Source: Candidatus Poribacteria bacterium (GTDB lineage: Bacteria > Poribacteria > WGA-4E > JAJDTR01). From it: a stretch of DNA of 64,000 nt. The position numbers and the translations under genes were made by a program. The first letter of the stretch is position 1; each line of letters begins with the position of its first letter. The notes beneath the pieces were generated by a model. That model had not been told where the DNA came from and searched no databases. It was given only the letters and a program-made list of their open reading frames with translations. This document shows positions 1 through 64,000 of this stretch, in pieces. The stretch spans positions 1,920,001 through 1,984,000 of the forward strand of contig CBDCTK010000002.1 in NCBI GenBank assembly GCA_965222225.1, given 5' to 3'.

Positions 1-2293
1 CCAACCCGCACCACAGCGGTCGCTCCTGCCCGTCCACACGCAGAAAGGCGTACTCCCCCCGAAACTCCAGCTCCGACGTACACATCTCCGCAAACCCGTC
101 ATCCGAAATCAGCACGAAATCGGTGAACTCGCCATGCACCACGCTGAAACCCGTCGCCAACACATCCGCATCCGCTGCGACCTCCATCAAACGAATCTCC
201 GGCGATACCTCGGCACGTGGAGGCAAAGGCAACAGCACGACATTAATGGCGGTCGGGAGCGCCCGCTTCATCAGGTAAGCCAACTCGCACGACGAGGTTT
301 CGCCGCTCCCAAGTGTTACCTCCAGGCCGGCGGCGTCCGTTGGCGCAATCACGAGGTTCCCCGAATCCCGATCAACCGTCCGCACAATCCCGCCTTCCAA
401 GCGCTCCGCACATCCCGGCGTTCCCCCGTCACATCCGTCGTCGGTCACCGTCGCGAGATGAAAGACCTGTTCAAGCCGATGCTCCCCCTCGCCAAGAACC
501 AGATCATGCAGGATGAAATACTCCCCCCGTATATAGAAAATCGACCGTTTATGAACGACGTCGCGGGCCACAGCATCGTCGCCGTCATCCCCGTAACCCT
601 CCTTGTACCAACCCTCCGCAAAATCAAACGACGGTGTGCTGATCCAACGCGAATCCGGATCCGGCACAACCTCCGCTTCACCCATCCGTCCCCGGCGCTG
701 CCCCCTCCCGTCAATAATCAAACTATTGTGAGCGCGGCTGGATCGGAAATAACCCTCCGAGGCGGACTTCCCCATGACAGACCCCTCCGCGGCGCTCCCG
801 ATTCCAGAATCAACAATCAGCCGTCGTCCGTACGCGTACAGCAGAAAACTCAGTTTGTCCCCGTGCGGCTGTCCTCCCTCCCCGAAATGCCCCGCGTCGA
901 AGAGCAGATACTGCGCCTCGGGACGCCAACAATCCCGCATGACGTAGTATCCCGCATACGGAAAAGCGTACGAGGTCTCCTTCGGCGGTTCGCCGCCCCT
1001 CCCCTCCGACGCGATATACCTCAAATCCCCGCGATCGGAAATCTCGATACCGAGAGAGCACGCCTCCGCGGCACTGACCTCCGACGGATCGCAATCACCA
1101 AGCGCCGGCAAAGTGTAATCCGGCTGGCTCAAATAAACGAACGCCTTAAGGATCTTCTCCATCTGCGCCTCAAATTCCGGCGCGAACTGAACCCCGCTGA
1201 GTTTGGCGAGACGATAAAAACGGCAGAGGTGGGTGAACACATCGTGGTGAGAACGGGTTGAGCCGTCGACATGACAGCCGTCCGGGAAAAAGCGCGTATG
1301 AAGAATCCAACTGCAGCGTCTCAGAGCAAGCGTGAGCAGTTGCTCGCGATCTCTCCATTCAGGATAAACCAGCGCCGCAACCCCGATGTCGCTCGTTTCC
1401 CAAACCGCTCGACTGGCACTATTGGAGACACAAGCTCCCGTTTGAGTTGACAGTCGGCGTGCACGCTCCAAGCATGATTTGGCGGAGGCGAAACTGATTA
1501 CGGCAGGCTGCAGTTTTACCGAGCCACTACCCTCCTCCGATACACGGTACAACTCCGAGTCACCTGTACGCCGACGCAGGTACGCCTCGTACGCCGATTT
1601 CCCTCCCTCGACATTCCCGAGGGCAAGCTCGGATTTGACGTCCTCCAAACCCTCCCAATCCAGATCCAGTCGATTAAAAAATTCGGCATCCGTCAGCCGA
1701 AGACGCTCAAAATTTTCCCAGCGCAGATCCCGATTGAAGACGGCATTATACGCCTCGATAGCCTCCTCCAAAATCGGCAGATTGAGCGTAACCGCCATTT
1801 CAAACGCGGCGTCCACGAGTTCGACGAGATAAGATGGAGAAGAGCTTTCCGCCGCTTCCGCAATCCGCGCGAACCCCGCCAACCGCCACGCCGCCGCCTG
1901 CGGCATCAGACGGCATACGCCGCCCGCCAAAGCCAGCGCCGCGCCCCCTTCCAACCTGATGCGTCTCTGCGGCGAGTAGTGATAGGTATAAAGGTATTCG
2001 GAGTGCTCAGCGACAATCCTCGCCAAGACCTCCCAATCATCCCCCGACAGCCGCTCATGCGACGCGATGGCAAATGCCTCGACGAGCCTCGACGCAACCG
2101 ACTCCACCCGCCAGACAGGGTTCCGATCTCCGCTGAAGACGGGCGTAGGGTTTTCGACGGCGAAAGTGCTCAGCTCCTCATAATCCGCGACCGGCTCAAA
2201 CCTATCGATAACCGGCGTTTCACCCTGCCCTAACACCCCCGCCAGCGCACGAATCTGCTCCGATGTAATTGTCGAATAATCCGTAAGTTCCAT
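1..2293 (-). CDS. Heparinase II/III-family (polysaccharide lyase-like) protein, 3' end runs off the window
   Basis: Manual translation of sampled segments from ATG at 2293 (MELTDYST...) found no stops, and the frame is open at the window edge. Motifs FFNRLDLDWEGLEDVK, FFPDGCHVDGSTRSHH and HKRSIFYIRGEYFILHDLVLGEGEHRLEQVFH resemble Hepar_II_III proteins. Absent from the ORF track, presumably because there is no stop in the window. Confidence 0.65.
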   Translation of the reverse strand, partial: MELTDYSTITSEQIRALAGVLGQGETPVIDRFEPVADYEELSTFAVENPTPVFSGDRNPVWRVESVASRLVEAFAIASHERLSGDDWEVLARIVAEHSEYLYTYHYSPQRRIRLEGGAALALAGGVCRLMPQAAAWRLAGFARIAEAAESSSPSYLVELVDAAFEMAVTLNLPILEEAIEAYNAVFNRDLRWENFERLRLTDAEFFNRLDLDWEGLEDVKSELALGNVEGGKSAYEAYLRRRTGDSELYRVSEEGSGSVKLQPAVISFASAKSCLERARRLSTQTGACVSNSASRAVWETSDIGVAALVYPEWRDREQLLTLALRRCSWILHTRFFPDGCHVDGSTRSHHDVFTHLCRFYRLAKLSGVQFAPEFEAQMEKILKAFVYLSQPDYTLPALGDCDPSEVSAAEACSLGIEISDRGDLRYIASEGRGGEPPKETSYAFPYAGYYVMRDCWRPEAQYLLFDAGHFGEGGQPHGDKLSFLLYAYGRRLIVDSGIGSAAEGSVMGKSASEGYFRSSRAHNSLIIDGRGQRRGRMGEAEVVPDPDSRWISTPSFDFAEGWYKEGYGDDGDDAVARDVVHKRSIFYIRGEYFILHDLVLGEGEHRLEQVFHLATVTDDGCDGGTPGCAERLEGGIVRTVDRDSGNLVIAPTDAAGLEVTLGSGETSSCELAYLMKRALPTAINVVLLPLPPRAEVSPEIRLMEVAADADVLATGFSVVHGEFTDFVLISDDGFAEMCTSELEFRGEYAFLRVDGQERPLWCGL

Positions 2294-2374
2294 TCTATAC
2301 AATCAACCGAGTAGTAAGCACACTCCGCTGTGCCGTAACCTACACGATACGTACCGGACTCCCATGTAGGTTGG

Positions 2375-2433
2375 GATCAAGCGACCGAATAGCGAGGAAT
2401 CAAAGGAACGGATAGTGACTGCGATAGAGATCC
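2375..2433 (+). mobile_element. GA-hairpin mini-element, double unit inside a GTAG REP
   Basis: gtaggttggg|atcaagcgaccgaatagcgagg aatcaa-ag-ga-ac-ggata-gt-ga-ct-gcgatag-agatcc|accgcccacc. Confidence 0.8.
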
Positions 2434-2643
2434 ACCGCCCACCAGTTTCTTTTTGCAGGGCGGAATCGGCAATCGTCAAATCGCCGATTTTCTCTCTTAC
2501 CGCCCATCAACCTCTGTAAACCTTAGCATGCAATCCACAATCATCAAATCAAGACAAAAACTTTGTGCTGCTTTTTCAAGCCCCGGAGGGGCGGAAGGTG
2601 TATAGTAACACCGAACCCCCCGTGCACCTAAGCCCCAGCGTGG

Positions 2644-2696
2644 AATCAAGCGACTGAATAGGGAGTGCGATAGCAAATCCCATGCGATAGAGATCC
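2644..2696 (+). mobile_element. GA-hairpin mini-element with extra right end
   Basis: aatcaa-gc-ga-ct-gaata-gg-ga-gt-gcgatag-caaatccc atgcgatag-agatcc. Confidence 0.8.
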
Positions 2697-2927
2697 GCCA
2701 CCCACCAGCCATTCAAGCCGTCAGAGCGGCGACAGGCGCATAGAACACCCAACGAACGTCCTCATCAATTCGTCGATTGCCCCTCATATCCTGCATGTCT
2801 ATAAAATAACGACATGCCCAAATTCCGCGCTCTAGCAGAGCGCAATGTCGATAGCATAAATATGCCCGATGCCCCGCACTCCGGAGGAGTGCAATGTCTT
2901 AAAACCCCGAGCGTGAAATCAAATACA
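2697..2927 (+). repeat. About 230-bp intergenic repeat, second copy at about 8804-9035
   Basis: Near-identical sequence ccaccagcc..caagccgtcagagcggcgac..gcactccggaggagtgc..gtgaaatcaaatacaa at both loci. Confidence 0.85.
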
Positions 2928-2984
2928 ATCAAGCGAGTGGACAATGAGCGATCAAGTGAGCGAATAGCGAATGCGATAGAGATC
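2927..2984 (+). mobile_element. GA-hairpin mini-element, double unit
   Basis: aatcaa-gc-ga-gt-ggaca-at-ga-gc gatcaa-gt-ga-gc-gaata-gc-ga-at-gcgatag-agatc. Confidence 0.8.
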
Positions 2985-3031
2985 TTTTCCCGATCGTTAC
3001 GAAACTTGGTGGGCGGGCATCAAGCGAACGA

Positions 3032-3080
3032 ATAGTCCGTAGGTTGGGTTGGGCACAGCGAAACCCAACCTACGGACTAT
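3032..3080. repeat. GTAG-type REP doublet / long inverted repeat
   Basis: atagtccgtaggttgggtt...aacccaacctacggactat. Confidence 0.8.
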
Positions 3081-3133
3081 TTGTCAACCCAAAGAACTTA
3101 GGCTTACCTCAAAGACTCCCTTCCACCCTTCCC

Positions 3134-3359
3134 ACTCGCGGCCGCTTTTACTGACCACTAGTCACTGTCTTCCCGCGCCGTCCCTCGAAACCTCATAGCC
3201 AACACACCAAAGCAATCGAATTAAACAAAAGCAACGTCGAAATAGCATTAATCTCCGGCGTAATCCCGAACTTCAGTTTCGAATAAATATGCACCGGCAA
3301 CGTAGTATAGCCCACCCCCGCCGTGAAGAACGAGATGACGAAATCATCAATCGACAACG
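3134..3359 (-). pseudogene. Partial duplicate of the potC 3' end and downstream flank
   Basis: Near-identical to about 3457-3687; similarity stops exactly where a mini-element begins (gacaacg|atcaa). Confidence 0.85.
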
Positions 3360-3418
3360 ATCAACCGACCGAATAGCGAGGGATCAAAGGAACGGATAGT
3401 GACTGCGATAGAAATCCC
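3359..3418 (+). mobile_element. GA-hairpin mini-element, double unit
   Basis: gatcaa-cc-ga-cc-gaata-gc-ga-gg gatcaa-ag-ga-ac-ggata-gt-ga-ct-gcgatag-aaatccc. Confidence 0.8.
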
Positions 3419-3490
3419 AGAGAGCACAGCGTAACCCAACTAAACCATCCTTCCTACTCACGGCTGCTTTTACTGACCACTAGCCACTGG

Positions 3491-4261
3491 TCACTGCCTT
3501 TCCGCCGTCCCTCGAAACCTCACAGCCAACACCACCAAAGCAATCGAATTAAACAAAAGCAACGTCGAAATAGCATTAATCTCCGGCGTAATCCCGAACT
3601 TCAATTTCGAGTAAATATGCACCGGCAACGTAGTATAGCCCACCCCCGCCGTGAAGAACGAGATGACGAAATCATCAATCGACAACGTAAACGCCAACAA
3701 AGCCCCGCCGACCACCCCCGGCGCAATCAGCGGCAAAGTGATTGCCCAAAACGTCCTCCACTCGTTGGCGCCCAAGTCCAACGCCGCCTCCTCCATAGAC
3801 CAATCAAACCCCTGCAACCTCGCCCGAACGATGATAGTGACATACGAGATATTGAACGCCACATGCGCAATGATAATCGAGACGATCCCCAGCGGAATGT
3901 GCGCTTGAGCGTAGAACATGAGCAGCGCGATCCCCATGACAATATCCGGAATGATAATCGGCAGAAAAATGACCCGCGTGAAGACACCCCGCAGCGGAAA
4001 TCGGTAACGTTCGATGCCGAGCGCCGCCATGGTACCGATGACCGTTGCGATGATGGTCGAGAACCCCGCCACGATTAAGCTATTCAGACACGCGCGCCAC
4101 AAATCCCGGTTCCCGAGCAGTTTGGCATACCAATCAAGCGTAAACCCCCGCCAAACCGCGGAATGCTCCGAAGCGTTGAACGAAAACACCACCAGCGCGA
4201 TAACCGGCGCATACAGAAATAGCAACACAAAGAACACATTCAGTTGCAATAATCGCTTCAT
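3491..4261 (-). CDS. potC: Spermidine/putrescine ABC transporter permease PotC-like
   Basis: 256 aa membrane protein with FLYAP, GFTLDWY, EEAALDLGA (EAA loop), FTLSIDDF and GITPEINA motifs. Confidence 0.85.
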   Translation of the reverse strand: MKRLLQLNVFFVLLFLYAPVIALVVFSFNASEHSAVWRGFTLDWYAKLLGNRDLWRACLNSLIVAGFSTIIATVIGTMAALGIERYRFPLRGVFTRVIFLPIIIPDIVMGIALLMFYAQAHIPLGIVSIIIAHVAFNISYVTIIVRARLQGFDWSMEEAALDLGANEWRTFWAITLPLIAPGVVGGALLAFTLSIDDFVISFFTAGVGYTTLPVHIYSKLKFGITPEINAISTLLLFNSIALVVLAVRFRGTAERQ

Positions 4262-4376
4262 AACACGCTACACCTAATCCGTAATGCGTGAAACGCAATC
4301 AAGCAACCCTGTAGGGCGCAATCTTCGCTCATCAACTCGCCGATTCCCCCTCTCACCACTGCCCACTAGCCACTGG

Positions 4377-5261
4377 TCACTGACCACTGCTTCTCTCCCC
4401 CTGCAACGACCGAAAATAAATCACCGTCCCAACCAACACCACCCCCATGAGCAGAAACGAAAGCGCCGAACCGAACGGCCAATCCCGCGCCGTCTTGAAC
4501 TGACGCGCAATCACATTGCCGATATAATTCACCTTCCCGCCGCCAAGCAAATCCGGCGTAATGAATGCGCCGACCGCCGGGATGAACACCAGCACCGATC
4601 CGGCGACAACGCCCGGAATGCTCAACGGCAACGTCACATTCAGAAACGCTCGCCACGGTTTCGCGCCCAGATCCTTTGCCGCGTCAATCAGTGCGCCGTC
4701 AATTTGCTCCAGAGACGCATACAGCGGCAAAATCATGAATGGCAGATACCCGTAGATGAGACCGATATGCACCGCAACCGGCGTATAGAGCAATTCCGGC
4801 GGCGTGATGTCGGGGAAGAGTGCAACCAGGAGCTTGTTCAAGACTCCCTCCGCCCGCAAAATCACAATCCACGCATACGTGCGAATCAAGAAATTTGACC
4901 AGAAGGGGAGCACCACAAGCAGCAGCAGGACGTTGCGCCAACGATACTGATACCGCGCAACGTAGTAAGCGAAGGGATAGCCCAGGAACAGGCAGATAAC
5001 CGTTGAAACCGCAGCCGTCAGGATCGAACGCCAAAGGATGCCCAGATAGAGCGAATCCAGCAGCCGACGGTAATTTCCTAGCGTAAGCGTCCAGTCAACG
5101 CCGCCGTATGTGCCGCGCTCGGCAAAACTGTAGATGAAAATCGACGCGATAGGGACGAGAAAAAAGAAGATGAGCCAAAACAGGGCGGGAAAAAGAAGGA
5201 TGAGAACGCGGCTATCGGAATGGTCACGGATGAATCGACTGAATCGATACCATGCTTTCAC
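4377..5261 (-). CDS. potB: Spermidine/putrescine ABC transporter permease PotB-like
   Basis: LPFWSNFLIRTYAW, YLPFMILPLY, DAAKDLGA and RDWPFGSA motifs. Start placed at GTG 5261 because the longer ORF begins inside a mini-element cluster. Confidence 0.85.
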   Translation of the reverse strand: MKAWYRFSRFIRDHSDSRVLILLFPALFWLIFFFLVPIASIFIYSFAERGTYGGVDWTLTLGNYRRLLDSLYLGILWRSILTAAVSTVICLFLGYPFAYYVARYQYRWRNVLLLLVVLPFWSNFLIRTYAWIVILRAEGVLNKLLVALFPDITPPELLYTPVAVHIGLIYGYLPFMILPLYASLEQIDGALIDAAKDLGAKPWRAFLNVTLPLSIPGVVAGSVLVFIPAVGAFITPDLLGGGKVNYIGNVIARQFKTARDWPFGSALSFLLMGVVLVGTVIYFRSLQGERSSGQ

Positions 5262-5264
5262 GGC

Positions 5265-5360
5265 GATCAAGGGAACGGATAGTGACCGATCAACTGAGTG
5301 GTCAACGAAGGCGATAGTAAATCTCAATAGCAAATCCCGTGCGATAGAGATCCTTTATAG
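5265..5360 (+). mobile_element. GA-hairpin mini-element cluster (nested)
   Basis: gatcaa-gg-ga-ac-ggata-gt-ga-cc gatcaa-ct-ga-gt-ggtca-ac-ga-ag-gcgatag followed by stacked right ends. Confidence 0.8.
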
Positions 5361-5446
5361 CCATTACAACTAAGAATTTTACATTTCTGTAGGAGCGATC
5401 CCCGAATCGCGACCTCCCGTCACGACCAAAACTCCCTCTTACAGCC

Positions 5447-5549
5447 CGTAGGTTGGGTTGAACGGAACACCCTGAAAAATCGAGACTATAGAATTACATC
5501 TAGAATATCCGTTTTACTTGATGTCTCGAAAATCCTAGTGAAACCCAAC
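5447..5549 (+). repeat. About 100-bp GTAGGTTGGGTTGA...GAAACCCAAC REP/REPIN-like family (also about 6056-6158, 7016-7116, 14233-14338; inverted about 33040-33134, 56618-56718)
   Basis: Shared ends cgtaggttgggttga / gaaacccaaca with a variable interior. Confidence 0.7.
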
Positions 5550-5579
5550 ACTATCCGCTGCTGCCGCCGTAGAGATCCC

Positions 5580-5660
5580 TCAACCGAATGGATAATGAGC
5601 GATCAACTGAACGCATAGTGAAGGCGATAGAAGATCCTGATAGCGTTCCCATAGAAATCC
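5580..5660 (+). mobile_element. GA-hairpin mini-element cluster (nested)
   Basis: tcaa-cc-ga-at-ggata-at-ga-gc g|atcaa-ct-ga-ac-gcata-gt-ga-ag-gcgatag-aagatcct|gatag-cgttccc|atag-aaatccc. Confidence 0.8.
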
Positions 5661-5773
5661 CCTCCGAATCGCGACCTCCCGTCACGACCGAAACTCCCTC
5701 TTACACTCGGTTTGTCGCAACAACCTTCAACCATCAACTCGCCCATCTCCATTGTTTTGCCAACCCCGCTCCG

Positions 5774-6019
5774 CTATTCGTCAAGAGCGTCGGCGACCTC
5801 CTCCGGCAGCGTCACCGTACTCGGATCAACATCAATCGGGAACTCCGTGCCATAAGCTTTAACCAAGTCGCCGAACGACGTATCATCAACCCGTTCAAGC
5901 TCCTGACCGGCGCGGCTGAGAACGACAACCTGACAGCTATCGCAACTCATCAAGTCCACATCCGATTGCTCAACCGGAAACTGCGTCAAAGGATTATTAC
6001 AATCCGGGCAAGGTAACAT
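5774..6019 (-). CDS. Small hypothetical protein with a putative Zn ribbon
   Basis: 81 aa, CPDC...CDSC, acidic tail, GGAAGGA upstream. Confidence 0.5.
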   Translation of the reverse strand: MLPCPDCNNPLTQFPVEQSDVDLMSCDSCQVVVLSRAGQELERVDDTSFGDLVKAYGTEFPIDVDPSTVTLPEEVADALDE

Positions 6020-6440
6020 ATCACGTATCCTTCCAAAACAATCTATATTTTAGTCCGTAGGTTGGGTTGAACGCAAACCGTCGAAAAAGCCGAAAAATCG
6101 AATTGCATGTGCGCCTCTCATTTTGCTTGGTATCACCACAATTCGAGTGAAACCCAACACATTGTGGGATTTGCAATTTGCCGGGTATTGCGTTTATTTA
6201 TTGATTCCACTCGGCTTGGATATGTCTATCCAAGCCGTATTTGCGCGTGTGCAGTGGCTGGCTCCATTTGACTCACATTTTCCCGGTTTGCAACGTTCGC
6301 GATAAGTGGCAACTTTAGCTAATTATACCATTTCGATTGAATAACAGTGCATATGAAGTTTTAATCATATCATTCTCTTGCCCCGCATCCGTAAGATTTG
6401 ATTAACGCTATTAATGCACTCAAAATATAGAGAAACGGTA

Positions 6441-6890
6441 TTAGTATACCTGCCCCCGTGGAAGTATGCTTAAAATGGTACACATCTGTTTGGTTTTGTC
6501 GACGTGATAAACCATTCTATAATGGCCAATTCTATATCTTTATTCGTTTTCCCTGTTTGTAAGTTTCTTGATATTAGGACCTCGGTATGGGTTATTTTCT
6601 ATATGTGAGACAGCAGTTTTAACTCGAATCTTCATGTTGTTATCCAACTTAAGTTCTGAAATATTCCTCAGCATCTTTGGTAAATCGCGAGTCAAACACC
6701 TTTGAATACGTCCTTGCTAGGGATGCACTCATCGTTTTCCATCTGTTTTCTTGCCCGATTCAAACTCGCAACAATATCAGGGTCATTATATAAATCCGAA
6801 TCTTCATCCACATAACCAGAAGATTGAGCTATGCTTTCAAACAACGGTTTAAGTTGCCTTTTTTCGATCTTTCTTCATTGGTTCACTATA
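6441..6890 (-). pseudogene. Degraded RelBE/ParDE-type toxin-antitoxin pair
   Basis: AT-rich. Manual translation gives an antitoxin-like ...DPDIVASLNRARKQMENDECIPSKDVFKGV* overlapping a RelE-like FTKDAEEYF/KLDNNMKIRV..IENNPYRGPNIKKL..*RYRIGHYRMVYHVD..CTILSILPRGQVY with a frameshift and a stop. Confidence 0.6.
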
Positions 6891-6935
6891 TATGGTGCTT
6901 TGGTATATAAACCCTTATTTTAGTCCGTAGGTTGG

Positions 6936-6972
6936 GATCAACCGACCGGATAGGGAGGGCGATAGAGATCCC
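6936..6972 (+). mobile_element. GA-hairpin mini-element, single unit
   Basis: gatcaa-cc-ga-cc-ggata-gg-ga-gg-gcgatag-agatccc after gtaggttgg. Confidence 0.85.
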
Positions 6973-7196
6973 TTTTTCCCTGAAAACTCGGTTTCTTCCC
7001 TGCAAAATCCAGTCCGTAGGTTGGGTTGAGCGGATATCCAAAAGAAATCGCGTCCAAAAAAAACTTCCGATGTTTCATGCTACCCGAAAACGCCGAAATT
7101 CTAGCGAAACCCAACACTTTACGCCTGTAGGATCTCTCTCCCAACCGCGCCCCTACTGCCGCACAAATCCCATGTTAACAAACCTCCGGGGACACC

Positions 7197-8402
7197 TCAA
7201 TCCGCCGCCGTCGCCACCTGAACCGCCGGCGCATCGACCCAATACTCATCATACCATACGTCATAATCGTCATACAACTCCGTCACCTCCGGCTTGTCCC
7301 CGCAAACCGGACAATTCGCATCCCGGCTGAGTTTCAACTCGCGAAATTGCATGCGCAGCGCATCATACAACACCAGCCGACCAATGAGAGGAATTCCGAT
7401 ACCCACCAATAACTTAATCGCCTCCGTTGCCATCATCACACCCACCACGCCCGGGAGCACGCCCAAGACACCCGCCTCGCTTCAGCTTGGAACCATGCCC
7501 GGAGGAGGAGGCGCCGAGTACAAGCAGCGATAGCATGGCCCCTCGTGAGCCTTGAGCACCGTCACCTGCCCCTCGAACTCCGAGATGCTGCCATGCACCA
7601 CCGTTTTGTTAGTCAATACCGCGGCATCGTTGACAAGATAGCGCGTCGGGAAATTGTCGCAGCCATCAACGATTAAGTCATATCCCTCAAAAATCTCAAG
7701 CGCATTCTCCGACTTCAAGCGCGTCTGATGAGGCACCACCTTGACATCCGGATTCAACGACTTGATTGTCGTTGTCGCCGATTGCACCTTCGGCGTGCCA
7801 ATCGCCTCCGTGCGATGCGCAATCTGTCGTTGCAAATTACTGATTTCGACAAGATCCGAGTCCAGCACACCGAGCGTCCCGACCCCAGCCGCCGCCAAGT
7901 ACACCGCCGCGGGCGACCCCAGTCCACCGGCGCCGAGCAGCAACACCTTCGATTCAAGTAGCTTCGCCTGCCCCGTCTCACCGATTTGACGCAGCATGAA
8001 GTGACGGCTATACCGATCCAACTGCTCGTGCGTCAACGATTTGTCCTGCGTCGTCGGATAGCCCGCCGTCAACCAACCCCTATATCCGCCCGCCATTGAG
8101 ATCGTGTCCGTGTAACCCATATCCTTCAGGGACTTCGCGGCGAGCAGAGAGCGTACTCCGCCTGCGCAATAAAGAATAATCTTCTGATCCGCGTCAGTCA
8201 CATAATCGTCAATCGAAAGCTCAAGCATACCTCGCGTCACATGAACCGCGCCCGGAATATACCCCGCCCGACGCTCATCGTCATCTCGAACATCAAGCAG
8301 CACAAAATCCCCGCCCCGATCCTGCTCGGCTTTCACCTCGCCAACCGACGCCTCCGGAATCTCCCTTCTCACCTCTTCAATAATCTCTGCGGACGACTTC
8401 AT
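7197..8402 (-). CDS. moeB: Rhodanese + ThiF/MoeB adenylyltransferase (MoeB/MoeZ-like) with an in-frame TGA at the conserved Cys (candidate Sec)
   Basis: Rhodanese YCAGGVRS, then RYSRH, GAGGLG, SNLQRQ, DGCDNF, CYRC, PPPPGMVPS-TGA-SEAGVLGVLPG and CPVCG. The two ORF-track pieces are in the same frame. Confidence 0.85.
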
Positions 8403-8498
8403 AAAATTCACCCCCCTCAAAACGTATGGCTCCACCCGAGATCTCGGTTACAAATCCGTCCTCGAACGCCGTTTGACACCGTCTTTCCAACCAAAGCC

Positions 8499-8527
8499 AT
8501 TATATCACACCCCCACAAACCTGTCAA
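8499..8527 (-). promoter_or_regulatory. Consensus sigma70 promoter upstream of moeB
   Basis: TTGACA-17 nt-TATAAT with a TG extended -10 on the minus strand. Confidence 0.7.
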
Positions 8528-8602
8528 AACTAAAATCATCTCCCATAGCTTGTAGGGTGGGCACCGCCCACCATTTCCTGTAGTTTGTAGGGTGCGCACT
8601 GC

Positions 8603-8639
8603 GATTAAGCGAATGAATAATGAGCGCGATAGAAATCCT
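8603..8639 (+). mobile_element. GA-hairpin mini-element interrupting REP GTAGGGTGCGCACTGCGCACC
   Basis: gtagggtgcgcactgcg|attaa-gc-ga-at-gaata-at-ga-gc-gcgatag-aaatcct|accagc; empty REP at 11382-11405. Confidence 0.85.
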
Positions 8640-8664
8640 ACCAGCATCTAAAGCCCCAGAGTGG

Positions 8665-8701
8665 GATCAAGGAAGCGAATAGCGACTGCGATAGGGATCC
8701 C
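8665..8701 (+). mobile_element. GA-hairpin mini-element, single unit
   Basis: gatcaa-gg-aa-gc-gaata-gc-ga-ct-gcgatag-ggatccc within an aagcccc..acagg palindromic repeat. Confidence 0.8.
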
Positions 8702-9034
8702 ACAGGTAGTAGCAGCCAACAATGAAAAAACTTCCGGCAAATGACTAAAAATGGCTGTGCCACCTATTATTCAACCAGGCTTTAAGGAGGGCGATAGAGA
8801 TCCACCGCCCACCAGCCTTTCAAGCCGTCAGAGCGGCGACAGTCGTATAGAACACCCATCGAACGTCCTCATCAATTCGTCGATTGTCCTTCTTATCCTG
8901 CATGTCTATAAAATAACGACATACCCAAATTCCGCGCTCTAGCAGAGCGCAATGTCGATAGCATAAATATGCCCGATGCCCCGCACTCCGGAGGAGTGCA
9001 ATGTCTTAAAACCCCCAGCGTGAAATCAAATACA

Positions 9035-9126
9035 AACAAACGAGCGAATAGCGGTCAACCGACTGATTAGCGAGGGATCAAGGAAATGGATAATGACCGC
9101 GATAGCAAATCCCGATAGAAATCCCG
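9035..9126 (+). mobile_element. GA-hairpin mini-element cluster (three left parts, nested)
   Basis: ...gtcaa-cc-ga-ct-gatta-gc-ga-gg g|atcaa-gg-aa-at-ggata-at-ga-cc-gcgatag-caaatccc|gatag-aaatccc. Confidence 0.75.
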
Positions 9127-9353
9127 CGCGTTGGAGATTATCTCCAGCTTGCGACGAAACCGAGTTTTTTCCTCAAAACTCGGTTTCTGCCGCTCTTCCA
9201 TCCTTCCACTCTCGCCACTAACCACTAGCCACCGCTTTCCCCGTTTTCCCCTTCCCATTTCCTCCCCCGTGTGCTAAGATGAAAACCCATCTTCCAGTAG
9301 CCTGTACAACCCCTTCAGTTCCGTTACCCCCAATGATTAGACGGAGAGAATCA

Positions 9354-11292
9354 ATGAACTTCCGACAGAAACTCACACTCAATTTCTTGCTCTATATCGC
9401 GCTGTCCAGCGCCGCATTCGCGCAAGCCGTCGACATCCCCGACCCCAATCTCCGCGCCGCCATCGCGGCCGAGTTGAATATTGCCCGCGACGCTCCCATC
9501 ACCAAAGAACATATGCTCCGACTAGAAGACCTATCGGCCGCGAGTCAAGGTATAACCGACCTCACCGGTTTGGAATACGCAGCAGATCTGCAAAGTCTCA
9601 ACTTATGGGGAAACTCTTTTGACGACCTTACGCCGATTGCCCATCTTCCGCAGTTAAGCTATCTTAATATCGCCGGCTGCTCGATTATCGATATAACTGC
9701 CCTATCAAACTTAATCAACTTAACCGTTCTAAATGTTCGATACAATTTCATAGTTGATATCAGCCCGCTCACACACCTCACAAACCTTGTCGAGTTACGG
9801 CTAAACGACAACAAAATTACCGATATTAGCCCTTTGGATGGGTTGACTAAACTTCAATTCTTGGAAATCCAACACAACCAAATAACCGACCACAGCCCGC
9901 TAGACACACTCGCGCTTTCTCATTTTATCTACGACCAAACATGTGAAATGCCGCCTCTGCCGCTTGAGCCCCGACTGGAAAATCGAAACTACCCGTCGAT
10001 ATTTGCTCGCTGGAGCGGATTCGGTGGCACTCCTGTTACTAATCGTCCCAATCTATCGGAGGCAGAAAATCTTGCGCTTCACGACCTTCGTTTTGCTGTC
10101 CATCCGTTTGGATTAAAATTCCTCAATGTGCGCGACGGATTTAAGATGACGGGCGATGTTGACCGCGCAATAAGTCTGCGCGACGAAGTGCTTGCTGCTA
10201 ATCCGAATATCATCACTCTTGTAGATGTTCGGCTGAGAGGTGAGGGTTTGCACATACTGGGGGAGGACTGCCATATTGGATAAGAGACGAGCATGGAAAC
10301 ATCTTCCGAGAAAATACAAACGGAATCATAGCGGATTACGGCTTAATCGATTTCACAAACCCCGCCGTTCAAGATATCATCGTCCAACAAGCTGTTGCCG
10401 TATCGAAGTGCGGTTTGTATGACGGGATTGTTTTTGATTACTGGTCAGAGCAATGGCGCGTGCTTGGTGGTTGGGATGGCACGCGCCATCGCTCTTTTCG
10501 CACTTTGGAAGAAGAATTGCGTGCTCGAGAAACGATTGTACAACGCATCCGGGCGGAGACGCGTCCGGATTTTCTGATTATGGGCAATACGAATTACTTC
10601 ATAATTCCTAATACCGGATATATGTAAACGGTGGCTTTATGGAAACCGGCATTCCAGAAAACCGCACGGGCGTCGATTTGGAACGTGTCATCAATGCGAC
10701 TGAAAATGCATTGACATGGCTCGAAAACAACTTGCGAGAACCGCGAATAAACGCGCTCGAAGGTTTTAGCATTCCAGGAGAAGCCCTAGACAGCCCGAAC
10801 AATCGGCGCTGGGCGCGCGCTTTAACAACTCTAAGCTTAACTCACTCGGACGGCTACGTGCTGTACAGCGAAAGTGGGGTATTCTCACACCACTAGTATG
10901 ACTTTTGGGATGCGGATTTAGGGCGTCCAGTGGGGGAGAAGGCACAGGTGTATGAGGGGAGAGAAGGCCTTTACATCCGCGAGTTTACGAATGGTTGGGC
11001 AGTGTACAACCACAGCGGAGCCCCCCAGGTCATCACGTTGCCCGAAGAGGTGCAGGGCGTCGCCAGCGAGCGGTTGGGTGAACACGCAGCACGCGCTGCC
11101 GAATATCGACGGGGAGATGTATCTGCGAGTGAAACCGAAGAATCCCGCCGATGTCAACCGCGACGGCGTGGTAAATATCCTGGACCTGACATTGGTCGCC
11201 CAAGCCTTTGGCACCGACAAGCCCCAAGGCGACGTGAATGGGGATGGGGTCGTCAGTGTGTTCGATCTCGTGTTCGTAGCCAACGAATCTAA
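9354..11292 (+). pseudogene. Secreted LRR (internalin-like) + central domain + dockerin protein, disrupted
   Basis: Signal peptide, IPDPNLRAAI cap, LRRs and C-terminal DVNRDGVVNILDL dockerin; frameshifts near 10270, 10620 and 11070, and a TAG at 10894. Confidence 0.75.
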
Positions 11293-11293
11293 A

Positions 11294-11554
11294 ATCCTGT
11301 TTGAAAATTCATTTCGGGTAGAACTTTTGCCCTGAAACCGAGTATTTTCTTGAAAACTCCGTTTCTTTCTTGCGCAAACCCGTAGGGTGCGCACTGCGCA
11401 CCAGCTTTTGTAAGCCCAGAGTGGGATCAAGGGAGCGAATAGTGAGTGCGATAGAAATCCTGACAGGTGTATAGCAGGCGACCACAAAAGCATGAAAAAG
11501 CCGCGCCCACAGTGACCGAAATTGCTTTGCCACCTATTATTCAAACAAGCTCTA
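11294..11554. mobile_element. MITE-like element (related to 50912-51046) carrying internal REP and mini-element insertions
   Basis: Ends cctgtttgaaaa ... ttcaaacaagctct; internal segments ttttgccct and gctttgccaccta shared with the 50.9-kb copy. Confidence 0.55.
11425..11461 (+). mobile_element. GA-hairpin mini-element, single unit
   Basis: gatcaa-gg-ga-gc-gaata-gt-ga-gt-gcgatag-aaatcct|gacaggtgtatag. Confidence 0.8.
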
Positions 11555-11678
11555 AATCACGGATTAAAGGCGGACAATCTTTTAATCCAACACAGTTTTG
11601 AGATTCGGAGGCCAACGCATACGCATAATTAGGCAAATGACGCCGGTTGCATCGAAGACGATTTGTCGAATTCAATCC

Positions 11679-11751
11679 GATCAAGCGAGTGAATATCGAG
11701 TGATCAACTGAACGAATAGTGAAGGCGATAGAAGATCCTGATAGCAAATCC
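11679..11751 (+). mobile_element. GA-hairpin mini-element, nested pair
   Basis: gatcaa-gc-ga-gt-gaata-tc-ga-gt g|atcaa-ct-ga-ac-gaata-gt-ga-ag-gcgatag-aagatcct|gatag-caaatcc. Confidence 0.8.
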
Positions 11752-11764
11752 GCGATTCAGACAA

Positions 11765-11856
11765 TCGCCCAAGCCTTCGGCACCGACAAGCCCGAAGGCG
11801 ACGTGAATGGTGACGGCGTCGTCAACGTCTTCGACCTCGTCCTCATAGCAAACTAA
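11765..11856 (+). pseudogene. Orphan duplicate of the dockerin-coding 3' end of the upstream LRR gene
   Basis: Encodes AQAFGTDKPEGDVNGDGVVNVFDLVLIAN*, similar to about 11196-11290. Confidence 0.75.
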
Positions 11857-11919
11857 TTTTGAATCCCACCCTTCCTCCCTTCCCGTCTCCTCGTTTTCCC
11901 GTCTTCCCTCCTTCCACCC

Positions 11920-12960
11920 TCACTCCTCCCAAAAAATCTCGACCCCGAGCCTACTCGCCATCTCCGCCAAACTGCGCAGATGCACCACATGAAGCGGAAT
12001 CCCGCTCTCAATCCACTTCTCCCGCTTCCGCCACTCAATCTCCCCCGGCAGATAGACCCGATCAACCCCCTCCACCGTTTTCGACGCGCGCACCGTCCGA
12101 ATCCCGCGATCTACCTCCGCCGCATACGCATCGAAATCCGTAAAACTTGAGACGTTAATCGCGATAAAGAAATGCTTCGAAGGCTCATCGGCGGCGTGGC
12201 ACGACATTAAACCGCCCACCAGCGGCCCCGCCAGGATACCCATAACCAGCGCCAACCCGTACCCCTTCGGCCCCGCCGCCGGCATCATCAAATGCCCTTC
12301 GCTCGGATCCGTGACACTCTCCCCGTCCCCGTCCAAGAACCACTCCTTCGGCACCGGCTGTCCGTACATATTCATCGTGAGAATCTTGCCCCACGCCGAA
12401 ACCCCGCACGCCATGTCCAAAACGATGGGCAACTCCTCTCCTGCCGGTAGCGCATAGCTCAGTGGGTTGTTCCCCACGACACGTTCCGCGCCTCCCGGCG
12501 CCACAACCGACGCTCCCCCGGTATTCGTCGTTGCGAACCCAATCATCCTCTCCTCGACAGCCATCATCGTAAAACACGCCGCCGCCCCGAAATGCCCCGC
12601 GTTCCGCACCCCCGCTGCCGCGATACCCGTCGACTTCGCCTTGTCGATAGCCGCCCTCATGGCGACCACACTCGCCACATGACCCAGCCCGTTATCGCCG
12701 TCAAAGAGGACATAGCCGCCGCCCTCCCGAAGCACCCGAATCTCCGGCGCGGGATTCATATCGCCCGCAAGGATATTCTGTATGTAAGAAGGCGCAAGCC
12801 GCGTCCCGTGCGAATACACCCCCCGCAAATCCGTTTCAACCTGGAGCTCCGCCATCAATTCCGCGTGTTCCCGGCTGACCCCCGCCTTCCGATAGAGCGT
12901 ACACGCAAATTCACGAAGCTCCTCCGCCTGCACAACAATTTCCTGATTAATCTGAGACAT
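11920..12960 (-). CDS. Ldh_2 / AllD-family (malate/L-lactate/ureidoglycolate-type) dehydrogenase
   Basis: DLRGVYSHG, DGDNGLG, HFGAA, GNNPLS, VLDMA, GPKGYGL and YLPGEIE motifs. Confidence 0.85.
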   Translation of the reverse strand: MSQINQEIVVQAEELREFACTLYRKAGVSREHAELMAELQVETDLRGVYSHGTRLAPSYIQNILAGDMNPAPEIRVLREGGGYVLFDGDNGLGHVASVVAMRAAIDKAKSTGIAAAGVRNAGHFGAAACFTMMAVEERMIGFATTNTGGASVVAPGGAERVVGNNPLSYALPAGEELPIVLDMACGVSAWGKILTMNMYGQPVPKEWFLDGDGESVTDPSEGHLMMPAAGPKGYGLALVMGILAGPLVGGLMSCHAADEPSKHFFIAINVSSFTDFDAYAAEVDRGIRTVRASKTVEGVDRVYLPGEIEWRKREKWIESGIPLHVVHLRSLAEMASRLGVEIFWEE

Positions 12961-12984
12961 AACAACCCCCTTTGACACTACCCC

Positions 12985-13122
12985 GTAGTAGGCATACTCC
13001 GTATGCCGTAACCCTCGTACAGATTACGGCACGACGAAAGAGATAAGACTCCCATTAAGTTCCACGTGCAACCCAACCCGCCCCGTACGATAGCAAACAC
13101 CTTCAACCAGCTCGTAGGAGGA
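12985..13122 (+). repeat. 138-bp intergenic repeat, second copy at 14343-14480
   Basis: Near-identical from gtagtaggcatactccgtatgccg to ctcgtaggagg; each copy is followed by a different mini-element. Confidence 0.9.
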
Positions 13123-13217
13123 GATCAACCGAGCGGATAGATCAAGCGACTGAATAAGGAGTGCGATAGAAAATCCCGTGCGATCAAGCGACTGAACAAG
13201 GAGCGCGATAGAAATCC
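13123..13217 (+). mobile_element. GA-hairpin mini-element cluster (three units)
   Basis: gatcaa-cc-ga-gc-ggata g|atcaa-gc-ga-ct-gaata-ag-ga-gt-gcgatag-aaaatccc gtgc gatcaa-gc-ga-ct-gaaca-ag-ga-gc-gcgatag-aaatcc. Confidence 0.8.
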
Positions 13218-13373
13218 ACCACCCTTCCCGTTTTCTCGTCTTCCACCCTTCCATCCTTCCCCATTAGCCATTGGTCACTCGCCACTAATCACTGCTTTCT
13301 CCCTTCCCGTCTTCTCGTTTTCCCGTTTTCTGCTTTCCCCCTTCCGCCGCGCCGCCACCGCTGACATTGCCAA

Positions 13374-14191
13374 CTATTTGCGCGGTTCAACCACCTGAGC
13401 ATCCTCAAGGCGAGGGAACAAACGTTCGCCATGCGGATCGACGAGATTGACTCTGGATAGGTGCAGTGTGGATGTCTTGACAGCCCGCACCTCAAACGTC
13501 AGGACGGCTAGCGTACCGTCACTCTCACCATCACAATCGAGTTTGGACGCCTCAAGCCACACACCGTTTCCTCTTATTTTCGGCTGCTTGAATAACGCGC
13601 CTTCTGTAACGTAGTCACCAGCGGCAGCTTTAACATATCGGAGCGCTGCGTGGTCAAACATAACGGTTACGCGACAGCCTGCCACACTTTCTCTTGCGGC
13701 GATGTTGACGGCAACCGTACGCCGCTCGCCCGGCATAGGCGATGTCACGACAGAAGCACCGTGCCGTCCGAATTCCCACTCGCGAGCGTCCTGCCATCCG
13801 GGCTGAACGCTACGCTTGTAACTATACGGGCGTGCCCGGAGAGCGATTGCAGTTGTTTCCCCGTTTTGGCATCCCATAGTCGCACCGCGCCGTCCGAACT
13901 TCCACTGGCGAGCATTCTGCCGTCCGAACTAAACGCGACGCTCCTCACCCCGGTCGGGTGCACGGCCAGAAGGTCCATCTCTTGATGACTCGACGTATCG
14001 TAGAGCCAGATACCGATAGAACTGGCGACGGCGAGACGTGTGCCATCTTGGGAATACTTAATCTCGAATATTCTACCCTTACCTATGCGTATCCTAGCGC
14101 CTGCCAGCAACCGCCGCGACGAAGACTCTTGTGCGCCGACATTGATCGAAAGCAAAGCCAATATTATGAGCGATGTGACCGATAATTTCAC
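13374..14191 (-). pseudogene. Short WD40 + cohesin protein, frameshifted
   Basis: Signal peptide, RIGKGRI..RLAVASSIGIWLYD, two WD40 repeats, frameshift near 13750, then a cohesin-like domain (GTLAVLTFEV). Confidence 0.65.
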
Positions 14192-14480
14192 CTGATGCAC
14201 CGCCTTAATTAGAATGATGTAATGGAAAAGCCCGTAGGTTGGGTTGAACGCAAATCCATGACAACGCATACGCGGGAGACCGAGGCTGTCCAGATTCCAT
14301 TACGCACAAAAAGACCGAAATCCAAGTGAAACCCAACACCCGGTAGTAGGCATACTCCGTATGCCGTAACCCTCGTACAGATTACGGCATGACGAAAGAG
14401 ATAGGACTCCCATTAAGTTCCACGCGCAACCCAACCCGCCCCGCACGATAGCAAACACCTTCAACCAGCTCGTAGGAGGG

Positions 14481-14615
14481 GATCAAGCGAATGGATAATG
14501 AGTGCGATAGTAAATCCCGATAGCAATCTTTCTTGCCCCGACTGAGTCCGAACCGGTGCGATACAGATCCCTTAATCCGATCAAGTGAGTGATTAGCGAA
14601 TGCGATAGAGATCCC
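14481..14615 (+). mobile_element. Two GA-hairpin mini-elements (14481-14528, 14579-14615)
   Basis: gatcaa-gc-ga-at-ggata-at-ga-gt-gcgatag-taaatccc; gatcaa-gt-ga-gt-gatta-gc-ga-at-gcgatag-agatccc. Confidence 0.8.
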
Positions 14616-14701
14616 ATTCAAACAATCACCCATCCTTCCACTCTCACCACTAACCACTGGTCACTAGCCACTGCTTCTCTTCCCTCCCTTCCATTCTTCC
14701 A

Positions 14702-17572
14702 CTACTTGATGATGACCATCCGCCGCGACGCCGCATACTCCCCCGCCCGCAATTGATAGAAATAAACCCCGCTCGCAACCGATTCCACGCTCTCGTTCCG
14801 TCCGTCCCAATACGCCGCCCTCCCCCGATCCACATAATACCCCGCCGCCTGATACCCCAGTGCCAATCGCCGCACCGGTGTTCCTTTTGCATCGTAAATC
14901 GCGATGTTCACCTCCGCCCCCTGCGCCAAGCGATACGGTATCCACGTCTCCGGATTAAACGGGTTCGGATAATTCTGCAACAGCACCGTCTCATCCGGCA
15001 TCAACGCGGCAAGCAACTGCTCAAGAAAGTGGATTCCCCGTTCCAAATTCGCATCTCCCACGCCCAAGCCCTGTGCCTGCGCGAGCCATCCCGCGACATC
15101 CGCGGCGCTAATAATCGACAGGTCTAAGGAATACGCCGAAGGTGCCGCACCGCCGCCCCCAATTGCCCCTGCAACCTGAACAAGGTCAAGAATATTCACC
15201 ACGCCATCCCCGTTCACATCGGCATCGTTCTCGCCGGTTTCTCCTAAGTTTGCGGCGACCTGCACCAAATCCAAGATGTTCACCTCTCCATCACCGTTGA
15301 CATCCTCGACGCGTGGCGGAGGCTCAATCACCTGCCCATCTACAATGCTAGGATATCCACGCTCCTTCTTGGAATTCACCACATTGACATCGAATAACGT
15401 CAAACTGGACGGTTTAATGGCGAGCACCTCAAACGTGAGTGCGGCGAGCGTGCCATCGCCTTCACTTGCTCCGGCGAATGCCGTCCCGCCGAGCGTCACG
15501 CGATTCTCCTTAACTAACTGCGACAGAAAGAACGAATCCGCCGGCAGATAGTCTCCCTGGGCCGCCTCAACATACCGCAGTGCCGTGGAATCGAAGTTGA
15601 CACTTGCCTGATAACCCACCACATCTTCCCCAGCGGTGATGTCAAGTGATAGCGAAAACTGCTCTCCAACCCGTGGGGATGTGACAACGGTGGGCGTAAT
15701 GCTGACCGTCGAACTCACTGCGGGAGAAGAAAAAACAACGTCCCAAAGCAACACCGGCCCGCCCAAACTCCCGCTCGCAAGTGTCCTGCCATCCGGACTG
15801 AACGCCACGCCGGTAACGATGGTACGGTGGTGACCCGTGAACGAGGCTTCAACTCCACCCGTCGTGGCATTCCAGAGACGAACCGTCGAGTCGTGACCGC
15901 CTCTGGCAATCGTCCGGCTATCTGGACTGAAAGCAATATTGCTGTTTTCGTACCCATCACCGACCTGTGCCGTCCGCTTCGTCCAAAAAAGAGTGTCCCA
16001 CAGTATAAGTTCACGGGAAGTCCCGCTGGCAAATACGCGCCCATCTCGACTAAACGCCACACTGACCACCTCATCGTTGTGTCCGGTAAGCGTGCGTTGA
16101 CGTTCGCCGGTTTCGACATCCCATAGCGTCACGCTGCGATCTTTACTTCCAACGGCAAGCGTATCCCCATCCCGATTGAACGCTAGGCTCGTTATTTCCG
16201 CGATATGCCAAGGAAGCGAATGCAAAAGTTCGCCCGTTTCGACATCCCAGAGTAGTGCCGTTGATCCGGCACCGTTGGCAAGCAGCCGTCCATCCGGGCT
16301 GAACTCCAGGCTGCGATACTCGCCCCGAGGTCCAGTGAGTGTGTTAAGCAGCTCGCCCGAGTTGACATCCCACAAATAGATTTCCCCATTACTCCCACCG
16401 GCAATAATTCCCTTCTCCTGACTGAACGCAACGCCAAAAACATACTTCCAACGCTCGGAGAATGTGCGTAAACGTTCCCCCGTGTTGGCATCCCACAGAA
16501 ATATATTCCCATTATTACTCGCACTGGCAATCATCCTGCTGTCCTCGCTGAACGCCAGACCGGTAGTTCTAGCGGTATGCTCGGTGAACACGTGCTTTTG
16601 TTCGACTGTTTCCGTATCCCATAATCGCAATGTCCCGCCGGCGCTCGCGCTGACAAGCCTCCCTCCGTCTGGGCTGAACGCTAGGGTAGTGATGTGCGTT
16701 CTGTGCCCGCGGAATACTCTCAGGAATTGGTCAGTAGTGGCATCCCACAGCCCCACGCTTCCGGGTATGTCCCCAATCGCAACCATGTTCTTCTTTACAT
16801 TGTAGGCGCTGACTAGCGTGCCTCCATACTCGAAGCTTTTACTCAGCAGTTGGCCCGTTGCGGCATCCCATCGTCGTATTCCATCCGAACCGCCACTGAC
16901 AAGCATACTGCCATCGGCACTGAACGCTACGAAGGTGACCCCGGGCGAATGCCCCGCGCCCGTCCACAGATTCTGACCCGTGTTGACATCCCAAAGCCGT
17001 ACCGTCTCGTCCCTATAACCGCTGTTGCTGGCGATGGTGCTGCCATCCGGACTGAATGCAATGCTATCGACCAGCCCTGTATGCCCGGTGAGTGTGCGCA
17101 GATGTTCACCGGTTTCGGTATTCCATAGTCGCACCGTGTCGTCCCAACTCCCACTGGCAAGCGTTTTGCCATCCGGGCTGAACGCGACACTACTGACCTT
17201 TTCCGTATGCCCGGTGAGTGTGTGCAAATGTTCACCGGATGTAGCGTTCCACAGTTGCACCGTCATGTCTCCAAAATCCCCGCCGCTCGCAAGCATCTCG
17301 CCGTCTAAACTGAACGCCACACTCGTGACCCAGCCCGGGTGCCCGATTAACAGCGCCTCCTCTTTGAACGTCTCGGCATCATAGAGCCAGATACCGATAG
17401 TAGTCGCGACAGCGATCCGGGCGCCGTCCAGGGAATACGTAATCCCATTCACCGTACCCTTACCCAGACGTGCTCGAGCGCCTTCCGGCAGATGCCATCG
17501 TGTGTAATCTTGGGCGAAGCTGTTGAGCGTAAACAGAGCCAGAACAATAAGCAATGTAACCGTTACCTTCAT
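14702..17572 (-). CDS. Secreted WD40-repeat protein with cohesin, dockerin and C-terminal NYPNPFNPETWIPY (FlgD-Ig/T9SS-CTD-like) domain
   Basis: Signal peptide, about 14 GH..V.SVAFSPDG..LASG repeats, cohesin, DVNGDGEVNILDL x2 and CTD. Confidence 0.85.
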   Translation of the reverse strand: MKVTVTLLIVLALFTLNSFAQDYTRWHLPEGARARLGKGTVNGITYSLDGARIAVATTIGIWLYDAETFKEEALLIGHPGWVTSVAFSLDGEMLASGGDFGDMTVQLWNATSGEHLHTLTGHTEKVSSVAFSPDGKTLASGSWDDTVRLWNTETGEHLRTLTGHTGLVDSIAFSPDGSTIASNSGYRDETVRLWDVNTGQNLWTGAGHSPGVTFVAFSADGSMLVSGGSDGIRRWDAATGQLLSKSFEYGGTLVSAYNVKKNMVAIGDIPGSVGLWDATTDQFLRVFRGHRTHITTLAFSPDGGRLVSASAGGTLRLWDTETVEQKHVFTEHTARTTGLAFSEDSRMIASASNNGNIFLWDANTGERLRTFSERWKYVFGVAFSQEKGIIAGGSNGEIYLWDVNSGELLNTLTGPRGEYRSLEFSPDGRLLANGAGSTALLWDVETGELLHSLPWHIAEITSLAFNRDGDTLAVGSKDRSVTLWDVETGERQRTLTGHNDEVVSVAFSRDGRVFASGTSRELILWDTLFWTKRTAQVGDGYENSNIAFSPDSRTIARGGHDSTVRLWNATTGGVEASFTGHHRTIVTGVAFSPDGRTLASGSLGGPVLLWDVVFSSPAVSSTVSITPTVVTSPRVGEQFSLSLDITAGEDVVGYQASVNFDSTALRYVEAAQGDYLPADSFFLSQLVKENRVTLGGTAFAGASEGDGTLAALTFEVLAIKPSSLTLFDVNVVNSKKERGYPSIVDGQVIEPPPRVEDVNGDGEVNILDLVQVAANLGETGENDADVNGDGVVNILDLVQVAGAIGGGGAAPSAYSLDLSIISAADVAGWLAQAQGLGVGDANLERGIHFLEQLLAALMPDETVLLQNYPNPFNPETWIPYRLAQGAEVNIAIYDAKGTPVRRLALGYQAAGYYVDRGRAAYWDGRNESVESVASGVYFYQLRAGEYAASRRMVIIK

Positions 17573-17636
17573 CTGAGGCACCACCTTTCCTAATTTGAAT
17601 CATGTGAAATACGCGAGCCCGTAGTTTGTAGGTTGG

Positions 17637-17673
17637 GATCAAGCGACTGAACAAGGAGTGCGATAGAGATCCT
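17637..17673 (+). mobile_element. GA-hairpin mini-element, single unit
   Basis: gtaggttgg-gatcaa-gc-ga-ct-gaaca-ag-ga-gt-gcgatag-agatcct. Confidence 0.85.
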
Positions 17674-17912
17674 CACTCGCCCGACAATGGTAGGCGGGGC
17701 ATCTTGCCCCGCCGGATTGTGGCTAGCCCATAGGTTGGGAACAAGCGACTTTCTTCCGCGTAATCTGCGATTCAGACAATCACCCATCTTTCCCCCTTCC
17801 CATCCTCTCGTTTTCCCTTTTTCCGGTCTTCCGCCCTTCCCTCCTTCCAATCTTCCCCTCCTCCCGATTTCTCCCGTTCCCGTTTCTGCTTTACCGCCCT
17901 TCCAACCTTCCA

Positions 17913-20372
17913 TTACTTCACAATCACCATCCGCCGCACCGCCGCATAATCCCCCGCCCGCAACCGATAGAAATAAATCCCGCTCGCAACGTACTCCCCG
18001 CTCTCATTCTGCCCATCCCAATACGCCGCCCTCCCCCGCTCGGCATAATCCCCCGCCGCCTGATTCCCGAGCGCCAACTGCCGCACCAGTATCCCCTTTG
18101 TGTCATAAATCGTAATCGCCACCTCCGCCTCCCGCGCGAGACGATACGGTATCCATGTCTCCGGATTGAAAGGATTCGGGTAATTCGGCAATAGCGTCGT
18201 CTCTTTCGGTGTCAACGCCGCAAGCAACTGTTCAAGAAAGTGGATTCCCCGTTCCAAATTCGCATCTCCCACGCCCAAGCCCTGTGCCTGCGCGAGCCAT
18301 CCCGCGACATCCGCGGCGCTAATAATCGACAGGTCTAAGGAATTCGCCGAAGGTGCCGCACCGCCGCCCCCAATTGCCCCTGCAACCTGAACAAAGTCAA
18401 GAATATTCACCACATCATCCCCGTTCACATCGGCATCATTCTCGCCGATTTTCCCTAAGTTTGCGGCGACCTGCACCAAATCCAAGATGTTTACCTCGCC
18501 ATCCCCGTTGACATCGCCCATCGAGAAATCCTCGATAGTCGAAGGGGCGAGATCCCACACCAGCACCGTGCCGTCCCAACTGGCGCTCGCAAGCGATGCC
18601 CCATCCGGGCTGAACGCAACGCCGGTAACCCCGCCCGCATGTCCGCGCATCGAGCGCAACGATTCGCCGGTATCGACATCCCACAGCCGCACTGCCGCGC
18701 TGGAGCTCCCCCAAGCCAAGGTTCTACTGTCCGGACTGAACACGGGGACGCAGGCTTCGTTATAATGTCCCTCAAGCGTGTGTATCGGCTCCCATGTCTC
18801 GGCATCCCAGAGTATAGCATTACGAGTAGACGCACTCGCCATTTTTCTGCCGTCTCGACTGAACGCCACACCGACGAGCTCGTGAGTATGTCCGGTGAGT
18901 GACCACAGATGACGTCCCGTTTTGGTGTGCCAGAGCGACACCGTGCCGTCCTTGCTCGCACCGGCAAGCATAACACTGTCTGAACTGAACGCGACGCTCA
19001 TTACGTCCCTCGTATGCCAAGCCAGTGTATGCAACAGTTCACCCGTATTGGTGTCCCAGAGCCGTATGGCATGGTCTTGATAACCGCCGCCACTGGCGAC
19101 CGTGCTCCCGTCCGGGCTGAATGCGACGGCGCGCGTATTTCTCAAATCCCCGGTCAGTATGTGCAGAAGTTCACCGGTTTTGGCGTTCCACAGGCGGATT
19201 TCGCTAAGACTGGCGACAGCAATCTTCGTGCCGTTCACGTTAAAGTCTAAGGAGGTACCGAAGCCTAAAAGACCTGTCAATTTGTTAAGAATTCGCCCCG
19301 TTCTAAGGTCCCACAGCCGCACGGAATGTTCCAGGTGCCCTGTCGCTATGCTGCTCCCGTCAGGGCTAAACGCCAAACTCATCGGCCACACCGTGTGCGC
19401 CGTGATGGCGCCCTCCTGTAGTCCCGTCTCCGTATCCCAAATCCGCACCGTTCCGTCCTCGCCCGCACTGGCAAGCTTCGAATCGTCCGGGCTGAATGCG
19501 ATGGATACCACGATAGATGTGTGCCCGCGGAGCGTCATGAGATGCTTTCCCGATCCGGAATTCCAGACAACGGTTTTACTGCCATTGCCAGCCGCAACAG
19601 CGCTGCCGTCCGGGCTGAAAGCTACGCTTCTGACCGTAGATCCGGACGCTCTTAGCTCATGCAGAACTGCCCTCGTGTTGGGATTCCAGAGTCGCACCGT
19701 GCTGTCCCAACTCCCGCTCGCAAGCGTACCGGTTCGGCTGAATGCCACATCTGTAACGGGACGCGTATGCCCTCTTAGCGTATGTAGATGCAATCCTTTT
19801 CGCACGTCCCAAATCTTCACCATGTTGTCATAGTCTCCCGCGGCAAGCGTACTACCATCCGGGCTGAATGCCACGCTCGAAACAAGAGTTGTATGCCCCT
19901 CAAGCGCCCGAAGACGCGCACCGGTTTGGGCGTCCCGGAGATACACCCCACCCACGCGATCCGCGCTGGCAAGCGTTCTGTCATCCGGACTGAATGCTAC
20001 ACTCTCGATTGTCGAAGAATGTCCTGTGAACGTCCGCAAATGCTCGCCCGTTTTCGCATCCCAGAGACGCACCGCACCGCCGCCGCTGACCAGCCTCTCA
20101 CCGGTTGAGTCGAACGCGATACTACTTGCCCAACGTGGTTTATCAGTTATCAGCGTAACTTCCTCAAGCGTCTCCGTATCGTAGAGCCAAATGCCGATAG
20201 AACTGGCGACGGCAAGTCGTGTCCCGTCAGGAGAAAATTTGATTTCATGAATCTTCCCTTTACCCAGTCTCACCTTGGCATTATCGGGCAGAAGCCATCG
20301 CGTATAATCCTGAGCGATGCCGTTGATCGAAAGCACAGCCAATACAAAGAGCGACACAACCGCTATCTTCAT
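17913..20372 (-). CDS. Secreted WD40-repeat protein with dockerin and C-terminal NYPNPFNP domain
   Basis: 819 aa; same architecture as its neighbour but without cohesin. Confidence 0.85.
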   Translation of the reverse strand: MKIAVVSLFVLAVLSINGIAQDYTRWLLPDNAKVRLGKGKIHEIKFSPDGTRLAVASSIGIWLYDTETLEEVTLITDKPRWASSIAFDSTGERLVSGGGAVRLWDAKTGEHLRTFTGHSSTIESVAFSPDDRTLASADRVGGVYLRDAQTGARLRALEGHTTLVSSVAFSPDGSTLAAGDYDNMVKIWDVRKGLHLHTLRGHTRPVTDVAFSRTGTLASGSWDSTVRLWNPNTRAVLHELRASGSTVRSVAFSPDGSAVAAGNGSKTVVWNSGSGKHLMTLRGHTSIVVSIAFSPDDSKLASAGEDGTVRIWDTETGLQEGAITAHTVWPMSLAFSPDGSSIATGHLEHSVRLWDLRTGRILNKLTGLLGFGTSLDFNVNGTKIAVASLSEIRLWNAKTGELLHILTGDLRNTRAVAFSPDGSTVASGGGYQDHAIRLWDTNTGELLHTLAWHTRDVMSVAFSSDSVMLAGASKDGTVSLWHTKTGRHLWSLTGHTHELVGVAFSRDGRKMASASTRNAILWDAETWEPIHTLEGHYNEACVPVFSPDSRTLAWGSSSAAVRLWDVDTGESLRSMRGHAGGVTGVAFSPDGASLASASWDGTVLVWDLAPSTIEDFSMGDVNGDGEVNILDLVQVAANLGKIGENDADVNGDDVVNILDFVQVAGAIGGGGAAPSANSLDLSIISAADVAGWLAQAQGLGVGDANLERGIHFLEQLLAALTPKETTLLPNYPNPFNPETWIPYRLAREAEVAITIYDTKGILVRQLALGNQAAGDYAERGRAAYWDGQNESGEYVASGIYFYRLRAGDYAAVRRMVIVK

Positions 20373-20434
20373 CTAAAGCACCACCTTTCCTGATTAGAGA
20401 AATTTCATGTTTCTATAGTCAACACTGTAGGAGC

Positions 20435-20507
20435 GATCAAGCGAGTGGATAGTGAGTAAGATTTTCTATCGCCTTCCCTATTCGGTTAGTTGATCGATAG
20501 AGATCCT
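20435..20507. mobile_element. GA-hairpin mini-element with a second copy inserted in inverted orientation
   Basis: gatcaa-gc-ga-gt-ggata-gt-ga-gt|[revcomp of atcaa-ct-aa-cc-gaata-gg-ga-ag-gcgatag-aaaatctt]|cgatag-agatcct. Confidence 0.8.
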
Positions 20508-20700
20508 CACTCGCCCGTTAATGGTAGGCGGGGCATCTTGCCCCGCCGGATTGTGGCTAGCCCGTAGGTTGGGAACAAGCGACTTTCTTCCGCGTAATCT
20601 GCGATTCAGACAATCACCCATCTTTCCCTCCTTCCAATCTTCCCCTCCTCCCGATTTCTCCCGTTCCCGTTTTCTGCTTTACCGCCCTTCCAACCTTCCA

Positions 20701-23700
20701 TTACTTGATAATCACCATCCGCCGCACCGCCCCATAACCGCCCGCCCGCAACCGATAGAAATAAACCCCGCTCGCAACGTACTCCCCGCTCTCATTCCGC
20801 CCATCCCAATACGCCGCCCTCCCCCGATCTGCATAATACCCCGCCGCCTGATGCCTAAGCGCAATTTCACGCACCGTCGCGCCAGTCCTGTCATAAATCG
20901 TAATCGACACCTCTGCCCCCTGCGAGAGGTGATACGGTATCCACGTCTCCGGATTGAACGGGTTCGGATAGTTTGGCAACAGCATCGTCTCTTTCGGTGT
21001 CAGCGCCGCAAGCAACTGTTCAAGGAATTGTATTCCTCGTTCTAACCTTGCATCGGTAAACTTCAATCCTTGTGCAAGAGCGATCCAGCTTTTGACATCT
21101 GCGGCGGTTAGGGTTGACAGAGCGTGGGGATACGCAGTAGGTGCCGCACCCCCGCCAATAGTCGTGGCAACCGTAACCAGGTCAAGGATATCCACCACGC
21201 CGTCCCCGTTAACATCGGCATCATTCTCTCCGGTTTTCGTAAAGTTCGCGGCAACCTGCACCAAATCCAAGATATTGACGGCACCATCGCTGTTGACATC
21301 CCCCCATACCCGCGGCGGAGTTGGCGGAGTTATCTCGGAGACAACCGTAAAGGTCGTCCTCTCTTCAATTGGGGCAGCCGAAACGGTCACGGTGATTGTC
21401 CCCATGTGTTGCCCCATGGTGAGAACGCTCTGCGCCCGACCATCGGCATCGGTTGTTGTGTTTGTTGGGCTGAGCCTCGCGCCGCCATCGGGAATGCTAA
21501 ACGACACCGGAACGCCTTCAAACACGTCGCCGTGCTCGTCCCGAACTTCAACCACGAATGGAACTTGCAGTGGGATGGATGGCACCCCCCGCTGTCCTTC
21601 GCCCGAGATCGCCCGAAGTGTTGTGGGTATACGGTTAATAAAGGATACCGTTACCCCTCTGTTCTGCAGGAGTGGAATGTGTGAGTTGACGGCCTCTTTA
21701 TTTAGGGGGTTTTTTCGTAAAAACAGCGTATCCCCGTCACCCAATCCCGGGTTGGCTGCCAACGGCGAAATGTCCGAAATCGAGTTCACGGCAAGATGAA
21801 GCGTTGTTAAGTTAGTCAAACCGGTGAGTGCTGAGGTATCCGACACCTTGTTTCCTGCAAGAAAGAGTAGCTCCAAGTTGACCAATGCGGACAGCGGCGA
21901 GATGTCGGAGATGTTGTTGTTGGTGAGACGTAGCGATGTCAGCTTGGTTAAGCCCTTTAAGGGGGACAGATCGGAGATGTAGTTGTTATCGTACAGGTGT
22001 AAAGATTTCAGATCGGTTAATCTCGCTAAAGGGGCGATGTCAGAGATGTTGTTTTTCTCAAGGGATAGCGTTCGAAGTTTGGTTAACCCTGCTATGGGCG
22101 AGAGATCCACGATGTTGTTTTCGTCAAGCGAAAGGCGTTCTAGATTGGTTGCAAACTCAAGCCCGGCCAATGCAAAAATAGAGGCCTCCCTAGCGTAAAA
22201 CTCTGTCAACATCGCTAAATCATCGTGCGTTATTTCGGCTCCTGCCTCCTTACCAAGAGAAATTCGCAGGGCTCTGCGGAGACTCGCATCGGGCACCGTC
22301 TGATTACCGAGGGGTGTCCATGCGGATGTTTTCCATAGCTCAATAGTGGGAGTGAACCCATCCCATGTGGCGGCGGCGAAATGCTTTCCGTCCCGAGAAA
22401 ATGTCAGACTTTCAACCTGTCCCGGAATCCCAAGAGTGGCGATATGTGCGCCTGTTTCCCAATCAAGGAGTTTTATATCCCTCAGACCGACAGCCAAGAT
22501 ATCCCCTGCGGGCGAAAACGCCGTATGGAGCAGAGCATTAGACGGATCGCCGAACGAGGCGGAAAGCTCTGCTGTTTCAACATCCCACAGTTTGACTGAG
22601 AAATCATTTGCACCCGAAGCCAATGTCCTACCGTCGTGCGAAAACGACAACGAACGTATATCTTTGGTATGCCCCTCAAGCGTGGCTACGTTCCTTTCCG
22701 TTTCAATGTTCCACAGCTTGATTGTCGCGTCGCTAGACCCGGAAGCGAGGATGTTCCCGCTAGGGGCAAATGACAGAGACCTGACCTCATCCGCATGCCC
22801 TTCAAGTGTGGCGACGCTGCTTCTTGTCATGACATCCCACAATCTAATCGTCCGATCTCCGGACCCGGACGCTAGTATTTTCCCATCGGGCGAGAACGCC
22901 ACACAGTAGACCGAAAACGAAAAGAAATGCCCGGCAAGCGTATCAATGTGCGTTTTCGTTTCCATGTCCCACAGCATGACCGTGGCGCCCACCGTACCAA
23001 CAGCGAGCATCCTTCCATCGGGTGAAAACGCCAACGAAGTCGGCGCTTCGCGGTACGACGTGGCATGATGAAAAACGTCAAGCATTTTTCTCATCTCCAT
23101 ATCCCATAGTATGATTCTGTTGTCATTAGTCGCAGATGCGAATATTCTGCCATTAGACGAAAACGCCAAAGATTTTACCTGTTTCTCATGCTCGGTGAAT
23201 GTAGCGATGTGGCCTGGTGTAGCTTGGTAGAGACGTACATATCTCGTGGAGACGTTTCCGTGAATATCAACCGCTTCAATCAAAATTGGATGTATATTCG
23301 GATCAGACAAACTTCCAAATCCACTAGACGGAATGACACCATCGTAATCAAACCGTACTACCGCATTCTCTTCTCCTGCGAATTCGCGGCACGAAACAAC
23401 CTCGCGAGATCCCGCGGCATCGTGAGGTTTCTTTGTAGTGACATATAGGAGCGCATGGTGAACGCCGTTGGAATCGTTAATATTAAGTTGCACAGTGACG
23501 CTTTTTGCCCCTTTCGGATATTGGTGCGGGGAAATGAGTTCTATGGTCGGGTACAATCTCCGATTAGCTTTCACTAATTCGACGATGTTATCAGCATTTC
23601 TGAGTTGCCGTATCTCATGGTCGTACATTACATCGTCCACCGGGACATTGGGATCAAAATAGGAGTGCACCCCGAGGAAGTTGGCGCTGCACGCGGATAG

Positions 23701-24381
23701 TTCATCGCGTGCTTCACCATACGACATTATGTATGCATCGTCACGAAAATCGTGCTGCAAACCGAAGGCATGACCAAGTTCATGTGCGGCAACCTCAAAT
23801 TCAAACTCCCCGGGAAGCAGGGCGTATCCGGCGATTTTGTTATGTTTAAGCCCATATCCTTTAACGCCAAACAACGGTCCAATCCTCTCACGGTGATTGT
23901 CTATTACAATCATGTGGATATTAACATTGACATCGAACAGCGCTCCAATCTCGGCAAGCGTAGTGCCCGCCACATCGCTCTTTTGGTAGTAACTATTGCG
24001 ATGTTGCCCATCCACACGATGAACCAGCGGTTCCCCTTGGGCGTCGGTTTCAACCCGGAAGGTTCTGGCACCGTGACCGTGCGCCTGCATCTGTTCTCTA
24101 TAGAAGGCTTGAATCCGTCGAATCTCGTCCTTCATGCGCTGCATCACTTCGGGACGAAAACCTTGGTCATTGGGAAGAAAGTAGACGAGCCTGACGGTGC
24201 GAGGTTCCCCGACATCCGCATTTGCCAGACTTCGGGCATAACGCCGGTTATCATGCTGCAACTCAATCGGCGCGACGTTGCCCCCTTGCGGCGGCACCGA
24301 ACCCGGTGCCAATTCCGGCGCGAAAAAACAAAAAACGGCGGCAACCGAAAACAATACGAAACAGAACAGATGCGATCTCAT
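20701..24381 (-). CDS. Large secreted multidomain protein: zinc metallopeptidase (HELGHAFGLQH) + WD40 + LRR + Ig-like + dockerin + NYPNPFNP CTD
   Basis: Motifs visible in the translation. Start placed at MRSHLF (signal peptide) because the ORF-track extension runs through repeats. Confidence 0.85.
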   Translation of the reverse strand: MRSHLFCFVLFSVAAVFCFFAPELAPGSVPPQGGNVAPIELQHDNRRYARSLANADVGEPRTVRLVYFLPNDQGFRPEVMQRMKDEIRRIQAFYREQMQAHGHGARTFRVETDAQGEPLVHRVDGQHRNSYYQKSDVAGTTLAEIGALFDVNVNIHMIVIDNHRERIGPLFGVKGYGLKHNKIAGYALLPGEFEFEVAAHELGHAFGLQHDFRDDAYIMSYGEARDELSACSANFLGVHSYFDPNVPVDDVMYDHEIRQLRNADNIVELVKANRRLYPTIELISPHQYPKGAKSVTVQLNINDSNGVHHALLYVTTKKPHDAAGSREVVSCREFAGEENAVVRFDYDGVIPSSGFGSLSDPNIHPILIEAVDIHGNVSTRYVRLYQATPGHIATFTEHEKQVKSLAFSSNGRIFASATNDNRIILWDMEMRKMLDVFHHATSYREAPTSLAFSPDGRMLAVGTVGATVMLWDMETKTHIDTLAGHFFSFSVYCVAFSPDGKILASGSGDRTIRLWDVMTRSSVATLEGHADEVRSLSFAPSGNILASGSSDATIKLWNIETERNVATLEGHTKDIRSLSFSHDGRTLASGANDFSVKLWDVETAELSASFGDPSNALLHTAFSPAGDILAVGLRDIKLLDWETGAHIATLGIPGQVESLTFSRDGKHFAAATWDGFTPTIELWKTSAWTPLGNQTVPDASLRRALRISLGKEAGAEITHDDLAMLTEFYAREASIFALAGLEFATNLERLSLDENNIVDLSPIAGLTKLRTLSLEKNNISDIAPLARLTDLKSLHLYDNNYISDLSPLKGLTKLTSLRLTNNNISDISPLSALVNLELLFLAGNKVSDTSALTGLTNLTTLHLAVNSISDISPLAANPGLGDGDTLFLRKNPLNKEAVNSHIPLLQNRGVTVSFINRIPTTLRAISGEGQRGVPSIPLQVPFVVEVRDEHGDVFEGVPVSFSIPDGGARLSPTNTTTDADGRAQSVLTMGQHMGTITVTVSAAPIEERTTFTVVSEITPPTPPRVWGDVNSDGAVNILDLVQVAANFTKTGENDADVNGDGVVDILDLVTVATTIGGGAAPTAYPHALSTLTAADVKSWIALAQGLKFTDARLERGIQFLEQLLAALTPKETMLLPNYPNPFNPETWIPYHLSQGAEVSITIYDRTGATVREIALRHQAAGYYADRGRAAYWDGRNESGEYVASGVYFYRLRAGGYGAVRRMVIIK

Positions 24382-24437
24382 ATTCTTGCTCCATTGACTA
24401 ACTGTAATTGTGAATGCTACGTGACTCTGAAGGGTGC

Positions 24438-24672
24438 GACCAACTGACTGATTAAGGAGGGCGATAGAAAGTCCCGATAGAAATCCCATGAAGCACTGCG
24501 AAAGCCAACTCCTCTGTAGGAGCGACCTCCTGGTCGCGACAAGACCGAGCAATCAAACGGGATCAAACGAGTGGATAGCGAGCGATCAACTGAGTGAATA
24601 ACGAAGGATCAAAGTAGCGGATAGCGACTGCGATAGCTAATCCCATACTAGATCCCGTGCGATAGAAATCCT
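24438..24672 (+). mobile_element. GA-hairpin mini-element clusters (24438-24487, 24551-24672) flanking an intact REP GTAGGAGCGACCTCCTGGTCGCGAC
   Basis: Up to four stacked left parts followed by three right ends. Confidence 0.75.
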
Positions 24673-25033
24673 AGGTTACCTAGCCCGATAGCTAGTAGTA
24701 ATACGTTAGGTTGGATTGAACAACGCGAATCCCAACTGTAGGAGGGAAATCCGATTCCCGACCTTCCGACGTCCCTTGTAGCGTGCGATTAACGATCAAC
24801 CGACTGAAAAACAATCAGGCGACTTTAATCTACGAAATCCCTTGATCTCACTAATCATAGTTCAGACAATCACCCCATCTTCCTGCCTTCCCATCTTCCC
24901 CTATTCCCCACTCGCCATCACACGAGTGGATAACGTCCAAGCGCCTTCAATCCGCGTAATCTGTGATTCAGACAATCACCCATCCTTCCTCATTCCCGAT
25001 TCGCCTCTTTCTTTACTGACCACTAACCACTAG

Positions 25034-26119
25034 TCACTCGCCACTACTTCCCTTCCCCTCCCCCTGACTCATCGCCTCTCCGCGCAACAGAAACGCCCGA
25101 ATATCATACCGACCCGGACGCTCCACCGGCAGCGCCCCCTCATCAATCATGACATCCAGCGGCGAGACCTGCGTCCTCACCGGCATCGCCACCACCTCGT
25201 GCATCCGCGCCGATTCGTAGATTGCCATGATAATCTCGACCGCCGCCATGCCATTCTCGGCTCTCCCCCGGTGTTCCGCCTTCCCTTCAATCCAGTCCAC
25301 CAACTCCCGCGCCTGCGCCACAGAGGGTTCCTCGCCCTCGCGCCTGCGCTCCTCCCATCGCCCCGTCCGACCGCTGAGCAGACGCACCCTAGCCTCATCC
25401 AGATACAAGATGCCGTCGCTGCCGTAGAAGACGCCGCCTTGGCGGCCCTCACCGCCCAACTCCTGGAGCAACTGCCCAATCGCGCCGTTATCGAACCCGA
25501 TAATCCCCGCGCTCCGGTCCTCAATCCGAGTGTCCCGCTCATAGCGGTCCGTCTTCCGCTCGACATTCCCGATCACCCATTCGGCGTTGGGGTCGCCCAT
25601 CACGAAACGCATCATATCGAAGATGTGAGAACAGTCGTTGAGCAATCCCTGCCTCCCCACCGCCGTGACATGCTGCACCTGACCGATAGCGCCGTCGGCG
25701 ATGAGATCGCGCGCCTCGTTCCAGGCAGGATTGAAACGCCGTTGATGACCGATAGCCAACTTCACTCCGTTCCGTTGGGAGGCAATCATCATCTCGTTGC
25801 ACTCCCCCATGCAAGTCGCCATCGGTTTCTCGCAAAGCACCGCCTTCGGTTTGCGGGCACAGATGGCGATGGTGATAGGCGCGTGCAGCTTGTGCCAAGT
25901 GGCGTTGCTGACAATGTCCAGGTCCTCCTCATCCAGCATCTGCCGAAAATCCGTGTATCTGTTCTCGATTCCGTACTGGTCGCCGAAGGCGTCAGCCGCC
26001 GTCTGCACCGGATCTGCCAGAGCCACCATCTCCACGTTGTCAAGTCCTTGGTAGCCGCGCGCATGAAGGTTAGCTATGCTGCCGCAGCCGACAATCCCGA
26101 CACGATATTTCCCTGCCAT
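25034..26119 (-). CDS. Gfo/Idh/MocA-family oxidoreductase
   Basis: GIVGCGSIA, VLCEKPMA and GHQRRF motifs. Confidence 0.9.
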   Translation of the reverse strand: MAGKYRVGIVGCGSIANLHARGYQGLDNVEMVALADPVQTAADAFGDQYGIENRYTDFRQMLDEEDLDIVSNATWHKLHAPITIAICARKPKAVLCEKPMATCMGECNEMMIASQRNGVKLAIGHQRRFNPAWNEARDLIADGAIGQVQHVTAVGRQGLLNDCSHIFDMMRFVMGDPNAEWVIGNVERKTDRYERDTRIEDRSAGIIGFDNGAIGQLLQELGGEGRQGGVFYGSDGILYLDEARVRLLSGRTGRWEERRREGEEPSVAQARELVDWIEGKAEHRGRAENGMAAVEIIMAIYESARMHEVVAMPVRTQVSPLDVMIDEGALPVERPGRYDIRAFLLRGEAMSQGEGKGSSGE

Positions 26120-26239
26120 GATTCCCGTCCTCCGTTAGTTATTCCAACCCTTCGAGTGACTGATTTTGCTCGACTTTGTGCATTTGTAGCATTTGTAGGG
26201 TGCGCAGTGCGCACCAGCCTTTGATGAAAGCGCAGCAGC

Positions 26240-26307
26240 AATCAAGCGACTGGATAAGGATCAAATGAGTGAACAACGAATGCGATAGTTAATCCTTATA
26301 GAGATCC
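26240..26307 (+). mobile_element. GA-hairpin mini-element, nested pair
   Basis: aatcaa-gc-ga-ct-ggata-ag gatcaa-at-ga-gt-gaaca-ac-ga-at-gcgatag-ttaatcct tatag-agatcc. Confidence 0.8.
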
Positions 26308-26834
26308 AACGAATCACAGTTCAGACAATGTCAAATACTGACACCCAACACTTACCTTATTCTCTTAGCGAAAATTCCGCTTATGAACCCGTGCATATAG
26401 CATATATTGTATTATTATAATAAATGCCATACTATATATTGATGTTTATGTGAACGACTAACAGCGATGGTGATTAACACTCGTCAATCGAAAATCTCGC
26501 TCTGCCGGTTTTCCCGTTTGCTAGTCCTCCAATCTTCTGCCCTTCCCCATTAACCACTGGTAACTGCTTCTCTTACATCCTTCCCCACTAGCCACTGGCA
26601 ACTGGTCACTGACCACTGTTTCTCGTATTCCACCCTTCCAATCCCATTTATTGAGACGACTTGTTGCGCCGACCTAACACGCTATATGTCATTGAAAATC
26701 ATGCGCCCAAAATTAGGTTCTGTTGACATTTCATCGTCACCAGATTATTGAGGGAGGCATAAATAGGTGCGTTCATATAATCAAATTGGGTAAAGCGACC
26801 GAGTTTGTGTTAAATGAGGGGGGCAAGAAGAATA

Positions 26835-26864
26835 CTATCGCATTCGCCATTCGCTCATTTGATC
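26835..26864 (-). mobile_element. GA-hairpin mini-element
   Basis: Minus strand gtaggg-gatcaa-at-ga-gc-gaatg-gc-ga-at-gcgatag. Confidence 0.75.
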
Positions 26865-27253
26865 CCCTACGATTGAGGCAGAGTTTGCGCTCAATGAAAC
26901 GCGGCATACGCCGGCAGCCGTAGGCGTTGGGTCTCCCAACCCGTTGGGTGCCTCCCTCGATTTACGCGCCCGCCTAACATAAATGTCAACACAACCTAGC
27001 CCCAATGGTCATGAAAGCAACGTCAATGTGCGATTCGACTTTGCGGTTGGTGGCAACCACCTTTTCATACCAAAATTTCATACCTACCTCTCAACGACCA
27101 CACCGTCAAAACCGCAAAAAATCCAGTCATAGCAAAGGTTTCCACCCTCTTTCCATCTCCCTCCAAAACCCCCATTTGGTATGAAAAGTATGAAATTCCC
27201 CAAGCGTACTAAACGACACCCTTCACGTCCCACGCAGTCCTTTTGTAGGGTGG

Positions 27254-27360
27254 GATCAAAGGAATGAATAATGACTGATCAAACGAGTGGATAACGATCA
27301 AGTGACCGGATAGGGAACGCGATAGCAAATCCCGTGCGATAGAAATCCCATAGAGATCCC
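27254..27360 (+). mobile_element. Triple nested GA-hairpin mini-element
   Basis: Three left parts then three right ends in reverse order; the XX/X'X' pairs match when un-nested. Confidence 0.85.
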
Positions 27361-27426
27361 CTTCCAATCTTCATCGCCACCCTCCCGATTTTCTCGTCCT
27401 CTCCTCTTCCATCCTTCCTCTCCCAT

Positions 27427-28383
27427 TTATCGCGATGACGTGCGATTGTAATTCCCAACTTTCCACGACCCACCCGTCGATTCGTAACGAACCCCCCGCG
27501 GCGGCAGAAACCGCCGAAGATGCCGACACCCGTAGGCGAACCCCTCCAATCCCGGCATACCCCGGTCCTCATTCTCGACGCACAGCACATAGTCGTAGCC
27601 CGACTCGACCAGCGCACCGACCACCGTCCCCCAATTCAAATCCCCGCGCCCCGGCACGCGATACTGCCACCACCAGTTGCCGATAATGCCTTGCCGGTAC
27701 AGCATCCGCGGACTAACCTCGCAGTCCTTCACATCCGCATAATACCACTTGCCCGCATACTCGCGAATCACATCTTCAGCCGGCATAATCATCATCCACA
27801 CCCAGTGCGACGGATCGCAAGACAAGCCCAAGTGATCCGAGGGCACCGCGTCCAAAATCTTCTCCCACATCTCCGGATTGCAACCGATATTCCCCATGCG
27901 CACCGCCACATCAAGGGCAATCTTGATATCCTTATCCTCCGCGGCGTTGACCACCGGCGCGAACATCTCCGCGAAACGCCCCACCAACTCGTCCGAGCGG
28001 TCGCTTACGTTTCCCGGCGGGTACGAGTACGTGCCGTAGAACCGCCCGTTCACCACCGGCGACCCGCTCCCCGTAACCACCACCGGGCACTCCAGCACCG
28101 CCGCCGACTCGATTGCCCGTATCAAACGGCTCTGCTCCGCTGTGCTCACCTCCGCTCTGTCATCCAGCAAGTTGCAGTGCGAGGTGACACAAGCCAAATA
28201 CAGGTCATGCCGGTTCAACGTCTCCAACACCTCATCCGGCCCCTCGCTGAGAATGCGGTTCGACTCCAGCACGCCCCTGTCAGACAGTCGCACGCAATCA
28301 AAGTCGTGCTCACTTGCCCAGGCAGCGCATTTCTCCAAGCTCCATGTGCCGTCGCCGGCACTCGTCTGAAAACTTATATCCAT
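27427..28383 (-). CDS. Sugar-phosphate isomerase/epimerase (xylose isomerase-like TIM barrel)
   Basis: LGLSCDPSH, ADVKD, PGRGDLNW and GYDYVLCVENED motifs; SD GGAGGG before MDISF. Confidence 0.8.
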   Translation of the reverse strand: MDISFQTSAGDGTWSLEKCAAWASEHDFDCVRLSDRGVLESNRILSEGPDEVLETLNRHDLYLACVTSHCNLLDDRAEVSTAEQSRLIRAIESAAVLECPVVVTGSGSPVVNGRFYGTYSYPPGNVSDRSDELVGRFAEMFAPVVNAAEDKDIKIALDVAVRMGNIGCNPEMWEKILDAVPSDHLGLSCDPSHWVWMMIMPAEDVIREYAGKWYYADVKDCEVSPRMLYRQGIIGNWWWQYRVPGRGDLNWGTVVGALVESGYDYVLCVENEDRGMPGLEGFAYGCRHLRRFLPPRGVRYESTGGSWKVGNYNRTSSR

Positions 28384-28451
28384 TTCCCCTCCACTGAGAT
28401 ACGAACAAGGCTCTCCCCGTAGGGGTTGGGTCTCCCAACCCGTTGCGTACC

Positions 28452-28607
28452 AATCAACTGAGATCGAGGGAGTGAATAACGACCGCGATAGCGCTCCCAT
28501 CGTGACCGACAAGCCAACTACTGTAGGAGCGACCTCCCGGTCGCGACCAATAAAGCGAGCGAATAGCGATCAAGCGACTGGTCACTGAGCGATCAAAGAA
28601 CAGATAG
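28452..28607 (+). mobile_element. GA-hairpin mini-element clusters (28452-28500, 28549-28607) among REPs
   Basis: gatcga-gg-ga-gt-gaata-ac-ga-cc-gcgatag-cgctccc and others. Confidence 0.7.
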
Positions 28608-28753
28608 TTCGTAGGGTGGGCACTGCCCACCATTTGACCTACGCCACGATTATCAAATCGCCGCTTTCCTCTTTTACCGCCCACCATTTCAATGCGGCGC
28701 AATCCACATTCGCCAAATCAAAGCGCTAGATAGAGCTGTAGGGTGCGCACCGC

Positions 28754-28826
28754 GATCAAGCGAATGAATAATGAGTGATCAAAGCAATGAATAATGACTG
28801 CGATAGAAAATCCTGATAGAAATCCT
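28754..28826 (+). mobile_element. Nested GA-hairpin pair interrupting REP GTAGGGTGCGCACCGCG(C)ACC
   Basis: ccgcg|atcaa-gc-ga-at-gaata-at-ga-gt g|atcaa-ag-ca-at-gaata-at-ga-ct-gcgatag-aaaatcct|gatag-aaatcct|accagcc. Confidence 0.85.
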
Positions 28827-28837
28827 ACCAGCCTTTT

Positions 28838-31180
28838 TTAAAGACGACTGTCTCTCGGCTCCAGCCGCTGATGCGATTCCGCTTCCAATCGAATTTGCTC
28901 CCAATCCCAAAGCTGCGGAATATATTCGACATTCGCCCAAGCCTCCGCCTGATCCGCATAATGCACGCTTGCCGGATGCCCCGACGCCCCCAACGGCACA
29001 ATCCACCGAGATTTCGTCCAATCCGACGGGTCATGGATATACCGATTCACCGACATGCTCGTTGCGACAAACTCATTCTGCAGCCCGTAGCCTCCGGCGA
29101 TCGGCGTGTCCCCGTCACCGTGAGTCGAAACCGAGGGCGGATCCAAGCCTTCGGCAGATTCCGGAAATACCGCCGACAACGGGTGACGCGGATCCGTACG
29201 GTGCATCCGCCCCCACCGCCATTGGGACATATCCTCCCCCAGCATATCCCTTAGTTCCCCGACCGCGCGACTGAGACTCCCAGCCAGCAACTCCTCCCAG
29301 CCGGTTTCGGGAGGCAACATGGACGCATCGCCCCGTCCAAGCCCCAGCGTCATCTGCTCGACGATTTGACGAAGGACGGTCGTGCTGCCGGCAGCTTCCG
29401 AGAGTACCTCCGACGCAAAATCCCCCAACAGATGCTCGACGACCCGGCGGATGAGGTGCACCTTTGTCTTGGCGTAGATGAGCGGCTGCGCCAAATCGCG
29501 ATCAATGCGGAAATCCCATTCCCGCATCAAAGCGAGCGCAGCCTCCGACTCTGCGTCAAGCGGCTCAACGCCGATCAATGCCCGCGTAAAGACTCGCGCC
29601 GGCTCGGAGATTCTGTCGGCGTGGATGCGCGCCATGTCGCTCACCGTCGCCGTCTTCGGTTCAAGTGCGAGGATGCCCGCTTGCACCCGCCGCGCGCGGT
29701 GTTCCGGAGTGAAACACAACCCCACATAGTAGGGGTAATCGTGCCCCGCCACGCGCTGATTGCAGGTGACCGCATACCCCGCCTCCGGGTTGATGGCTTT
29801 GGGCAATTCGTTGTGCGGAATGTAGCCGTCCCATTCGTACTCGCCCGTCCAACCGGGCACCGCACGCCATCCGTTCGCCTCCCCCCGAATCGGAATCTTG
29901 CCCGCGTGGATATAGCCGAAGTTCCCGTCTACATCAGCCACCGCATAATTGTTGACGCGGTCCGTCCAATGCCGAAAGGCTTCGTGCAAATCGGCGACCG
30001 ATCGACTTTTCATGGCATCGAGCGCGGCGTCCACCCAATACGACCCGTCAATCAGTCCGGGGTCGCTGATTGCCACGCCGACGCCCGTCGCCGGATCACC
30101 CGCAATCACGGGCCCATGATGTGTGATCGTCACCTCAAGCTCTACCGAATCCCCTCCGCGTGCATCAATCGTCTCGTTCAGCACCTCCGCCTCGCGCCAT
30201 TCATCCTTGAACCGATACTCGCGTCCGTCCGGTGTTTCCCGGAACTGTTCGATGAACAAATCCTGTGTATCCGCGCTGCCATAGGTCATCCCCCACGCCA
30301 CATGGTCGTTGTGACAAAAGTGGAGAGCGCCCGGCATCCCCGGCACCGAATGCCCAATAACCGAGAATTCGGGGCACGAGAGGTGAATCTGATAGTAGAC
30401 GCTCGGCGTGTCCAGCGCACGGTGCGAGTCGCCCGCAACCAGCGGCAATCCCGACGCCGTCAGCTCCCCGGAGATCGACCACGCATTCGATCCGAAATCG
30501 GTCTCATTCAGCCAGTTCACCTCTTCCGCGGCTCTCGTGAGTTCCTCAAGTCCGTTCAGCGGTGCGCCTTCATACACGGCGCCCGGAGGCACCGTGAGCA
30601 GGTGTCCGGCGGGATAGCCCTTGATTAGACTCGCCGCCCTCTCCCCGCCAACCGCAATCGCCAGCCTCGTCATGAACAGCTTCGGCTCGAATGTGCCCAA
30701 TAGCGTGTTGCGCATCTTGTAGACGGCGAGGCAGTGCCAATTCTCCCACCGTTCCGGCCGCTCGTCCAAGAGTTTGTACTCAATCGGGATGGTCCTTGTC
30801 GTATCAATAAAGGCGTTCACGCCAGCCGTATAAGCATCGACCATAGACTTTGCGGCGGGACTGGCAAGCTTGCAATCCAGTTTCGCCGTGCGTCCCATGC
30901 CCGCCGCCCGCAGCAGACGGTCTCTCTCAACCCCGCTCGCTCCGGAGAATTCCGACCATCTTCCGAGCGCTTGGTGCCGGTCAAAATCCATGTGCCACAG
31001 CCGATCTTGGGCGGTCGCGAACCCTTGCGCGAAGAACAGATCCGCCTCGTTCTCGGCTCGAATATGGGGAATCCCCCACCGATCTCGGTACACCTCCACA
31101 GCCGCGCCGAGTTCGGGCAGCCGCATCGTCGTGGTGAGTTCGGGCAGTGCGGATTTGAAGTCGTTCTCGGTAATCTTCAT
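28838..31180 (-). CDS. Penicillin acylase-family Ntn hydrolase
   Basis: RDRWGIPHI, AQGFATAQDRLW, GSNAW (Ser nucleophile) and GASGHPASVHYADQ motifs. Confidence 0.9.
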   Translation of the reverse strand: MKITENDFKSALPELTTTMRLPELGAAVEVYRDRWGIPHIRAENEADLFFAQGFATAQDRLWHMDFDRHQALGRWSEFSGASGVERDRLLRAAGMGRTAKLDCKLASPAAKSMVDAYTAGVNAFIDTTRTIPIEYKLLDERPERWENWHCLAVYKMRNTLLGTFEPKLFMTRLAIAVGGERAASLIKGYPAGHLLTVPPGAVYEGAPLNGLEELTRAAEEVNWLNETDFGSNAWSISGELTASGLPLVAGDSHRALDTPSVYYQIHLSCPEFSVIGHSVPGMPGALHFCHNDHVAWGMTYGSADTQDLFIEQFRETPDGREYRFKDEWREAEVLNETIDARGGDSVELEVTITHHGPVIAGDPATGVGVAISDPGLIDGSYWVDAALDAMKSRSVADLHEAFRHWTDRVNNYAVADVDGNFGYIHAGKIPIRGEANGWRAVPGWTGEYEWDGYIPHNELPKAINPEAGYAVTCNQRVAGHDYPYYVGLCFTPEHRARRVQAGILALEPKTATVSDMARIHADRISEPARVFTRALIGVEPLDAESEAALALMREWDFRIDRDLAQPLIYAKTKVHLIRRVVEHLLGDFASEVLSEAAGSTTVLRQIVEQMTLGLGRGDASMLPPETGWEELLAGSLSRAVGELRDMLGEDMSQWRWGRMHRTDPRHPLSAVFPESAEGLDPPSVSTHGDGDTPIAGGYGLQNEFVATSMSVNRYIHDPSDWTKSRWIVPLGASGHPASVHYADQAEAWANVEYIPQLWDWEQIRLEAESHQRLEPRDSRL

Positions 31181-31328
31181 GTGCGTTGTCCTTAGTTCGA
31201 ATGTCAGGAGCTAAAGTTCCAGTCTACAGGAGCGATGGAAAATAGAGTTCGGGTCTCGGTTCCTGGCGATGATGGGCAATAAGAGAAGAACTCGGCGATT
31301 CGATAACGGATTTCTCTCGCAGGTCTTG

Positions 31329-31358
31329 CTATCGCCCTCGCTATTCACTCGGTTGATC
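31329..31358 (-). mobile_element. GA-hairpin mini-element at the breakpoint of a gene fragment
   Basis: Minus strand gatcaa-cc-ga-gt-gaata-gc-ga-gg-gcgatag. Confidence 0.8.
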
Positions 31359-31470
31359 CCCATCGATCCCGGTACACGTCGACAGCCTCTCCGAGTTCGG
31401 GCAGCCGCATCGTCGTGGTGAGGTCCGGCAGTGCGGATTTGAAGTCGTTTTCGGTAATCTTCATTTCCAT
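31359..31470 (-). pseudogene. Duplicate of the first about 35 codons of the penicillin acylase gene
   Basis: MKITENDFKSALPDLTTTMRLPELGEAVDVYRDRWG, then the mini-element. Confidence 0.85.
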
Positions 31471-31511
31471 TGTCCGTATATCATGCATTCTAAAGTACGT
31501 TTGTAGGGTGG

Positions 31512-31774
31512 GATCAAAGGAACGGATAGTGACTGCGATAGAGTTCCCCTGCCCACCATTTCTTTTAGGATACGATTGTAGATTGTCAAATCCCCGATTT
31601 TCCCTCTTACTGGAATTAGACAAACGAATAATGAATGCTATAGACCTCTTAGAGAGTTCCCACTAGCACCGTAGGCGGGGCATCTTGCCCCGCCCACAGC
31701 TAACCTGTAGGAGCGAGTTCCACTCGCGACTCTGTAGGATTAAACGAGCGAATAGCGAGTGCGATGGAGATCCC
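31512..31774 (+). mobile_element. GA-hairpin mini-elements (31512-31548 in REP GTAGGGTGGGCACTGCCCACC; degenerate 31614-31648; 31738-31774)
   Basis: gatcaa-ag-ga-ac-ggata-gt-ga-ct-gcgatag-agttccc; gattaa-ac-ga-gc-gaata-gc-ga-gt-gcgatgg-agatccc. Confidence 0.75.
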
Positions 31775-32024
31775 GCTGCCCCACATTGGAAAGACTTCAT
31801 TACCCTAAGTTGCCATCTTTGTAGCACGATCTGTTAGATTGTGCATGTGATACGCAAACTGACACATTGCGCGACTACATCTACACAATTAATCGTCTAT
31901 GTTCAATAAAAATTGATGGGGATTGTCTATATTCTTCTAAGTAACAACTTGGGTCAATTAACAAAATTCGCCATCCGTGTAGCACAATCTGTTAGATTGT
32001 GCTTGCCATGCGCAAACTGACGGC

Positions 32025-32876
32025 TCAGTTTCCAGTGACGGGAGGAGTGAATCCCCACAGGAGCACCGTCCCGTCCAGGCTCCCACTGGCAAGCGCGCTG
32101 CCATTTGAGCTGAACGCTACGCTTTCGACTGCAGCCGTATGCCCGGTGAGTGTGCGCAGATGTTCCCCCGATGTCGCATCCCACAGTCGCGCCGTCTTAT
32201 CCGAACTCGCGCTGGCGAGTGCGCTGCCATCCGGGCTAAACGCTACGCTTGAGACCCCCGACCTATGACCGGTGAGCCTACGCTGGTGTCGCCCCGTTTC
32301 CGCATCCCACAACCGCACCGTCTTGTCCGAACTTCCACTGGCAAGCGCCCTGCCATCCGGGCTGAACGCTACGCTATTGACTCGAGACTTATGCCCGGTG
32401 AGTGTGCGCAGATGTTCCCCCGATGTCGCATCCCACAACCGCACCGTCTTGTCCCAACTTCCACTGACAAGTGTGCTGCCATCTGGACTGAGCGCTACGC
32501 TAATGACCCGATTCGTATGCCCGGTGAGTGTGCGCTGATGTTCCCCTGTCTCCGCATCCCACAGCCGCACCGTCTTGTCCGAACTTCCACTGGCAAGCGC
32601 CCTGCCATCCGGGCTGAACGCTACGCATTCGACTTGAGCCGTATGACCGGTGAGCAGGGCGACCCCTTGAAGCGTCGCCGTATCGTAGAGCCAAATACCG
32701 ATAGAACCGGCGACGGCAAGCCGAGTGCCGTCCGAGGAATAGGTTATGTCATTTATCGTGCCTTTACCCAGTCGCGATTTAGCGCCTTCGGGTAATCCCC
32801 ATTGCGTGTAGTCTTGGGCGGGGGTGTTGCATCCTAGCACAGCCAGAAGAAGAAGCAATGTAACGGTGAATTTCAT
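32025..32876 (-). CDS. Short WD40-repeat protein, possible lipoprotein
   Basis: Signal peptide ending VLGC; five near-identical WD40 repeats. Confidence 0.8.
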   Translation of the reverse strand: MKFTVTLLLLLAVLGCNTPAQDYTQWGLPEGAKSRLGKGTINDITYSSDGTRLAVAGSIGIWLYDTATLQGVALLTGHTAQVECVAFSPDGRALASGSSDKTVRLWDAETGEHQRTLTGHTNRVISVALSPDGSTLVSGSWDKTVRLWDATSGEHLRTLTGHKSRVNSVAFSPDGRALASGSSDKTVRLWDAETGRHQRRLTGHRSGVSSVAFSPDGSALASASSDKTARLWDATSGEHLRTLTGHTAAVESVAFSSNGSALASGSLDGTVLLWGFTPPVTGN

Positions 32877-33131
32877 TTGAGGTACCGCCTTTCTGAGTTA
32901 GTTGCCATCCGTTTGATTTGATGATTGTAAAAGGAGAAGAAATCCGCGCGGGCTGTGTCTCCCTAAGCGATTGCAGATCTCATGGATGATAAGCGATTCA
33001 TCTTACTTTGACGAATAAAATCGTGTGCGATGAAGCGTTGGGTTTCACTTCAATCTCGGCAGTATTATGCGAACTGAAAGGCCCCAAGCCCTCCTGGGTG
33101 TGATTTCTCATGGATTTCGTTTCAACCCGAC

Positions 33132-33494
33132 CTACGCACTGAAAGTTCCGTTTCCGGTGGCGGGAGGGGTGAATCCCCACAGCAGCACCGTCCCGTCATG
33201 ACTCCCACTGACATGTGTGCTGGCATCCGGGCTGAACGCCACACATTCGACTGGCCCCGTGTGGCCGGTGAGCAGGGCAATCTCTTGAAACGTCGCCGTA
33301 TCATAGATCCAAATACCGATAGAACCGGCGACGGCAAGCCGAGTGCCGTCCGGGGAATACGTGATGTCATTTATAGTGCCTTTGCCCAAGCGCGCCTTAG
33401 CGCCTTCCGGTAACCCCAATTTCGTGTAGTCTTGGGCGGGGCTACTGCATAGGAACAACCGCAATAGAGCAAGTGAGACCTCTGTAGAGTTCAT
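33132..33494 (-). pseudogene. Internally deleted WD40 paralog (single repeat left)
   Basis: Same N- and C-terminal segments as 32025-32876 with the intervening repeats missing. Confidence 0.6.
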
Positions 33495-33720
33495 CGGAAG
33501 TACGGCCTTTCTGAGTTAGTTGCTATCCGATTGATTTAATAAATCGCGGATTCCACAGGGGGAATTGGAATTCTTTCAAAACAGCGTCTTCTTACGGAGA
33601 CAACGCAGGACGAGTTAAGCAATCGTGGGCGGCAAAAAAAAATGTGTGAGTCATTCCTTGAATCACGCCCCATTGATTGGATGATTGAAAATCGTTCAAC
33701 CCAACGTGCGCACCAACAAC

Positions 33721-35537
33721 TCAGCGCCCTGTGGCGAAAGAGGTGAAATCCCACAGCAGCACTGTTCCGTCCGAACTCCCACTGGCAAGCGTCTTTCCAT
33801 CCGGGCTGAACGCTAAGCTATTTACTGGATCTGTATGCCCGAGGAGTGTGCGCTGATGTTCTCCCGTTTTAGCATCCCACAGTTGCACTGTCTTGTCCAA
33901 ACTTCCAATGACAAGCGTTCTGCCGTCTGGACTGAAGACTGCGCTCAAGACCGCACCAGTATTTACTGCCAGCGTGTGAAGATGATTCCCCGTAACGGCA
34001 TCCCACAGTTGTACGGTCTCATCGCTACTTCCACTTGCAAGCCTTTTTGCGTCTGGACTGAACGCTACGCTATAGATTGCCCTCGTATGCCCGGTGAGTA
34101 TGTGCAGATGTTCCCCAGTGACAGCATCCCAAACTCGTACCGTAATGTCCTCGCGCCGGTCCCAGGACCCGCTGGCACTAGCAAGCATCTTTCATCCGGG
34201 CTGAACGCTAAGCTATTTACTGAATCTGTATGCCCGAGGAGTGTCCAGAGATGTGTCCCCGTTTTTGCGTCCCACAGTCGAACTGTCGTGTCATCACTCC
34301 CACTAGCAATCGTCTTTCTATCTGAACTGAACGCTATGTCATTAACTGAACCCAAATGCCCATGGAGCGTCCGCACACGTTCTCCCGTGTTGGCATTCCA
34401 CAGTCGCACGGTGTCATCATAACACCCACTGCTGGCAAGCCACTTTCCATCCGGGCTGAACGCTACGCTACGAACTGGACTGAACACTGGGCTCCTAATC
34501 GAATTCGTATTATCGTCGAGTGCGCGCACTCGCTCTCCCGTATTGGTATTCCACAGTCGCACTGTGCCATCATCACTCCCGCTGGCAAGCGTCTTTCCAT
34601 CTGGGCTGAATGCCACGCTATTGACAGAACGCGTCTGCTCGGAGAGCGTCCGTGGGGGTCCTGCTGGTCTGACATCCCACAGTTGTATCAAATTAGGCGG
34701 ACTCGCACTAGCTTCCCACAGTCCCAACCTTCCGCGGCTGCCCCCACTGGCGAGCCACTTGCCATCCGGGCTGAACGCGACGCTATAGACCACATTGTTA
34801 TGTCTAGTAAGTGTCTCCAGATGTGTCCCAGCGACGGTATCCCACAGTCGGACTGACTTGTCCCTACTGCTACTGGCAAGCCTTTTTCCGTCCGCGCTGA
34901 ACGCTATGCTATTGACGTAATCCGAATGCGCGACAAGCATGCGGTGATACCTTCCCGTTTCCGCTTCCCACAGTCGTATCGTATTGTCCTGACCCGCACT
35001 AGCAAGTTTGCTGCTGTCCGGGCTGAATGCTACGCATTCGACCGCAAATGTGCCGCAGTTTAGCGTTCGCAGACATTCCCCAGTTTTGGCATCCCATTGT
35101 CGAACTGTGCCATCATCACTCCCACTAGCAAGCATCTTGCCATCCGAACTGAACGCTACATCCCAAACGATACCCGTATGCCCGGAAAGTGATCGTTCAT
35201 GGTCCCCAATTCTGGTGTCCCATAGTCGAACTGTTCCATCAGCACGCCCACTGGCGAGTGTCCCATCCGTGTTAAATGTCACGCATAGGTCCGCGCCAGA
35301 CATCTTCCCGGTTAGCAGGGCTACCGCTTGATGCGAATTTGTATCATAGAGCCAAATTCCGATAGAACTAGCGACAGCGATCCGTGTGCCGTCCGGTGAA
35401 TAAGTGATGTCACTTATCGTGCCTTTACCCAAGCGCGCCTTGACGCCTTCGGGCAACCCCCACTGCATATAATCTTGGGAGGAGGTACTGCATAGAAACA
35501 GCGGCAAGAGTGTAAGTGAGGTCTCTTTAGTGTTCAT
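33721..35537 (-). pseudogene. WD40-repeat protein with a frameshift near 34190
   Basis: ORFs 34065-35537 and 33721-34188 join as AFSPD(G)KMLASASG. Confidence 0.7.
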
Positions 35538-35584
35538 CTGAAGTACGACCTTTCTGAGGAAGTTGCCGTCCGATTGATATGATA

Positions 35585-36628
35585 TAGGAGTTACGCAGTT
35601 GGCTGAAGCGTATAAAGAGGTTGTGCCAAATAAGCCCGTACCGCATCTCTGACAATAGAGAGTTTTGCATCAAACCAACTGATACCGGTATGATAGCAAT
35701 AGTGCTCAATTCTCAGAAAGGCTCTCAGCGCTAAACCGATATGATTTCTTTGAGTGCGAGCAGAGCGCACTTGTGCGCGTTCAATGCCAACAAATTGCTT
35801 AATCCCGCGATGATATTCTTCTATTGTCCAAGACCATTCGGCATATTTGAGACGCGTCAATTCGTCCATCTGTAAATCATTCGTTGCCCAATATTCAATG
35901 TCACCTTCTGGAGTGTCAACCTTAAATACTCGAATCAATCCATAGCCTTTGAGATGGACAATTGTACCTGTTGATTCACTCGGAAGCGTACTCACCGGAC
36001 GGTTACCGGAATAATCTTTACTGACAAGTCGGTTGGCAGCTAGACGAGTAAGCCACTTCCAACCATGACCTCGCACCGCTTTTAGATTCTTTAGACTGGC
36101 ATACCAACTATCAAAACACACACATTCAGGAGCAAAACCGCGTGTTTTCGCTTCTTCAAGCATGGCGCGGAAATGCTCATTCTTCGTCAAGCCGTCTTTG
36201 GCTTTATCATAGATTCGATAATCACACGGAATATGTCTATCGCCATCCGTCCAGAGCAAAGTGACCAAGTTAATCCCATTCACAACTCGGTGGTGTTTCC
36301 CTGACCAGTGTTTTGTCACGAGTTCAATCTTTTGTGAATAAGGTTTATCCAGAGTCGAGTCATCTATAACTAAAATTCCGGATTCTAATTTCACCTGATT
36401 TCTCGATTCTTGCCACAGTTTGCCAGTATCGGGTTCCTCTCGATGCAAGAGCCGTGTTATCGAATCGTGAGCCGGAGGATTATCAGCTTGGGGTTGAACT
36501 TTTTCCGATTCAAGACAACTGTAACTTTTCTGAGCGGCTACCAAGAAATCAATATAGTCAGTGTCAGTATATTTAGGGGGATTCATACTCAAATTATAAC
36601 CTATTTTCACTCAACTGCGTAACTCCTA
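35585..36628 (-). mobile_element. IS701-family insertion sequence, copy 1 (1044 bp)
   Basis: 17-bp TIR TAGGAGTTACGCAGTTG; flanking direct repeat ATGATA; same transposase as copy 2. Confidence 0.9.
35591..36610 (-). CDS. IS701-family DDE transposase
   Basis: LVIDDSTLDK, FDSWYAS and WTIEEYHRGIKQ motifs. Confidence 0.85.
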   Translation of the reverse strand: MKIGYNLSMNPPKYTDTDYIDFLVAAQKSYSCLESEKVQPQADNPPAHDSITRLLHREEPDTGKLWQESRNQVKLESGILVIDDSTLDKPYSQKIELVTKHWSGKHHRVVNGINLVTLLWTDGDRHIPCDYRIYDKAKDGLTKNEHFRAMLEEAKTRGFAPECVCFDSWYASLKNLKAVRGHGWKWLTRLAANRLVSKDYSGNRPVSTLPSESTGTIVHLKGYGLIRVFKVDTPEGDIEYWATNDLQMDELTRLKYAEWSWTIEEYHRGIKQFVGIERAQVRSARTQRNHIGLALRAFLRIEHYCYHTGISWFDAKLSIVRDAVRAYLAQPLYTLQPTA

Positions 36629-36678
36629 ATGATAATCGCAGATCCTATAGGCGTAATGGAATACTTTAAAAGGCTGGG

Positions 36679-36714
36679 AGGATTTCTATCGCACTTGTTA
36701 TTCACTCGCTTGAT
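36679..36714 (-). mobile_element. GA-hairpin mini-element
   Basis: Minus strand gatcaa-gc-ga-gt-gaata-ac-aa-gt-gcgatag-aaatcct. Confidence 0.8.
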
Positions 36715-36788
36715 CGCAATAAGAGGGAAATCGGCGATTCGCCGATCGCCGATCGCAGCCTACAGAATGGGGGAACGTGAAGATTATA

Positions 36789-38114
36789 CTAACCTAGGCG
36801 GACGCAGAGAAACGGAATCAACATCTCGTCCGGCGTCAAACCGCCGTGCTTGCCGCCGGTATAATACGGCTTCTCTTTGACAGACGAGTAGAAGGCGTAG
36901 TTGTCACGCATGATGGCGACGAGGTTGCCCATTCGATCGGGCACCTCCGGATGCACGTCCCCGTATCCCCACAGCCCGGAACTCAGCGCCTTCGACGAGG
37001 GAATGGTGACAAGCTGATCAGAGAGCTGATCCTGCAGGTAGGAGCGCAGCGCCTCGAGCTTGCCCTGCTTGGCGTATAGGTACGCCGCCCGAAAATCCCC
37101 CGTTGGCGGCAATAGGAGATTGTCCTTGATTTTCGCGTGTCGATCGACCCGCACCAGTTTGTTGTCGGGCACCGTCACTTGGCCGTGGTCGGCAGTCAAA
37201 ATGAGAAGTGTGGTTCCCGAGATCTGGGAGTCGACGCAATTGATGAATTCGCGCTCGAGGGAATACGAAAGATTCCGCACCTCCGCCGCAAACGCCTCGC
37301 TGTTCGCGCCGTAGGCATGAGAGATTGAGTCGATCGCATCCCAATAGACCAGAATACACGTCCGTTCATCGGGCTTCTCTTTTACCAATCTTCGTAGCGT
37401 CACGAACATGTCCGAAGAGTTCACAAATCCGTGCACCTTCTTTGAACCGTTGTAAAACATCTTGGACAGAGGGCTTTCCTTATAGATGCTCTTGATGAGC
37501 ACATACGAATCAATACCCGCGTTTGTCAGGCGTTGGTTTAGTGTCTCGGCTCGGAGAAACTGTTTAGGCTCAAGTCCCATCCGCAGCAGACGCTCGTGCT
37601 CGCCGTCATAAATCGGCGTAAACCCGATCATATCGGCGACGGTCGCGTACTCCCTGAGGAAAAGGCGATAGCCGAGCATGCCGTGTTCTTGGGGAGTTAA
37701 ACCGGTGCTAAGGCTTGTCAGCGCCGCCGCCGTTGTGGATGGGAAAATTGAGGTGAGGGGGGCGAATCGACCGCGGCTGATGAGTTCGTTGAGAATCAGG
37801 TTGGGTTCGGATCTTAACACCGCCCGAAGTTGATTGTATCCCAAGGCGTCGACGATGAACAAAATCACCTTCCGCACCCCTTCCGTTTGCCCTTCGGTCA
37901 AGTCGTCGGGCAAGGGGGCATGATGCGGGATGCGGATGTTGAAAAGCTTCAGCAGCGTGGCGGGAATGTTGACTAACGAAAGGTCGGAATAGGCGGGGTA
38001 GATGAATTCGCCGGGGCGTAGCCCTTGATTTATCTGTTTGATACTTCTGCTGCGGATCCGAGCTTCAATCCGATCGGCTAATGTTTGAGGCACTGCGGAA
38101 TCCCGATTTGCCAT
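36789..38114 (-). CDS. Alkaline phosphatase superfamily / type I phosphodiesterase-nucleotide pyrophosphatase
   Basis: IVDALG, FPSTT, DSISH, TADHG and GKHGG motifs. Confidence 0.85.
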   Translation of the reverse strand: MANRDSAVPQTLADRIEARIRSRSIKQINQGLRPGEFIYPAYSDLSLVNIPATLLKLFNIRIPHHAPLPDDLTEGQTEGVRKVILFIVDALGYNQLRAVLRSEPNLILNELISRGRFAPLTSIFPSTTAAALTSLSTGLTPQEHGMLGYRLFLREYATVADMIGFTPIYDGEHERLLRMGLEPKQFLRAETLNQRLTNAGIDSYVLIKSIYKESPLSKMFYNGSKKVHGFVNSSDMFVTLRRLVKEKPDERTCILVYWDAIDSISHAYGANSEAFAAEVRNLSYSLEREFINCVDSQISGTTLLILTADHGQVTVPDNKLVRVDRHAKIKDNLLLPPTGDFRAAYLYAKQGKLEALRSYLQDQLSDQLVTIPSSKALSSGLWGYGDVHPEVPDRMGNLVAIMRDNYAFYSSVKEKPYYTGGKHGGLTPDEMLIPFLCVRLG

Positions 38115-38195
38115 ATAACGGGTATTCTCCTATCCAGACACATTCTTATCGGCTACAACTCCGATCCCTGCTAGTCTGTGCAGGGCTGTTGAGGA

Positions 38196-38693
38196 TCAAG
38201 AACAGGTGCCGATGATCAGAACGGCGGCTGGTAATGACGTGGCTTGCGCTTTTTGAAATGCACCGCTGATGGAATGGATATCGTCATCGGTTTCGATGAT
38301 GTTGTAGGGGAATCCCCACGCTTTGAGCGTAGGTTCCAGAAATGTCGCCGCGGAATCGGCGTGGAGTCTGCTCCCAGGCTGAAGTGTCTGATACCCGCGA
38401 TAACCGATAAGCGTTACCAACGGGATTTCCATATTGACGGCGGTGCCTCGGATGGCATCTCCGGATTCCAAGAAACCCGTGTTCTGGATGAGCACCACCG
38501 GCTGCTTGCCGCCGACATACAACCCGGACGCAATGGCGAACGCCTCGCCCTCGCGGGTGACGCTGATAACATCGATTTCCGGCTCGCCGCGAAGTTTTTC
38601 GTAGAGCTTCGCCGACCCGTTATCCGGAAGTCCAATCACATGGGTAACGTCCCATTTCTTTAATTCGTCAATAATCTTCTGCGCTGATGGCAA
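38196..38693 (-). CDS. TPP-binding N-terminal domain protein (sulfopyruvate/phosphonopyruvate decarboxylase alpha, ComD-like)
   Basis: GLPD, TREGEA, IQNTG and IGYRG motifs. Confidence 0.75.
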   Translation of the reverse strand: MPSAQKIIDELKKWDVTHVIGLPDNGSAKLYEKLRGEPEIDVISVTREGEAFAIASGLYVGGKQPVVLIQNTGFLESGDAIRGTAVNMEIPLVTLIGYRGYQTLQPGSRLHADSAATFLEPTLKAWGFPYNIIETDDDIHSISGAFQKAQATSLPAAVLIIGTCS

Positions 38694-38752
38694 ATCGTAT
38701 CCCTCCTCATCTCGTCAGGAATGGCAATGCGTGTTTGTAGGGTGCGCATTGC

Positions 38753-38789
38753 GATTAAGCGAGTGGATAACGAGTGCGATAGCGATCCT
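38753..38789 (+). mobile_element. GA-hairpin mini-element interrupting REP GTAGGGTGCGCATTGCG(C)ACC
   Basis: ttgcg|attaa-gc-ga-gt-ggata-ac-ga-gt-gcgatag-cgatcct|ataccagcc. Confidence 0.85.
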
Positions 38790-38842
38790 ATACCAGCCTT
38801 TGAATGTGCCACTCATCACTAGCCACTCGCCACTGTCGTTCC

Positions 38843-40786
38843 CTACTTCCTGCCCTCAACCAATGAATCGACGACCCCCGGCTCCGCGAGCGTCGAGATG
38901 TCGCCGAGGTCCGAGATATCGCCTTCGGCAATCTTCCGCAGCACGCGCCGCATAATCTTGCCGGAGCGCGTCTTGGGCAGCGCCGGGGTGAATTGAATCT
39001 TGTCGGGCGAGGCGTGCGGACCGATATGCCGACGCACCGCCTGTCTGATACCGGTCTCAACTTCATCCGAGCCGGACTCCCCGGTCATCAACGTGACATA
39101 GGCGTATATCCCTTGCCCCTTGATATCGTGCGGATAGCCGACGACCGCTGCCTCAGCCACCGCGCTGTGTTGTCCGATGGCGCCTTCGACCTCCGCGGTG
39201 CCCAATCGGTGCCCGGAGACGTTTAGCACGTCGTCCACGCGCCCGGTAATCCAGTAATAGCCGTCTTCGTCGCGCCGTACGCCGTCGCCCGTCATGTAGT
39301 AACCGGGGAAACGCTCGAAGTAGGTCTGGCGGAATCGCTCGTGATCGCCGTACACCGTCCGCATAATCCCGGGCCATGGGGACTTGATGCAAAGATAGCC
39401 GCTGGCAGGATTTCCCTCGATCTCAACCCCGCTCTCGTCCAAGATAACCGGCTCGACCCCAAAGAGCGGGAACGTCGCCGATCCCGGTTTTAGCGGAGTC
39501 GCCGCAGGCAATGGCGAAATCAACATGCCGCCGGTTTCCGTTTGCCACCAGGTGTCAATGATAGGGCAGCGCCCCTCGCCGACGACATTGTAGTACCAGA
39601 GCCATTCGGGTTCCTTGATGGGTTCGCCGACGGTGCCCAGCAACCGAAGGGTTGACCTGTCATACTTCCTCACCCATTCATCCCCCTCCTTCATCAAGGC
39701 GCGGAGCGCGGTGGGCGCGGTGTAGAAGATTTCGACGTTATGTTTCTCGACCACCTGCCAGAAACGCCCGAAGTCGGGATGGTTGGGTACGCCCTCAAAC
39801 ATGATGCTGACGGCTCGATTCGCCAGAGGCCCATAGATAATGTAGGAGTGCCCGGTGACCCAGCCGATGTCAGCCGTACACCAGAAGATGTCGCCTTCGT
39901 GGTAGTCGAAGACGTTGTGGTGAGTGTAGGACGCATAAACGAGGTAGCCGCCTGTGGTGTGGAGCACGCCCTTGGGCTTGCCCGTCGAACCGGAGGTGTA
40001 GAGAATGAACAACGGGTCTTCGGCGTCCATCTCCTCCGGCGGACATTCGTCATCGGCGGTCGCCATGGCTTCGTCCCACCAGATGTCGCGCGGTGATTCC
40101 CAATCCACCTCATCGCCGGTGTGGCGTACAACGATGATATGTTCGATGGAAGGGCACTCCGCCGCCGCGGCGTCCGCATTGAGTTTCATCGGGATGCCGC
40201 TGCGGGGTCCGCGAAAGGCGGTGTCCTGCGTAATCAACATCTTGCACTGCGAATCGTTGATGCGGTCTCGCAATGACTCCGCCGAGAACGCTCCGAAAAC
40301 GATGGAGTGCACCGCGCCGATGCGGGCGCACGCCAACATTGCAATCGCCAACTCGGGAACCATCTGCAGGTAGATGCAGACGCGGTCGCCCTTCTTGATG
40401 CCGTGCGATTTCAGTACGTTGGCGAAGCGTTTCACCTCACGCAACAGTTCGCTGTAGGTGAAGGTTTTGTCCGCCGACGGATCGTTGCCCTCCCAGATAA
40501 TCGCGGTGTCGCCGCCGTGCCCAGCCTCAACGTGGCGGTCGAGGCAGTTGTAGGAGGCGTTCAGTGTGCCGCCCTCGAACCACTTTATATGCGCGTTAAC
40601 AAAGTCGTACTCTCGGACGTTATCCCATTTCTTGAACCACGAAATTCGTTCGGCGATATTCGCCCAGAACGCCTCCGGGTTTTTTATGGATTCTTCGTAG
40701 ATTTCTTTATACTGTTCGATGCTGCTCACGTGGGCAGTGTTGATGGGGTAATGCGTATCCCCCGGCGGGAATATTTTCGTAGCCAT
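38843..40786 (-). CDS. acs: Acetyl-CoA synthetase
   Basis: [26 protein letters not shown] and [11 protein letters not shown] motifs. Confidence 0.95.
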
Positions 40787-40807
40787 AAGTCCCTCCAAAC
40801 GTCGGTA

Positions 40808-41821
40808 TTATTCGAATAATTGTGTCTGAGTTGCATAGCGGTTGTTGGTTCGGTGAAGTACCTTGTCACGGTCTTCTTCTAGCACCTTGAGATAATTAAC
40901 GATGTTGAAATCTGGTTTCTTGATTTCATTTTGAAATGAATTCATCCAATGGCCAGCCAATCTTTGTAAGGAATTCATATCCCTGCGGAAGTAACGATTG
41001 CGCTCGATTGGGTTTGATGCCAAATCGGTAATGGCATTGAATAGTGAATAAGCATTCTCGCCTGATTCCTTGATATATCTTTCCAGTTTTGTATTGATGA
41101 CAGTTAGAAGACCTTCGTATTCCCACTTGTTTTCCTGCTTGGCACGGAAATCTATTTCTGACACTTTCTTCATTCCGAACAGTGCGAGGATTAGGCGGAA
41201 GGAATCGCCTTTAGATATGTTATGAGCTTTGAGTCTTCTCGCGTAAGATACGAATCTATCAAAGAGCGCTTCCATTTTGGCGTTTTCATGGACAAATGAG
41301 ATATCATCAAGTTCCTGCTTTACATGACTGAATTTGAACTTAACTGTCTCGGACTCAAAAATGACACCGTTAGAACAGATTTCCCTGCAAAATCCAACAT
41401 CAAACCTTAATGCGCGCGACGTGTTGTAACTATTCGTAACCCTGATGTACGGAATGTAAACATCAGATTGCAAATCTTCGCCCCATAGATTCATAACATA
41501 GTTTGTATGCACCAGATCAATATGACAATAAGTTGCCGTTGATGGCGCATCTACCTTGAAGATGTTAATATTGGACGCTTCGTTTGCTCCAAAAAGATCA
41601 GTCCAGCATCTTTTACCGAGTTCTACGGCTCGTTCATTTGTGATGAGCTTATACTCTTTATTTACCACCCCAAGGACCTTTCCTGACTCAGTGTTTACAA
41701 CAGCCCTGCTATTGTTTACTTGGATTTGTTTTGTTTGTTCTTCAAGATCTATATGGTTGACATAAACTGGTCTCAATTCAACCGGAAACGTAAGTGTCTC
41801 GAATGAAGTGATTCTTGCCAT
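40808..41821 (-). CDS. DUF932-like protein
   Basis: LGVVNKEYKLITN, NSYNTS..F.VGFCREICSNG and AYSLFNAITD resemble DUF932/DUF945; AT-rich. Confidence 0.6.
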   Translation of the reverse strand: MARITSFETLTFPVELRPVYVNHIDLEEQTKQIQVNNSRAVVNTESGKVLGVVNKEYKLITNERAVELGKRCWTDLFGANEASNINIFKVDAPSTATYCHIDLVHTNYVMNLWGEDLQSDVYIPYIRVTNSYNTSRALRFDVGFCREICSNGVIFESETVKFKFSHVKQELDDISFVHENAKMEALFDRFVSYARRLKAHNISKGDSFRLILALFGMKKVSEIDFRAKQENKWEYEGLLTVINTKLERYIKESGENAYSLFNAITDLASNPIERNRYFRRDMNSLQRLAGHWMNSFQNEIKKPDFNIVNYLKVLEEDRDKVLHRTNNRYATQTQLFE

Positions 41822-41973
41822 GGTATACACCCTTTATCATCAAACCAAGAGATAACTAGCAGTCGTAAAATTTGGGCTAGCCGATTTCTATCCGAAAAGA
41901 TCCCATTCGCTAACCATGAACTATCACAGCTAACGATATTGTCAACAATGATACTGTTTGAAGATTACCTTTT

Positions 41974-42882
41974 TCAGAAAGGAGGTGCAAATCCTTTTTT
42001 GCCTTCACCGAGGGTCGGCAACTTCTCTTGAAGGACGTTAAAAACCGCCTTATAGTGTTTCAGATAATCCTCGCGGAATGATGACGGTGCACTACCTAGT
42101 TTTTTCGCCATAATTGCGAATGCTTCCTTACGTGTGCTTGCAATAAACTTTCCGCGCTGGAAGTGGAACGGCTGCGCGATAAATTTTCTTACTCCGGTTT
42201 CCAACAAACTCTCACTGAAGGCATGCGCATCCCTCACCAGCAACAGCGGTGTCATCGTAATGCAAGCATCAATGCCGGCAGCCATGATTTCTGCAATCGC
42301 CCGCATTCGCACAGAATTGGATGGACAGTACGGCTCGAAGGTACGCCTGATGTCTTCGTCATCAGTGGTGACTGTCATATTCACCTGTACGCGGCCTCCG
42401 TTGTCTTCGATGCTCTGAAAAAGATCGCAGTCTCGGGTAATCAGCGGACTGCGTGTTTGCACTACCAGCTTGGGTTTGTGCCGCTCTGCCAAGATTTTCA
42501 ACAGGTCGCGGGTTATCTTCAGTTTGTGTTCAATGGGTTGGTAGGGATCGGTCACACTGCTCATATAAATTAGCTTTCCATCCAGTGAGCGCTTGAAACG
42601 TTCCATCTTGCTGACAGCGTTGTCTTTGACGGTTATCCAATAGCCCCATCTGTCTCGCTTTTCACGGCTCATACTGAAGAAAGCGGCGTAGCAGTAGGTA
42701 CAACCAAAGGAGCAGCCGCTGTAAGGATTCAACGTATAGTCGTATTCGCCCATGAAACCGCTCGCCCGTGTCAGAATGTCCCGCACCGGAGAATATTCGA
42801 CTGCCGCCTGTCCGAGTTGATTAGGACGATCTGGGCGTACAGGTTCCTCGAAAGGTAGAGATTGTTGAATTGGAATACTCAC
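41974..42882 (-). CDS. Radical SAM protein, spore-photoproduct-lyase-like (SPL/Rv2578c family)
   Basis: NPYSGCSFGCTYCYA, SSVTDPYQP and QTRSPLITRD motifs. Confidence 0.85.
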   Translation of the reverse strand: MSIPIQQSLPFEEPVRPDRPNQLGQAAVEYSPVRDILTRASGFMGEYDYTLNPYSGCSFGCTYCYAAFFSMSREKRDRWGYWITVKDNAVSKMERFKRSLDGKLIYMSSVTDPYQPIEHKLKITRDLLKILAERHKPKLVVQTRSPLITRDCDLFQSIEDNGGRVQVNMTVTTDDEDIRRTFEPYCPSNSVRMRAIAEIMAAGIDACITMTPLLLVRDAHAFSESLLETGVRKFIAQPFHFQRGKFIASTRKEAFAIMAKKLGSAPSSFREDYLKHYKAVFNVLQEKLPTLGEGKKGFAPPF

Positions 42883-43841
42883 GATCTAATTTCCTCTCAA
42901 GATTCTTGATAGAACCGCGCTAGATTTATCCGGCGCCCATTCCACGGGACGGTTGTACAACAAACTGGCTACGCTATTGCGAGTGTTTTCCGGCAACTTG
43001 CTAACTAAGCGTCTTCGCCATTGAGTCGTTTCACGAAGTTCCCCTTGTAATGTTAGTTCGTCGGAGTTCAGCTTTTTGAAGCGGGCGTCTTCACCAGCTA
43101 CAAAACGGGCTATACCGCTCCTTGATTCATGCGATGTAACAAGAATTACACCGGGAGAATAATGGTCGCGGAGTGACCGTAAAGTGCCATTAATTTTTTC
43201 CTTGTTCGACTCATACACCGCATGTACAGCTGTCAGCCAACGTTCGGGACGCGGATTGACGTGTGAATAACCACAACAATACGAGGAATGCGAGTCGAAT
43301 AATTCGCAGTTGTTGGTCATATAATCGCAAGTACGTGATAAGTCCGATAGTTCAGGATGATCGCATAGAATAGACCAGAACTCCAACCATAACGTCTCGC
43401 CAATCTTCTTCATCGGTTCACTTGGGTCGATTCCATTTACAGTAAGGTAGTTACCCTCCCTTTGATACGCCGTTTCCAGTATCGCCATGGCAAATTGTAC
43501 AGCCAGAGCGCCACATCCGACATCAATAATGTGAAGCGGTAAATCCGGCCCCTGCCATTTTCGGACATCTTGATATAATTCCTGTAAGATGCTGAGCGCC
43601 AAGTTGATTTGGCGCGGTTGATACCATGTGACGTAGAAAAGCGCATCCCACTCGTTGTATTCAGGTTCCAAACCATCTCGGAGTTTGGCCAGCGATTCAA
43701 GTGCCGCTTTGATGTTCTCTCCTACCTAGGCGACATTATTTGTGATTTCGCAGAGCCGATTGAATTCTTCCTCAGCCACGGTCGCGATTGCCTCGTCTAT
43801 AACGCAAGCGACTAGTTTTCTGAGTTCCAAGTTATCTATTA

Positions 43842-44813
43842 ACCAATGGTGCTAGTTTGAAATTTGGAGGTTAATAAGCATAACATTCCCTTTTGGCTTT
43901 GCTTTAACGCGAAAGGTATCAGGGCATGAGACGATTTCCTCGATTCTACCGTTAATTTGAGTATCGGTAGCTATCAAATAACGGGAGGAAATCTAGACTC
44001 ATGACCATAGTAGATTTTATCACAGAACTGTTTTGTTGTGTTGATGATAAACTCTCACAGCACGGTAAAAACCATAAGCATAGCCATGCCAAACTTTATC
44101 CGTCTGAAGTGGTTACCATTGCCATGCTCTTTGCGCTCAAGGGTGTGGGTAATCGAGCCTCCTATCGCTGGATAGCGAACAATTTCAAATCCTTATTTCC
44201 GATGTTACCCGAGCGTACCCGATTGTTCCGCTTATTCGACGGGCATCAACATCTCATTGACGTTTTTATGGCGAATCCTTCGCTTATCGGTGGAATTGAC
44301 ACGTACGGTATTGAATTGATTCACCCGCGCCGAGAAGGGCGCTCTAAACGTCAAATCGGACGCAAAGGCATTTCCAACCAACGATGGATTGTAGGTGGAA
44401 AACTTTGCTTGCTACACAATCATCTCGGACTGATTGTCAACTGGGACTGCGACACTGCCAATGTACATGATGGGAGTGCCTTCCAACATCTCGTTGATGG
44501 GGTCAGTGACCAGATGGTTGTTTTTGCCGATGTAAATTTCGCCAAAGCGGATTGGTTCCCTTCCAACTTGCGTCTGTGCCGACGTGGCGAGTGGAATTCT
44601 CGGATGCTGGTAGAAACGATTTTGTCCATGTTGACGCTAGTGTGCCATTTTAAGAAAGTCATGCACCGTCGTTGGAGTTACTTCAAAACGCGAGTCGGCT
44701 TTACAATGGCTTTGGTCAATCTCTTGGTACAGTGGAATGGATTGTCGATTGACGACGATGGCTTTGTGCCTCTGTCAATAGCTCAATTCAGTCTCTAAAC
44801 TAGCACCAAAGGT
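43842..44813 (+). mobile_element. IS982-family insertion sequence
   Basis: TIR ACCAATGGTGCTAGTTT / ACCTTTGGTGCTAGTTT; 5-bp direct repeat TATTA. Confidence 0.85.
44001..44798 (+). CDS. IS982-family transposase
   Basis: FCCVDD, KLYPSEVVTI, FPMLPERTR, GGKL, ANVHD and RMLVET motifs. Confidence 0.75.
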   Translation: MTIVDFITELFCCVDDKLSQHGKNHKHSHAKLYPSEVVTIAMLFALKGVGNRASYRWIANNFKSLFPMLPERTRLFRLFDGHQHLIDVFMANPSLIGGIDTYGIELIHPRREGRSKRQIGRKGISNQRWIVGGKLCLLHNHLGLIVNWDCDTANVHDGSAFQHLVDGVSDQMVVFADVNFAKADWFPSNLRLCRRGEWNSRMLVETILSMLTLVCHFKKVMHRRWSYFKTRVGFTMALVNLLVQWNGLSIDDDGFVPLSIAQFSL

Positions 44814-45063
44814 TATTAGAGACATGGACTAAAACAGTCTGTTTATCTTGCCCATCGGCAAGCCCCTTCATTCAACAGTTGGTTTGGAGGGAGGTAATTC
44901 GCTGATGCCTTACACGTTCTTTACTTTGATGTCTGTCTATGGTGCAAATCGGCGTCAAATTTCAAGCAAAGCCCACAAGTTTTCAAACGGCGGTCGGTAG
45001 AATTATTATAAGCGAATAGCGCTTGTTGTCAATCAAAATCAGGTGACGCTGTGTCAACGACCT

Positions 45064-45813
45064 TCACCGGATCATGACGGCAATCAGATCCATCGAGGCG
45101 GCAACCAGCCAGTGGATGGCGGCGCCGTAGATAAACGACCGCGTTTCAATAGCCACAACTCCAAGCAGCAGGCCGGCAACGATAGAGCCTATAGCCTCCG
45201 GAAAGGGCTTGGAGTAGTGCATCACGGCGAAGGGGATGGTCTGGATTAGAATGCTATAGTTCCCGAACCGTTTCTCCAGCCCGAAGAGCATGAATCCACG
45301 GAAGAAGAACTCCCAAGCGAACAGGTAGGCGCCGTAGGCAAGTTCGTAGAGGAGGAGGGTTTTCCAACTGGTAGCGGCGAGTTTGTTGAGCGGGTATTTC
45401 GCTAGGAATGCGGGGAATAGGTGAACGGCGAGGAGGAGCAGGGGAAGCATGAGCATCCAACCGCCAATGGCAAATCCCCAGCCCAGCTTTCCGTTGCTCA
45501 GACGGCAGCCGTAATCGCGGAGGCGCCCCTTGACCCCGAACGTCATGACCAGCATCGGGAGCAGCAGAAGCGTCACGAGGCTTGTGAGGAACCAGTAGTA
45601 GTGGCGGTAGAGTCCGGCGAGCGGGAGGTGGGCGACGTATTTCGCGAGGTGTTTCCGGAAGAAGGTGCGGCTACTATAGAATCTATAGAGCGTTAATAGG
45701 ATTGCCGAGGCGAGCAGGATGATTGTCGGCTGGCGATCCCAGCCGCTCAAATACTTGTCTTTCTTGTCCTGCAACCACGCCTTTAGGGGAGATTGGTTTT
45801 CCGAGCCGCTCAC
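45064..45813 (-). CDS. CPBP (CAAX/Abi-family) intramembrane glutamic metalloprotease
   Basis: WEFFFRG, FAVMH and AIHW motifs; multiple transmembrane segments. Confidence 0.85.
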   Translation of the reverse strand: MSGSENQSPLKAWLQDKKDKYLSGWDRQPTIILLASAILLTLYRFYSSRTFFRKHLAKYVAHLPLAGLYRHYYWFLTSLVTLLLLPMLVMTFGVKGRLRDYGCRLSNGKLGWGFAIGGWMLMLPLLLLAVHLFPAFLAKYPLNKLAATSWKTLLLYELAYGAYLFAWEFFFRGFMLFGLEKRFGNYSILIQTIPFAVMHYSKPFPEAIGSIVAGLLLGVVAIETRSFIYGAAIHWLVAASMDLIAVMIR

Positions 45814-45838
45814 AACCGCCTCCGATTGAAATTTCGGT

Positions 45839-45871
45839 TAGTATAGCACATCGTACGGAAGCGTGCAAATT
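45839..45871 (-). promoter_or_regulatory. Putative sigma70 promoter, near-duplicate at about 50474-50505
   Basis: TTGCAC-17 nt-TATACT with a TG extension upstream of both the CPBP and MNT genes. Confidence 0.55.
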
Positions 45872-46004
45872 TGAGCTATAATCACGGGAGGGCACAGGGG
45901 CCGTCCCCAACAATCAGTCACGGCCTCAAGAGGAATCTCTATGATGAGCCGAGTAGACAACGAGCAGAAGATTCTATCGCAGCCACTATCCATTCCTTTA
46001 ATCG

Positions 46005-47048
46005 TAGGAGTTACGCAGTTGAGTGAAAATAGGTTATAATTTGAGTATGAATCCCCCTAAATATACTGACACTGACTATATTGATTTCTTGGTAGCCGCT
46101 CAGAAAAGTTACAGTTGTCTTGAATCGGAAAAAGTTCAACCCCAAGCTGATAATCCTCCGGCTCACGATTCGATAACACGGCTCTTGCATCGAGAGGAAC
46201 CCGATACTGGCAAACTGTGGCAAGAATCGAGAAATCAGGTGAAATTAGAATCCGGAATTTTAGTTATAGATGACTCGACTCTGGATAAACCTTATTCACA
46301 AAAGATTGAACTCGTGACAAAACACTGGTCAGGGAAACACCACCGAGTTGTGAATGGGATTAACTTGGTCACTTTGCTCTGGACGGATGGCGATAGACAT
46401 ATTCCGTGTGATTATCGAATCTATGATAAAGCCAAAGACGGCTTGACGAAGAATGAGCATTTCCGCGCCATGCTTGAAGAAGCGAAAACACGCGGTTTTG
46501 CTCCTGAATGTGTGTGTTTTGATAGTTGGTATGCCAGTCTAAAGAATCTAAAAGCGGTGCGAGGTCATGGTTGGAAGTGGCTTACTCGTCTAGCTGCCAA
46601 CCGACTTGTCAGTAAAGATTATTCCGGTAACCGTCCGGTGAGTACGCTTCCGAGTGAATCAACAGGTACAATTGTCCATCTCAAAGGCTATGGATTGATT
46701 CGAGTATTTAAGGTTGACACTCCAGAAGGTGACATTGAATATTGGGCAACGAATGATTTACAGATGGACGAATTGACGCGTCTCAAATATGCCGAATGGT
46801 CTTGGACAATAGAAGAATATCATCGCGGGATTAAGCAATTTGTTGGCATTGAACGCGCACAAGTGCGCTCTGCTCGCACTCAAAGAAATCATATCGGTTT
46901 AGCGCTGAGAGCCTTTCTGAGAATTGAGCACTATTGCTATCATACCGGTATCAGTTGGTTTGATGCAAAACTCTCTATTGTCAGAGATGCGGTACGGGCT
47001 TATTTGGCACAACCTCTTTATACGCTTCAGCCAACTGCGTAACTCCTA
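46005..47048 (+). mobile_element. IS701-family insertion sequence, copy 2
   Basis: Same TIRs as copy 1; flanking direct repeat AATCG; sits inside a mini-element cluster (45970-46004 / 47049-47124). Confidence 0.9.
46023..47042 (+). CDS. IS701-family DDE transposase
   Basis: Translation identical to 35591-36610. Confidence 0.85.
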   Translation: MKIGYNLSMNPPKYTDTDYIDFLVAAQKSYSCLESEKVQPQADNPPAHDSITRLLHREEPDTGKLWQESRNQVKLESGILVIDDSTLDKPYSQKIELVTKHWSGKHHRVVNGINLVTLLWTDGDRHIPCDYRIYDKAKDGLTKNEHFRAMLEEAKTRGFAPECVCFDSWYASLKNLKAVRGHGWKWLTRLAANRLVSKDYSGNRPVSTLPSESTGTIVHLKGYGLIRVFKVDTPEGDIEYWATNDLQMDELTRLKYAEWSWTIEEYHRGIKQFVGIERAQVRSARTQRNHIGLALRAFLRIEHYCYHTGISWFDAKLSIVRDAVRAYLAQPLYTLQPTA

Positions 47049-47192
47049 AATCGATAGAAAATCCTACTCCCAATTCGGTCGCTTGAGAGGATCTCTATCG
47101 CACTCCCTATGCAGTCGCTTGATCCCCTACGTTTGTATTTCGAGAGGGCTTGTGATACAATGTCACATCACGGGAGACGAGGATACGTAAAG

Positions 47193-47569
47193 ATGGGAAT
47201 TCGCAGAGGACTTCGAGTGATTCTGAAGTTGATAACGTGCACGGTTGGGGGTGTAGTGGCGTGGCTCGCACTTTCCGTGTTCGCGCCAGCGGTTTATAAG
47301 AACGCAATAGAGGGATTTGTGCACGTGAAAGTTTGGCACTGTGCCGCGTTCGGTCTGGACGCCGGTATTGGCTGGGCTGTCGGATACAAGAAGAGATGGG
47401 GAATATTATCGCGGCTGCATTAATGGGATGGGCAATCGCAGTGAGGTTTCAGCTTTTGAGGCAGGTCGATACCCTGTGGCCTGTGTACCTTGTGTTGTCG
47501 TCGCTTATCCTGGCTGTCTTCCTGGTTCTCACGGGGGGCGTGTTTCGCAAAAAGGAGGGTGTGGAGTAA
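47193..47569 (+). pseudogene. Small membrane protein, apparently frameshifted near 47400
   Basis: Two overlapping hydrophobic ORFs that join at the gggg/aat run. Confidence 0.35.
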
Positions 47570-47603
47570 GGGAAGCTTCACTACAATCATAAAGGAGACT
47601 CCA

Positions 47604-47831
47604 ATGTATCAGGACCAACCTATAGACTGGATGCACATCACTAATCGTCTTGAAGAGTTTGACGACTATCCGGAACAACCACCTGTGGGGTGGAAGGATT
47701 TTCACGACATGTCCCCGCGCCAGGCACGTCGATTACAAGAAGAACTTGCCAAACCCCAAAATTCTCCAGACAACCGCAGTTTCAATGTCAACGAATTAAT
47801 GAAGAGCATTCTCGTTGAGGTACCCGAATGA
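47604..47831 (+). CDS. Hypothetical protein
   Basis: SD AAGGAG, ATG MYQDQPIDW, 75 aa. Confidence 0.45.
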   Translation: MYQDQPIDWMHITNRLEEFDDYPEQPPVGWKDFHDMSPRQARRLQEELAKPQNSPDNRSFNVNELMKSILVEVPE

Positions 47832-48395
47832 AGAGTTCCCTATATCTAGACCAAAAATAGCAAGAAATGAGTCAGACATTAAGGAGAGGTCTTGAGCGTC
47901 GTACGCTGTTCAAACGAGTTCAATTCTAACACCATATTGGCGAGGGGGTAAACACTTGGTCAACAGAATTTGAACGATTATCAAGCCCAGATAACCGAGT
48001 ATGCCTGAACACTGTGTGAGCGTATGACTAGCAAGGTAGGACACAATCGTTTGGTTGAAACATGGGAAGTGGGCAAGCCGAAATTCAGGGAGTTAACGCG
48101 GATTCTAATGCGCAGGTGGGATGGGTAAAATTACCCATCCCACTCTGGACATATTCACGCAACGATTGGCTCAGATATGTAATGTCGGGTTTATGGTGTT
48201 GTGACCGAGCGGGGCTGCACTCACATGGCCGCCCAAGACAGTAAATATTACCACAGCAGGACCGTTGACGCAAGGAAATCTGCAAACCTCGGGCAGATTG
48301 AAAAACTCTCAAATGTCGGTGCATTATGTGTGGGTTGAACTAGGAGAACGGGGCACTATCGCTCGGTCATTCTATGGGAAGTGATAGGGGAAATA

Positions 48396-48995
48396 ATGGG
48401 AGCAATATATCGAATTTGGAATGAGGCCAATGGTAAGTCTTATGTTGGACAGTCGAGTAGACCGTATCGTCGGGTGTTGCGCCATTTGATGCCCGGGGAA
48501 CATGGGGGGTCGAAAGAAATACAAAAGGATTTGTTAAAGTATTACCCCGATGTCTGGAATTGGAGAATTGTGGCAGATGAAAAGGATTATCCAGGCGTTA
48601 CTTTGGACGAGCTTGAGACAGAATTAATCAAGAAATGGGATAGCTCCGAAAACGGGTATAATAATGCGCCAGGAGGCGGGGTAGGGGCCTCAAAATCAAC
48701 GCACACCGAACAGTATCTCAGTATTAAGGGAAAATTGTTCGCTATATCGGAGATGCGGGAAGGGATAAAAGACGCAATAGCAGATTACCAATTCGAAGCG
48801 TCTCACGGTATGAGCCGTACTGAGTATAGCTGGCGGAAAACGATTATTTCACAGTACGGGTCCCTTGAAGCTTACGATCAACACATGAAGGCGGAACGCG
48901 AGAGAAAGGAACGCGAGAGCCAGCAGTTTGCGCGCAGATGTTTTTGGTGGGTTGTAGTGCTGTTAGTGCTAATCTTTTTGGTTGGAAGATGTTGA
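48396..48995 (+). CDS. GIY-YIG nuclease-domain protein with a C-terminal transmembrane helix
   Basis: GAIYRIWN..NGKSYVGQS..R..RH, LDELETELIK and NGYN motifs; hydrophobic WWVVVLLVLIFLV tail. Confidence 0.7.
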   Translation: MGAIYRIWNEANGKSYVGQSSRPYRRVLRHLMPGEHGGSKEIQKDLLKYYPDVWNWRIVADEKDYPGVTLDELETELIKKWDSSENGYNNAPGGGVGASKSTHTEQYLSIKGKLFAISEMREGIKDAIADYQFEASHGMSRTEYSWRKTIISQYGSLEAYDQHMKAERERKERESQQFARRCFWWVVVLLVLIFLVGRC

Positions 48996-49308
48996 GATAA
49001 AGGCCTAACGCTGTCAAGGCAGCGATGTTACTGCAAGAATTTAAAGATGACAGGGAATCACGCCCAAAAAAATCTAGCGGAACAGAACGCGGTCACGCGT
49101 ACTCAATAGGGCAATAGAACAGATTAACGCGTTTATGCCGTGATTCTCTTGAACCAGTCAGAGTTTTCAGGGACGGTAAGTTACAGTCTCGGGCAACGGG
49201 CCATTACGAAAAAATGCTTAGAAAGCAATTCTGAAGGATTTTTTCTTTGAAAAACTCGGTATATAGCGACGATAAACGTTTTAATCAGTGACAGGCCGTA
49301 TCTGTATG

Positions 49309-49413
49309 GTCTCTATCGCACGGGAATTTCTATCTCAGTCGCTGTTCGCTTCTTCCATCGTTATCCACTCGTTTGAATGATTTCTATCGCCCTCGCTATT
49401 CACTCAGTTAATC
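49309..49413 (-). mobile_element. GA-hairpin mini-element cluster
   Basis: Minus strand gattaa-ct-ga-gt-gaata-gc-ga-gg-gcgatag-aaatc plus further partial units. Confidence 0.7.
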
Positions 49414-49417
49414 TTAA

Positions 49418-49581
49418 TCATTTCGTTCAAGAAGGAGGCGCGGAGTTCCGCGCGCAGTGAACGTCGGGACACCACATCCACCTTGCATCCCAATACCCCC
49501 TCCAAGTATTGACCCAGTCCAACGAGATCGAAGAGATTAGCGTTATCATCGAAATCCACCAAGAGATCCAGATCGCTGTCC
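49418..49581 (-). pseudogene. Partial duplicate of the MNT nucleotidyltransferase 3' half
   Basis: Similar to about 50120-50278 (DSDLDLLVDFDDNANLFDLVGLGQYLEGVLGCKVDVVSRRSL); flanked by mini-elements at 49413 and 49606-49665. Confidence 0.75.
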
Positions 49582-49807
49582 GATCGCTTGAGGGCACTTC
49601 TATTGGGGTTAGCTATCGCCTTCGCTGTCCGCTCAGTTGATCTGTCCCTATCGGTTCCATTGATTGGTCATTTGCCTTGTTGCGAACAACAGAAACGTGA
49701 TATAATTCTCGAAATTCATCGTCAAACACTCAAAAACAACACAATTAGTAAATATCTGGATTCGTACACCGGGAAAACTCTCCGCGCTAGAATGGGAGGC
49801 AATCGAA

Positions 49808-49978
49808 ATGGAACATTGGATGCCGACAATCCCTCTGCTATTAGCCATCGCCGGATTATGGTGGAAACTTACCACCAGCGTCGCCACCAAAGAGGATATC
49901 AAGGAACTTAAGGCGGACATGCGCGAGATTCGACAGATGCTATTCACTCATATCGGCGACAGAGAGAAACACTCTTAA
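49808..49978 (+). CDS. Small protein, N-terminal TM + coiled coil (ATKEDIKELKADM)
   Basis: SD GGAGG, 56 aa MEHWMPTIPLLLAIAGLWWK...; below the ORF-track size cutoff. Confidence 0.5.
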   Translation: MEHWMPTIPLLLAIAGLWWKLTTSVATKEDIKELKADMREIRQMLFTHIGDREKHS

Positions 49979-50110
49979 ATGTGAACTTCTTCTCAAGTTG
50001 AAATCTTCGATCATTGAGCGATGCGATTCATCGCGAGCGTGGATGACGAACAGGATTGTCTATCGCAGTCGCTGTTCGCTCCCTTGATCGTTGTTTACTC
50101 CCTAAATCCC

Positions 50111-50390
50111 TCAAATCCTTATCATTTCGTTCAAGACGGACGCGCGGAGCTCCTCGCGGAGTGAACGTCGGGACACCACGTCCACCTTACACCCCCTCCA
50201 AGTATTGACCCAGTCCAACGAGATCGAAGAGATTGGCGTTATCATCGAAATCCACCAACAGATCCAGATCGCTGTCCGCGTGGAAATCGCCACGCGCGTA
50301 CGAGCCGAAGATTCCTTTAATCTCAGCCTTATAGCTGCGGCGTATTTCGTCTTTCTCTTTGGCGATTGTCTTCTGAATTTCTTCAATCAT
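50111..50390 (-). pseudogene. Minimal nucleotidyltransferase (MNT antitoxin-type), frameshifted
   Basis: GIFGSYARG..DSDLDLLVDF; frameshift near 50190 before GCKVDVV. Confidence 0.75.
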
Positions 50391-50911
50391 TTGTAAGCCG
50401 CCGCCTATTTTCGAGGATGAGTAGAGGGATGGGAACTGTCTACCCTTAAAGCCTCCACTGCTTGCACTATCGGTTAGTATAGCACATGATACGGAAGCGT
50501 GCAAATCGGAGGAGGTACGCTTGGCAGGGCAATTGCACTCGACCATCAACCGATTGTGTTGGCGTTTTCCGACTGAGTGCCGTTCAGCGCGGAGCAGAAT
50601 TTATTGGACGGCAAATGCCAACATCTATAGCCATCAACCAAGTGGACAACGAACAGGATATTCTATCGCGACCTGGAGATCGAGGGATTTCTATCGCGCT
50701 CCTTATCCAGTCGCTTGATGATTAAAGGATTTCACGGATTAGGTTTCGCTAAGTGATATATCTCGTAGAGTCGGGCTAGAAGCCCGACCTACAGAAGTTG
50801 TAGACCGAGTGTCTTGTGTTGTATGGGCGGGTCCGAAACCCGCCCAACCAAGGTTCAGGAGCAAGTTTCTTGCGCCAATCCCATAAGTTAATTACTTAGC
50901 GAGAGCACCAC

Positions 50912-51046
50912 TTAGGTCCTGTTTGAAAAGTAGGTGGCAAAGCCATTGTTCGGTCATTTGAGGGCAAAAGTTATCGGATTTTCAAGACATTTTCCCCAAA
51001 ATAGCCTCTCTCGAAGACGAATTCGGACTTTTCAAACAGGCTCTTA
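50912..51046. mobile_element. About 135-bp MITE with IS5/IS4-like TIRs
   Basis: aggtcctgtttgaaaagt ... acttttcaaacaggctct with no ORF. Confidence 0.65.
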
Positions 51047-51150
51047 GTGATTTACTTTCTAAATATATGCGGTAAGTGTTGTGCGCAGGTGCAGTTAGAA
51101 ACCGCACCTACCGGCGATTCTTGCAAGTAAAGGAAGTCGCGACCTGGAGA

Positions 51151-51222
51151 AGATCTCTATCGCACTCACTGTGGGATCTTCTATCGCTTTCGTTATCCAC
51201 TCAGTTGATCGTTCGCTTGATC
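51151..51222 (-). mobile_element. GA-hairpin mini-element nested in the loop of another, inside REP GTAGGAG...GGTCGCGAC
   Basis: Minus strand gatcaa-gc-ga-ac-g|atcaa-ct-ga-gt-ggata-ac-ga-aa-gcgatag-aagatccc|aca-gt-ga-gt-gcgatag-agatct. Confidence 0.85.
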
Positions 51223-51298
51223 TCCTACAAGTAATGATGGTGTGTGTTTATATTCTTGTAAGCAGAAACCCGGGTTACGTATGAATGAGGAGGAAAAG

Positions 51299-52267
51299 AT
51301 GTCATTCAGAACTAGACGCTACTTCAAGTCAGTGCTTGTGCTCTCCCTGATGTTCCAGATGCATATTGCACAAATCAGTTACGCTGCGCCTCCAGCCAAG
51401 ATTGCATTCACTTCGATGAGAGACGGAAACTATGAAATCTACGTTATGGATAGTAACGGAGGCAACCAGGTAAGACTAACGGATGACCCGGCGGTTGATT
51501 GGGATCCGACGTGGTCTCCTGACGGCGATAGGATCGCGTTTGTCTCCGGTAGAGATATTAGTTTTCGAATCTACGTGATGGATTCCGATGGACGGAATTT
51601 GATGCAACTAACAAAAGAGTCGAATGATTCGGAACCGGCGTGGTCGCCTGACGGAGGGAAGATTGCGTTCACTCGGCCCAAAGAGCGGAAAGAACAGGTT
51701 TGGGTAATGGACGCTGACGGGGGTAACCAGGTACAGTTGACGCATTTAGGGTCGAACCATTTTCCAGCGTGGTCGCCTAGCGGCAATAGATTAGCCTTCG
51801 TAACCTGGAAAAGGCACCGGGGAACTGAAATCTACGCAATGGATAGCGATGGCAACAATCAAGTAAGGATTACCCACGATTTGAGGCCTAAGAATTATCC
51901 TTCGTGGTCTCCCGACGGTCAATTGATTGCGTACAGCGCGATCAGAAACGAGGTTCAACAAATCTATGCCGTCAGAACCGATGGCAGCGGTCTGACAGAA
52001 AGACTAACGCACAACCTACCGAATAAATCAGTCCCGGCATGGTCCCCCGACGGCGACATGATTGCATACACGTTATGGAGTTCCGGCGTTCCCGCGACGA
52101 TTCACTTGATGACCCCCGATGGAGGGCACCTTAAGCAACTCAGTGCGGACCGCGGCTATGATTACGATCCCGACTGGTTTGATCCGGTGGCACCGCCTGT
52201 GTCTCCCGCCGCGAACTTTGTGACAATCTGGGGCGAGATCAAACAGCCAACATTGGAACTTCGATGA
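51299..52267 (+). CDS. Secreted TolB-like (PD40 repeat) beta-propeller protein 1
   Basis: Signal peptide, P.WSPDG..IAF repeats, tail [15 protein letters not shown]. Confidence 0.85.
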
Positions 52268-52318
52268 TGTGTATGACGCACTTGAGAAATTTCGCTAATT
52301 TCAACCAAGGAGGAACAG

Positions 52319-53287
52319 ATGTCATTCAAAGCTAGACGATTCTTGACTGCAGCGCTTGTCATCTCCCTGCTAATCCAGATGCACATAGCCAAAAGTGGTT
52401 ACGCCGCAGGGAGACCCAAGATTGCTTTCAGCTCTACGAGAGATGGAAACAGCGAAATCTATGTTATGGATAGTGACGGAGGTAATCAGGTAAGGTTAAC
52501 GGATAATCCGGCTATTGACTCGGATCCGTCGTGGTCTTCCGACGGCAAAAGGATTGCGTTTGTGTCCAGAAGAAGTGGAGTCAGACAAATCTACGTGATG
52601 GATTCCGATGGACAGAATTTGATGAGACTGACAGAGGAAGCGGTAAATCGGGACCCGACGTGGTCTCCCGACGGCAATAAGATTGCGTACACTCGCAGCA
52701 AAGGAGGGAAGCAGGTTTGGGTAATGGATGCCGACGGGGGTAACCAGATTGAGTTAAATCAAATGGGATCGAACAGTCATCCAGCGTGGTCGCCTGATGG
52801 GGTACGAATTGCCTTCGTATCCAGTAGGGATGGGGGGGCCGAAATATACGTAATGGATGAGAACGGTAATAATCAGGAAAGACTTACCCAACACATGGCG
52901 ATTACGGGCCATCCATCGTGGTCCCCCGACGGTCGATGGATTGCGTATTCATCTCTTGACGTAGAGAAGGTTTTTCAAATCTACCTCGTGAGAGCCGATG
53001 GCGTTCCTCAAAAAAACAGACTGACACGCAAACTGCCGCACAAATATCATCCTGCATGGTCCCCGGACGGTGATGCAATCGCATACACGTCAGAGGATCC
53101 GCCCTTCATTCGTACGACGATTCACTTGATGACGGCTAAAGGAGTTTACCTGAAACAACTCGGTGAGGTCGCCGATGGATCGGATAGCGGTCCCGATTGG
53201 GTTGACCCGACAGCATGGTCGGTGTATCCAGCCACGAACTTGGTCACAATATGGGGCGGGATTAAAAAGCTAACATCGGGGCTATAG
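52319..53287 (+). CDS. Secreted TolB-like (PD40) protein 2
   Basis: Same architecture; tail VYPATNLVTIWGGIK. Confidence 0.85.
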   Translation: MSFKARRFLTAALVISLLIQMHIAKSGYAAGRPKIAFSSTRDGNSEIYVMDSDGGNQVRLTDNPAIDSDPSWSSDGKRIAFVSRRSGVRQIYVMDSDGQNLMRLTEEAVNRDPTWSPDGNKIAYTRSKGGKQVWVMDADGGNQIELNQMGSNSHPAWSPDGVRIAFVSSRDGGAEIYVMDENGNNQERLTQHMAITGHPSWSPDGRWIAYSSLDVEKVFQIYLVRADGVPQKNRLTRKLPHKYHPAWSPDGDAIAYTSEDPPFIRTTIHLMTAKGVYLKQLGEVADGSDSGPDWVDPTAWSVYPATNLVTIWGGIKKLTSGL

Positions 53288-53411
53288 GGCGACCGGCGAT
53301 CTGTATGACTGTCAGTTGTCACGGAGAGGATCTCGGTGATTCGACGATTGCCGATTGCTCGCTGCACAAAGGATATGTTTCGTGGAAGCAATGAGGTCGC
53401 GACCTGGAGGG

Positions 53412-54210
53412 AGATCTCTATGGGAGCTCTACGGGATTTCTATCGCGCTCCTTATCCAGTCGCTTGATCTATTCGCTCCCTTGATCGTTGAGCCCAACCT
53501 ACGAATATGACTGGGCAAAGCCGCATGTTTGCACCGTGCAGGGCAACGGGAATGAGATCCCTGACCTATTCCGTGCACCGGGGGCACGAAACCCGTCATC
53601 GGGAGCGGTATGATTGGGTTTTCTACTGGCATGGATGTTGCGCTGTGGCGAAGTATACACGACCATCCATTGGGCTCACGCAGGTTGCCCCGATTCCTAG
53701 GAAAAGATAGAGGGTGAGGTAATACGCTATCGCCCGGGATTCGCTATGGGAACGCTATCGCCTTCGTTAATCACTCAGTTGATCACTCGCTAATCGCTCG
53801 CTTGATTCTAATCAGTCGGTTGATCGATAGAGATCCCAAGGCGATAGTTTGTCCTACTCGTTATCCAGTCGCTTGATTTCCTCTGGAGCGCGGAGGAGAA
53901 GCGTAAGCAGATGGAGGGATTCCTATCGAGGTCCTTCCCTTGATTCCACCTTACGACGTCGGAGTGCACATGAAGAGTAACCGTGCCTGCAATGCGCAAA
54001 CTGACAGTTTGCGCTACAAAAACGGCGGTGGATGTCTAGAATCCTGTGAGTCGTAGGCGGTAAGAGAAGGGATTGGTGATTCGACGAATGCCGGTTGTTC
54101 GCTGCACAACGGATATTTTTCGTGGAAGCAATGAGGTCACGACCTGGAGGGGGAGCTCTATAGGAACTCTATCGCACTCACTATTCACTCGTTTGATCGT
54201 TCCTTTGATC
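53412..54210 (-). mobile_element. GA-hairpin mini-element clusters (53412-53486, 53727-53878 with mixed orientation, 54152-54210)
   Basis: For example, minus strand aatcaa-gc-ga-gc-gatta-gc-ga-gt gatcaa-ct-ga-gt-gatta-ac-ga-ag-gcgatag-cgttccc. Confidence 0.75.
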
Positions 54211-54324
54211 CCACCCTACATAATGCTTGCGATGCGCAAACTAACAGTTTGCGGTACAGAAAAAGGTGGTGGATGTCTAGAATCTTGTAATTAGCAACTT
54301 GGGTTATCTATTACCAAGGAGGAA

Positions 54325-55176
54325 ATGATGTTATTCAAAGCTAGACGATTCGTGACCGCAGCGCTTGTCCTCTCCCTGTTTATACAGATGCAAATTGCGG
54401 CAAACGGTTACGCCTCTCGCGGAACCAAGATTGCCTTCACATGCGTGGGAGTCGACGGGAATCGCGATATTTGCGTTATGGATGGTGACGGAGGCAATGA
54501 GGTAAGACTAACGGAAGACCCAGCACGGGACGAGGGTCCGTCGTGGTCCCCCGACGGCACAAGGATTGCGTTCACTCGATTCAAAGCGTTGAAAAATCAG
54601 ATTTGGGTAATAGACGCCGACGGGGGTAACGAGGTCCAGTTAACTCAATGGGGAAAGAACTATAATCCAGCGTGGTCGCCTGACGGCAATCGAATTGCCT
54701 TCGTAGGCACCGATAGGCAAGGGGGGGCTGAAATCTACGCAATGGATACTGACGGCAGCAATCAAGTAAGGCTTACCCACGATTTGGAGGAAAAAGATAA
54801 TCCATCGTGGTCTCCCGACGGTCAACAGATTGCGTATGAAGCGAGTCGCCAAGGTGCGGTTTTTCAAATCTATGTGGTGGAAGCCGATGGCAGCGGTCGG
54901 AAAAAAAGACTAACACACGACGCACCACACAAAACGCGTCCTGCTTGGTCCCCTGATGGCGACACAATCGCATACGCTTTACGGGTTCCCGCCGTTCGTA
55001 CGACGATTCACTTGATGACTGCTAACGGAGATTACCTAAAACAACTCAGTGGGGAGCACGGTGGCGATGATACCGGTCCCGATTGGTTTGATCCGGTAGC
55101 ATGGTCTGTGTCTCCAGCAACGAACTTTGTCACTATCTGGGGCAAGATTAAAGTGCCAGCCTCGGTTCGCAGATGA
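54325..55176 (+). CDS. Secreted TolB-like (PD40) protein 3
   Basis: Same architecture, about one repeat shorter; tail VSPATNFVTIWGKIK. Confidence 0.85.
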   Translation: MMLFKARRFVTAALVLSLFIQMQIAANGYASRGTKIAFTCVGVDGNRDICVMDGDGGNEVRLTEDPARDEGPSWSPDGTRIAFTRFKALKNQIWVIDADGGNEVQLTQWGKNYNPAWSPDGNRIAFVGTDRQGGAEIYAMDTDGSNQVRLTHDLEEKDNPSWSPDGQQIAYEASRQGAVFQIYVVEADGSGRKKRLTHDAPHKTRPAWSPDGDTIAYALRVPAVRTTIHLMTANGDYLKQLSGEHGGDDTGPDWFDPVAWSVSPATNFVTIWGKIKVPASVRR

Positions 55177-55224
55177 TACGCACCGCGTGCTTGAAACTTC
55201 AGCTCATTAACCAAAAAGGAGGAA

Positions 55225-56205
55225 ATGATGTCATTCAAAGCTAGACGCTTGTCTGCAGCAGCGCTTGTCGTCTCCCTGTTTATCCAGATGCAATTTGTGG
55301 CAAACGGTTACGCCTCTCGCAGAACCAAGATCGCCTTCACCTCTTGGCGTGAAGGGAATGGGGACATTTATGTCATGGATGGTGACGGGAGTAACCAGAG
55401 AAGAGTAACGGTGAATCCGGCAAGGGACGAATATCCGGCATGGTCTCCCGACGGCAAAAAGATTGCCTTTGTTTCCAATAGAAACAACGTAAACAAAGAT
55501 CACAAGCAAATCTGGGTGATCGACGCCGACGGGAAGAACCCGATTAGACTGACGGACGGGTTGGTGGACTCTTATCCGGATTGGTCGCCAGACGGCACGA
55601 AAATTGTGTACGACGCCCATCTTCATCCAGAGGAACATCATGTAGCCCCCGCCGGGATTACTGTAATGGATGCGGATGGGAACAACAAGAGACTACTTAC
55701 GCGTGAAGGCGCACATCCGACCTGGTCGCCCGATAGCAAAAGGATAGCATTTATCTCCGCAGTTGATGTCATCAGTCATGTCTTCGTGATGGATGCCGAC
55801 GGACGAAATCGGATGCAGTTAACGCATGACTTTGTGCGAAAACGTTTGCCATCATGGTCACACGACGGGAGGCGCATCGCATATGTGGGCGATAACGTGA
55901 TTTGGGTGGTGGATAGCGACGGAGAGAATCCGAGGCAACTCACGTGGCATGTTACGGAAGAACACCCTACATGGTCACCGGACAGTGGATCCCTCGCGTT
56001 TACCTCGCGTGGAAGGGATCCTGGAATTGTTGGGATTTACACGGTGGATGTAACTAACGGCGCTGTCGACGCTTTGCCACGTGATCCCGACGTCCTGAAT
56101 TACGATCCGGATTGGCTATATCCCGGAGGACTCTCCGTTTCGCCGGAGGGCAGCCGGATTACAATTTGGGGCAGGCTGAAGAATACTGTGCTCAGCCTCC
56201 GGTGA
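55225..56205 (+). CDS. Secreted TolB-like (PD40) protein 4
   Basis: Same architecture; tail VSPEGSRITIWGRLK. Confidence 0.85.
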   Translation: MMSFKARRLSAAALVVSLFIQMQFVANGYASRRTKIAFTSWREGNGDIYVMDGDGSNQRRVTVNPARDEYPAWSPDGKKIAFVSNRNNVNKDHKQIWVIDADGKNPIRLTDGLVDSYPDWSPDGTKIVYDAHLHPEEHHVAPAGITVMDADGNNKRLLTREGAHPTWSPDSKRIAFISAVDVISHVFVMDADGRNRMQLTHDFVRKRLPSWSHDGRRIAYVGDNVIWVVDSDGENPRQLTWHVTEEHPTWSPDSGSLAFTSRGRDPGIVGIYTVDVTNGAVDALPRDPDVLNYDPDWLYPGGLSVSPEGSRITIWGRLKNTVLSLR

Positions 56206-56314
56206 GGAGTGCGCTTGGTGGACGGTAAGAGGAGGGATAGGGGATTCGTCGGTTGCCGGTTGATCGCTGCATAACGGACATGTTTCGTGCAAATAACGAG
56301 GTCGCGACCTGGGG

Positions 56315-56586
56315 GGATCTCTATCGCACTCATTATCCATTCGTTTGATCGCTCCTACAAGTGATGGCGGACGGGGGAGTTCTATCGATCAACGAAGGCG
56401 ATAGGAATTCTTACTCACTGTTTATTCTTTTGAGCCCACCCTACGATTGAACAGAAATATTTGGTCAATCTTGAACTTTGGAGTGTATCTGAAATGAATC
56501 CGTGCTTGCGATGCGCAAACTAACAGATCAAGCGAGCGAATAGCGAGTAGGACAAACTATCGCCCTCCCTATCCAGTCGGTTGATC
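56315..56586. mobile_element. GA-hairpin mini-elements (56315-56350 minus strand, in a REP; 56376-56423; head-to-head pair 56526-56586)
   Basis: gtaggagc-gatcaa-ac-ga-at-ggata-at-ga-gt-gcgatag-agatcc; gatcaa-gc-ga-gc-gaata-gc-ga-gt followed by an inverted unit. Confidence 0.8.
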
Positions 56587-56850
56587 GTTTCTTTCCCGGT
56601 CAGTGGCAGGGGTTCCGTTGGGTTTCACTATGCTTCACAAGGATTGAGCGCCATAGAGCGTCAGAACTTGGGTGGAACGCCGCGCGTTCCATTGGTTGGT
56701 GCCGTTCAACCCAACCAACGAACTTCGGAGTGCACATGAAGAGTAACCGTGCCTGCAATGCGCAAACTAACAGTTTGCGGTACAAAAATCGGTGGCGGAT
56801 GTCTAGAATCTTGTAATTAGCAACTTGGGTTATCTATTACTGAGGAGGAA

Positions 56851-57700
56851 ATGATGTTATTTAAAGCTAGACGATTCTTGATTGCAGCGCTTGTCGTCTC
56901 CCTGCTGATCCAGATGCAGCTTGCGGAAAACGGTTACGCCTCTCGCAGAACCAAGATTGCCTTCGCCTCTAGCAGGGACGGGAATTATGAAATTTATGTC
57001 ATGGACGGCGACGGGAGAAACCAGAGAAGATTAACGGTGCATCCAACGATTGATCAGTATCCGACATGGTCGCCAGACGGGAAAAAGATTGCATTTGTTT
57101 CCAATCGAAACGGAGGTTATATTCAAATCTGGGTGATTGACGCCGATGGGGGAGAACCCGGTTAGACTGACGGATGGTGTGTGGGACCGAAATCCGGACT
57201 GGTCTCCCGACGGGACGAAGATCGCGTACGACTTCCTTCTCAATCCGTGGGACAATGATAGATGGAACCGTACCATCTACGTGATGGACTCGGATGGAAA
57301 AAACAATCGGCAACTGATTAAGAAACCGGGGTGGGACACAAGTCCGTCCTAGTCGCCCGACGGGAGCCGCATCGCGTATTACACCAACGATCATATTGGC
57401 GTGATGGATAGCAACGGAGAGAATCCAAGACGACTCACGAAGAATGGATGGCATGAGCATCCGACATGGTCGCCGGACGGCGGCAGCATTGCATTTCATT
57501 CTTGGGACGAGGACGGACTTGAGTTTACGATTGTCACAGTAGGCGCGGAGGGTGGCGCCGTCAACCCAATCGGCCAGGTTCAGCGCCAACATGATTTTGA
57601 ACCGGATTGGCTTTATCCCGGAGAGCTCTCGGTTTCGCCGGAGGGCAACCGCATCACAATTTGGGGCAGGCTCAAGAGAGTTGCGTCCAGCCTTCGGTGA
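56851..57700 (+). pseudogene. TolB-like (PD40) protein 5, disrupted
   Basis: Frameshift near 57150 and TGG->TAG at 57350; same N-terminus and TIWGRLK tail as its paralogs. Confidence 0.8.
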
Positions 57701-58129
57701 GGTGTACGCAGTTGGTGGGCGGTTAGAGACGCATTTAGTGGTTCGATGGTTGCCAGTTTCACGGGACGTGAAAGATATGCTCTGTGGATTTAAAGCTAAG
57801 TGGTTTAATCTCTGAAGATAGAGGGCCCGAGGTTTGCGTATCCTAGTCTACTGACAGAGAGACGCGCACAGACGGCAACCGCACATGGCACTCCGCTGGA
57901 TCGCAAGACGGTCATAGAGCCACGTTCTATCAACATGACGCTCCGCTGGAGCGTGACTGTCGTATTCCTATGGCTAGCTGTTGGTCGGGACTTTCTCTCC
58001 AAGGGAGAACGAGTGAGAAATTAATGATGGACAATCAATTCCAACATACATGAAATACTTTGCGCAAAAACCCTTTAGTGGTTTACTCGATAAGCGTTTA
58101 ATGCGAATATGGAGGTCGCGATTCGTAGA

Positions 58130-58441
58130 GGGATATACTATCGCCCGCCTTAATCAGTCGGTTGATCGCTCCGACAGCGAGAGGTCGGATGATTGCACCG
58201 GACAGAGAGTTGGGCGGGGCAAGGGGATCTCTATCGATCAACTGACCGAATAGGGAAGGCGATAGATTATCTTTTAACCGTCTGGTCTTTCTGGTTGACC
58301 ATTGAAAAAGTCTCGAGCGGTTTCTGGTGCGATATAGCCTGTCACTCGTCGCTCTTTCAAAGGCTGGTGCGCAGTGCACACCCTACAGACTTTAGTGTTG
58401 TACAGAGTCGAGCTATCGCACTCACTTCCATTCGCTTGATC
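58130..58441. mobile_element. GA-hairpin mini-elements (58130-58167 minus, 58224-58271 plus/nested, 58413-58441 minus)
   Basis: For example gatcaa-ct-ga-cc-gaata-gg-ga-ag-gcgatag. Confidence 0.75.
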
Positions 58442-58500
58442 CCGTACAGGGGATGGGTGCATGTGAATGTGATGACAGGTTTGGGAGAGGAAACTTCCAT

Positions 58501-61097
58501 ATGAAGACAACCTTTTCGTCACTCATTCTTCTCCCGTTGTTTCGCTCAGCACCATTGCTCAAGATACTTTCCAATGGGGGTTGCCCGAGGGCGCCAAAGC
58601 GCGACTTGGAAAGGGCAGAATTTTTGATCTTAAGTATTCCCCGGACGGCACACGACTGGCGGTGGCAGGCGGCATCGGCGTTTGGCTGTATGATTTGACG
58701 ACCGGTGACCCCGTCGACCTGATGCGGCGCGGGAATTTATTTTTTGCTACCGGACTCGCGTTCAGCTCGGATGGCCGGACGCTTGCCATCCGTAGTGGTA
58801 CTGTTCTCAGCCTTTGGGACGCGGTGACGGGGGAACTAAGACACACGCTACCTACAGACTTAAGATCGCTGCATAATCTTGCCTTTAGCCCGGATGGTCG
58901 GACGTTTGCAGTCAGCGATGGTGCGATAGTCTATGTTAGCGACGCGCAGACGGGTGAGAAGAAACACACCTTGACCGGGGAGCGTGTCGGTGACGTCTGG
59001 AGCCTCGCCTTCAGCCCGGACGGTCGGACACTTGCCAGCGGGCACGAGTCGGCTAGTGCGGGCAATAGTTCGAGCGGTAGCATTCGTCAGTGGGATGCGG
59101 CGACGGGCGAACTCAAAGACATACTGTATTTGGGCCACAGTGACCCCGTGAGTCTCGCTTACAGTCCCGACGGTCGGACACTTGCTGTTGGGAATTCGCA
59201 TTGGTCGTATGCTTATGGCACATCCGGTTGGGCTACGCTAATAGATGCGGCGACGGGCGAACTCAAGCACGAACTGACAGGGCATACCGGTGCTGTCGTT
59301 AGCCTATCGTACAGCGCGGACGGACGCATCCTTGCGAGTGGGAGCCGGATCGATGAGAACGGCAGCCGCAGGGGAGGCGCTACAGTAAAGCTTTGGGACG
59401 CGGAAACGGGGGCGCACCTACGCTCGCTGGAAGCCTATGTATGGGAAGGGCGCAGCCTTGCACTCAGCCCAGACGGCGGCACGCTAGCCGTTGCGAGTAG
59501 GGACGGTAGACTCTCCTTGTGGGATACGGCGACGGGAACACAGAAGCGAAAGGTGGAAGGACATTCGGGCCCAATCTCCAGTGTCGCGTTCAGCCCCTAC
59601 GGCCGCACAGTTGCCGCTGGGAATCGGGTCGGTATTAGGAATAGCGGTTCGGGTTGGGCAGGTACGGTGCGTCTTTGGGATGCGGCGACGGGGACGCAGA
59701 AAAAAACGTTGGAAGGGCATAGAGACGGCATTACAAGCGTAGCGTTCAGCCCGGATGGACGCACGCTTGGCAGCGGGAGCTGGGACAAAACGGTGCGTCT
59801 TTGGAATGCGGCGACAGGTGAGAACATTCGCACGCTGGAAGGGCATGCGAGTGGAGTCACTAGCGTAGTGTTCAGCCCGGATGGCAACACGATTGCGAGT
59901 GCGGGCGGGGCGGATGACGGGACCGTGCGCCTGTGGGATGCGGGGACGGGGGTGCACAGGCTGACACTGAATGGGAGCAATGGAAAAATTGTCAACGTGG
60001 CGTTCAGTCCTGACGGCAACACGCTTGCCAGCGCTATCGGTGGAGAAATCCATCTGTGGCATGCGGAGATAGGGGTGCTCAATCGTACACTAACCGTGTC
60101 GGCGGAAAACAGCTCTCTCAATAGCGTGGCGTTCAGTCTGGATGGCGGCATGCTTGCCGCAGGGGGTCGGGACGCAATTCATTTTTGGGATGCGGCGACG
60201 GGTGTACAAATGCCCTCACTCGATGTAGATGGAGGTGGGGATACTATCGTAACGTACAGTCCGGACGGTTACACGTTCGCGAGCGGGAGTACCGACAACA
60301 CGGTACGTCTGTGGGATGCGGCGACGGGGGCGCACCTACGCACGCTGGAAGGGCATACAGGTGATATTTATAGCGTCGCGTTCAGTCCGGATGGGCGTAC
60401 GCTTGCCAGCGGCAGCAGCGACGGCACAGTGCTGCTCTGGGAAATCATGCCGTCCCCCTACCCTCTGCAGGACGAGCGCCCGCCAATTAAACCTGATGTG
60501 AACGGGGACGGGGGCGTGGATGTACAGGACCTCGTATTGGTTGCAGCGCGTTTGGGCATATCCGCAGAGAACCGCACGGACGTGAACGGGGATGGGACTG
60601 TGAACGTCCTGGACCTGGTGCTAGTTGCGGGGATGGCGGATGATGCAGCGGGTGTGCTGCCCATGTTTTCCAACGGCGCGATGATGCTTCGGACGACCGA
60701 GGTTAAGGAGTGGCTGGACGATGCGCGTCGGTTAGCCCTGGCGGATGCGACGTTACGGAGAGGTATCGAGTATTTGGAGAATCTGTTGGAGGCGTTGACT
60801 CCGGAAAGGACGGCGCTGTTGCCGAACTTCCCGAATCCGTTCAATCCGGAGACGTGGATTCCGTATCAACTCGCGCGGGATTCGGTTGTCCGAATCTCAA
60901 TTTATAACGTGAAGGGTATCTTGGTGCGGCAATTGGATTTGGGGCTCCAGCCGGAGGGATACTATACCGACAAGCACTATGCGGCGTATTGGGACGGGCG
61001 CAACGATAGCGGAGAGTTACTTGCAAGCGGACTCTATATCTATGTATTCCGCGCGGGGAGCTACCGCGGCGCACGCCGCATGGCAATTGTCAGGTAG
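58501..61097 (+). CDS. WD40-repeat + dockerin + NFPNPFNP CTD protein; frameshift in the signal-peptide region (pseudogene or sequence error)
   Basis: ATG 58501 (MKTTFSSLILL) is out of frame with AQDTFQWGLPEGAKARLGKG; the rest is intact (ORF 58581-61097). Confidence 0.75.
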
Positions 61098-63319
61098 CGC
61101 CAAATACAAGGGACGAGAATCCGAGTTTTTGCACGCGATGGATGTCATCATCTTTGTAGGCGGTTTTTGGATTCTCCCAAGGCAGGTCACGACCTGTTGA
61201 GGTCTTGGGATCTGGCGGTTCATGTATCCGGACAAACACAAAGTGGGTTACCAAATATGTAACGAGACAGAACAGAACAAAAATGATAACGAATCGCCGG
61301 TCTTTTAAGAGCACCCAAGGTAAAAGAAGGGCCAGTAGAATCAACAGTAAAACAATGTATGGAAGCTCTAGTAGAAACATAGGTAGAAGGCAACGCCCGC
61401 AAATCAAACTGATCTGTGGGCGTTTTTGTTTTACTTCTGGCGATTCAGCGGGGCATTGCGCCGAAACACATAGCGGACGAGACGCGTTACGCCCTTACCG
61501 AACAGGTCATCCCACTCGCGCCTAGCGGCACAATATACAATTGCCGCAATGACCGCGATTCCAAGTCCCAAGCTCTCGAAATACATTGCCATCAACCCGG
61601 CATAGAATACAAAAGATTACTCCGCCGCTCGCCTGAACACGGGAAATATGGATTTCCCGCGTGTCCCCTTTTCACCGAGAACGCTTATGCCAAAGCAGGC
61701 TACCGCAATTGCTATAAGTAGGGTTGGTTTAGTCATCCTTCACACTCATTGTGTTAAGAATTGCTCCCATAGCGGGAACCCCTTTGAGATGGCACAGTGT
61801 GGGGGTTGGTCTCCGCTGATTCATCCCCGCCAAAGTTGTCATCACACATGACAAATTGCTCTGAATTAGTTCGTTTGAAAAAGCCTTGATGACGGCAATC
61901 ATCGGGACTTTTTCCATTTCCGCGTGATGTTGATGCCGCTTTGACTTGCACTATATTCGCCCACAATTCTAAGTGGTAAATTTTCTAAGAGTATATGCTA
62001 AGTGTTGGGGGCCGGTGCGGTTAGAAACCGCACCTACGGGAATTGTGGAATAGGTCTCTTGTGCCAGTCCAGGAAGACATAAATGCTTAGCGAGAAAACC
62101 GCCAATTATGGACGCATCAAAGAGAGGAGACAGTCCGCTCTGTTATCCACTATGTTAACGGGATGATTAAGATTGCGACGCCGACGCCGAGAAGGACGTT
62201 GCCAACGGTGAGATAGAAAAGTCTGTGCTTGTGGGTCTTGTCTCCTAATCTCCGTAGAATTAGAAACCCGACGATTGCCAAGATGCTTGCGATTATAAAC
62301 TTTTGGTCGTTTGACCAAGTGTCAATGAAGAGATGGAGCAATACCATTATTGCCGCGACTATGAAGCCGCTAATAAATAAGGCGATGAATTCGTTGGGAG
62401 TCGTTTTTGAAATACGCGGTGTTAATGCAACCAATCGAAAAAGGCGCTGACCACGATGGCTACTCCCGGTCCCGTGTCAGCCGTTGCGATTACGGTTATG
62501 GTCCCAACGGCGAATGAAACCAGTGAAAGAAAAGGGTAATCCGGCGCTCTATCTGGGGAATTCATTGAGTCAGGGCGGAGTTTCATAGCCTAGTTTGACG
62601 AACTTATCATGTTGTATCAGCCATGAACGATGCCAGTGCATTAGAAATGACGGACAAGCGTTATTACGTTGAAAACTATATTCAGGACGCAAAGCACACC
62701 ATACTCACACAACAGTATTATCAAGAATGTCCGCACACACGAAGATAGCCAAGTCCCTTTACTGTGGAGGGCTAATGCTAGGAGTAGAGCAAAGAAGCAC
62801 AACATGAAGTTCATTTGTAGCTTTGTGTGTCAGTTGGTCCAATAGAATATGTTGCCCGTAATTTCTCTTTCCTTTCCCATAAAGCATCAAATCGGGAAAA
62901 CCATGCCACGATTTTAGCGTGTAACTCTCGTTTCTCCTCCGAATTCAGTGAGAGAAAATCGGCTGGATCGGCAGGAATTATATACATCAACACACATCGT
63001 GACGCCAAGCCTTCGGCATCAAGCTCAACGCTTTTTTCCACATATGTCGGCAAGTTTGTTTAAATGTCACTAAACTGCTTTTCATTTTCCCTAACCTACG
63101 CCACGATGTCGGCATAATTCATATGTAAAACGAAATGTATAATCAGATGCACGCCCGCGTTCGCGATGAAAAGCTTGCATTTTCGTAGCTAATCCTTGCC
63201 ATTATCATCAATGAGAGACACTGTTATCTTTCCTTTCCACGAGGTTGCGGATGACGCACTAATCCGACGAGGGTGCCGACCAAGACTAGCGTGTATTGGT
63301 CAACATGCCAAATGCTAAC

Positions 63320-63580
63320 TTACTCGAAATACACTCCTCTCTTATTCATTTCCTTGATAAAATCATCAATTCCTCGGTCGGTTAGGTCAGCCAAACCATA
63401 TTCGCGTAGTTCTTCCGTCAAGATCATCGTAAACGCCTCCAAATACTGTTGACGCTCCTCAAGGGATAGTCGCGATAAATATTTAGCGGTGCTTCTACGC
63501 CCCTCTTCAAAAAGCGGTGCGGCTAACCAATCAAGCACCGATTCATCCTGCCGGTGCTCTCCAGAGAGATTCGAATCCAT
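63320..63580 (-). CDS. Hypothetical protein
   Basis: 86-aa ORF with protein-like composition, directly downstream of the next ORF. Confidence 0.4.
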   Translation of the reverse strand: MDSNLSGEHRQDESVLDWLAAPLFEEGRRSTAKYLSRLSLEERQQYLEAFTMILTEELREYGLADLTDRGIDDFIKEMNKRGVYFE

Positions 63581-63591
63581 GCGATCACCCG

Positions 63592-64000
63592 CTAATCTCC
63601 TTGCTCGATCCAGGGTTGCTCAATAGCAGTCTGCGGCAGTTCACCGAAGACAAGCTGAGCGGGAGTGCCGACCTCGTAATGCCACGATAAGCCATGATTC
63701 CACAGATGGGTGGTGTCGGACGCGCGCACAATCCGGACGGTACATATCCAATCCTTATCTTTTTCGATTCGGCGGCTGCCGGAATTTGAAGAGAGATGCC
63801 GAGAATACGGAATTGCACGTGATTCGATAGTCCCGGATTCGCACAGAATGAGACGCTCTCTTTTGTACGCCTCCCAGCCGGTGCGCCCACGGGGAAAGTA
63901 AGCGGTCTCAACGAGATGCACGGCGCGAGGGGAGCGGAGTGGAGCATTCCAACGTAATCGGTAAAAATAAGGTGCGTAGCGAAAATCTTCATAAGATCGT
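63592..64000 (-). CDS. Hypothetical protein, 5' end beyond the window
   Basis: The frame of ORF 63592-63921 stays open to the window edge. Confidence 0.35.
   Translation of the reverse strand, partial: RSYEDFRYAPYFYRLRWNAPLRSPRAVHLVETAYFPRGRTGWEAYKRERLILCESGTIESRAIPYSRHLSSNSGSRRIEKDKDWICTVRIVRASDTTHLWNHGLSWHYEVGTPAQLVFGELPQTAIEQPWIEQGD

Follow-up and report, generated by a model that had tools for sequence, protein, structure and literature searches.

A hairpin element of about 37 nt is dispersed in about 1067 true copies through the genome of a Candidatus Poribacteria bacterium (a MAG), and the data support a fold conserved by shape, not by sequence, on the G-rich strand. On balance, the element probably represents a new family, a REP-like, non-autonomous single-strand hairpin moved in trans by an HUH/Y1 enzyme of the RAYT type. 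Copies in the window (the whole stretch of 64,000 nt analysed here) are summarized in Table 1.

Unit, fold and covariation

The unit reads G-ATC-AA-[XX-GA-YY-GRATA-Y'Y'-GA-X'X']-GC-GAT-AG-ARATCC and spans positions 0 (G, 87%) to about 36. Its fold starts from an ATC/GAT foot of 3 bp, followed by an AA/GC bulge, then by a tandem G.A/A.G mismatch with two variable base pairs on either side, and ends in a GRATA loop; GCGATAG-ARATCC forms the 3' tail. The residues A4A5 and G23C24 are 95–98% conserved, the two GA dinucleotides are kept in 1017/1091 and 1038/1091 copies genome-wide, and all 19 fixed letters are exact in 722/1091. Among the 44 aligned window copies the foot is almost invariant, its sole variation being five C-to-T changes that give T.G. 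Tandem repetition was seen for the hairpin module and for the tail module, each separately.

The pattern ATCAA-NN-GA-N9-GA-NN-GCGATAG, with at most two mismatches allowed, matched 46 times in the window versus 0.04 expected, a number reached in none of 100 shuffles. An IS701-family transposase gene, present in two copies, accounts for two matches, 35674-35702 (+) and 46931-46959 (-); these were excluded as false positives. A covariance model built from the remaining 44 copies recovered all of them, two extra full copies, and 23 weaker or partial matches at E<=1 (69 in total).

Standard pairs occupied 99.0% of the 308 cells in these 44 copies, compared to 76.0% after shuffling (0/500 shuffles as high). 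Changes on both sides of a pair were found in 95 cells (20.0 expected), and pairing fell to 23–48% when partners were shifted by 1–3 columns. Genome-wide, 92.4% of 4364 cells were paired versus 57.2% in shuffles. Cells with G.T/T.G (473) far outnumbered those with A.C/C.A (106), which places the fold on the GATCAA..GCGATAG strand. These results agree with the sequence-only reading, which had counted about 45–50 loci with about 60 units, listed example stems that were found as stated, and claimed differing but pairing dinucleotides, near-invariant GA/GA, and deviations that are mostly G.T, rarely A.C, and assign the fold to this strand.

Among 876 fully paired copies, 97 stem combinations occur, out of about 108 possible combinations of the common pair states, and linkage between pairs is weak. 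This diversity exceeds what simple recent copying predicts and counts against the explanation preferred here. Predicted folding energies averaged -5.07 kcal/mol for the element versus -4.61 for shuffles with RNA parameters, and -1.53 versus -2.01 kcal/mol with DNA parameters; the proposed hairpin was the minimum-energy fold in 632/1067 and 56/1067 copies, respectively. The fold may be one of DNA or of RNA, and the failure of the DNA model to favour the hairpin also counts against the preferred explanation, as do contigs from RNA libraries that cover some copies. The predicted stability is marginal, which suits a shape recognized by a protein better than a structure stable by itself.

Table 1. 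Element copies in the window. Rows are full elements found by pattern and covariance model unless the last column states otherwise; scores are those of the covariance model.
Position	Strand	Score (bits)	Remarks
2398..2436	+	50.4	degenerate hairpin module 2375-2397 precedes
2644..2682	+	52.6	second tail module to ~2697; inside GCCCC..GGGGC-type REP
2950..2988	+	55.3	hairpin module 2927-2949 precedes
3382..3420	+	58.0	hairpin module 3360-3381 precedes; two-hairpin unit as at 2375
5288..5326	+	50.4	hairpin module 5265-5287 precedes; extra tail modules to ~5353
5601..5639	+	52.1	
6936..6974	+	59.1	
8603..8641	+	55.0	inside 3' arm of GTAGGGTGCGCACTGCGCACC REP
8665..8703	+	51.0	inside GCCCC..GGGGCGACAGGTG REP
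9076..9114	+	53.0	
11425..11463	+	49.5	
11702..11740	+	55.9	
13140..13178	+	59.8	
13182..13220	+	53.9	42 nt after copy at 13140
14481..14519	+	57.0	
14579..14617	+	54.9	
17637..17675	+	55.5	
20457..20495	-	54.2	
24438..24476	+	47.7	
24607..24645	+	50.6	partial hairpin modules 24562-24606
26259..26297	+	53.3	
26826..26864	-	48.0	
27296..27334	+	56.6	partial module 27255-27279
28462..28500	+	48.6	
28777..28815	+	54.1	partial module 28760-28776
31320..31358	-	52.5	
31512..31550	+	56.7	apex of GTAGGGTGG..CCCACC REP; core as in 2398 and 3382
31738..31776	+	50.3	
36677..36715	-	54.8	
38753..38791	+	53.4	
45965..46003	-	42.3	
47086..47124	-	53.9	
49321..49359	-	28.6	degenerate; covariance model only
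49375..49413	-	48.7	
49604..49642	-	53.0	
50051..50089	-	52.9	
50682..50720	-	54.0	
51172..51210	-	52.5	
53431..53469	-	57.6	
53746..53784	-	53.1	partial modules 53785-53801, 53822-53839, 53914-53945
54160..54198	-	52.3	
56312..56350	-	58.8	partial modules 56373-56413
56548..56586	-	49.9	
58129..58167	-	48.9	
58236..58274	+	54.3	
58404..58441	-	32.2	degenerate; covariance model only; last unit of range 2375-58441

Distribution, turnover and insertion sites

With crude gene calls, 1012 of the 1091 genome-wide matches are intergenic. Densities are similar in co-directional (0.88 per kb), convergent (0.95) and divergent (0.72) intergenic regions, orientation relative to flanking genes is sense in 402 and antisense in 323 cases, and copies cluster regionally, with 0 to 64 of them per 100 kb. 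Every genome of the host genus (10/10) and of a second genus (4/4) contains the element in abundance. A search of 162 other genomes of the phylum revealed 17 copies in one genome, one to five in six and none in the remainder. Both host groups are sponge-symbiont bacteria. Rfam 15 contained no matching family, even when short stretches were searched at E<=10, in line with the initial impression that no described family was recognizable. The element is not an assembly or library artefact, a concern raised at the outset: the stretch 2001-12000 is present in 20 public runs from 8 studies (six of the runs are RNA libraries), and element-bearing parts are covered by contigs of other studies, e.g., X15 (2618-2979) and X19 (5459-5630).

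Copy content differed wholly (e.g., 4/2/1/0/0/2/0) in two intergenic regions examined in 7 species of the genus, as it did in a third region compared between two of these species. Despite neighbouring genes that are 80–90% identical between species, no orthologous copies were seen in these three regions. One copy, uninterrupted in G002, has an inverted copy nested in it in genome G001, copies were found nested in other copies and in other repeat families, and an identical core occurs in three unrelated contexts within the window (2398, 3382, and 31512). Pairs of paralogous empty and filled sites showed three kinds of location: other REP hairpins, entered at the apex or within an arm; other copies of the element, entered at the pentaloop; and the GC bulge of such copies, where the insert is inverted. 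For 105 filled copies with a paralogous empty site, the number of target nucleotides replaced was 0 in 23, 1 in 22 and 2 in 30, and lay between 0 and 3 in 85; this fuzziness of the junctions may be only apparent, since a paralogous empty site approximates the actual site before insertion only imperfectly. Turnover, nesting and the recurrence of one core in unrelated flanks fit the small, non-autonomous mobile element that had been proposed, whose mobility we infer from such comparisons rather than from observed events. The suggestion of an enzymatically written insert gained no direct support.

Relation to REPs and candidate enzymes

A GTAG lies within 14 nt upstream of 270/1091 copies, compared to a background of 3.5%. 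Of the elements inside GTAGGGTG-type REPs, 91 (60 distinct cores) share the strand of GTAG and a single one occupies the opposite strand. Overall, 673 of 950 copies (71%) are on the strand whose gene-corrected GC skew is negative, and dnaA is situated at the minus-to-plus switch of the skew; copy orientation tracks the replication-type skew, not gene direction. The GTAG-REP families of the same genome are on the negative-skew strand in 74%, 74%, 69%, and 60% of cases. As these repeats, whose role as RAYT substrates is established in other bacteria, share the bias, the strand bias of the element needs no special mechanism.

The resemblance has limits, which count against the preferred explanation. 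The 5' GT[AG]G that defines REPs in general is found at 0–2 nt in only 78/1091 copies, and neighbouring copies within 60 nt are mostly direct (59/65 in the same orientation), whereas REPINs are inverted doublets. IS608-type transposition uses the lagging-strand template, whereas the folding strand of the element lies, on the usual reading of GC skew, on the leading-strand template. According to PMC6006769, some TnpA(Y1) classes have cognate repeats with weak structure and no GT[AG]G, a point in favour of that explanation. PMC8266576 describes for E. coli REPs a conserved AA-GC stem bulge that is required for activity, and the Poribacteria element has this bulge in common with them. Together with the strand bias and the strand-specific association described above, the bulge speaks against the initial view that the element stands far from known kinds.

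Genome G000 harbours five HUH/Y1 matches above the Pfam cut-off, and one Y1 lineage is a close homologue of E. coli TnpA(REP) (4ER8 at E 1.1e-33; NF047646 at 184–201 bits). No cognate gene was identified among the Y1/RAYT loci examined in G000 and its relatives, and no enzyme gene for the element is present within the window, as the sequence-only reading had noted. In G000, the Y1/RAYT-like genes with repeat-bearing flanks each have their own, different repeat family, and the flanks of C2:2564343 are devoid of repeats. Another 36 Y1 loci from relatives, scanned for this element only, had no consistent flanking pair around the gene. Copies beside the E. coli-like RAYT (G009, G000, G001, and G015) are mostly passengers in the GTAG REPs of that RAYT itself, and its homologue in G002 has no adjacent copies. 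The close clade of this RAYT is present in only 5/10 genomes of the host genus, and the distant clade comprises 34 genomes, the majority without the element. The closed genomes G012 and G021 of the second genus carry 142–166 copies, yet no E. coli-like RAYT at E<=1e-25; the element likewise persists in G006–G008, where this RAYT was not found. The E. coli-like RAYT does not track the element across genomes; this result and the failure to find a cognate gene among the loci examined count against the preferred explanation.

Proposed mechanism and alternatives

We infer DNA as the folded molecule, the enzyme class and the steps of cutting and joining. The element would fold as single-stranded DNA, on one strand only, and an HUH/Y1 nuclease-ligase with strand specificity, of the RAYT/TnpA(REP) or IS200 kind, would act on it in trans, reading its shape and invariant letters. 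This enzyme would excise the element or copy it at the replication fork. Exposed single-stranded DNA would then receive the element, with no duplication of the target; the favoured site would directly follow a G within a loop or bulge of another hairpin, be it a GTAG-type REP or a further copy of the element, and any intergenic DNA could serve otherwise. Pair covariation would arise from propagation being restricted to variants that retain the fold.

Movement or 'writing' of the element by a route other than HUH/Y1 seems unlikely. Single-stranded DNA made by a reverse transcriptase or on the lagging strand could enter the nascent lagging strand, or template switching from one hairpin to another at the fork, or an unrelated recombinase aimed at hairpin loops, could be involved. 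None of the RAYTs examined has the element consistently at its flanks or tracks it across genomes, and the folding strand corresponds to nascent lagging-strand sequence in those 71% of copies, the polarity that incorporation of a G-strand oligonucleotide into that strand would predict; GTAG-type REPs, however, show the same bias in this genome, and their 91 to 1 same-strand association with the element fits a common single-strand DNA machinery. Fuzzy junctions are as compatible with microhomology or template switching as with precise cut-and-join, but the fuzziness may be only apparent, as noted. The near-complete set of stem combinations and the tandem repetition of modules also favour such a route.

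Still less probable is that the element serves the cell as a structured RNA motif (for example a protein-binding hairpin by which transcripts are stabilized or regulated, or a small RNA) and that its spread is only secondary. Tandem G.A pairs, as present here, are common protein-recognition features in RNA. Clean covariation, G.U-type wobbles tolerated on one strand only and the RNA-parameter folds are in keeping with this, and contigs from metatranscriptome libraries cover some copies, but such contigs reveal neither strand nor ends and may derive from DNA carried over into the libraries. The near-random orientation to co-directional genes, the even intergenic density, the dependence of orientation on skew, the absence of copies kept in place between species and the lack of an Rfam 15 match argue against an RNA motif. 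On this reading, the element may be the 'Poribacteria-1' motif of earlier RNA screens, a name that does not occur in the main text of PMC5737381.

E. coli BIMEs have been proposed as sites for nucleoid, gyrase or replication proteins. Copies that are now mainly domesticated DNA sites of this type, folded or duplex, kept for chromosome organization and not by ongoing mobility, are the least probable explanation: very high copy number, well-conserved fixed letters, regional clustering, replication-linked orientation and persistence in G012, G021, and G006–G008 would suit them, but rapid turnover and missing orthologous copies speak against a locus-specific function, a duplex binding site would not require covariation, we know of no protein that binds the element, and such sites are compatible with a mobile origin in any case.

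The element fills intergenic gaps in two Poribacteria genera, its hairpin kept while the paired letters vary, and its behaviour resembles that of a tiny mobile element.

Fold, layout and copy number

In the 44 window copies of the G.A element, 99.0% of the cells of the proposed structure were paired, compared with 76.0% in shuffles. Doubly changed cells numbered 95 where 20 were expected, and sliding the partners by 1–3 columns left 23–48% of the cells paired. Throughout G000, the genome holding the window (5.70 Mb in two contigs), 92.4% of 4364 cells were paired compared with 57.2% after shuffling, and all four variable pairs were intact in 876 of the 1091 copies. The pairing of the variable dinucleotides, first proposed in the sequence-only reading, is borne out by both sets. 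That reading had also placed the fold on the strand reading GATCAA..GCGATAG and had described the two facing GA dinucleotides as near-invariant. Both points held: genome-wide, wobble cells of the G.T/T.G type (473) far outnumbered A.C/C.A cells (106), which identifies the GATCAA strand as the one whose fold is selected, and the two GA dinucleotides were kept in 93% and 95% of copies. The AA/GC bulge, with A4A5 opposite G23C24, was 95–98% conserved.

RNA parameters gave a mean hairpin energy of -5.07 kcal/mol (shuffles, -4.61; complement, -3.22), and DNA parameters a mean of -1.53 (shuffles, -2.01). This modest nearest-neighbour stability suggests a hairpin whose shape is recognised, and stabilised, by a protein. 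A total of 265 stem combinations occurred across all G000 matches. Independent pairs would be expected to yield 142 pair-state combinations among the fully paired copies; 97 were observed, and the variable pairs were only weakly linked (0.04–0.31 bits).

By the position profile over all G000 matches, the element extends from position 0 (G, 87%) to about position 36, with flat composition beyond, and has the layout G-ATCAA-XX-GA-YY-G-R-A-T-A-Y'Y'-GA-X'X'-GCGATAG-A-R-A-T-C-C-C. A search with the pattern ATCAA-NN-GA-N9-GA-NN-GCGATAG, allowing up to two mismatches, returned 46 matches in the window, compared with 0.04 expected, and 1091 in G000, of which 722 were exact while 234 had one mismatch and 135 had two. 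Twenty-four of the genome-wide matches, two of them in the window, were false positives, being one identical string in a multicopy IS701-family transposase gene that imitates the pattern at two mismatches; their removal leaves ~1067 true copies. Distinct 29-mers among the G000 copies numbered 628. A covariance model built from the 44 window copies recovered all 44 at 42–60 bits and added two degenerate full copies as well as 23 weaker, mostly hairpin-only matches in the window.

The element has two parts, a hairpin module and a tail. One hairpin with one tail made up 816 of the 1091 matches, while two or three tandem hairpin modules were present in 157 and two to four tandem tails in 123, the latter being an underestimate since right flanks often start with more ATAG-type tails. 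The first, loose module patterns were dropped, as they matched 8978 tails and 1092 hairpins on the reversed genome, and anchored and strict parsers with a control count of 0 were used in their place. The strict hairpin parser (0 matches on the reversed genome) identified 777 modules in G000, followed by a tail in 662 cases, by another hairpin in 77, and by something else in 38. In many of these 38, an inverted copy was inserted exactly between hairpin and tail.

Placement, insertion sites and turnover

By crude, home-made gene calls, 1012 of the 1091 matches were intergenic, and the density per kb was similar across all types of intergenic region. Copies were strongly clustered (0 to 64 per 100 kb), and close neighbours mostly shared their orientation (59 of 65 pairs up to 60 nt apart, 130 of 159 pairs 60–120 nt apart). 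With respect to co-directional flanking genes, 402 copies were sense and 323 antisense. The C-rich strand held 743 of 1088 copies by raw 50-kb GC skew with elements masked, and 673 of 950 (71%) by skew corrected for gene direction. Element orientation is thus tied to the replication-type GC skew rather than to the flanking genes, and a gene-strand bias toward the G-rich strand was absent in G000 (51%). The dnaA gene at 2.61 Mb coincides with the minus-to-plus turn of the corrected skew, so that on the usual reading of skew the folding strand of 71% of copies is the leading-strand template. Similarly, the GTAG families of repetitive extragenic palindromes (REPs) in G000 showed a replication-strand bias of 74%, 74%, 69%, and 60%. 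Along C2, the contig carrying the window, the replication-type skew switched sign many times, which may be due to rearrangements or assembly joins.

Insertion sites were deduced by comparing flanks with uninterrupted paralogous sequences within G000. Four kinds of site were found: the apex or arm of other hairpin repeats, including GTAGGGTGC-GCA-CTGCGCACC, GTAGGGAATAAC-GATC-GTTATTCCCTAC, and GCCCC-N4-GGGGCGACAGGTG; the pentaloop of other G.A element copies; in inverted orientation, the AA/GC bulge of other copies, at its GC; and tails. No target duplication was seen between filled and paralogous empty sites in G000, and the first G of the element was usually common to the target. A duplication of GATC was considered and dropped, because most empty sites do not contain GATC. 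Among 105 filled copies, 0, 1, 2, or 3 target nucleotides were replaced in 23, 22, 30, and 10 copies, respectively, losses that may not be real as the empty sites are paralogues. Flanks complementary over at least 6 bp were present in only 4.3% of copies, compared with 1.7% in the control; most copies therefore lie in ordinary intergenic DNA, and general insertion into palindromes was rejected.

GTAG ended 0–2 nt before the element in 78 of the 1091 copies and occurred within 14 nt upstream in 270, compared with a background of 3.5%, largely owing to elements nested within another REP. The commonest host was the GTAG-type REP GTAGGGTG(C/G)GCAYYGC(C/G)CACC, with 157 intact copies in G000. Within REPs of this type, 91 element copies (60 distinct cores) shared the strand of GTAG, and a single copy was on the opposite strand. 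Reverse nesting, with REPs inserted in the element's own hairpin, was also observed (window 3020–3084); the REP within the G.A hairpin at this place belongs to the GTAGGTTGGGTT..AACCCAACCTAC family, which flanks a 41–48%-identical clade of RAYTs (the Y1/HUH enzymes of REPs, TnpA(REP)) in the Poribacteria genomes G015, G027, G003, and G002.

Repeats and transposase genes in the window
Feature	Position	Strand	Remark
IS701-family transposase gene, copy 1	35591-36610	-	NF049921, 399 bits
IS701-family transposase gene, copy 2	46023-47042	+	NF049921, 399 bits
GTAGGGTG-type REP	8551-8575; 8588-8603 with 8641-8650; 31499-31511 with 31551-31562
GCCCC-N4-GGGGCGACAGGTG(TATAG) repeat	2579-2640; 8650-8664 with 8704-8712
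GTAGGTTGGGTT..AACCCAACCTAC palindromes	3028-3084; 5449-5552		further REP family
GTAGTAGGCATAC..GTATGCCGTAAC REP	2313-2340; 12985-13012
Heptamer-like runs (..CCACTGG / TCACTGN / CCACTAG..) and T/C-rich tracts	about 3150-3180; 3470-3500; 13270-13300		adjoin genes

Syntenic regions were fetched from six other species of the genus, with genes 77–92% identical. The intergenic regions of the seven species ranged from about 90 to 1190 nt and varied in the repeats they contain, and the region after the first gene held 4, 2, 1, 0, 0, 2, and 0 copies. No orthologous copy was found there, nor in the second intergenic region compared across species, nor in a third compared between G000 and its relative G001 only, though a different REP stays in place there. 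An inverted copy in G001 was nested within a copy that G002 has uninterrupted, and one identical core was present three times in the window, each time in a different context. The GTAGTAGGCATAC..GTATGCCGTAAC REP at 12985, unlike the G.A element, was kept in place between G000 and G001; this family also flanks another RAYT-like gene near G000:C2:3727400-3727970. The heptamer-like runs were common to several species at the same place, including the syntenic regions of G001, G002, G003, and G007.

Candidate enzymes and comparison with known systems

Five Y1 matches over the Pfam cut-off were found in G000, and a sixth, truncated Y1-like gene was found by tblastn. Flanks were read at five of these six loci (four of the five over the cut-off and the truncated E1 gene) as well as at homologues in relatives, whose genomes were covered through searches and fetched stretches. 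Four of the five inspected loci had their own, different flanking repeat, and no flanking repeats were found in G000 at the Y1-like locus C2:2564343. Three RAYT-like genes were flanked by different GTAG REPs; one of them has in-gene, in-frame REPs in other species, a feature that PMC6006769 describes for TnpA(REP) subclass 2.4. In four loci fetched from relatives, L160 (G001), L161 (G003), L162 (G006), and L165 (G009), RAYT-like genes carried an in-frame GTAGGGGACG..CGTCCC REP in the stretch that separates the HUH motif from the Tyr motif.

Three leads to a cognate enzyme were followed. The first, an IS200-type gene (G000:C2:3080255-3080728) with inverted element copies on both sides, was rejected because a different inverted repeat surrounds the homologues at 21 other loci, and the downstream element copy has inserted into that repeat. 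In G000 this repeat is GCCCC-N4-GGGGCGACAGGTG(TATAG), and homologues of the gene in other genera have lineage-specific variants with the hairpin kept. Also rejected was a truncated RAYT with inverted element copies on either side (C2:3560268), since full-length homologues inspected in six other genomes carry other REPs. The third lead, an E. coli-like RAYT, was retained solely as a weak candidate. It is represented in G000 by the truncated gene C2:1545573-1545947, whose full-length relatives in G009, G002, G005, and G001 are close to E. coli TnpA(REP) (4ER8, E 1.1e-33; NF047646, 184 bits); in the same four genomes, the gene is flanked by the GTAGGGTG-type REP. Element copies lie near the E. 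coli-like RAYT in G009, G000, G001, and G015 (a 48%-identical relative), mostly as passengers within the gene's own GTAGGGTG REPs, and none lies near that of G002. The sequence-only reading had proposed to correlate the element with HUH/Y1 genes, among others; the E. coli-like RAYT does not track the element across genomes. Furthermore, no consistent flanking pair of the element was found at 36 further Y1 loci from relatives.

Among the closest known systems are REPs. In E. coli, according to PMC8266576, a REP is an imperfect palindrome with GTAG on its 5' side, and TnpA(REP) activity depends on its conserved AA-GC bulge. PMC6006769 gives GT[AG]G 0–2 nt 5' of the hairpin foot as a REP criterion, attributes weakly structured repeats that lack GT[AG]G to some TnpA(Y1) classes, and defines the REPIN replicating unit as two REPs in inverted orientation. 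Like E. coli REP/BIME, the G.A element is a short imperfect palindrome of 30–40 nt that is intergenic and present in hundreds of copies; it is likewise a strand-specific hairpin with no target duplication, it shares the replication-strand bias of the GTAG REPs of G000, and its AA/GC stem bulge resembles in sequence the conserved bulge described in PMC8266576. As for a REPtron, an E. coli-like RAYT exists in the host genus. Unlike REPs, most copies have no 5' GT[AG]G guide at the foot, the foot is only 3 bp, the upper stem contains an invariant tandem G.A, and a conserved 3' tail follows. Units stand head to tail and not, as in REPINs, as inverted doublets. Unlike in a REPtron, where the cognate tnpA(REP) gene is usually single-copy and lies among copies of its own repeat, no RAYT gene flanked by the element as its own repeat was seen among the loci inspected (five of the six in G000, homologues, and the 36 further loci). 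Because the AA/GC bulge is kept and GTAG-free repeats are known in some TnpA(Y1) classes, we read the element, on sequence grounds, as a putative new variant of the REP kind, and do not claim membership of a REPtron.

IS200/IS605-family ends and their miniature derivatives, which move by single-strand "peel and paste" transposition, have several of the same properties. PMC6006769 describes for this family recognition of an irregular folded single strand, insertion beside a short target without duplication, and fork-tied orientation; the folded-strand shape, lack of duplication, and replication-linked orientation of the G.A element agree with this, and an IS200-type gene is present in G000. Whereas these elements have separate hairpins at their left and right ends, the G.A element has a single one, and the IS200-type gene of G000 is flanked by a different repeat. 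Moreover, with skew interpreted in the usual way, the bias runs against an active folding strand on the lagging-strand template, an expectation that survivor bias after excision could reverse.

In size and nesting, the small dispersed repeats (SDR; families SDR1-8) of heterocyst-forming cyanobacteria, which are often nested in each other, may be the nearest analogue, although taxon and sequence differ. An invariant tandem G.A plus AA/GC bulge is not known from SDR. According to PMC3116915 and PMC2884548, SDR (Elhai et al. 2008, Genome Res 18:1484) are about 20–27 nt long and thought to be mobile, with an enzyme not known.

Integron attC sites have conserved flanks and a variable paired centre and are recognised as folded ssDNA (PMC8266576). 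The G.A element likewise has conserved flanks and a variable but paired centre; unlike attC, it is much shorter, and its copies do not mark cassette boundaries but are found, in every orientation, between conserved core genes. It lacks the attC box sequences. A CRISPR array was ruled out by copies that differ, irregular spacing (42 nt to several kb), and location on both strands between genes.

A known RNA family, which the sequence-only reading had thought worth excluding, did not emerge: Rfam 15 gave no matches for the whole window at gathering scores or at E<=10, and none on any copy at E<=10 in four short stretches (2300–3500 and three loci). The sole matches in the short stretches were weak, microRNA-like, and on an unrelated palindrome at 3028–3084. 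A Poribacteria-1 RNA motif was reportedly described by Weinberg et al. in 2017. The main text of PMC5737381 does not contain the name "Poribacteria-1", and no description of the G.A element was found among the papers listed for repetitive or palindromic elements of Poribacteria; the supplements of PMC5737381 may hold one.

Distribution and significance

All 80 matches listed from relatives carrying the element came from Candidatus Poribacteria MAGs. Exact-pattern counts were 459–1094 in all ten genomes of the host genus and 142–166 in all four genomes of one genus from another family. In the rest of the 176 genomes searched, one had 17 copies, six had 1–5, and 155 had 0; the reversed-pattern control gave 0 in every genome. 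The covariance model agreed on the distribution, with 17 of 151 genomes positive when the best 44 candidates per genome were scored. So patchy a distribution suggests either that co-resident symbionts exchanged the element or that it was lost repeatedly.

A library artefact, envisaged in the earlier reading, was not supported, as element-bearing DNA was found in independent studies. The stretch 2001–12000 was present in 20 runs from 8 studies, 6 being RNA libraries, and contigs of studies distinct from the likely source covered element-bearing parts. Short-read contigs typically stopped at element copies. Contig joints skipping exactly one unit (5288 to 5327; 8603 to 8640) were discounted, their sides being only 20–24 letters long, which other copies may supply. 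All four runs compared with the window consisted of contigs, in which RNA starts, ends, and strand are not visible. For the genes at 5675–8346, the summed metatranscriptome-contig depth, a poor measure of expression, was several-fold above that of the neighbours at 3671–5006 and 9349–10684; the depth of a DNA run over these genes and neighbours was flat, about 30–40.

A bolder reading, which we consider improbable, is that the 23-nt G.A hairpin module and the 15-nt tail form the smallest self-standing bacterial mobile unit known, put into single-stranded hairpin loops by an enzyme outside the recognisable RAYTs. It could belong to a new class of HUH enzymes, or be a system making single-stranded copies and ligating them at the lagging strand. 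Stems would be diversified as pairs, such that nearly all allowed four-pair combinations exist (97 observed), and the element would amount to a natural "shape-addressed" DNA writer.

Each genome holds about a thousand copies in which 19 letters, the tandem G.A, and the AA/GC bulge are fixed and four base pairs have sampled almost every allowed combination. If the reading as a variant of the REP kind holds, the family would be an unusually clean natural experiment in the shape recognition of single-stranded nucleic acid, in a unit small enough for direct synthesis and probing. It could also broaden the known substrate range of HUH/Y1 enzymes and show how miniature elements colonise each other's hairpin loops.

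The G.A element, in our preferred reading a variant of the REP kind, helps to account for the repeat-rich intergenic DNA of these sponge symbionts (only ~79% coding in G000 by the crude gene calls). Its family breaks short-read assemblies of Poribacteria, and the element could act as a lineage marker for two genera.

Follow-up and report, generated by a model that had tools for sequence, protein, structure and literature searches.

Of the very small mobile repeats known from bacteria, SDR1–SDR8 of heterocystous cyanobacteria, reportedly described by Elhai et al. in 2008, are said to be non-coding, hairpin-type repeats of 21–27 nt that nest in each other and in other repeats, and we know of no transposase for them. 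SDR5 is placed precisely between the third and fourth bases of HIP1, GCG^ATCGC (Elhai 2015, PMC4390886). REP hairpins carry a conserved GT[AG]G tetranucleotide at their 5′ foot (Quentin et al. 2018, PMC6006769); a role of RAYT proteins in their movement is only proposed, and the sections of PMC6006769 and PMC3116915 used here do not show the insertion reaction of REP-like or smaller repeats. IS200/IS605 elements integrate exactly, 3′ of a specific tetra- or pentanucleotide, and leave the target intact (PMC6006769, in part). Palindromes can themselves be targets: small palindromes can enclose REPs (Di Nocera et al. 2013, PMC3733652, in part), and IS1397-type insertion sequences insert into REP palindromic units (by a title cited in PMC3116915).

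Here we describe a non-autonomous mini-element of 34–38 nt that inserts into REPs, into other repeats and into itself in a 5.7-Mb Candidatus Poribacteria genome, and we follow it through a 64-kb stretch of that genome (the window). The host is a sponge-symbiont bacterium. Like REPs and REPINs, the element is a short hairpin repeat with hundreds of mostly intergenic copies (PMC6006769 and PMC3116915, in part), is probably recognised as a folded single strand and inserts without target duplication (PMC6006769, in part); its genome holds Y1 genes and GTAG-headed REPs, the strand asymmetry of which it shares. It differs in that no GT[AG]G foot is present, TCAA being the four bases 5′ of the stem, and GTAG is confined to the invaded REP and to one tail variant, TCTTGTAG. 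Moreover, its stems are 2 + 2 bp around G·A mismatches rather than the long GC stem of REPs, it flanks no cognate RAYT gene, it uses REPs and not gene-adjacent sites as targets, and it has hundreds of compensatory stem variants in one genome. Judged by their description, SDRs are similarly tiny, hairpin-type, non-coding, nested, placed precisely after GCG and without a known transposase; by the same description they are set apart by size (21–27 versus 34–38 nt), phylum, the loss of target bases seen here and target, which is REPs and not HIP1 (GCGATCGC), scarce in this genome at 120 copies.

The element shares with IS200/IS605 members (IS608 and ISDra2) the lack of inverted-repeat ends and of target duplication, a hairpin probably read as single-stranded DNA, a target base 5′ of the element on the structured strand and, possibly, a link to the replication strand (PMC6006769, in part). 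However, it has one hairpin instead of two, encodes no TnpA, has a single conserved target base (G), costs the target 0–3 nt and has the opposite skew polarity. As with REPs in palindromes and IS1397, palindromic repeats are preferred landing sites for other mobile DNA, but the guests in those cases are GTAG/CGTC-tagged REP dimers or full insertion sequences, and the cited parts of PMC3733652 and PMC3116915 describe neither an after-G rule nor nucleotide loss.

The inserted unit reads (G)ATCAA-NN-GA-NN-GrATA-N'N'-GA-N'N'-GCGATAG-ArATCCy. After (G)ATCAA comes a hairpin of two 2-bp stems, split by tandem G·A mismatches and closed by the GrATA loop; GCGATAG lies 3′ of the hairpin, followed by a pyrimidine-ended tail of 5–9 nt (ArATC plus 0–2 C/T, sometimes with one additional leading base). 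There are no terminal inverted repeats beyond GATC. Both stems covary strongly around the conserved mismatches, with 197 stem combinations among 624 copies. Across two genomes, 126 distinct sequences show pairing in 94.8% of cells, compared with 60.0% in shuffles (0 of 500 reach 94.8%) and only 23–58% in slid controls, and 237 cells are changed on both sides, compared with 49.3 in shuffles. Cells that are not Watson–Crick comprise 66 G·T wobbles and 26 other non-pairs; the wobbles are confined to one element strand and are A·C mismatches on the other. As free DNA the hairpin is thermodynamically marginal (minimum free energy of −1 to −2.1 kcal/mol, with shuffles equally good), and free-energy folding predicts folds that differ from the covarying hairpin. 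A hairpin of four Watson–Crick and two G·A pairs that is kept compensatorily in about 200 variants in one genome calls for a protein that reads the fold. Searching the window against Rfam returned zero families at the gathering score. Integron attC sites have R''/R' core sites (GTTRRRY), at which IntI recombines at G^TT; we rejected this identity, as the element has no GTT core and its ends, GATCAA and GCGATAG, are not inverse complements.

About 700–900 copies are present in the genome (699 by a strict and 919 by a loose definition). The element pattern has 496 exact genome matches and its reversed control none, and the window contains 8 matches to the REP head where 0.18 would be expected, which together exclude chance. 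All nine genomes of the same genus contain the element (281–768 exact matches each), as do all four of a second genus, whereas none of 100 genomes of the sister family does. Every match listed in a scan of public genomes (80 loci, from 101 stretches found) belongs to a Candidatus Poribacteria MAG record. Motifs resembling GCGATAG had at first suggested a cyanobacterial host, which we rejected given these records and the rarity of HIP1.

The loci in the window are compiled in Table 1. The REP-A consensus is GTAGGGTGCGCAsTGCGCACCAGC, REP-B is GTAGGGTGGGCACyGCCCACC and REP-C/D is GTAGGAGCGAyCTCCnGGTCGCGAC. A preliminary description of this DNA had paired empty with interrupted REPs, and its coordinates stand on re-reading: REP-A is empty at 11382 and 26195 and cut after its 17th base (..TGCG|) at 8587, 28738 and 38737, where ACCAGC resumes; REP-B is empty at 8552 and 28611 and cut after its 10th base at 31503–31557; and REP-C/D is empty at 24516 (previously given as 24517) and 28523, and two minus-strand copies are cut, their junction G lying at 51222 and 56350. 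The three REP-A inserts had been taken for three different hairpin variants, which is incorrect: there are two stem types and one nested composite, the copies at 8587 and 28738 sharing stem type GC-AT/AT-GC and the latter carrying a second element nested at G24.

Table 1. Repeats, elements and transposase genes located in the 64-kb window.
Feature	Coordinates	Strand	Details
Empty REP-B GTAGGGTGGGCACCGCCCACC	8552..8572	+	read in sequence
REP-A filled at site 2	8587..8645	+	head GTAGGGTGCGCACTGCG 8587-8603; ACCAGC resumes 8640-8645
Element in 8587 REP-A, 36 nt, ATTAAGCG..GATAGAAATCCT	8604-8639	+	one C of empty REP absent
REP-Y-type second hairpin repeat AAGCCCCAGAGTGGG..ACAGGTAGTAG with element	8651..8712	+	core 8666-8694, tail GGATCCC 8695-8701
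Empty REP-A	11382..11405	+	read in sequence
Empty REP-C GTAGGAGCGACCTCCTGGTCGCGAC	24516..24540	+	read in sequence
Empty REP-A, loop G replacing C	26195..26218	+	read in sequence
Empty REP-C	28523..28547	+	read in sequence
Empty REP-B	28611..28631	+	read in sequence
REP-A filled at site 2 by nested composite	28738..28833	+	head 28738-28754; ACCAGCC resumes at 28827
Host element of 28738 composite	28755-28777 + 28815-28826	+	split by inner element
Inner 37-nt element of 28738 composite	28778-28814	+	after host G24, C25 lost
REP-B filled at site 1	31503..31557	+	head GTAGGGTGGG 31503-31512; CTGCCCACC resumes 31549-31557
Element in 31503 REP-B, tail AGTTCCC	31513-31548	+	CA of empty REP absent
REP-A filled at site 2, stem type GC-GT/AC-GT	38737..38798	+	head 38737-38753; ACCAGCC resumes 38792-38798
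Element in 38737 REP-A, 38 nt, tail CGATCCTAT (2 nt longer)	38754-38791	+	read in sequence
DDE transposase genes	44001-44798 and 46023-47042		within window
REP-C/D filled, second element nested after host G13	51136..51228	-	GTAGGAG 51228-51222; tail AGATCT; TCTCCAGGTCGCGAC resumes 51150-51136; CGA of empty REP absent
REP-C/D filled	56301..56358	-	GTAGGAGCG 56358-56350; element 56349-56313; CCAGGTCGCGAC resumes 56312-56301; junction ambiguous owing to the target's own ATC
All 32 strict element copies	2398..58265	both	

Genome-wide alignment of filled and empty REP alleles gave after-G junctions, fixed positions and no regular duplication. The paralogue set comprises 209 distinct empty/insert pairs, of which 206 involve a single element. 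G precedes the insert in 142 pairs and A in 51; among the A cases are 40 inserts that start with TCAA; their targets have GA at this point, and its A belongs to target and ATCAA alike. The left boundary is exactly ATCAA in 105 of the 206 events and TCAA preceded by GA in a further 40, and the net length gain is 33–36 nt in 144 of 149. Target loss across the 206 pairs is 0 nt in 37, 1 nt in 33, 2 nt in 40, 3 nt in 24, 4 nt in 15 and 5–10 nt in 26, the apparent losses of 3–4 nt being partly mismatches between paralogues. Many counts are of copies rather than events, since composites propagate; filled copies are not independent when many are one composite that spread. The element follows a rule that we state as observed: it lands 3′ of a target G in nearly all compared sites (about 200 paralogue and about 14 sister-genome sites), mostly in the orientation of the GTAG strand or host element, with no consistent target duplication and with 0–3 nt (mostly 1–2) missing 3′ of the G.

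The absence of a consistent duplication had been proposed before and is borne out, apparent 1–4-nt overlaps being present in 12 of the 206 pairs and in none of about 14 clean cross-genome cases; 19 larger overlaps are mostly tandem-array cases. The earlier figure of 1–2 replaced nucleotides captures the commonest loss but not the range, which is from 0 to 3 nt or more. Likewise, G is constant at the junction but the proposed G^C is too narrow: C follows it in REPs and at G24, but A or G does so at G13, G20 and G26. GATC as a duplicated target was ruled out, as most targets lack it, and complementarity of the tail to the 5′ flank was rejected, as it is true only for GGG targets and fails for GCG targets.

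Nested copies obey the same rule, with 181 of the 699 inside another element, all after a host G (G24, 73; G13, 33; G20, 28; n18, 17; n19, 13; n11, 9; G26, 5; G9, 2; n22, 1). The loss in 107 resolved cases is 0, 1, 2 or 3 nt in 9, 38, 39 and 13, respectively, and 4–6 nt in 8. Self-insertion had been said usually to hit the G^C of GCGATAG and lose the C; G24 is indeed the commonest position, but among 52 resolved cases there only 17 lose C alone, with CG lost in 28 and nothing in 7. The G13 class is mostly one host-plus-guest pair, and host and guest can evidently travel together as a composite after insertion. We considered that stem sequence might guide target choice, and rejected this: composites that spread as a unit account for the apparent association of stem types with sites.

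REPs headed by GTAG are preferred targets, at 9–10 nt and 17 nt from GTAG. The tetranucleotide lies at most 17 nt upstream of 194 of the 699 copies, compared with 6.0% of intergenic G positions, and the offsets peak at 10 (80 copies) and 9 (34 copies). Of the 198 REP-A copies in the genome, 53 carry an insert after base 10 and 26 after base 17, and 82 are empty; of 124 REP-B copies, 78 are empty and 21 filled. Each REP-A site holds about ten or more stem types, although one type accounts for 25 of the 53 copies at the first site. Insertion at the same position in REP palindromes, as originally noted, thus extends to fixed offsets with many different stem variants at one position. Within the element itself, the preferred targets are the hairpin loop, the 3′ half of the hairpin and G24; further ones are REP-Y, which holds 35 of the 699 copies genome-wide and is also found as a target beside the Y1 gene, and GTAG-headed CRISPR repeats, of which 4 of 12 are interrupted. 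A core of about 100 nt between inverted elements was found only inside a CRISPR-like array. The idea that elements form the ends of a larger autonomous unit was discarded: the Y1-adjacent copies are insertions into REP-Y or lie in a truncated RAYT gene.

The element is mobile: orthologous sites that hold it in one Poribacteria genome lack it in another, and the same REP nucleotide receives many stem variants. Between G000 and 1.34 Mb of G005, 42 sites could be mapped by their flanks, 13 of which are filled in both, leaving 29 filled/empty rows. About 14 are clean, distinct cases, all after G and with zero duplications; the bases lost are none, A (three cases, ambiguous between 0 and 1), CG, GA, GTT, TCA, CAA and CAT, and in one inverted nested case CC was replaced. 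The filled/empty rows include loci with 92–99% identical unique flanks, unique non-repeat sites and deletions between direct GATCAA repeats, and one double-nested REP recurs at several G005 loci. When intergenic regions of the window were aligned to their G005 orthologues, most spacers proved to be completely turned over; the 135-bp spacer that holds the REP at 38737 corresponds to 1.3 kb of other repeats. Short-read contigs from four public runs stop at repeat clusters, and none spans an element.

Of 697 copies, 470 have the top strand of the element on the C-rich strand, as do 301 of 425 single-orientation clusters. This bias (67–71%) is present in both ++ and −− gene contexts and tracks GC skew on a patchy skew map, whereas orientation relative to gene direction is unbiased (212 versus 204). 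Empty REPs share the asymmetry (REP-A, 47:21; REP-B, 57:21). Within the window, 19 of 20 copies at 2398–38782 are on the plus strand and 11 of 12 at 47095–58265 on the minus strand; the flip coincides with a switch of GC skew and gene strand near 43–47 kb, at the two DDE transposase genes and not at an origin. If the G-rich strand is leading, the structured strand lies opposite to the lagging-strand-template rule reported for IS608.

A dedicated transposase was sought by co-occurrence and rejected, as none of four Y1 types tracks the element. The genome has five Y1 matches. The subclass-1.2 Y1 gene occurs in 93 of 151 genomes of the phylum, including 63 of 100 of the element-free family, and is missing at E ≤ 1e-20 from two of the four element-bearing genomes of the second genus; three class-2 RAYT types occur in 3, 83 and 20 of the 151 genomes, and none co-occurs with the element. 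A search of the genome for TnpB (PF07282) was negative. The elements next to the subclass-1.2 gene have inserted into that gene's own REP-Y repeats and differ from genome to genome.

We propose that the G/A-rich strand takes up its fold while single-stranded, probably at the replication fork; that an HUH (Y1) enzyme of the RAYT/IS200 kind acting in trans, or another structure-specific nuclease, recognises the folded strand; and that the folded element is joined to a nick 3′ of a G in another extruded hairpin, with a less exact 3′ joint at which 0–3 nt would be displaced or trimmed. The mechanism is an inference, since none of the Y1 types tested co-occurs with the element and the bases lost from the target set it apart from IS608. 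A single-stranded intermediate is favoured by the strand-specific covariation and by a strand asymmetry that follows GC skew and not gene direction. The descriptive part of this explanation very probably holds; the rule and the single-stranded mechanism together have, in our estimate, a probability of about 0.5, and strand transfer specifically of the HUH type is a tentative choice at somewhat under even odds. The initial suggestion of single-stranded transfer or break repair at hairpins is partly supported, the targets being hairpin repeats hit at fixed positions, but enzymatic strand transfer, break repair and copy-choice fit the data alike.

Copy-choice (template switching) at stalled hairpins would need no dedicated enzyme: a nascent strand ending in G would prime at G|ATCAA of another copy and return a few bases out of register. 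This would account for the hairpin targets, the left joint that shares one base (G, sometimes GA or GATC), the imprecise right joint, the skew-linked asymmetry, the failure of four Y1 types to co-occur and the deletions between GATCAA repeats. We nevertheless consider it unlikely, given a left boundary sharper than copy-choice usually gives, right-joint microhomology in only 12 of the 206 pairs, hits in unique DNA, and conserved unpaired bases that, with the covarying stems, indicate recognition of the folded strand by a protein. Repeated insertion might instead be illusory, a few ancient REP insertions having spread as composites through RAYT copying, or by conversion of empty paralogues, with stem variety arising later. 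Composites clearly do propagate, as the dominant stem type at the first REP-A site, the G13 pair and the recurrent double-nested REP of G005 attest. Yet ten or so stem types per hot spot, with paired differences, would need many compensatory double mutations, the same after-G joint is found in REP families, REP-Y, CRISPR repeats and unique DNA, and filled/empty differences fall within nearly identical unique flanks; we judge this account improbable.

Still less probable is spread through RNA, in which a transcribed element would fold with G·U and tandem G·A pairs and be reverse-transcribed into nicks, its ends untemplated or trimmed. Wobbles on one strand only, variable 3′ ends and small target deletions would suit such a route, but the element's unbiased orientation relative to neighbouring genes implies a structured strand without regular transcription, and no 5′-truncated series was seen. 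The presence of DDE transposase genes in the window invites the view of an ordinary MITE moved by a genomic DDE enzyme, to which we give almost no credence. As argued in the preliminary description, the missing duplication speaks against DDE transposition; with no real terminal inverted repeats either, a cut-and-paste MITE is unlikely. In addition, its structure is strand-specific, and at 34–38 nt the element is—to our knowledge—smaller than any known MITE.

Within the proposed single-stranded mechanism, a doubtful further possibility is an undescribed HUH-type reaction in which a Y1 protein of the host reads a minimal single-stranded hairpin, nicks extruded hairpins after G and swaps the next 0–3 bases by two cuts. 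Recognition would be through sheared G·A pairs and the unpaired GATCAA and GCGATAG bases, such that any complementary stem would work, which would explain the hundreds of stem variants. The enzyme might be a RAYT or the subclass-1.2 protein, for which no DNA partner was known before and which is flanked here by its own hairpin repeat. If this is true, the element would also be wearing down both REP populations and CRISPR arrays.

In this genome and the eight other sequenced ones of its genus, hundreds of filled/empty pairs are available under one simple, testable rule, oligonucleotide substrates are defined and the candidate enzymes form a short list; so large and clean a set of before-and-after sites is useful for working out how minimal mobile DNA moves. 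By landing in REPs, in CRISPR repeats and in its own copies, the element parasitises other repeats, and it bears on the decay of REP populations and CRISPR arrays in symbiont genomes.

The repeated unit is a mobile, non-autonomous hairpin mini-element of 34–38 nt. Alignment of all 2,157 GCGATAG sites in the whole 5.7-Mb genome of two contigs, in which we placed the window at 1920001-1984000 of contig C2, gave the consensus GATCAA-NN-GA-NN-GrATA-NN-GA-NN-GCGATAG-ArATCC; a loose pattern recovers 919 copies and a strict pattern 691–699. The tail after GCGATAG is mostly 7–8 nt in length (AGATCCC, AAATCCC or AGTTCCC, or one of these with one extra leading base). Another tail variant, TCTTGTAG, is found in period-38 tandem arrays, in which adjacent units have different stems, each complementary within itself. 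With the tail TCTTGTAG(G), a GTAGG^ target is restored, a possible reason for the stacking of units.

The four variable dinucleotides are complementary in pairs. Among 126 distinct copies from the source genome (G000) and a relative (G005), standard pairs occupy 94.8% of 504 cells, compared with 60.0% after shuffling, and none of 500 shuffles reached 94.8%. Both sides have changed from the commonest pair in 237 cells (49.3 expected), and sliding the partner by 1–3 columns as a control left 23–58% paired. G.T wobbles account for 66 cells and other non-pairs for only 26, which places the fold on the G/A-rich strand. Outer and inner stems are found in many combinations (197 among 624 copies), so that around 200 variants of a 36-nt element keep their pairing intact. 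Nearest-neighbour folding of the free DNA fails to recover the covarying hairpin, and its energies, −1 to −2.1 kcal/mol, do not improve on those of shuffled sequences. This weakness, together with the invariance of the unpaired bases, suggests a protein that holds the hairpin in its fold and reads it.

The element joins its target after a G, without duplication and with a small replacement. Using 10-mer anchors that flank each copy and recur close together elsewhere in the genome, we identified 215 filled sites, which form 209 distinct empty/insert pairs, 206 of them with a single element (a simpler version of the search returned 194 sites in 145 target contexts). The base preceding the insert is G in 142 cases and A in 51; the latter include 40 inserts that start with TCAA, in which the target is GA and the A is common to the target and ATCAA. 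The preliminary description had stated that 1–2 nt are replaced. These are indeed the commonest losses (1 nt in 33 and 2 nt in 40 of the 206 pairs), but the range is wider, with no loss in 37 pairs, 3 nt in 24, 4 nt in 15 (the 3–4-nt class being partly paralogue mismatches close to the joint) and 5–10 nt in 26. Three strings, CA, C and CG, are each lost 17 times, more often than any other; G (10), A (5) and CAT (5) follow. The net gain is 33–36 nt in 144 of 149 events: inserts of 36 nt mostly replace 2 nt, those of 37 nt replace 1 nt and those of 34–35 nt replace none. The absence of target-site duplication, also proposed previously, is upheld, as only 12 of the 206 pairs have a 1–4-nt overlap that can be read as duplication or microhomology; larger overlaps (19 pairs) are mainly tandem arrays.

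G005 is the nearest relative compared; its genes are 90–97% identical to those of the source genome and its intergenic spacers have mostly turned over. Unique element flanks were mapped in both directions across 1.34 of its 6.63 Mb, and of the 42 sites so mapped, 13 carry the element in both genomes and the other 29 are filled/empty rows. In all of the approximately 14 distinct clean rows the empty allele has G at the joint, and none of them has a target duplication. One clean row lost no target bases (GTAGGGGCGGGG^TTTCCCC, insert of 35 nt); the losses in the others are A three times (ambiguous with no loss) and CG, GA, TCA, CAA and CAT once each, and a loss of GTT in four rows may trace to one event within a larger repeat. 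Flanks are 92–99% identical in rows 1, 6 and 15, which are probably true orthologues; other rows may be paralogues. A comparison of row 4 with row 1 reveals that direct GATCAA repeats can also undergo deletions between them. Near G000:C2 2405084 (minus strand; rows 25–27), the 36-nt insertion is 12 codons long; the surrounding sequence, possibly coding, has three copies in the 1.34 Mb of G005 that were covered.

Defined positions are preferred, both in other hairpin repeats and in the element’s own copies. Every filled or empty REP site described previously in the window was present when the coordinates were re-read, with one shift of an empty REP-C/D site from 24517; REP heads number 8 in the window, compared with 0.18 expected. 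Three different hairpin variants had been reported in REP-A. The copies at 8587 and 28738 prove to be of the same stem type and that at 38737 of another, with a tail that is, as reported, longer by 2 nt; the copy at 28738 carries a second copy nested within it.

Coordinates of repeats, arrays and genes. Plain numbers are window positions; G000:C2 is the contig of the source genome and L005 the locus of the RAYT fragment
Feature	Position	Remarks
REP-A (GTAGGGTGCGCAsTGCGCACCAGC), intact	11382, 26195	
REP-A, split	8587, 28738, 38737	after base 17
REP-B (GTAGGGTGGGCACyGCCCACC), intact	8552, 28611	
REP-B, split	31503-31557	after base 10
REP-C/D, intact	24516, 28523	
REP-C/D, split	51222, 56350	minus strand
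DDE transposase genes	44001-44798, 46023-47042	at skew switch, within 43000-47100
GIY-YIG protein gene	48381-48995	
Period-38 tandem arrays	G000:C2:1578372-1578560, 1538157-1538440	tail TCTTGTAG(G); outside window
Small CRISPR-like array	G000:C2:2705500-2707950	12 repeat starts (GTAGCAACCATTGCC..); outside window
C-terminal half of class-2 RAYT	L005:1388-1750	WQ..YIKNNP; HUH half gone; ends at nested elements

Genome-wide, the 198 copies of REP-A include 82 that are empty, 53 filled after base 10 and 26 filled after base 17; REP-B has 124 copies, of which 78 are empty and 21 are filled after base 10. Each REP-A site has one dominant stem type (25/53 and 8/26) and around ten or more others, in a parse partly disturbed by nesting. 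Because one type dominates, composites spread as units; the same nucleotide position is also hit by many variants. The earlier proposal of a constant position within the REP agrees with these counts. REPs are also enriched as targets: 194 of the 699 copies have a GTAG no more than 17 nt upstream, compared with 6.0% of the 92,286 intergenic G positions that were sampled, with offset peaks at 10 (80 copies), 9 (34) and 17 (24). In a slightly wider count, 198 copies have the orientation of the GTAG strand and 37 have CTAC downstream only. A second hairpin repeat, REP-Y (CCCCAGnGGGG/CG/ACAGG), holds 35 copies. The repeats of the CRISPR-like array also start with GTAG; 8 of the 12 are intact (37 nt, with spacers of around 36 nt) and the other 4 contain the element, inserted into the 3′ arm of the hairpin that the repeat forms. 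A core of around 100 nt with a degenerate repeat between inverted elements occurs four times, confined to this array.

Nested copies in the same orientation make up 181 of the 699. By numbered host base they lie at G24 (73), G13 (33), G20 (28), n18 (17), n19 (13), n11 (9), G26 (5), G9 (2) and n22 (1), and the host base before ATCAA is G in all 181, with no non-G position. The loop, the 3′ arm and the G directly past the hairpin are favoured over the mirrored 5′-arm positions (G20 versus G9). Strict matching resolved 107 of the 181, with losses of 0, 1, 2 and 3 nt in 9, 38, 39 and 13 cases and of 4–6 nt in 8. Self-insertion at G24 had been described as losing the C; this is one of two common outcomes, since among 52 resolved cases 17 have lost only the C, 28 have lost CG and 7 have no loss. 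Insertion after the first G of the host is also present. In 28 more cases the element lies directly against an inverted copy, at CTATC(G), and one of these was confirmed against G005 (CTATCG/CC/CTCGC).

The structure is strand-specific, and the element and the REPs have a strand asymmetry in common. Orientation has no bias relative to neighbouring genes (212 versus 204 in tandem gene contexts), and 53 of 697 copies lie inside crude gene calls. For 470 of the 697 copies, and for 301 of the 425 clusters with a single orientation, the G/A-rich strand coincides with the locally C-rich strand, in both gene contexts. Empty REP-A (47:21) and REP-B (57:21) have the same bias, which is thus general to the hairpin repeats in this genome. 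Within the window, plus-strand copies make up 19 of the 20 to the left of 39 kb, and minus-strand copies 11 of the 12 to the right of 47 kb. GC skew, gene strand and element orientation all flip together between these two groups; the two DDE transposase genes at the switch suggest that it marks the breakpoint of an inversion and not an origin.

The exact pattern has 281–768 matches per genome in 9/9 genomes of the genus, 113–128 in 4/4 genomes of a genus of another family and 1–13 in 4 other genomes; it is absent from 100/100 genomes of a sister family, and a reversed control pattern had no matches in any genome scanned. Among 185,579 species genomes scanned, at least 101 stretches match the pattern, and each of the 80 loci among the matches listed lies in a metagenome-assembled genome of Candidatus Poribacteria. 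The public sequencing runs that contain the window include some with the label sponge metagenome.

Five matches to the HUH transposase domain Y1 (PF01797) were found in the genome. One, encoded on the minus strand of locus L001 (1384-1857), is a 157-amino-acid protein with DHIH, WQ and YIKNQEAHH, the signature that Quentin et al. 2018 (PMC6006769) assign to subclass 1.2, tabulated by them without REPs. Its gene is flanked by the REP-Y hairpin, AAGCCCCAGnGGGGCGAcAGGTGTATAG, in 6/6 loci (G000, G001, G002, G005, G009 and G070; L023-L028), as a tandem array in G070, and the 36-nt element is inside some of these hairpins, at placements that differ per genome. As the subclass is tabulated without REPs, this Y1 and its own repeat may form an undescribed REPtron. 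The gene is present in 93 of 151 genomes of the phylum, including 63 of 100 of the family that lacks the element; in the second genus, 2 of the 4 genomes with the element have no match to it at E ≤ 1e-20. Three class-2 RAYT-like genes, two of them broken in G000, are found in 3, 83 and 20 of the 151 genomes, unrelated to the presence of the element. TnpB was not found in the genome. As neither this Y1 nor the three RAYT types track the element, co-occurrence names no enzyme for it.

A limited full-text search found no literature on such repeats in Poribacteria, which is not proof of absence. The nearest described things are REPs and REPINs with their RAYTs and, in Nostocales, very small dispersed repeats, among which SDR5 is positioned precisely at GCG^ATCGC of HIP1 (PMC4390886); REPs within small palindromes have also been reported (Di Nocera et al. 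2013, PMC3733652). Simple membership of either REP/RAYT or IS200/IS605 is disfavoured, because the element has no GTAG foot and no cognate gene, unlike the former, and only one conserved target base with loss of target bases, unlike the latter, and because its polarity relative to skew would, if the G-rich strand is the leading one, be opposite to that of IS608. Spread of composites, with conversion, explains part of the copy numbers but leaves the variety at each site unaccounted for, and copy-choice at stalled hairpins is a serious rival. In the reading that we prefer, a trans-acting enzyme, HUH/Y1 or otherwise structure-specific, would insert the element as single-stranded DNA.

Follow-up and report, generated by a model that had tools for sequence, protein, structure and literature searches.

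The 64,000-nt stretch of Candidatus Poribacteria DNA analysed here (the window) contains a cluster of short non-coding repeat units between positions 27255 and 27360. The original prediction had read three nested units from position 27254 onwards, and this parse is borne out letter by letter. The left part of the outer unit holds a complete hairpin and is broken after the G at the hairpin foot, which corresponds to a junction distance of 23. The left part of the middle unit is broken within the 3' arm (junction distance 19), and the innermost unit is complete with both stems paired (gt/ac and cc/gg). The AC/GT pair that had been claimed for the middle unit was recovered as well, since ac meets gt and pairs once the innermost unit is excised, with one A of GA missing. 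The loss of CG that marks the outer right part is also seen in comparison with paralogous empty sites, in the class with two bases missing and 36 inserted. No 3' arm matching the host sequence GTAGGGTGGG is evident downstream of 27360.

The unit follows the pattern ATCAA-xx-GA-yy-GRATA-y'y'-GA-x'x'-GCGATAG-(N)A(R)ATCC(C) and is approximately 34-37 nt long, non-coding and without a gene of its own. Its left core was found 1494 times genome-wide, corresponding to about 1500 units in approximately 5.7 Mb, and sub-families are present, the largest of which consists of 47 identical hairpins. The dinucleotides xx/x'x' and yy/y'y' form two 2-bp helices flanking a tandem G.A/A.G mismatch, and the ATC of the unit start is able to pair with the GAT in GCGATAG. 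Paired stem cells amount to 96.6 % compared to 66.6 ± 1.4 in shuffles, with slid controls ranging from 23 to 60 %, and 154 double changes were counted in the stems compared to 27.7 in shuffled data. RNAalifold independently recovered the identical four pairs. Since G.T wobbles were counted 217 times in the stems and A.C wobbles 20 times, the strand bearing ATCAA is the folding strand. Nearest-neighbour folding of the units and of the whole cluster as single-stranded DNA did not recover the covarying hairpin (z between -0.88 and +1.65). The inverted symmetry of the unit is limited to (G)GATC...GATC(C), which is partly made of host bases. Neither a GTAG nor a CGTC tag is present in the unit consensus, GTAG being a property of the host REPs, and a scan of viral contigs for the unit gave no matches.

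Within the window, 70 left cores with at most one mismatch were detected (0.71 expected; shuffle maximum 3), together with 28 right ends (1.84 expected). The units and nests parsed in the window are collected in Table 1. For the minus-strand nest that had been described at 51151-51222, the proposed arrangement of one unit in the loop of another was recovered, and both gc/gt and ac/gt pair after excision. The same logic had been extended to clusters at 5580, 11679, 28754 and 9035. This holds for the first three, which are two-level nests with a complete outer hairpin and an outer right end that comes after the inner tail, while the cluster at 9035 has three levels yet is degenerate, with one of its two outermost pairs mismatched. 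In the stack starting at 24552, the outermost ac, which is broken after 10 nt, pairs with gt in the final right end. The units switch strand at about 40-44 kb; a replication origin at this position was considered and rejected, as the region holds ordinary genes and two DDE transposases and no DnaA.

Table 1 Repeat units and nests in the 64-kb window
Feature	Position	Strand	Details
Host sequence of the three-level cluster	27245-27254	+	GTAGGGTGGG; insertion site of the outer unit; resembles the 5' arm of a GTAG-tagged REP hairpin
Outer unit, left part	27255-27277	+	ATCAA ag GA at GAATA at GA ct G
Middle unit, left part	27278-27296	+	ATCAA ac GA gt GGATA ac G
Innermost complete unit, 37 nt	27297-27333	+	ATCAA gt GA cc GGATA gg GA ac GCGATAG caaATCCC
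Middle unit, right part	27334-27349	+	gt GCGATAG aaATCCC
Outer unit, right part	27350-27360	+	ATAGAGATCCC; without the CG of GCGATAG
Two-level nest	5579-5661	+	Outer start CTCAA; extra right end ATAGaaATCCC at 5651-5661
Degenerate three-level nest	9035-9140	+	AACAA and TCAA start variants; last right end mutated
Two-level nest	11680-11751	+	Outer left 11680-11702; inner unit 11703-11739; outer right (GATAGcaaATCC) 11740-11751
Unit just past the loop of another	13124-13230	+	Junction distance 17; third unit after the GCG of the outer right end
Stack	24552-24672	+	Four left parts (24552, 24562, 24585, 24608), then three right ends
Two-level nest in the 3' arm of a GTAG REP	28755-28825	+	GGGTGCGCACCGCG^...ACCAGCC; outer left 28755-28777; inner unit 28778-28814; outer right 28815-28825
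Two-level nest	51150-51221	-	Inner unit within the loop of the outer hairpin
Outer left of the 51150-51221 nest	51210-51221	-	ATCAA gc GA ac G
Inner unit of the 51150-51221 nest	51173-51209	-	
Outer right of the 51150-51221 nest	51150-51172	-	ACA gt GA gt GCGATAG agATCTT

Across the genome, nesting was assessed by excising inner units and re-pairing the outer halves, as had been proposed. The outer halves pair in 49 of the 67 testable cases, compared to 25.5 ± 3.1 with permuted partners (5000 permutations; highest permuted count 37). When each combination of outer and inner unit was counted once, 46 of 62 paired compared to 23.2 ± 3.0, and in DNA of other Poribacteria the result was 15 of 23 compared to 7.4 ± 2.0. 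Across loop insertions, the yy/y'y' pair was restored in 11 of 13 cases. The pairing rate of restored outer units is lower than that of inner units (246/265) or solo units (656/740). The testable nests comprise 63 distinct combinations of outer and inner unit, and one combination occurs four times.

The rule that n left parts are followed by n right ends was found in many stacks but is not universal, since 38-54 % have no recognisable second right end. A second right end follows nested units in 74 of 119 insertions at the hairpin foot and in 61 of 133 inside the hairpin, compared to 83 of 682 solo units. In a crude token count, stacks of one, two and three left parts had on average 0.84, 1.37 and 1.58 right ends, respectively. 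Because the pattern used for right ends in that count overlooked 258 of the 807 solo tails, it was replaced by the stricter count.

A paralogous empty site is available for 275 filled sites. All of these empty sites are paralogous and not orthologous because a same-locus allele with and without the unit was not found. In 72 non-self hosts, the net gain was +34 in 29 cases, +35 in 27 and +33 in 8, which together account for 64 of the 72, and no target-site duplication was present in the paralogous empty/filled pairs. The 5' junction is fixed, with GTAGGGTG[CG]G followed by ATCAA in 69 of 74 cases within one host REP family; the uninterrupted host REP form GTAGGGTGGGCACTGCCCACC occurs 48 times genome-wide. 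Units insert directly 3' of a G, the base found ahead of ATCAA in 88 % of the 499 solo copies, and the upstream motif amounts to no more than [CG]G. The 3' junction is ragged, and excision restores the host exactly in some cases only, with 0-3 host bases missing. Of the element ends that had been defined as ATCAA...TCCY, the start therefore stands, and the right end has to be replaced by a ragged ATC(C)(C/T).

A preference for existing copies, as initially suggested, is supported. A total of 430 of the 1494 units (29 %) start in the left part of a same-strand unit, compared to about 5 % expected from units making up approximately 4.6 % of the non-coding DNA (1494 x 36 nt in 20.6 % of 5.635 Mb, based on crude gene calls). 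A further 55 units are nested on the opposite strand, and 41 stand in tandem. The junction distances show sharp peaks at 23, 12, 19, 17, 10, 18 and 25, with 23 being the commonest (n = 124) and 19 accounting for 56 cases, and distance 8, an equivalent 5' G, is hardly used (n = 3). Self-insertion is limited to a few positions, namely the loop, the 3' arm and the hairpin foot. Other favoured targets are hairpin repeats, comprising the GTAG-tagged REPs and a second REP family. Flanks of solo copies with inverted repeats of at least 6 bp were found for 8.3 % of 314 units compared to 1.8 % in the control; hairpin-tip targeting as a general rule was rejected, as just these 8.3 % fit. In addition, composite repeats of larger size carry units as passengers and thereby add to the copy number.

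The search for same-locus alleles covered relatives, public sequencing runs and metagenomes. The orthologous spacer was compared in eight relatives within the genus and in a ninth genome from a neighbouring family; the nest was found in none and the spacers do not align, showing a complete turnover of spacers between species of the genus. Comparing 400 kb of the closest genome, G005, with G000 revealed four large indels and no single-unit differences, at 78-95 % identity in aligned blocks and 5-15 % difference in genes; the spacers of this closest genome could not be aligned either. Contigs from four public runs covering window positions 11000-30900 end at repeats and contain no nesting allele. 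One contig joint skipping 39 nt at 28775-28815 was considered as an allele and rejected; since its sides measure 20 nt and its depth is about fivefold that of the surroundings, it was read as another genomic copy of the sub-family. When metagenomes were scanned for a conserved 20-mer that adjoins the cluster, two matches were returned, which are unlike the window outside the 20-mer.

The copy number of the unit ranges from 330 to 824 across all 10 genomes of the genus and from 115 to 139 in four of four genomes of one genus of another family. Elsewhere, in a survey that took in 151 genomes, it lies between 0 and 14, and the reversed-pattern control gave 0. Y1 transposase genes are present in all genomes of both carrier genera (10/10 and 4/4). 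Several individual candidates for the mobilising gene were rejected: Pfam Y1_Tnp occurs in 34 of 41 genomes including non-carriers, a 157-aa RAYT-like Y1 protein is also found in genera without the unit, and a 247-aa Y1-like protein is limited to three of nine genus members. The REP AAAGCCCCAGAGGGGCGACAGGTGTATAG flanks the gene of the 157-aa protein (G000, C2:3080255-3080728) as well as the orthologues of this gene, and units occur there only as insertions in that REP. RVT_1 was likewise rejected because its distribution does not follow the unit. None of the transposases and reverse transcriptases checked shares the distribution of the unit.

The orientation of the units is unbiased with respect to flanking genes (510 co-directional, 437 antisense). 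It tracks the GC skew in 100-kb windows independently of gene strand (odds ratio 0.33; 863 collapsed loci), with a patchy skew profile. The folding strand is the C-rich strand, which is opposite to the sense of the strand bias of IS608-type elements if GC skew marks replication.

The nested arrangement of the apparent repeat arrays is confirmed, and its origin from units inserted into one another like Russian dolls is supported. The reading as a whole, in which the clusters are nested insertions of one non-coding mobile family of about 34-37 nt, is considered highly probable. Repeated hits on resident co-oriented copies stack the left parts and leave the right parts in reverse order. As a proposed mechanism, the units would spread by copy-and-paste at the replication fork, with single-stranded DNA as the intermediate. 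The enzyme mobilising them would act in trans, and the Y1/HUH (RAYT-like) transposases, as the sole candidate class in all carriers, may provide it. Only copies that keep the hairpin would propagate, which would lead to covarying stems and sub-families. A DNA rather than an RNA route is favoured by an orientation that follows GC skew and shows no gene bias, and by the finding that no reverse transcriptase is co-distributed. Known Y1/HUH transposases use seamless chemistry, to which the imperfect restoration by 0-3 nt is a poor fit.

A more specific version of this reading is tentative and seems rather doubtful at present. It regards the unit as a near-minimal mobile DNA, a single-stranded hairpin of 35 nt that is closed by tandem G.A pairs and copied at the fork by an enzyme acting in trans, maybe a housekeeping or RAYT-type HUH enzyme. 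This enzyme would recognise the 5' half of the folded unit and join the new copy after a downstream G. Recognition of the folded 5' half would make resident copies the best targets and the nests co-oriented, and it would place self-insertions in the loop or 3' half, at distances 12, 19 and 23, while distance 8 would hardly ever be used.

The same nesting could also arise without a dedicated enzyme, if the fork stalls at the hairpin, switches template at a G and returns by microhomology. The ragged 3' junctions, the lack of target duplication, hairpin repeats and self copies as preferred targets, the orientation tied to GC skew and the failure to find any transposase or reverse transcriptase with a matching distribution are all consistent with such template switching. 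However, the exact ATCAA start in the host family with the fixed junction and an end within 2-3 nt of ATCC would be hard to obtain via microhomology alone. Moreover, a factor that can be transferred is suggested by the many copies in two genera belonging to different families, given that only traces occur elsewhere. Template switching is regarded as unlikely.

Nesting by way of an RNA copy that is reverse-transcribed, the route reportedly proposed for the cyanobacterial SDRs, is judged to be decidedly unlikely. Target-primed synthesis would account for the asymmetric junctions, with a fixed 5' side and a ragged 3' side at which 0-3 host bases are lost, and the tolerance of G.U-type wobbles on a single strand (217 compared to 20) would fit this route as well. 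Nevertheless, the orientation tracks GC skew and not the flanking genes. Furthermore, weak RVT_1 matches were detected in just three of the nine other genus members, and six of the ten genus genomes, including the one with 824 copies, have no reverse-transcriptase match at E <= 1e-5. No Rfam 15 family matches the 64-kb window at the gathering score.

The possibility that the units are selected structured sites, such as protein-binding or RNA motifs, and that the nests are a few ancient composites copied within larger repeats, has very little probability. Strong stem covariation, the combination recurring four times and the units borne by larger composite repeats would be expected in this case. 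It is at odds with the 63 distinct combinations among the 67 testable nests, an orientation that is independent of genes, units within other selfish repeats that have empty paralogues, and the complete spacer turnover with the nest at the orthologous spacer in 0/8 relatives.

Finally, slipped-strand or unequal-crossover duplication of a 23-nt hairpin module and an 11-17-nt tail module without any insertion, which had been named as the refuting alternative, would agree with the frequent 23-nt period of the left parts (124 cases), with right ends being fewer than left parts in 38-54 % of the stacks and with the two-copy 11-nt array of right ends at 27339-27360, the single array reported by Tandem Repeats Finder in the cluster, but it is hardly credible because complete hairpins that follow each other at period 23 are never identical (0 of 37; mutual differences at 3-9 of 9 variable positions), the left copies in the cluster are unevenly spaced (23, then 19 nt; identity to the first copy 67-81 %), and both the dinucleotide complementarity across the inner unit (49/67 compared to 25.5 permuted) and the lone units in unrelated REP hairpins with paralogous empty sites are left unexplained. 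The failure of slippage and the split-stem re-pairing support the sequential insertion events that had been suggested.

Judged by their description, the SDR elements of Nostocaceae appear to be the closest analogue of the Poribacteria unit. Elhai et al. 2008 (Genome Res 18:1484) reportedly described these small dispersed repeats, SDR1-8, in Nostocaceae with lengths of 21-27 nt and are said to have proposed an RNA copy followed by reverse transcription. The SDRs are also said to be nested in their own copies and in other repeats, with the hairpin kept by compensatory changes. Both systems are tiny non-coding repeats whose hairpin is maintained by compensatory changes, both form nested clusters within self copies and other repeats, and both encode no protein, are restricted to a narrow lineage and have no known mobilising enzyme. 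They differ in length (34-37 nt for the unit), in host (Candidatus Poribacteria, not Nostocaceae) and in sequence, the unit being a tandem-GA hairpin. Another difference is that the orientation of the unit follows GC skew without a co-distributed reverse transcriptase, whereas an RNA route was proposed for the SDRs. According to PMC5861425, SDR5 inserts into HIP1, and SDRs are found only in Nostocaceae.

Further related systems are the REP/REPIN elements with RAYT (Y1/HUH) transposases (PMC3116915) and the GTAG/CGTC-tagged REPs (PMC3733652). The unit resembles these elements as a short extragenic hairpin repeat with hundreds of copies and sub-families, an implied single-stranded folding strand and Y1 transposase genes in every carrier genome. 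In contrast to them, it has no GTAG or CGTC tag, its stem consists of merely 2+2 bp around the G.A pairs, and its copies are not inverted doublets, the nesting being co-oriented (430 compared to 55). The RAYT-like gene of this genome is moreover flanked by another REP family and not by units. MITEs differ from the unit in that the latter has no terminal inverted repeats combined with a target-site duplication.

IS200/IS605-type elements transpose as single strands without terminal inverted repeats or target duplication and insert 3' of a tetra- or pentanucleotide. The unit likewise needs no terminal inverted repeats, causes no duplication, is defined by a hairpin and inserts just 3' of a short motif; a replication-linked strand bias may be a further likeness, seen for the unit as the GC-skew link. 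However, it has one hairpin instead of two, its target comprises little beyond a G, its junctions are not seamless, with 0-3 host bases lost, and no cognate transposase was found. IS1397 is reportedly an insertion sequence that uses REP hairpins as insertion sites. REP hairpins are targets of the unit too, but IS1397 is a full insertion sequence with a transposase gene and target duplication, whereas the unit is a non-coding sequence of 35 nt. In the literature, no publication on Poribacteria repeats or on the unit family was found, and to our knowledge the cyanobacterial SDRs are the only described parallel for gene-less mobile DNA of about 35 nt.

The unit is among the smallest self-targeting mobile DNAs seen in bacteria, and mobile DNA of about 35 nt without a protein gene marks a lower size limit of transposable elements. 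The family provides a tractable case, as it is abundant and reaches high copy numbers in two genera of an uncultured sponge-symbiont phylum, and single insertion events can be followed by means of its variable stems. The range of mechanisms is narrowed by a 5' junction that is fixed and a 3' junction that is ragged, by the G target, by the co-oriented nesting, by the association with GC skew and by the lack of a reverse transcriptase. If the specific proposal of a fork-copied hairpin is true, the freely covarying stem dinucleotides would be natural lineage barcodes of insertion order. For the genomes themselves, the nests mean that the intergenic DNA of Poribacteria is rich in repeats and turns over fast, and that short-read assemblies break at these sites.

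Nested insertion of a ~35-nt non-coding hairpin unit is confirmed as an observation, and its interpretation is supported with corrections. The cluster at 27255-27360 was read from the sequence as the same parts, in the same order, as in the original prediction (see table). When the inner unit is excised in silico, the ac of the middle unit adjoins gt, and the two pair. The restored middle unit lacks one A of its second GA, and in the outer unit the CG of GCGATAG is absent. The cluster does not have the form of a regular tandem array: successive left copies start 23 and then 19 nt apart, with 67-81% identity to the first, and Tandem Repeats Finder reported nothing but a two-copy array of 11-nt right ends. 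The other nests that had been named match their description, with the one at 9035 being degenerate. At 24552-24672, four left parts are stacked, and the last right end supplies the gt with which the outermost ac pairs.

Parts of the nested cluster and its flanking genes (window positions; for genes, the last column gives the strand)
Feature	Position	Detail
Flanking gene, GFO/IDH/MocA oxidoreductase	25034-26119	-
Sequence upstream of cluster	27245-27254	GTAGGGTGGG
Outer left part	27255-27277	ATCAA ag GA at GAATA at GA ct G
Middle left part	27278-27296	ATCAA ac GA gt GGATA ac G
Complete inner unit	27297-27333	ATCAA gt GA cc GGATA gg GA ac GCGATAG caaATCCC
Middle right part	27334-27349	gt GCGATAG aaATCCC
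Outer right part	27350-27360	ATAGAGATCCC
Flanking gene, xylose-isomerase-like TIM-barrel	27427-28512	-

Several other features of the window and its relatives were observed. The orthologous spacer in the closest relative genome (L128, G005 C1:4831328-4835291) holds about four tandem ~85-nt C/T-rich repeats and no units. Many public-run contigs join 26733-26750 to 28417-28421, skipping ~1680 nt with 29-35 other letters between, which suggests that a further dispersed repeat has a copy at each of the two sites. Tail-to-tail pairs occur at 20436-20494 and 56527-56585, where the hairpin part of one unit, without a GCGATAG tail of its own, directly meets the tail of a unit in inverted orientation. 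Four large genes for eukaryote-like WD40-repeat proteins (819-1283 aa, one also with leucine-rich repeats) lie at 14702-24552 (-) and 58581-61097 (+).

The window contains 70 left cores (ATCAANNGANNGRATA, at most one mismatch) where 0.71 are expected, and the two-contig genome of 5.70 Mb (GC 0.50) contains 829 exact and 1494 near-exact cores. From 499 solo copies, the consensus reads (gcG)ATCAA xx GA yy GRATA y'y' GA x'x' GCGATAG (N)A(R)ATCC(C), in which xx/x'x' and yy/y'y' are variable stem dinucleotides and G directly precedes ATCAA in 88%. Covariation was assessed in a set of 126 distinct units, 10 of them from the window and 116 from other Poribacteria loci, collected with a pattern that placed no constraint on the stem positions tested. 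The four proposed pairs are standard in 96.6% of cells compared to 66.6±1.4 after shuffling and 23-60% in slid controls, and double-sided stem changes number 154 compared to 27.7 shuffled. RNAalifold recovered these four pairs and added an ATC/GAT helix that is invariant. The 522 exact units comprise 166 distinct hairpins, the most frequent occurring 47 times. Since G.T pairs (217) far exceed A.C pairs (20), the folding strand is the ATCAA strand. Nearest-neighbour folding fails to recover the covarying hairpin, as is expected for 2-bp helices flanking tandem G.A; the predicted structure is supported by sequence covariation, not by energy.

The re-pairing of outer halves after excision, on which the nesting interpretation had been staked, was borne out genome-wide. 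Outer units broken inside the hairpin number 124, of which 67 were scorable, that is, with the next NN-GCGATAG 5-22 nt after the inner GCGATAG; the remaining 57 fall outside this scoring. The outer xx fully pairs with NN across the inner unit in 49 of the 67, compared to 25.5±3.1 with permuted partners (maximum 37 in 5000 permutations). The excess persists when each outer and inner combination (46/62 vs 23.2±3.0) or each outer-left sequence (28/41 vs 15.7±2.4) is counted once, and across 578 kb taken from genomes of other Poribacteria (15/23 vs 7.4±2.0, maximum 14). For loop insertions, yy pairs with y'y' beyond the inner unit in 11/13. Among the 67 testable nests, 63 outer and inner combinations are distinct. 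Pairing is less frequent in restored outer units (73%) than in inner (246/265) or solo units (656/740); outer copies could be older, or the choice of partner noisy. Slipped-strand duplication is ruled out, as all 37 complete hairpins that adjoin another at period 23 differ from their neighbour, at 3-9 of 9 variable positions. The proposed succession of n left parts and n right ends is the commonest pattern and not a rule, as a second right end directly follows 74/119 units inserted at the foot and 61/133 inserted inside the hairpin, compared to 83/682 solo units. The nesting stands with two corrections: 3' ends are ragged, and left and right parts are incompletely balanced.

Inner units start almost always 3' of a G, at sharply preferred distances from the outer start of 23 (124 cases), 12 (56), 19 (56), 17 (34), 10 (25), 18 (25) and 25 nt (13). 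Resident units were hit 3 times at distance 8, after the first GA's G, and 56 times at distance 19, after the G of the second GA, which points to recognition of the resident copy's 5' half. Because host repeats are multi-copy, an empty site sharing the 14-nt left flank was found for 275 units; all of these sites are paralogous, and no orthologous allele pair with and without the unit was obtained. The net gain in the 72 non-self hosts was +34 (29), +35 (27) or +33 (8), with the remaining 8 between +32 and +45, and none showed a target duplication. Classes of the type '0 missing, 23 inserted' are artefacts in which the seed had hit the tail of the inner unit itself. On the 5' side the junction is fixed, with GTAGGGTG[CG]G preceding units in 69/74, and 0-3 host bases are lost on the 3' side; in one example, GTAGGGTGCG-CA-CTGCGCACC at the empty site becomes GTAGGGTGCG-(36 nt)-CTGCGCACC.

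Regarding left context, 430 of the 1494 units (29%) are nested in a unit on the same strand and 55 (3.7%) in one on the opposite strand; 41 follow a tail in tandem, 257 follow a GTAG tag, 86 lie in the REP GCCCCAGnGGGG^CGACAGG, 24 occupy the 3' arm of a GTAG REP and 601 lie elsewhere. As ~4.6% of the non-coding sequence consists of units (1494 x 36 nt, with 20.6% of 5.635 Mb non-coding by crude gene calls made in this analysis), self-nesting is enriched about six-fold and strongly co-oriented, in agreement with the predicted preference for existing copies. Hairpin tips are not a general target, since flanks pair over at least 6 bp in 8.3% of 314 solo units compared to 1.8% in the control.

Based on the same crude gene calls, orientation is unbiased relative to flanking genes (510 units co-directional and 437 antisense, with a further 213 and 234 lying between convergent or divergent genes). 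On the chromosome contig, it tracks the sign of local 100-kb GC skew, whichever the gene strand. With units masked and same-strand neighbours collapsed into 863 loci, which are not fully independent, plus-strand loci lie in positive skew in 156 cases and in negative skew in 311, and minus-strand loci in 239 and 157, respectively (odds ratio 0.33). The ATCAA strand is the C-rich strand in ~64% of these loci; as units are G-rich on this strand, they cannot cause the association. The skew profile is patchy with many sign changes, so replication direction is inferred from skew. Gene strand, skew and unit orientation all switch at two DDE transposase ORFs at 44001-44798 and 46023-47042 (+).

Gene-independent orientation, the link to skew and the distribution of candidate enzymes lead us to favour, tentatively and at clearly less than even confidence, a route in which the unit would move via single-stranded DNA with an enzyme acting in trans. 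Y1 transposase genes are present in all carriers and also in non-carriers, and the ragged 3' junction counts against textbook HUH chemistry. Template switching is an alternative to this route, as is reverse transcription. RVT_1 was matched, weakly, in only 3/9 other genus members and was absent from the 824-copy genome. Among the Y1 candidates for a single-stranded route, a 157-aa RAYT-like gene outside the window (G000 C2:3080255-3080728 (-), in the source genome; loci L163-L178) is flanked on both sides by a different REP of the form AAAGCCCCAGAGGGGCGACAGGTGTATAG in four genera, and units are often inserted into this REP at GGGG^CGACAGG. A 247-aa Y1-like protein (G000 C2:2563962-2564705 (-), L194) is 99% identical in the closest relative and absent or fragmentary in most other genus members; this sporadic occurrence suggests that it moved recently.

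In a prokaryote scan with one genome per species, the matches listed were all from Candidatus Poribacteria MAGs. Among 151 Poribacteria genomes, every member of the window's genus is high-copy (330-824 exact 29-nt matches), one genus of another family has 115-139 copies in 4/4 genomes, and five genomes of three other genera (one in g2, three in g6, one in g12) have 1-14 each. The rest have zero, including 0/100 in the largest family, and a reversed-pattern control gave 0 matches across the Poribacteria genomes. Viral contigs and Rfam gave no match to the units. Part of the copy number is due to larger composite repeats carrying units as passengers. One multi-copy composite (G000 C2 ~2709521, 2721244, 4780182 and 5377274) consists of a GTAG REP, then ACCAGCCTCTAAAAGCCCCAGAG..., then ACAGGTATGTAGCAGCCAACAATGAAAACATG...; its copies differ in unit number and nesting level and thus offer natural comparisons with and without units.

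Full-text literature searches found no paper on Poribacteria repeats. The unit is distinguished from REPs and REPINs, as it has no tag, does not flank RAYT genes and does not form inverted doublets, and from MITEs by the lack of target duplication. Cyanobacterial SDRs were reportedly described by Elhai and colleagues in 2008 as tiny structured repeats nested in themselves and in other repeats. The unit resembles them in these respects, but is not a member by size or lineage. SDR5 inserts into HIP1, and SDRs are restricted to Nostocaceae (PMC5861425).
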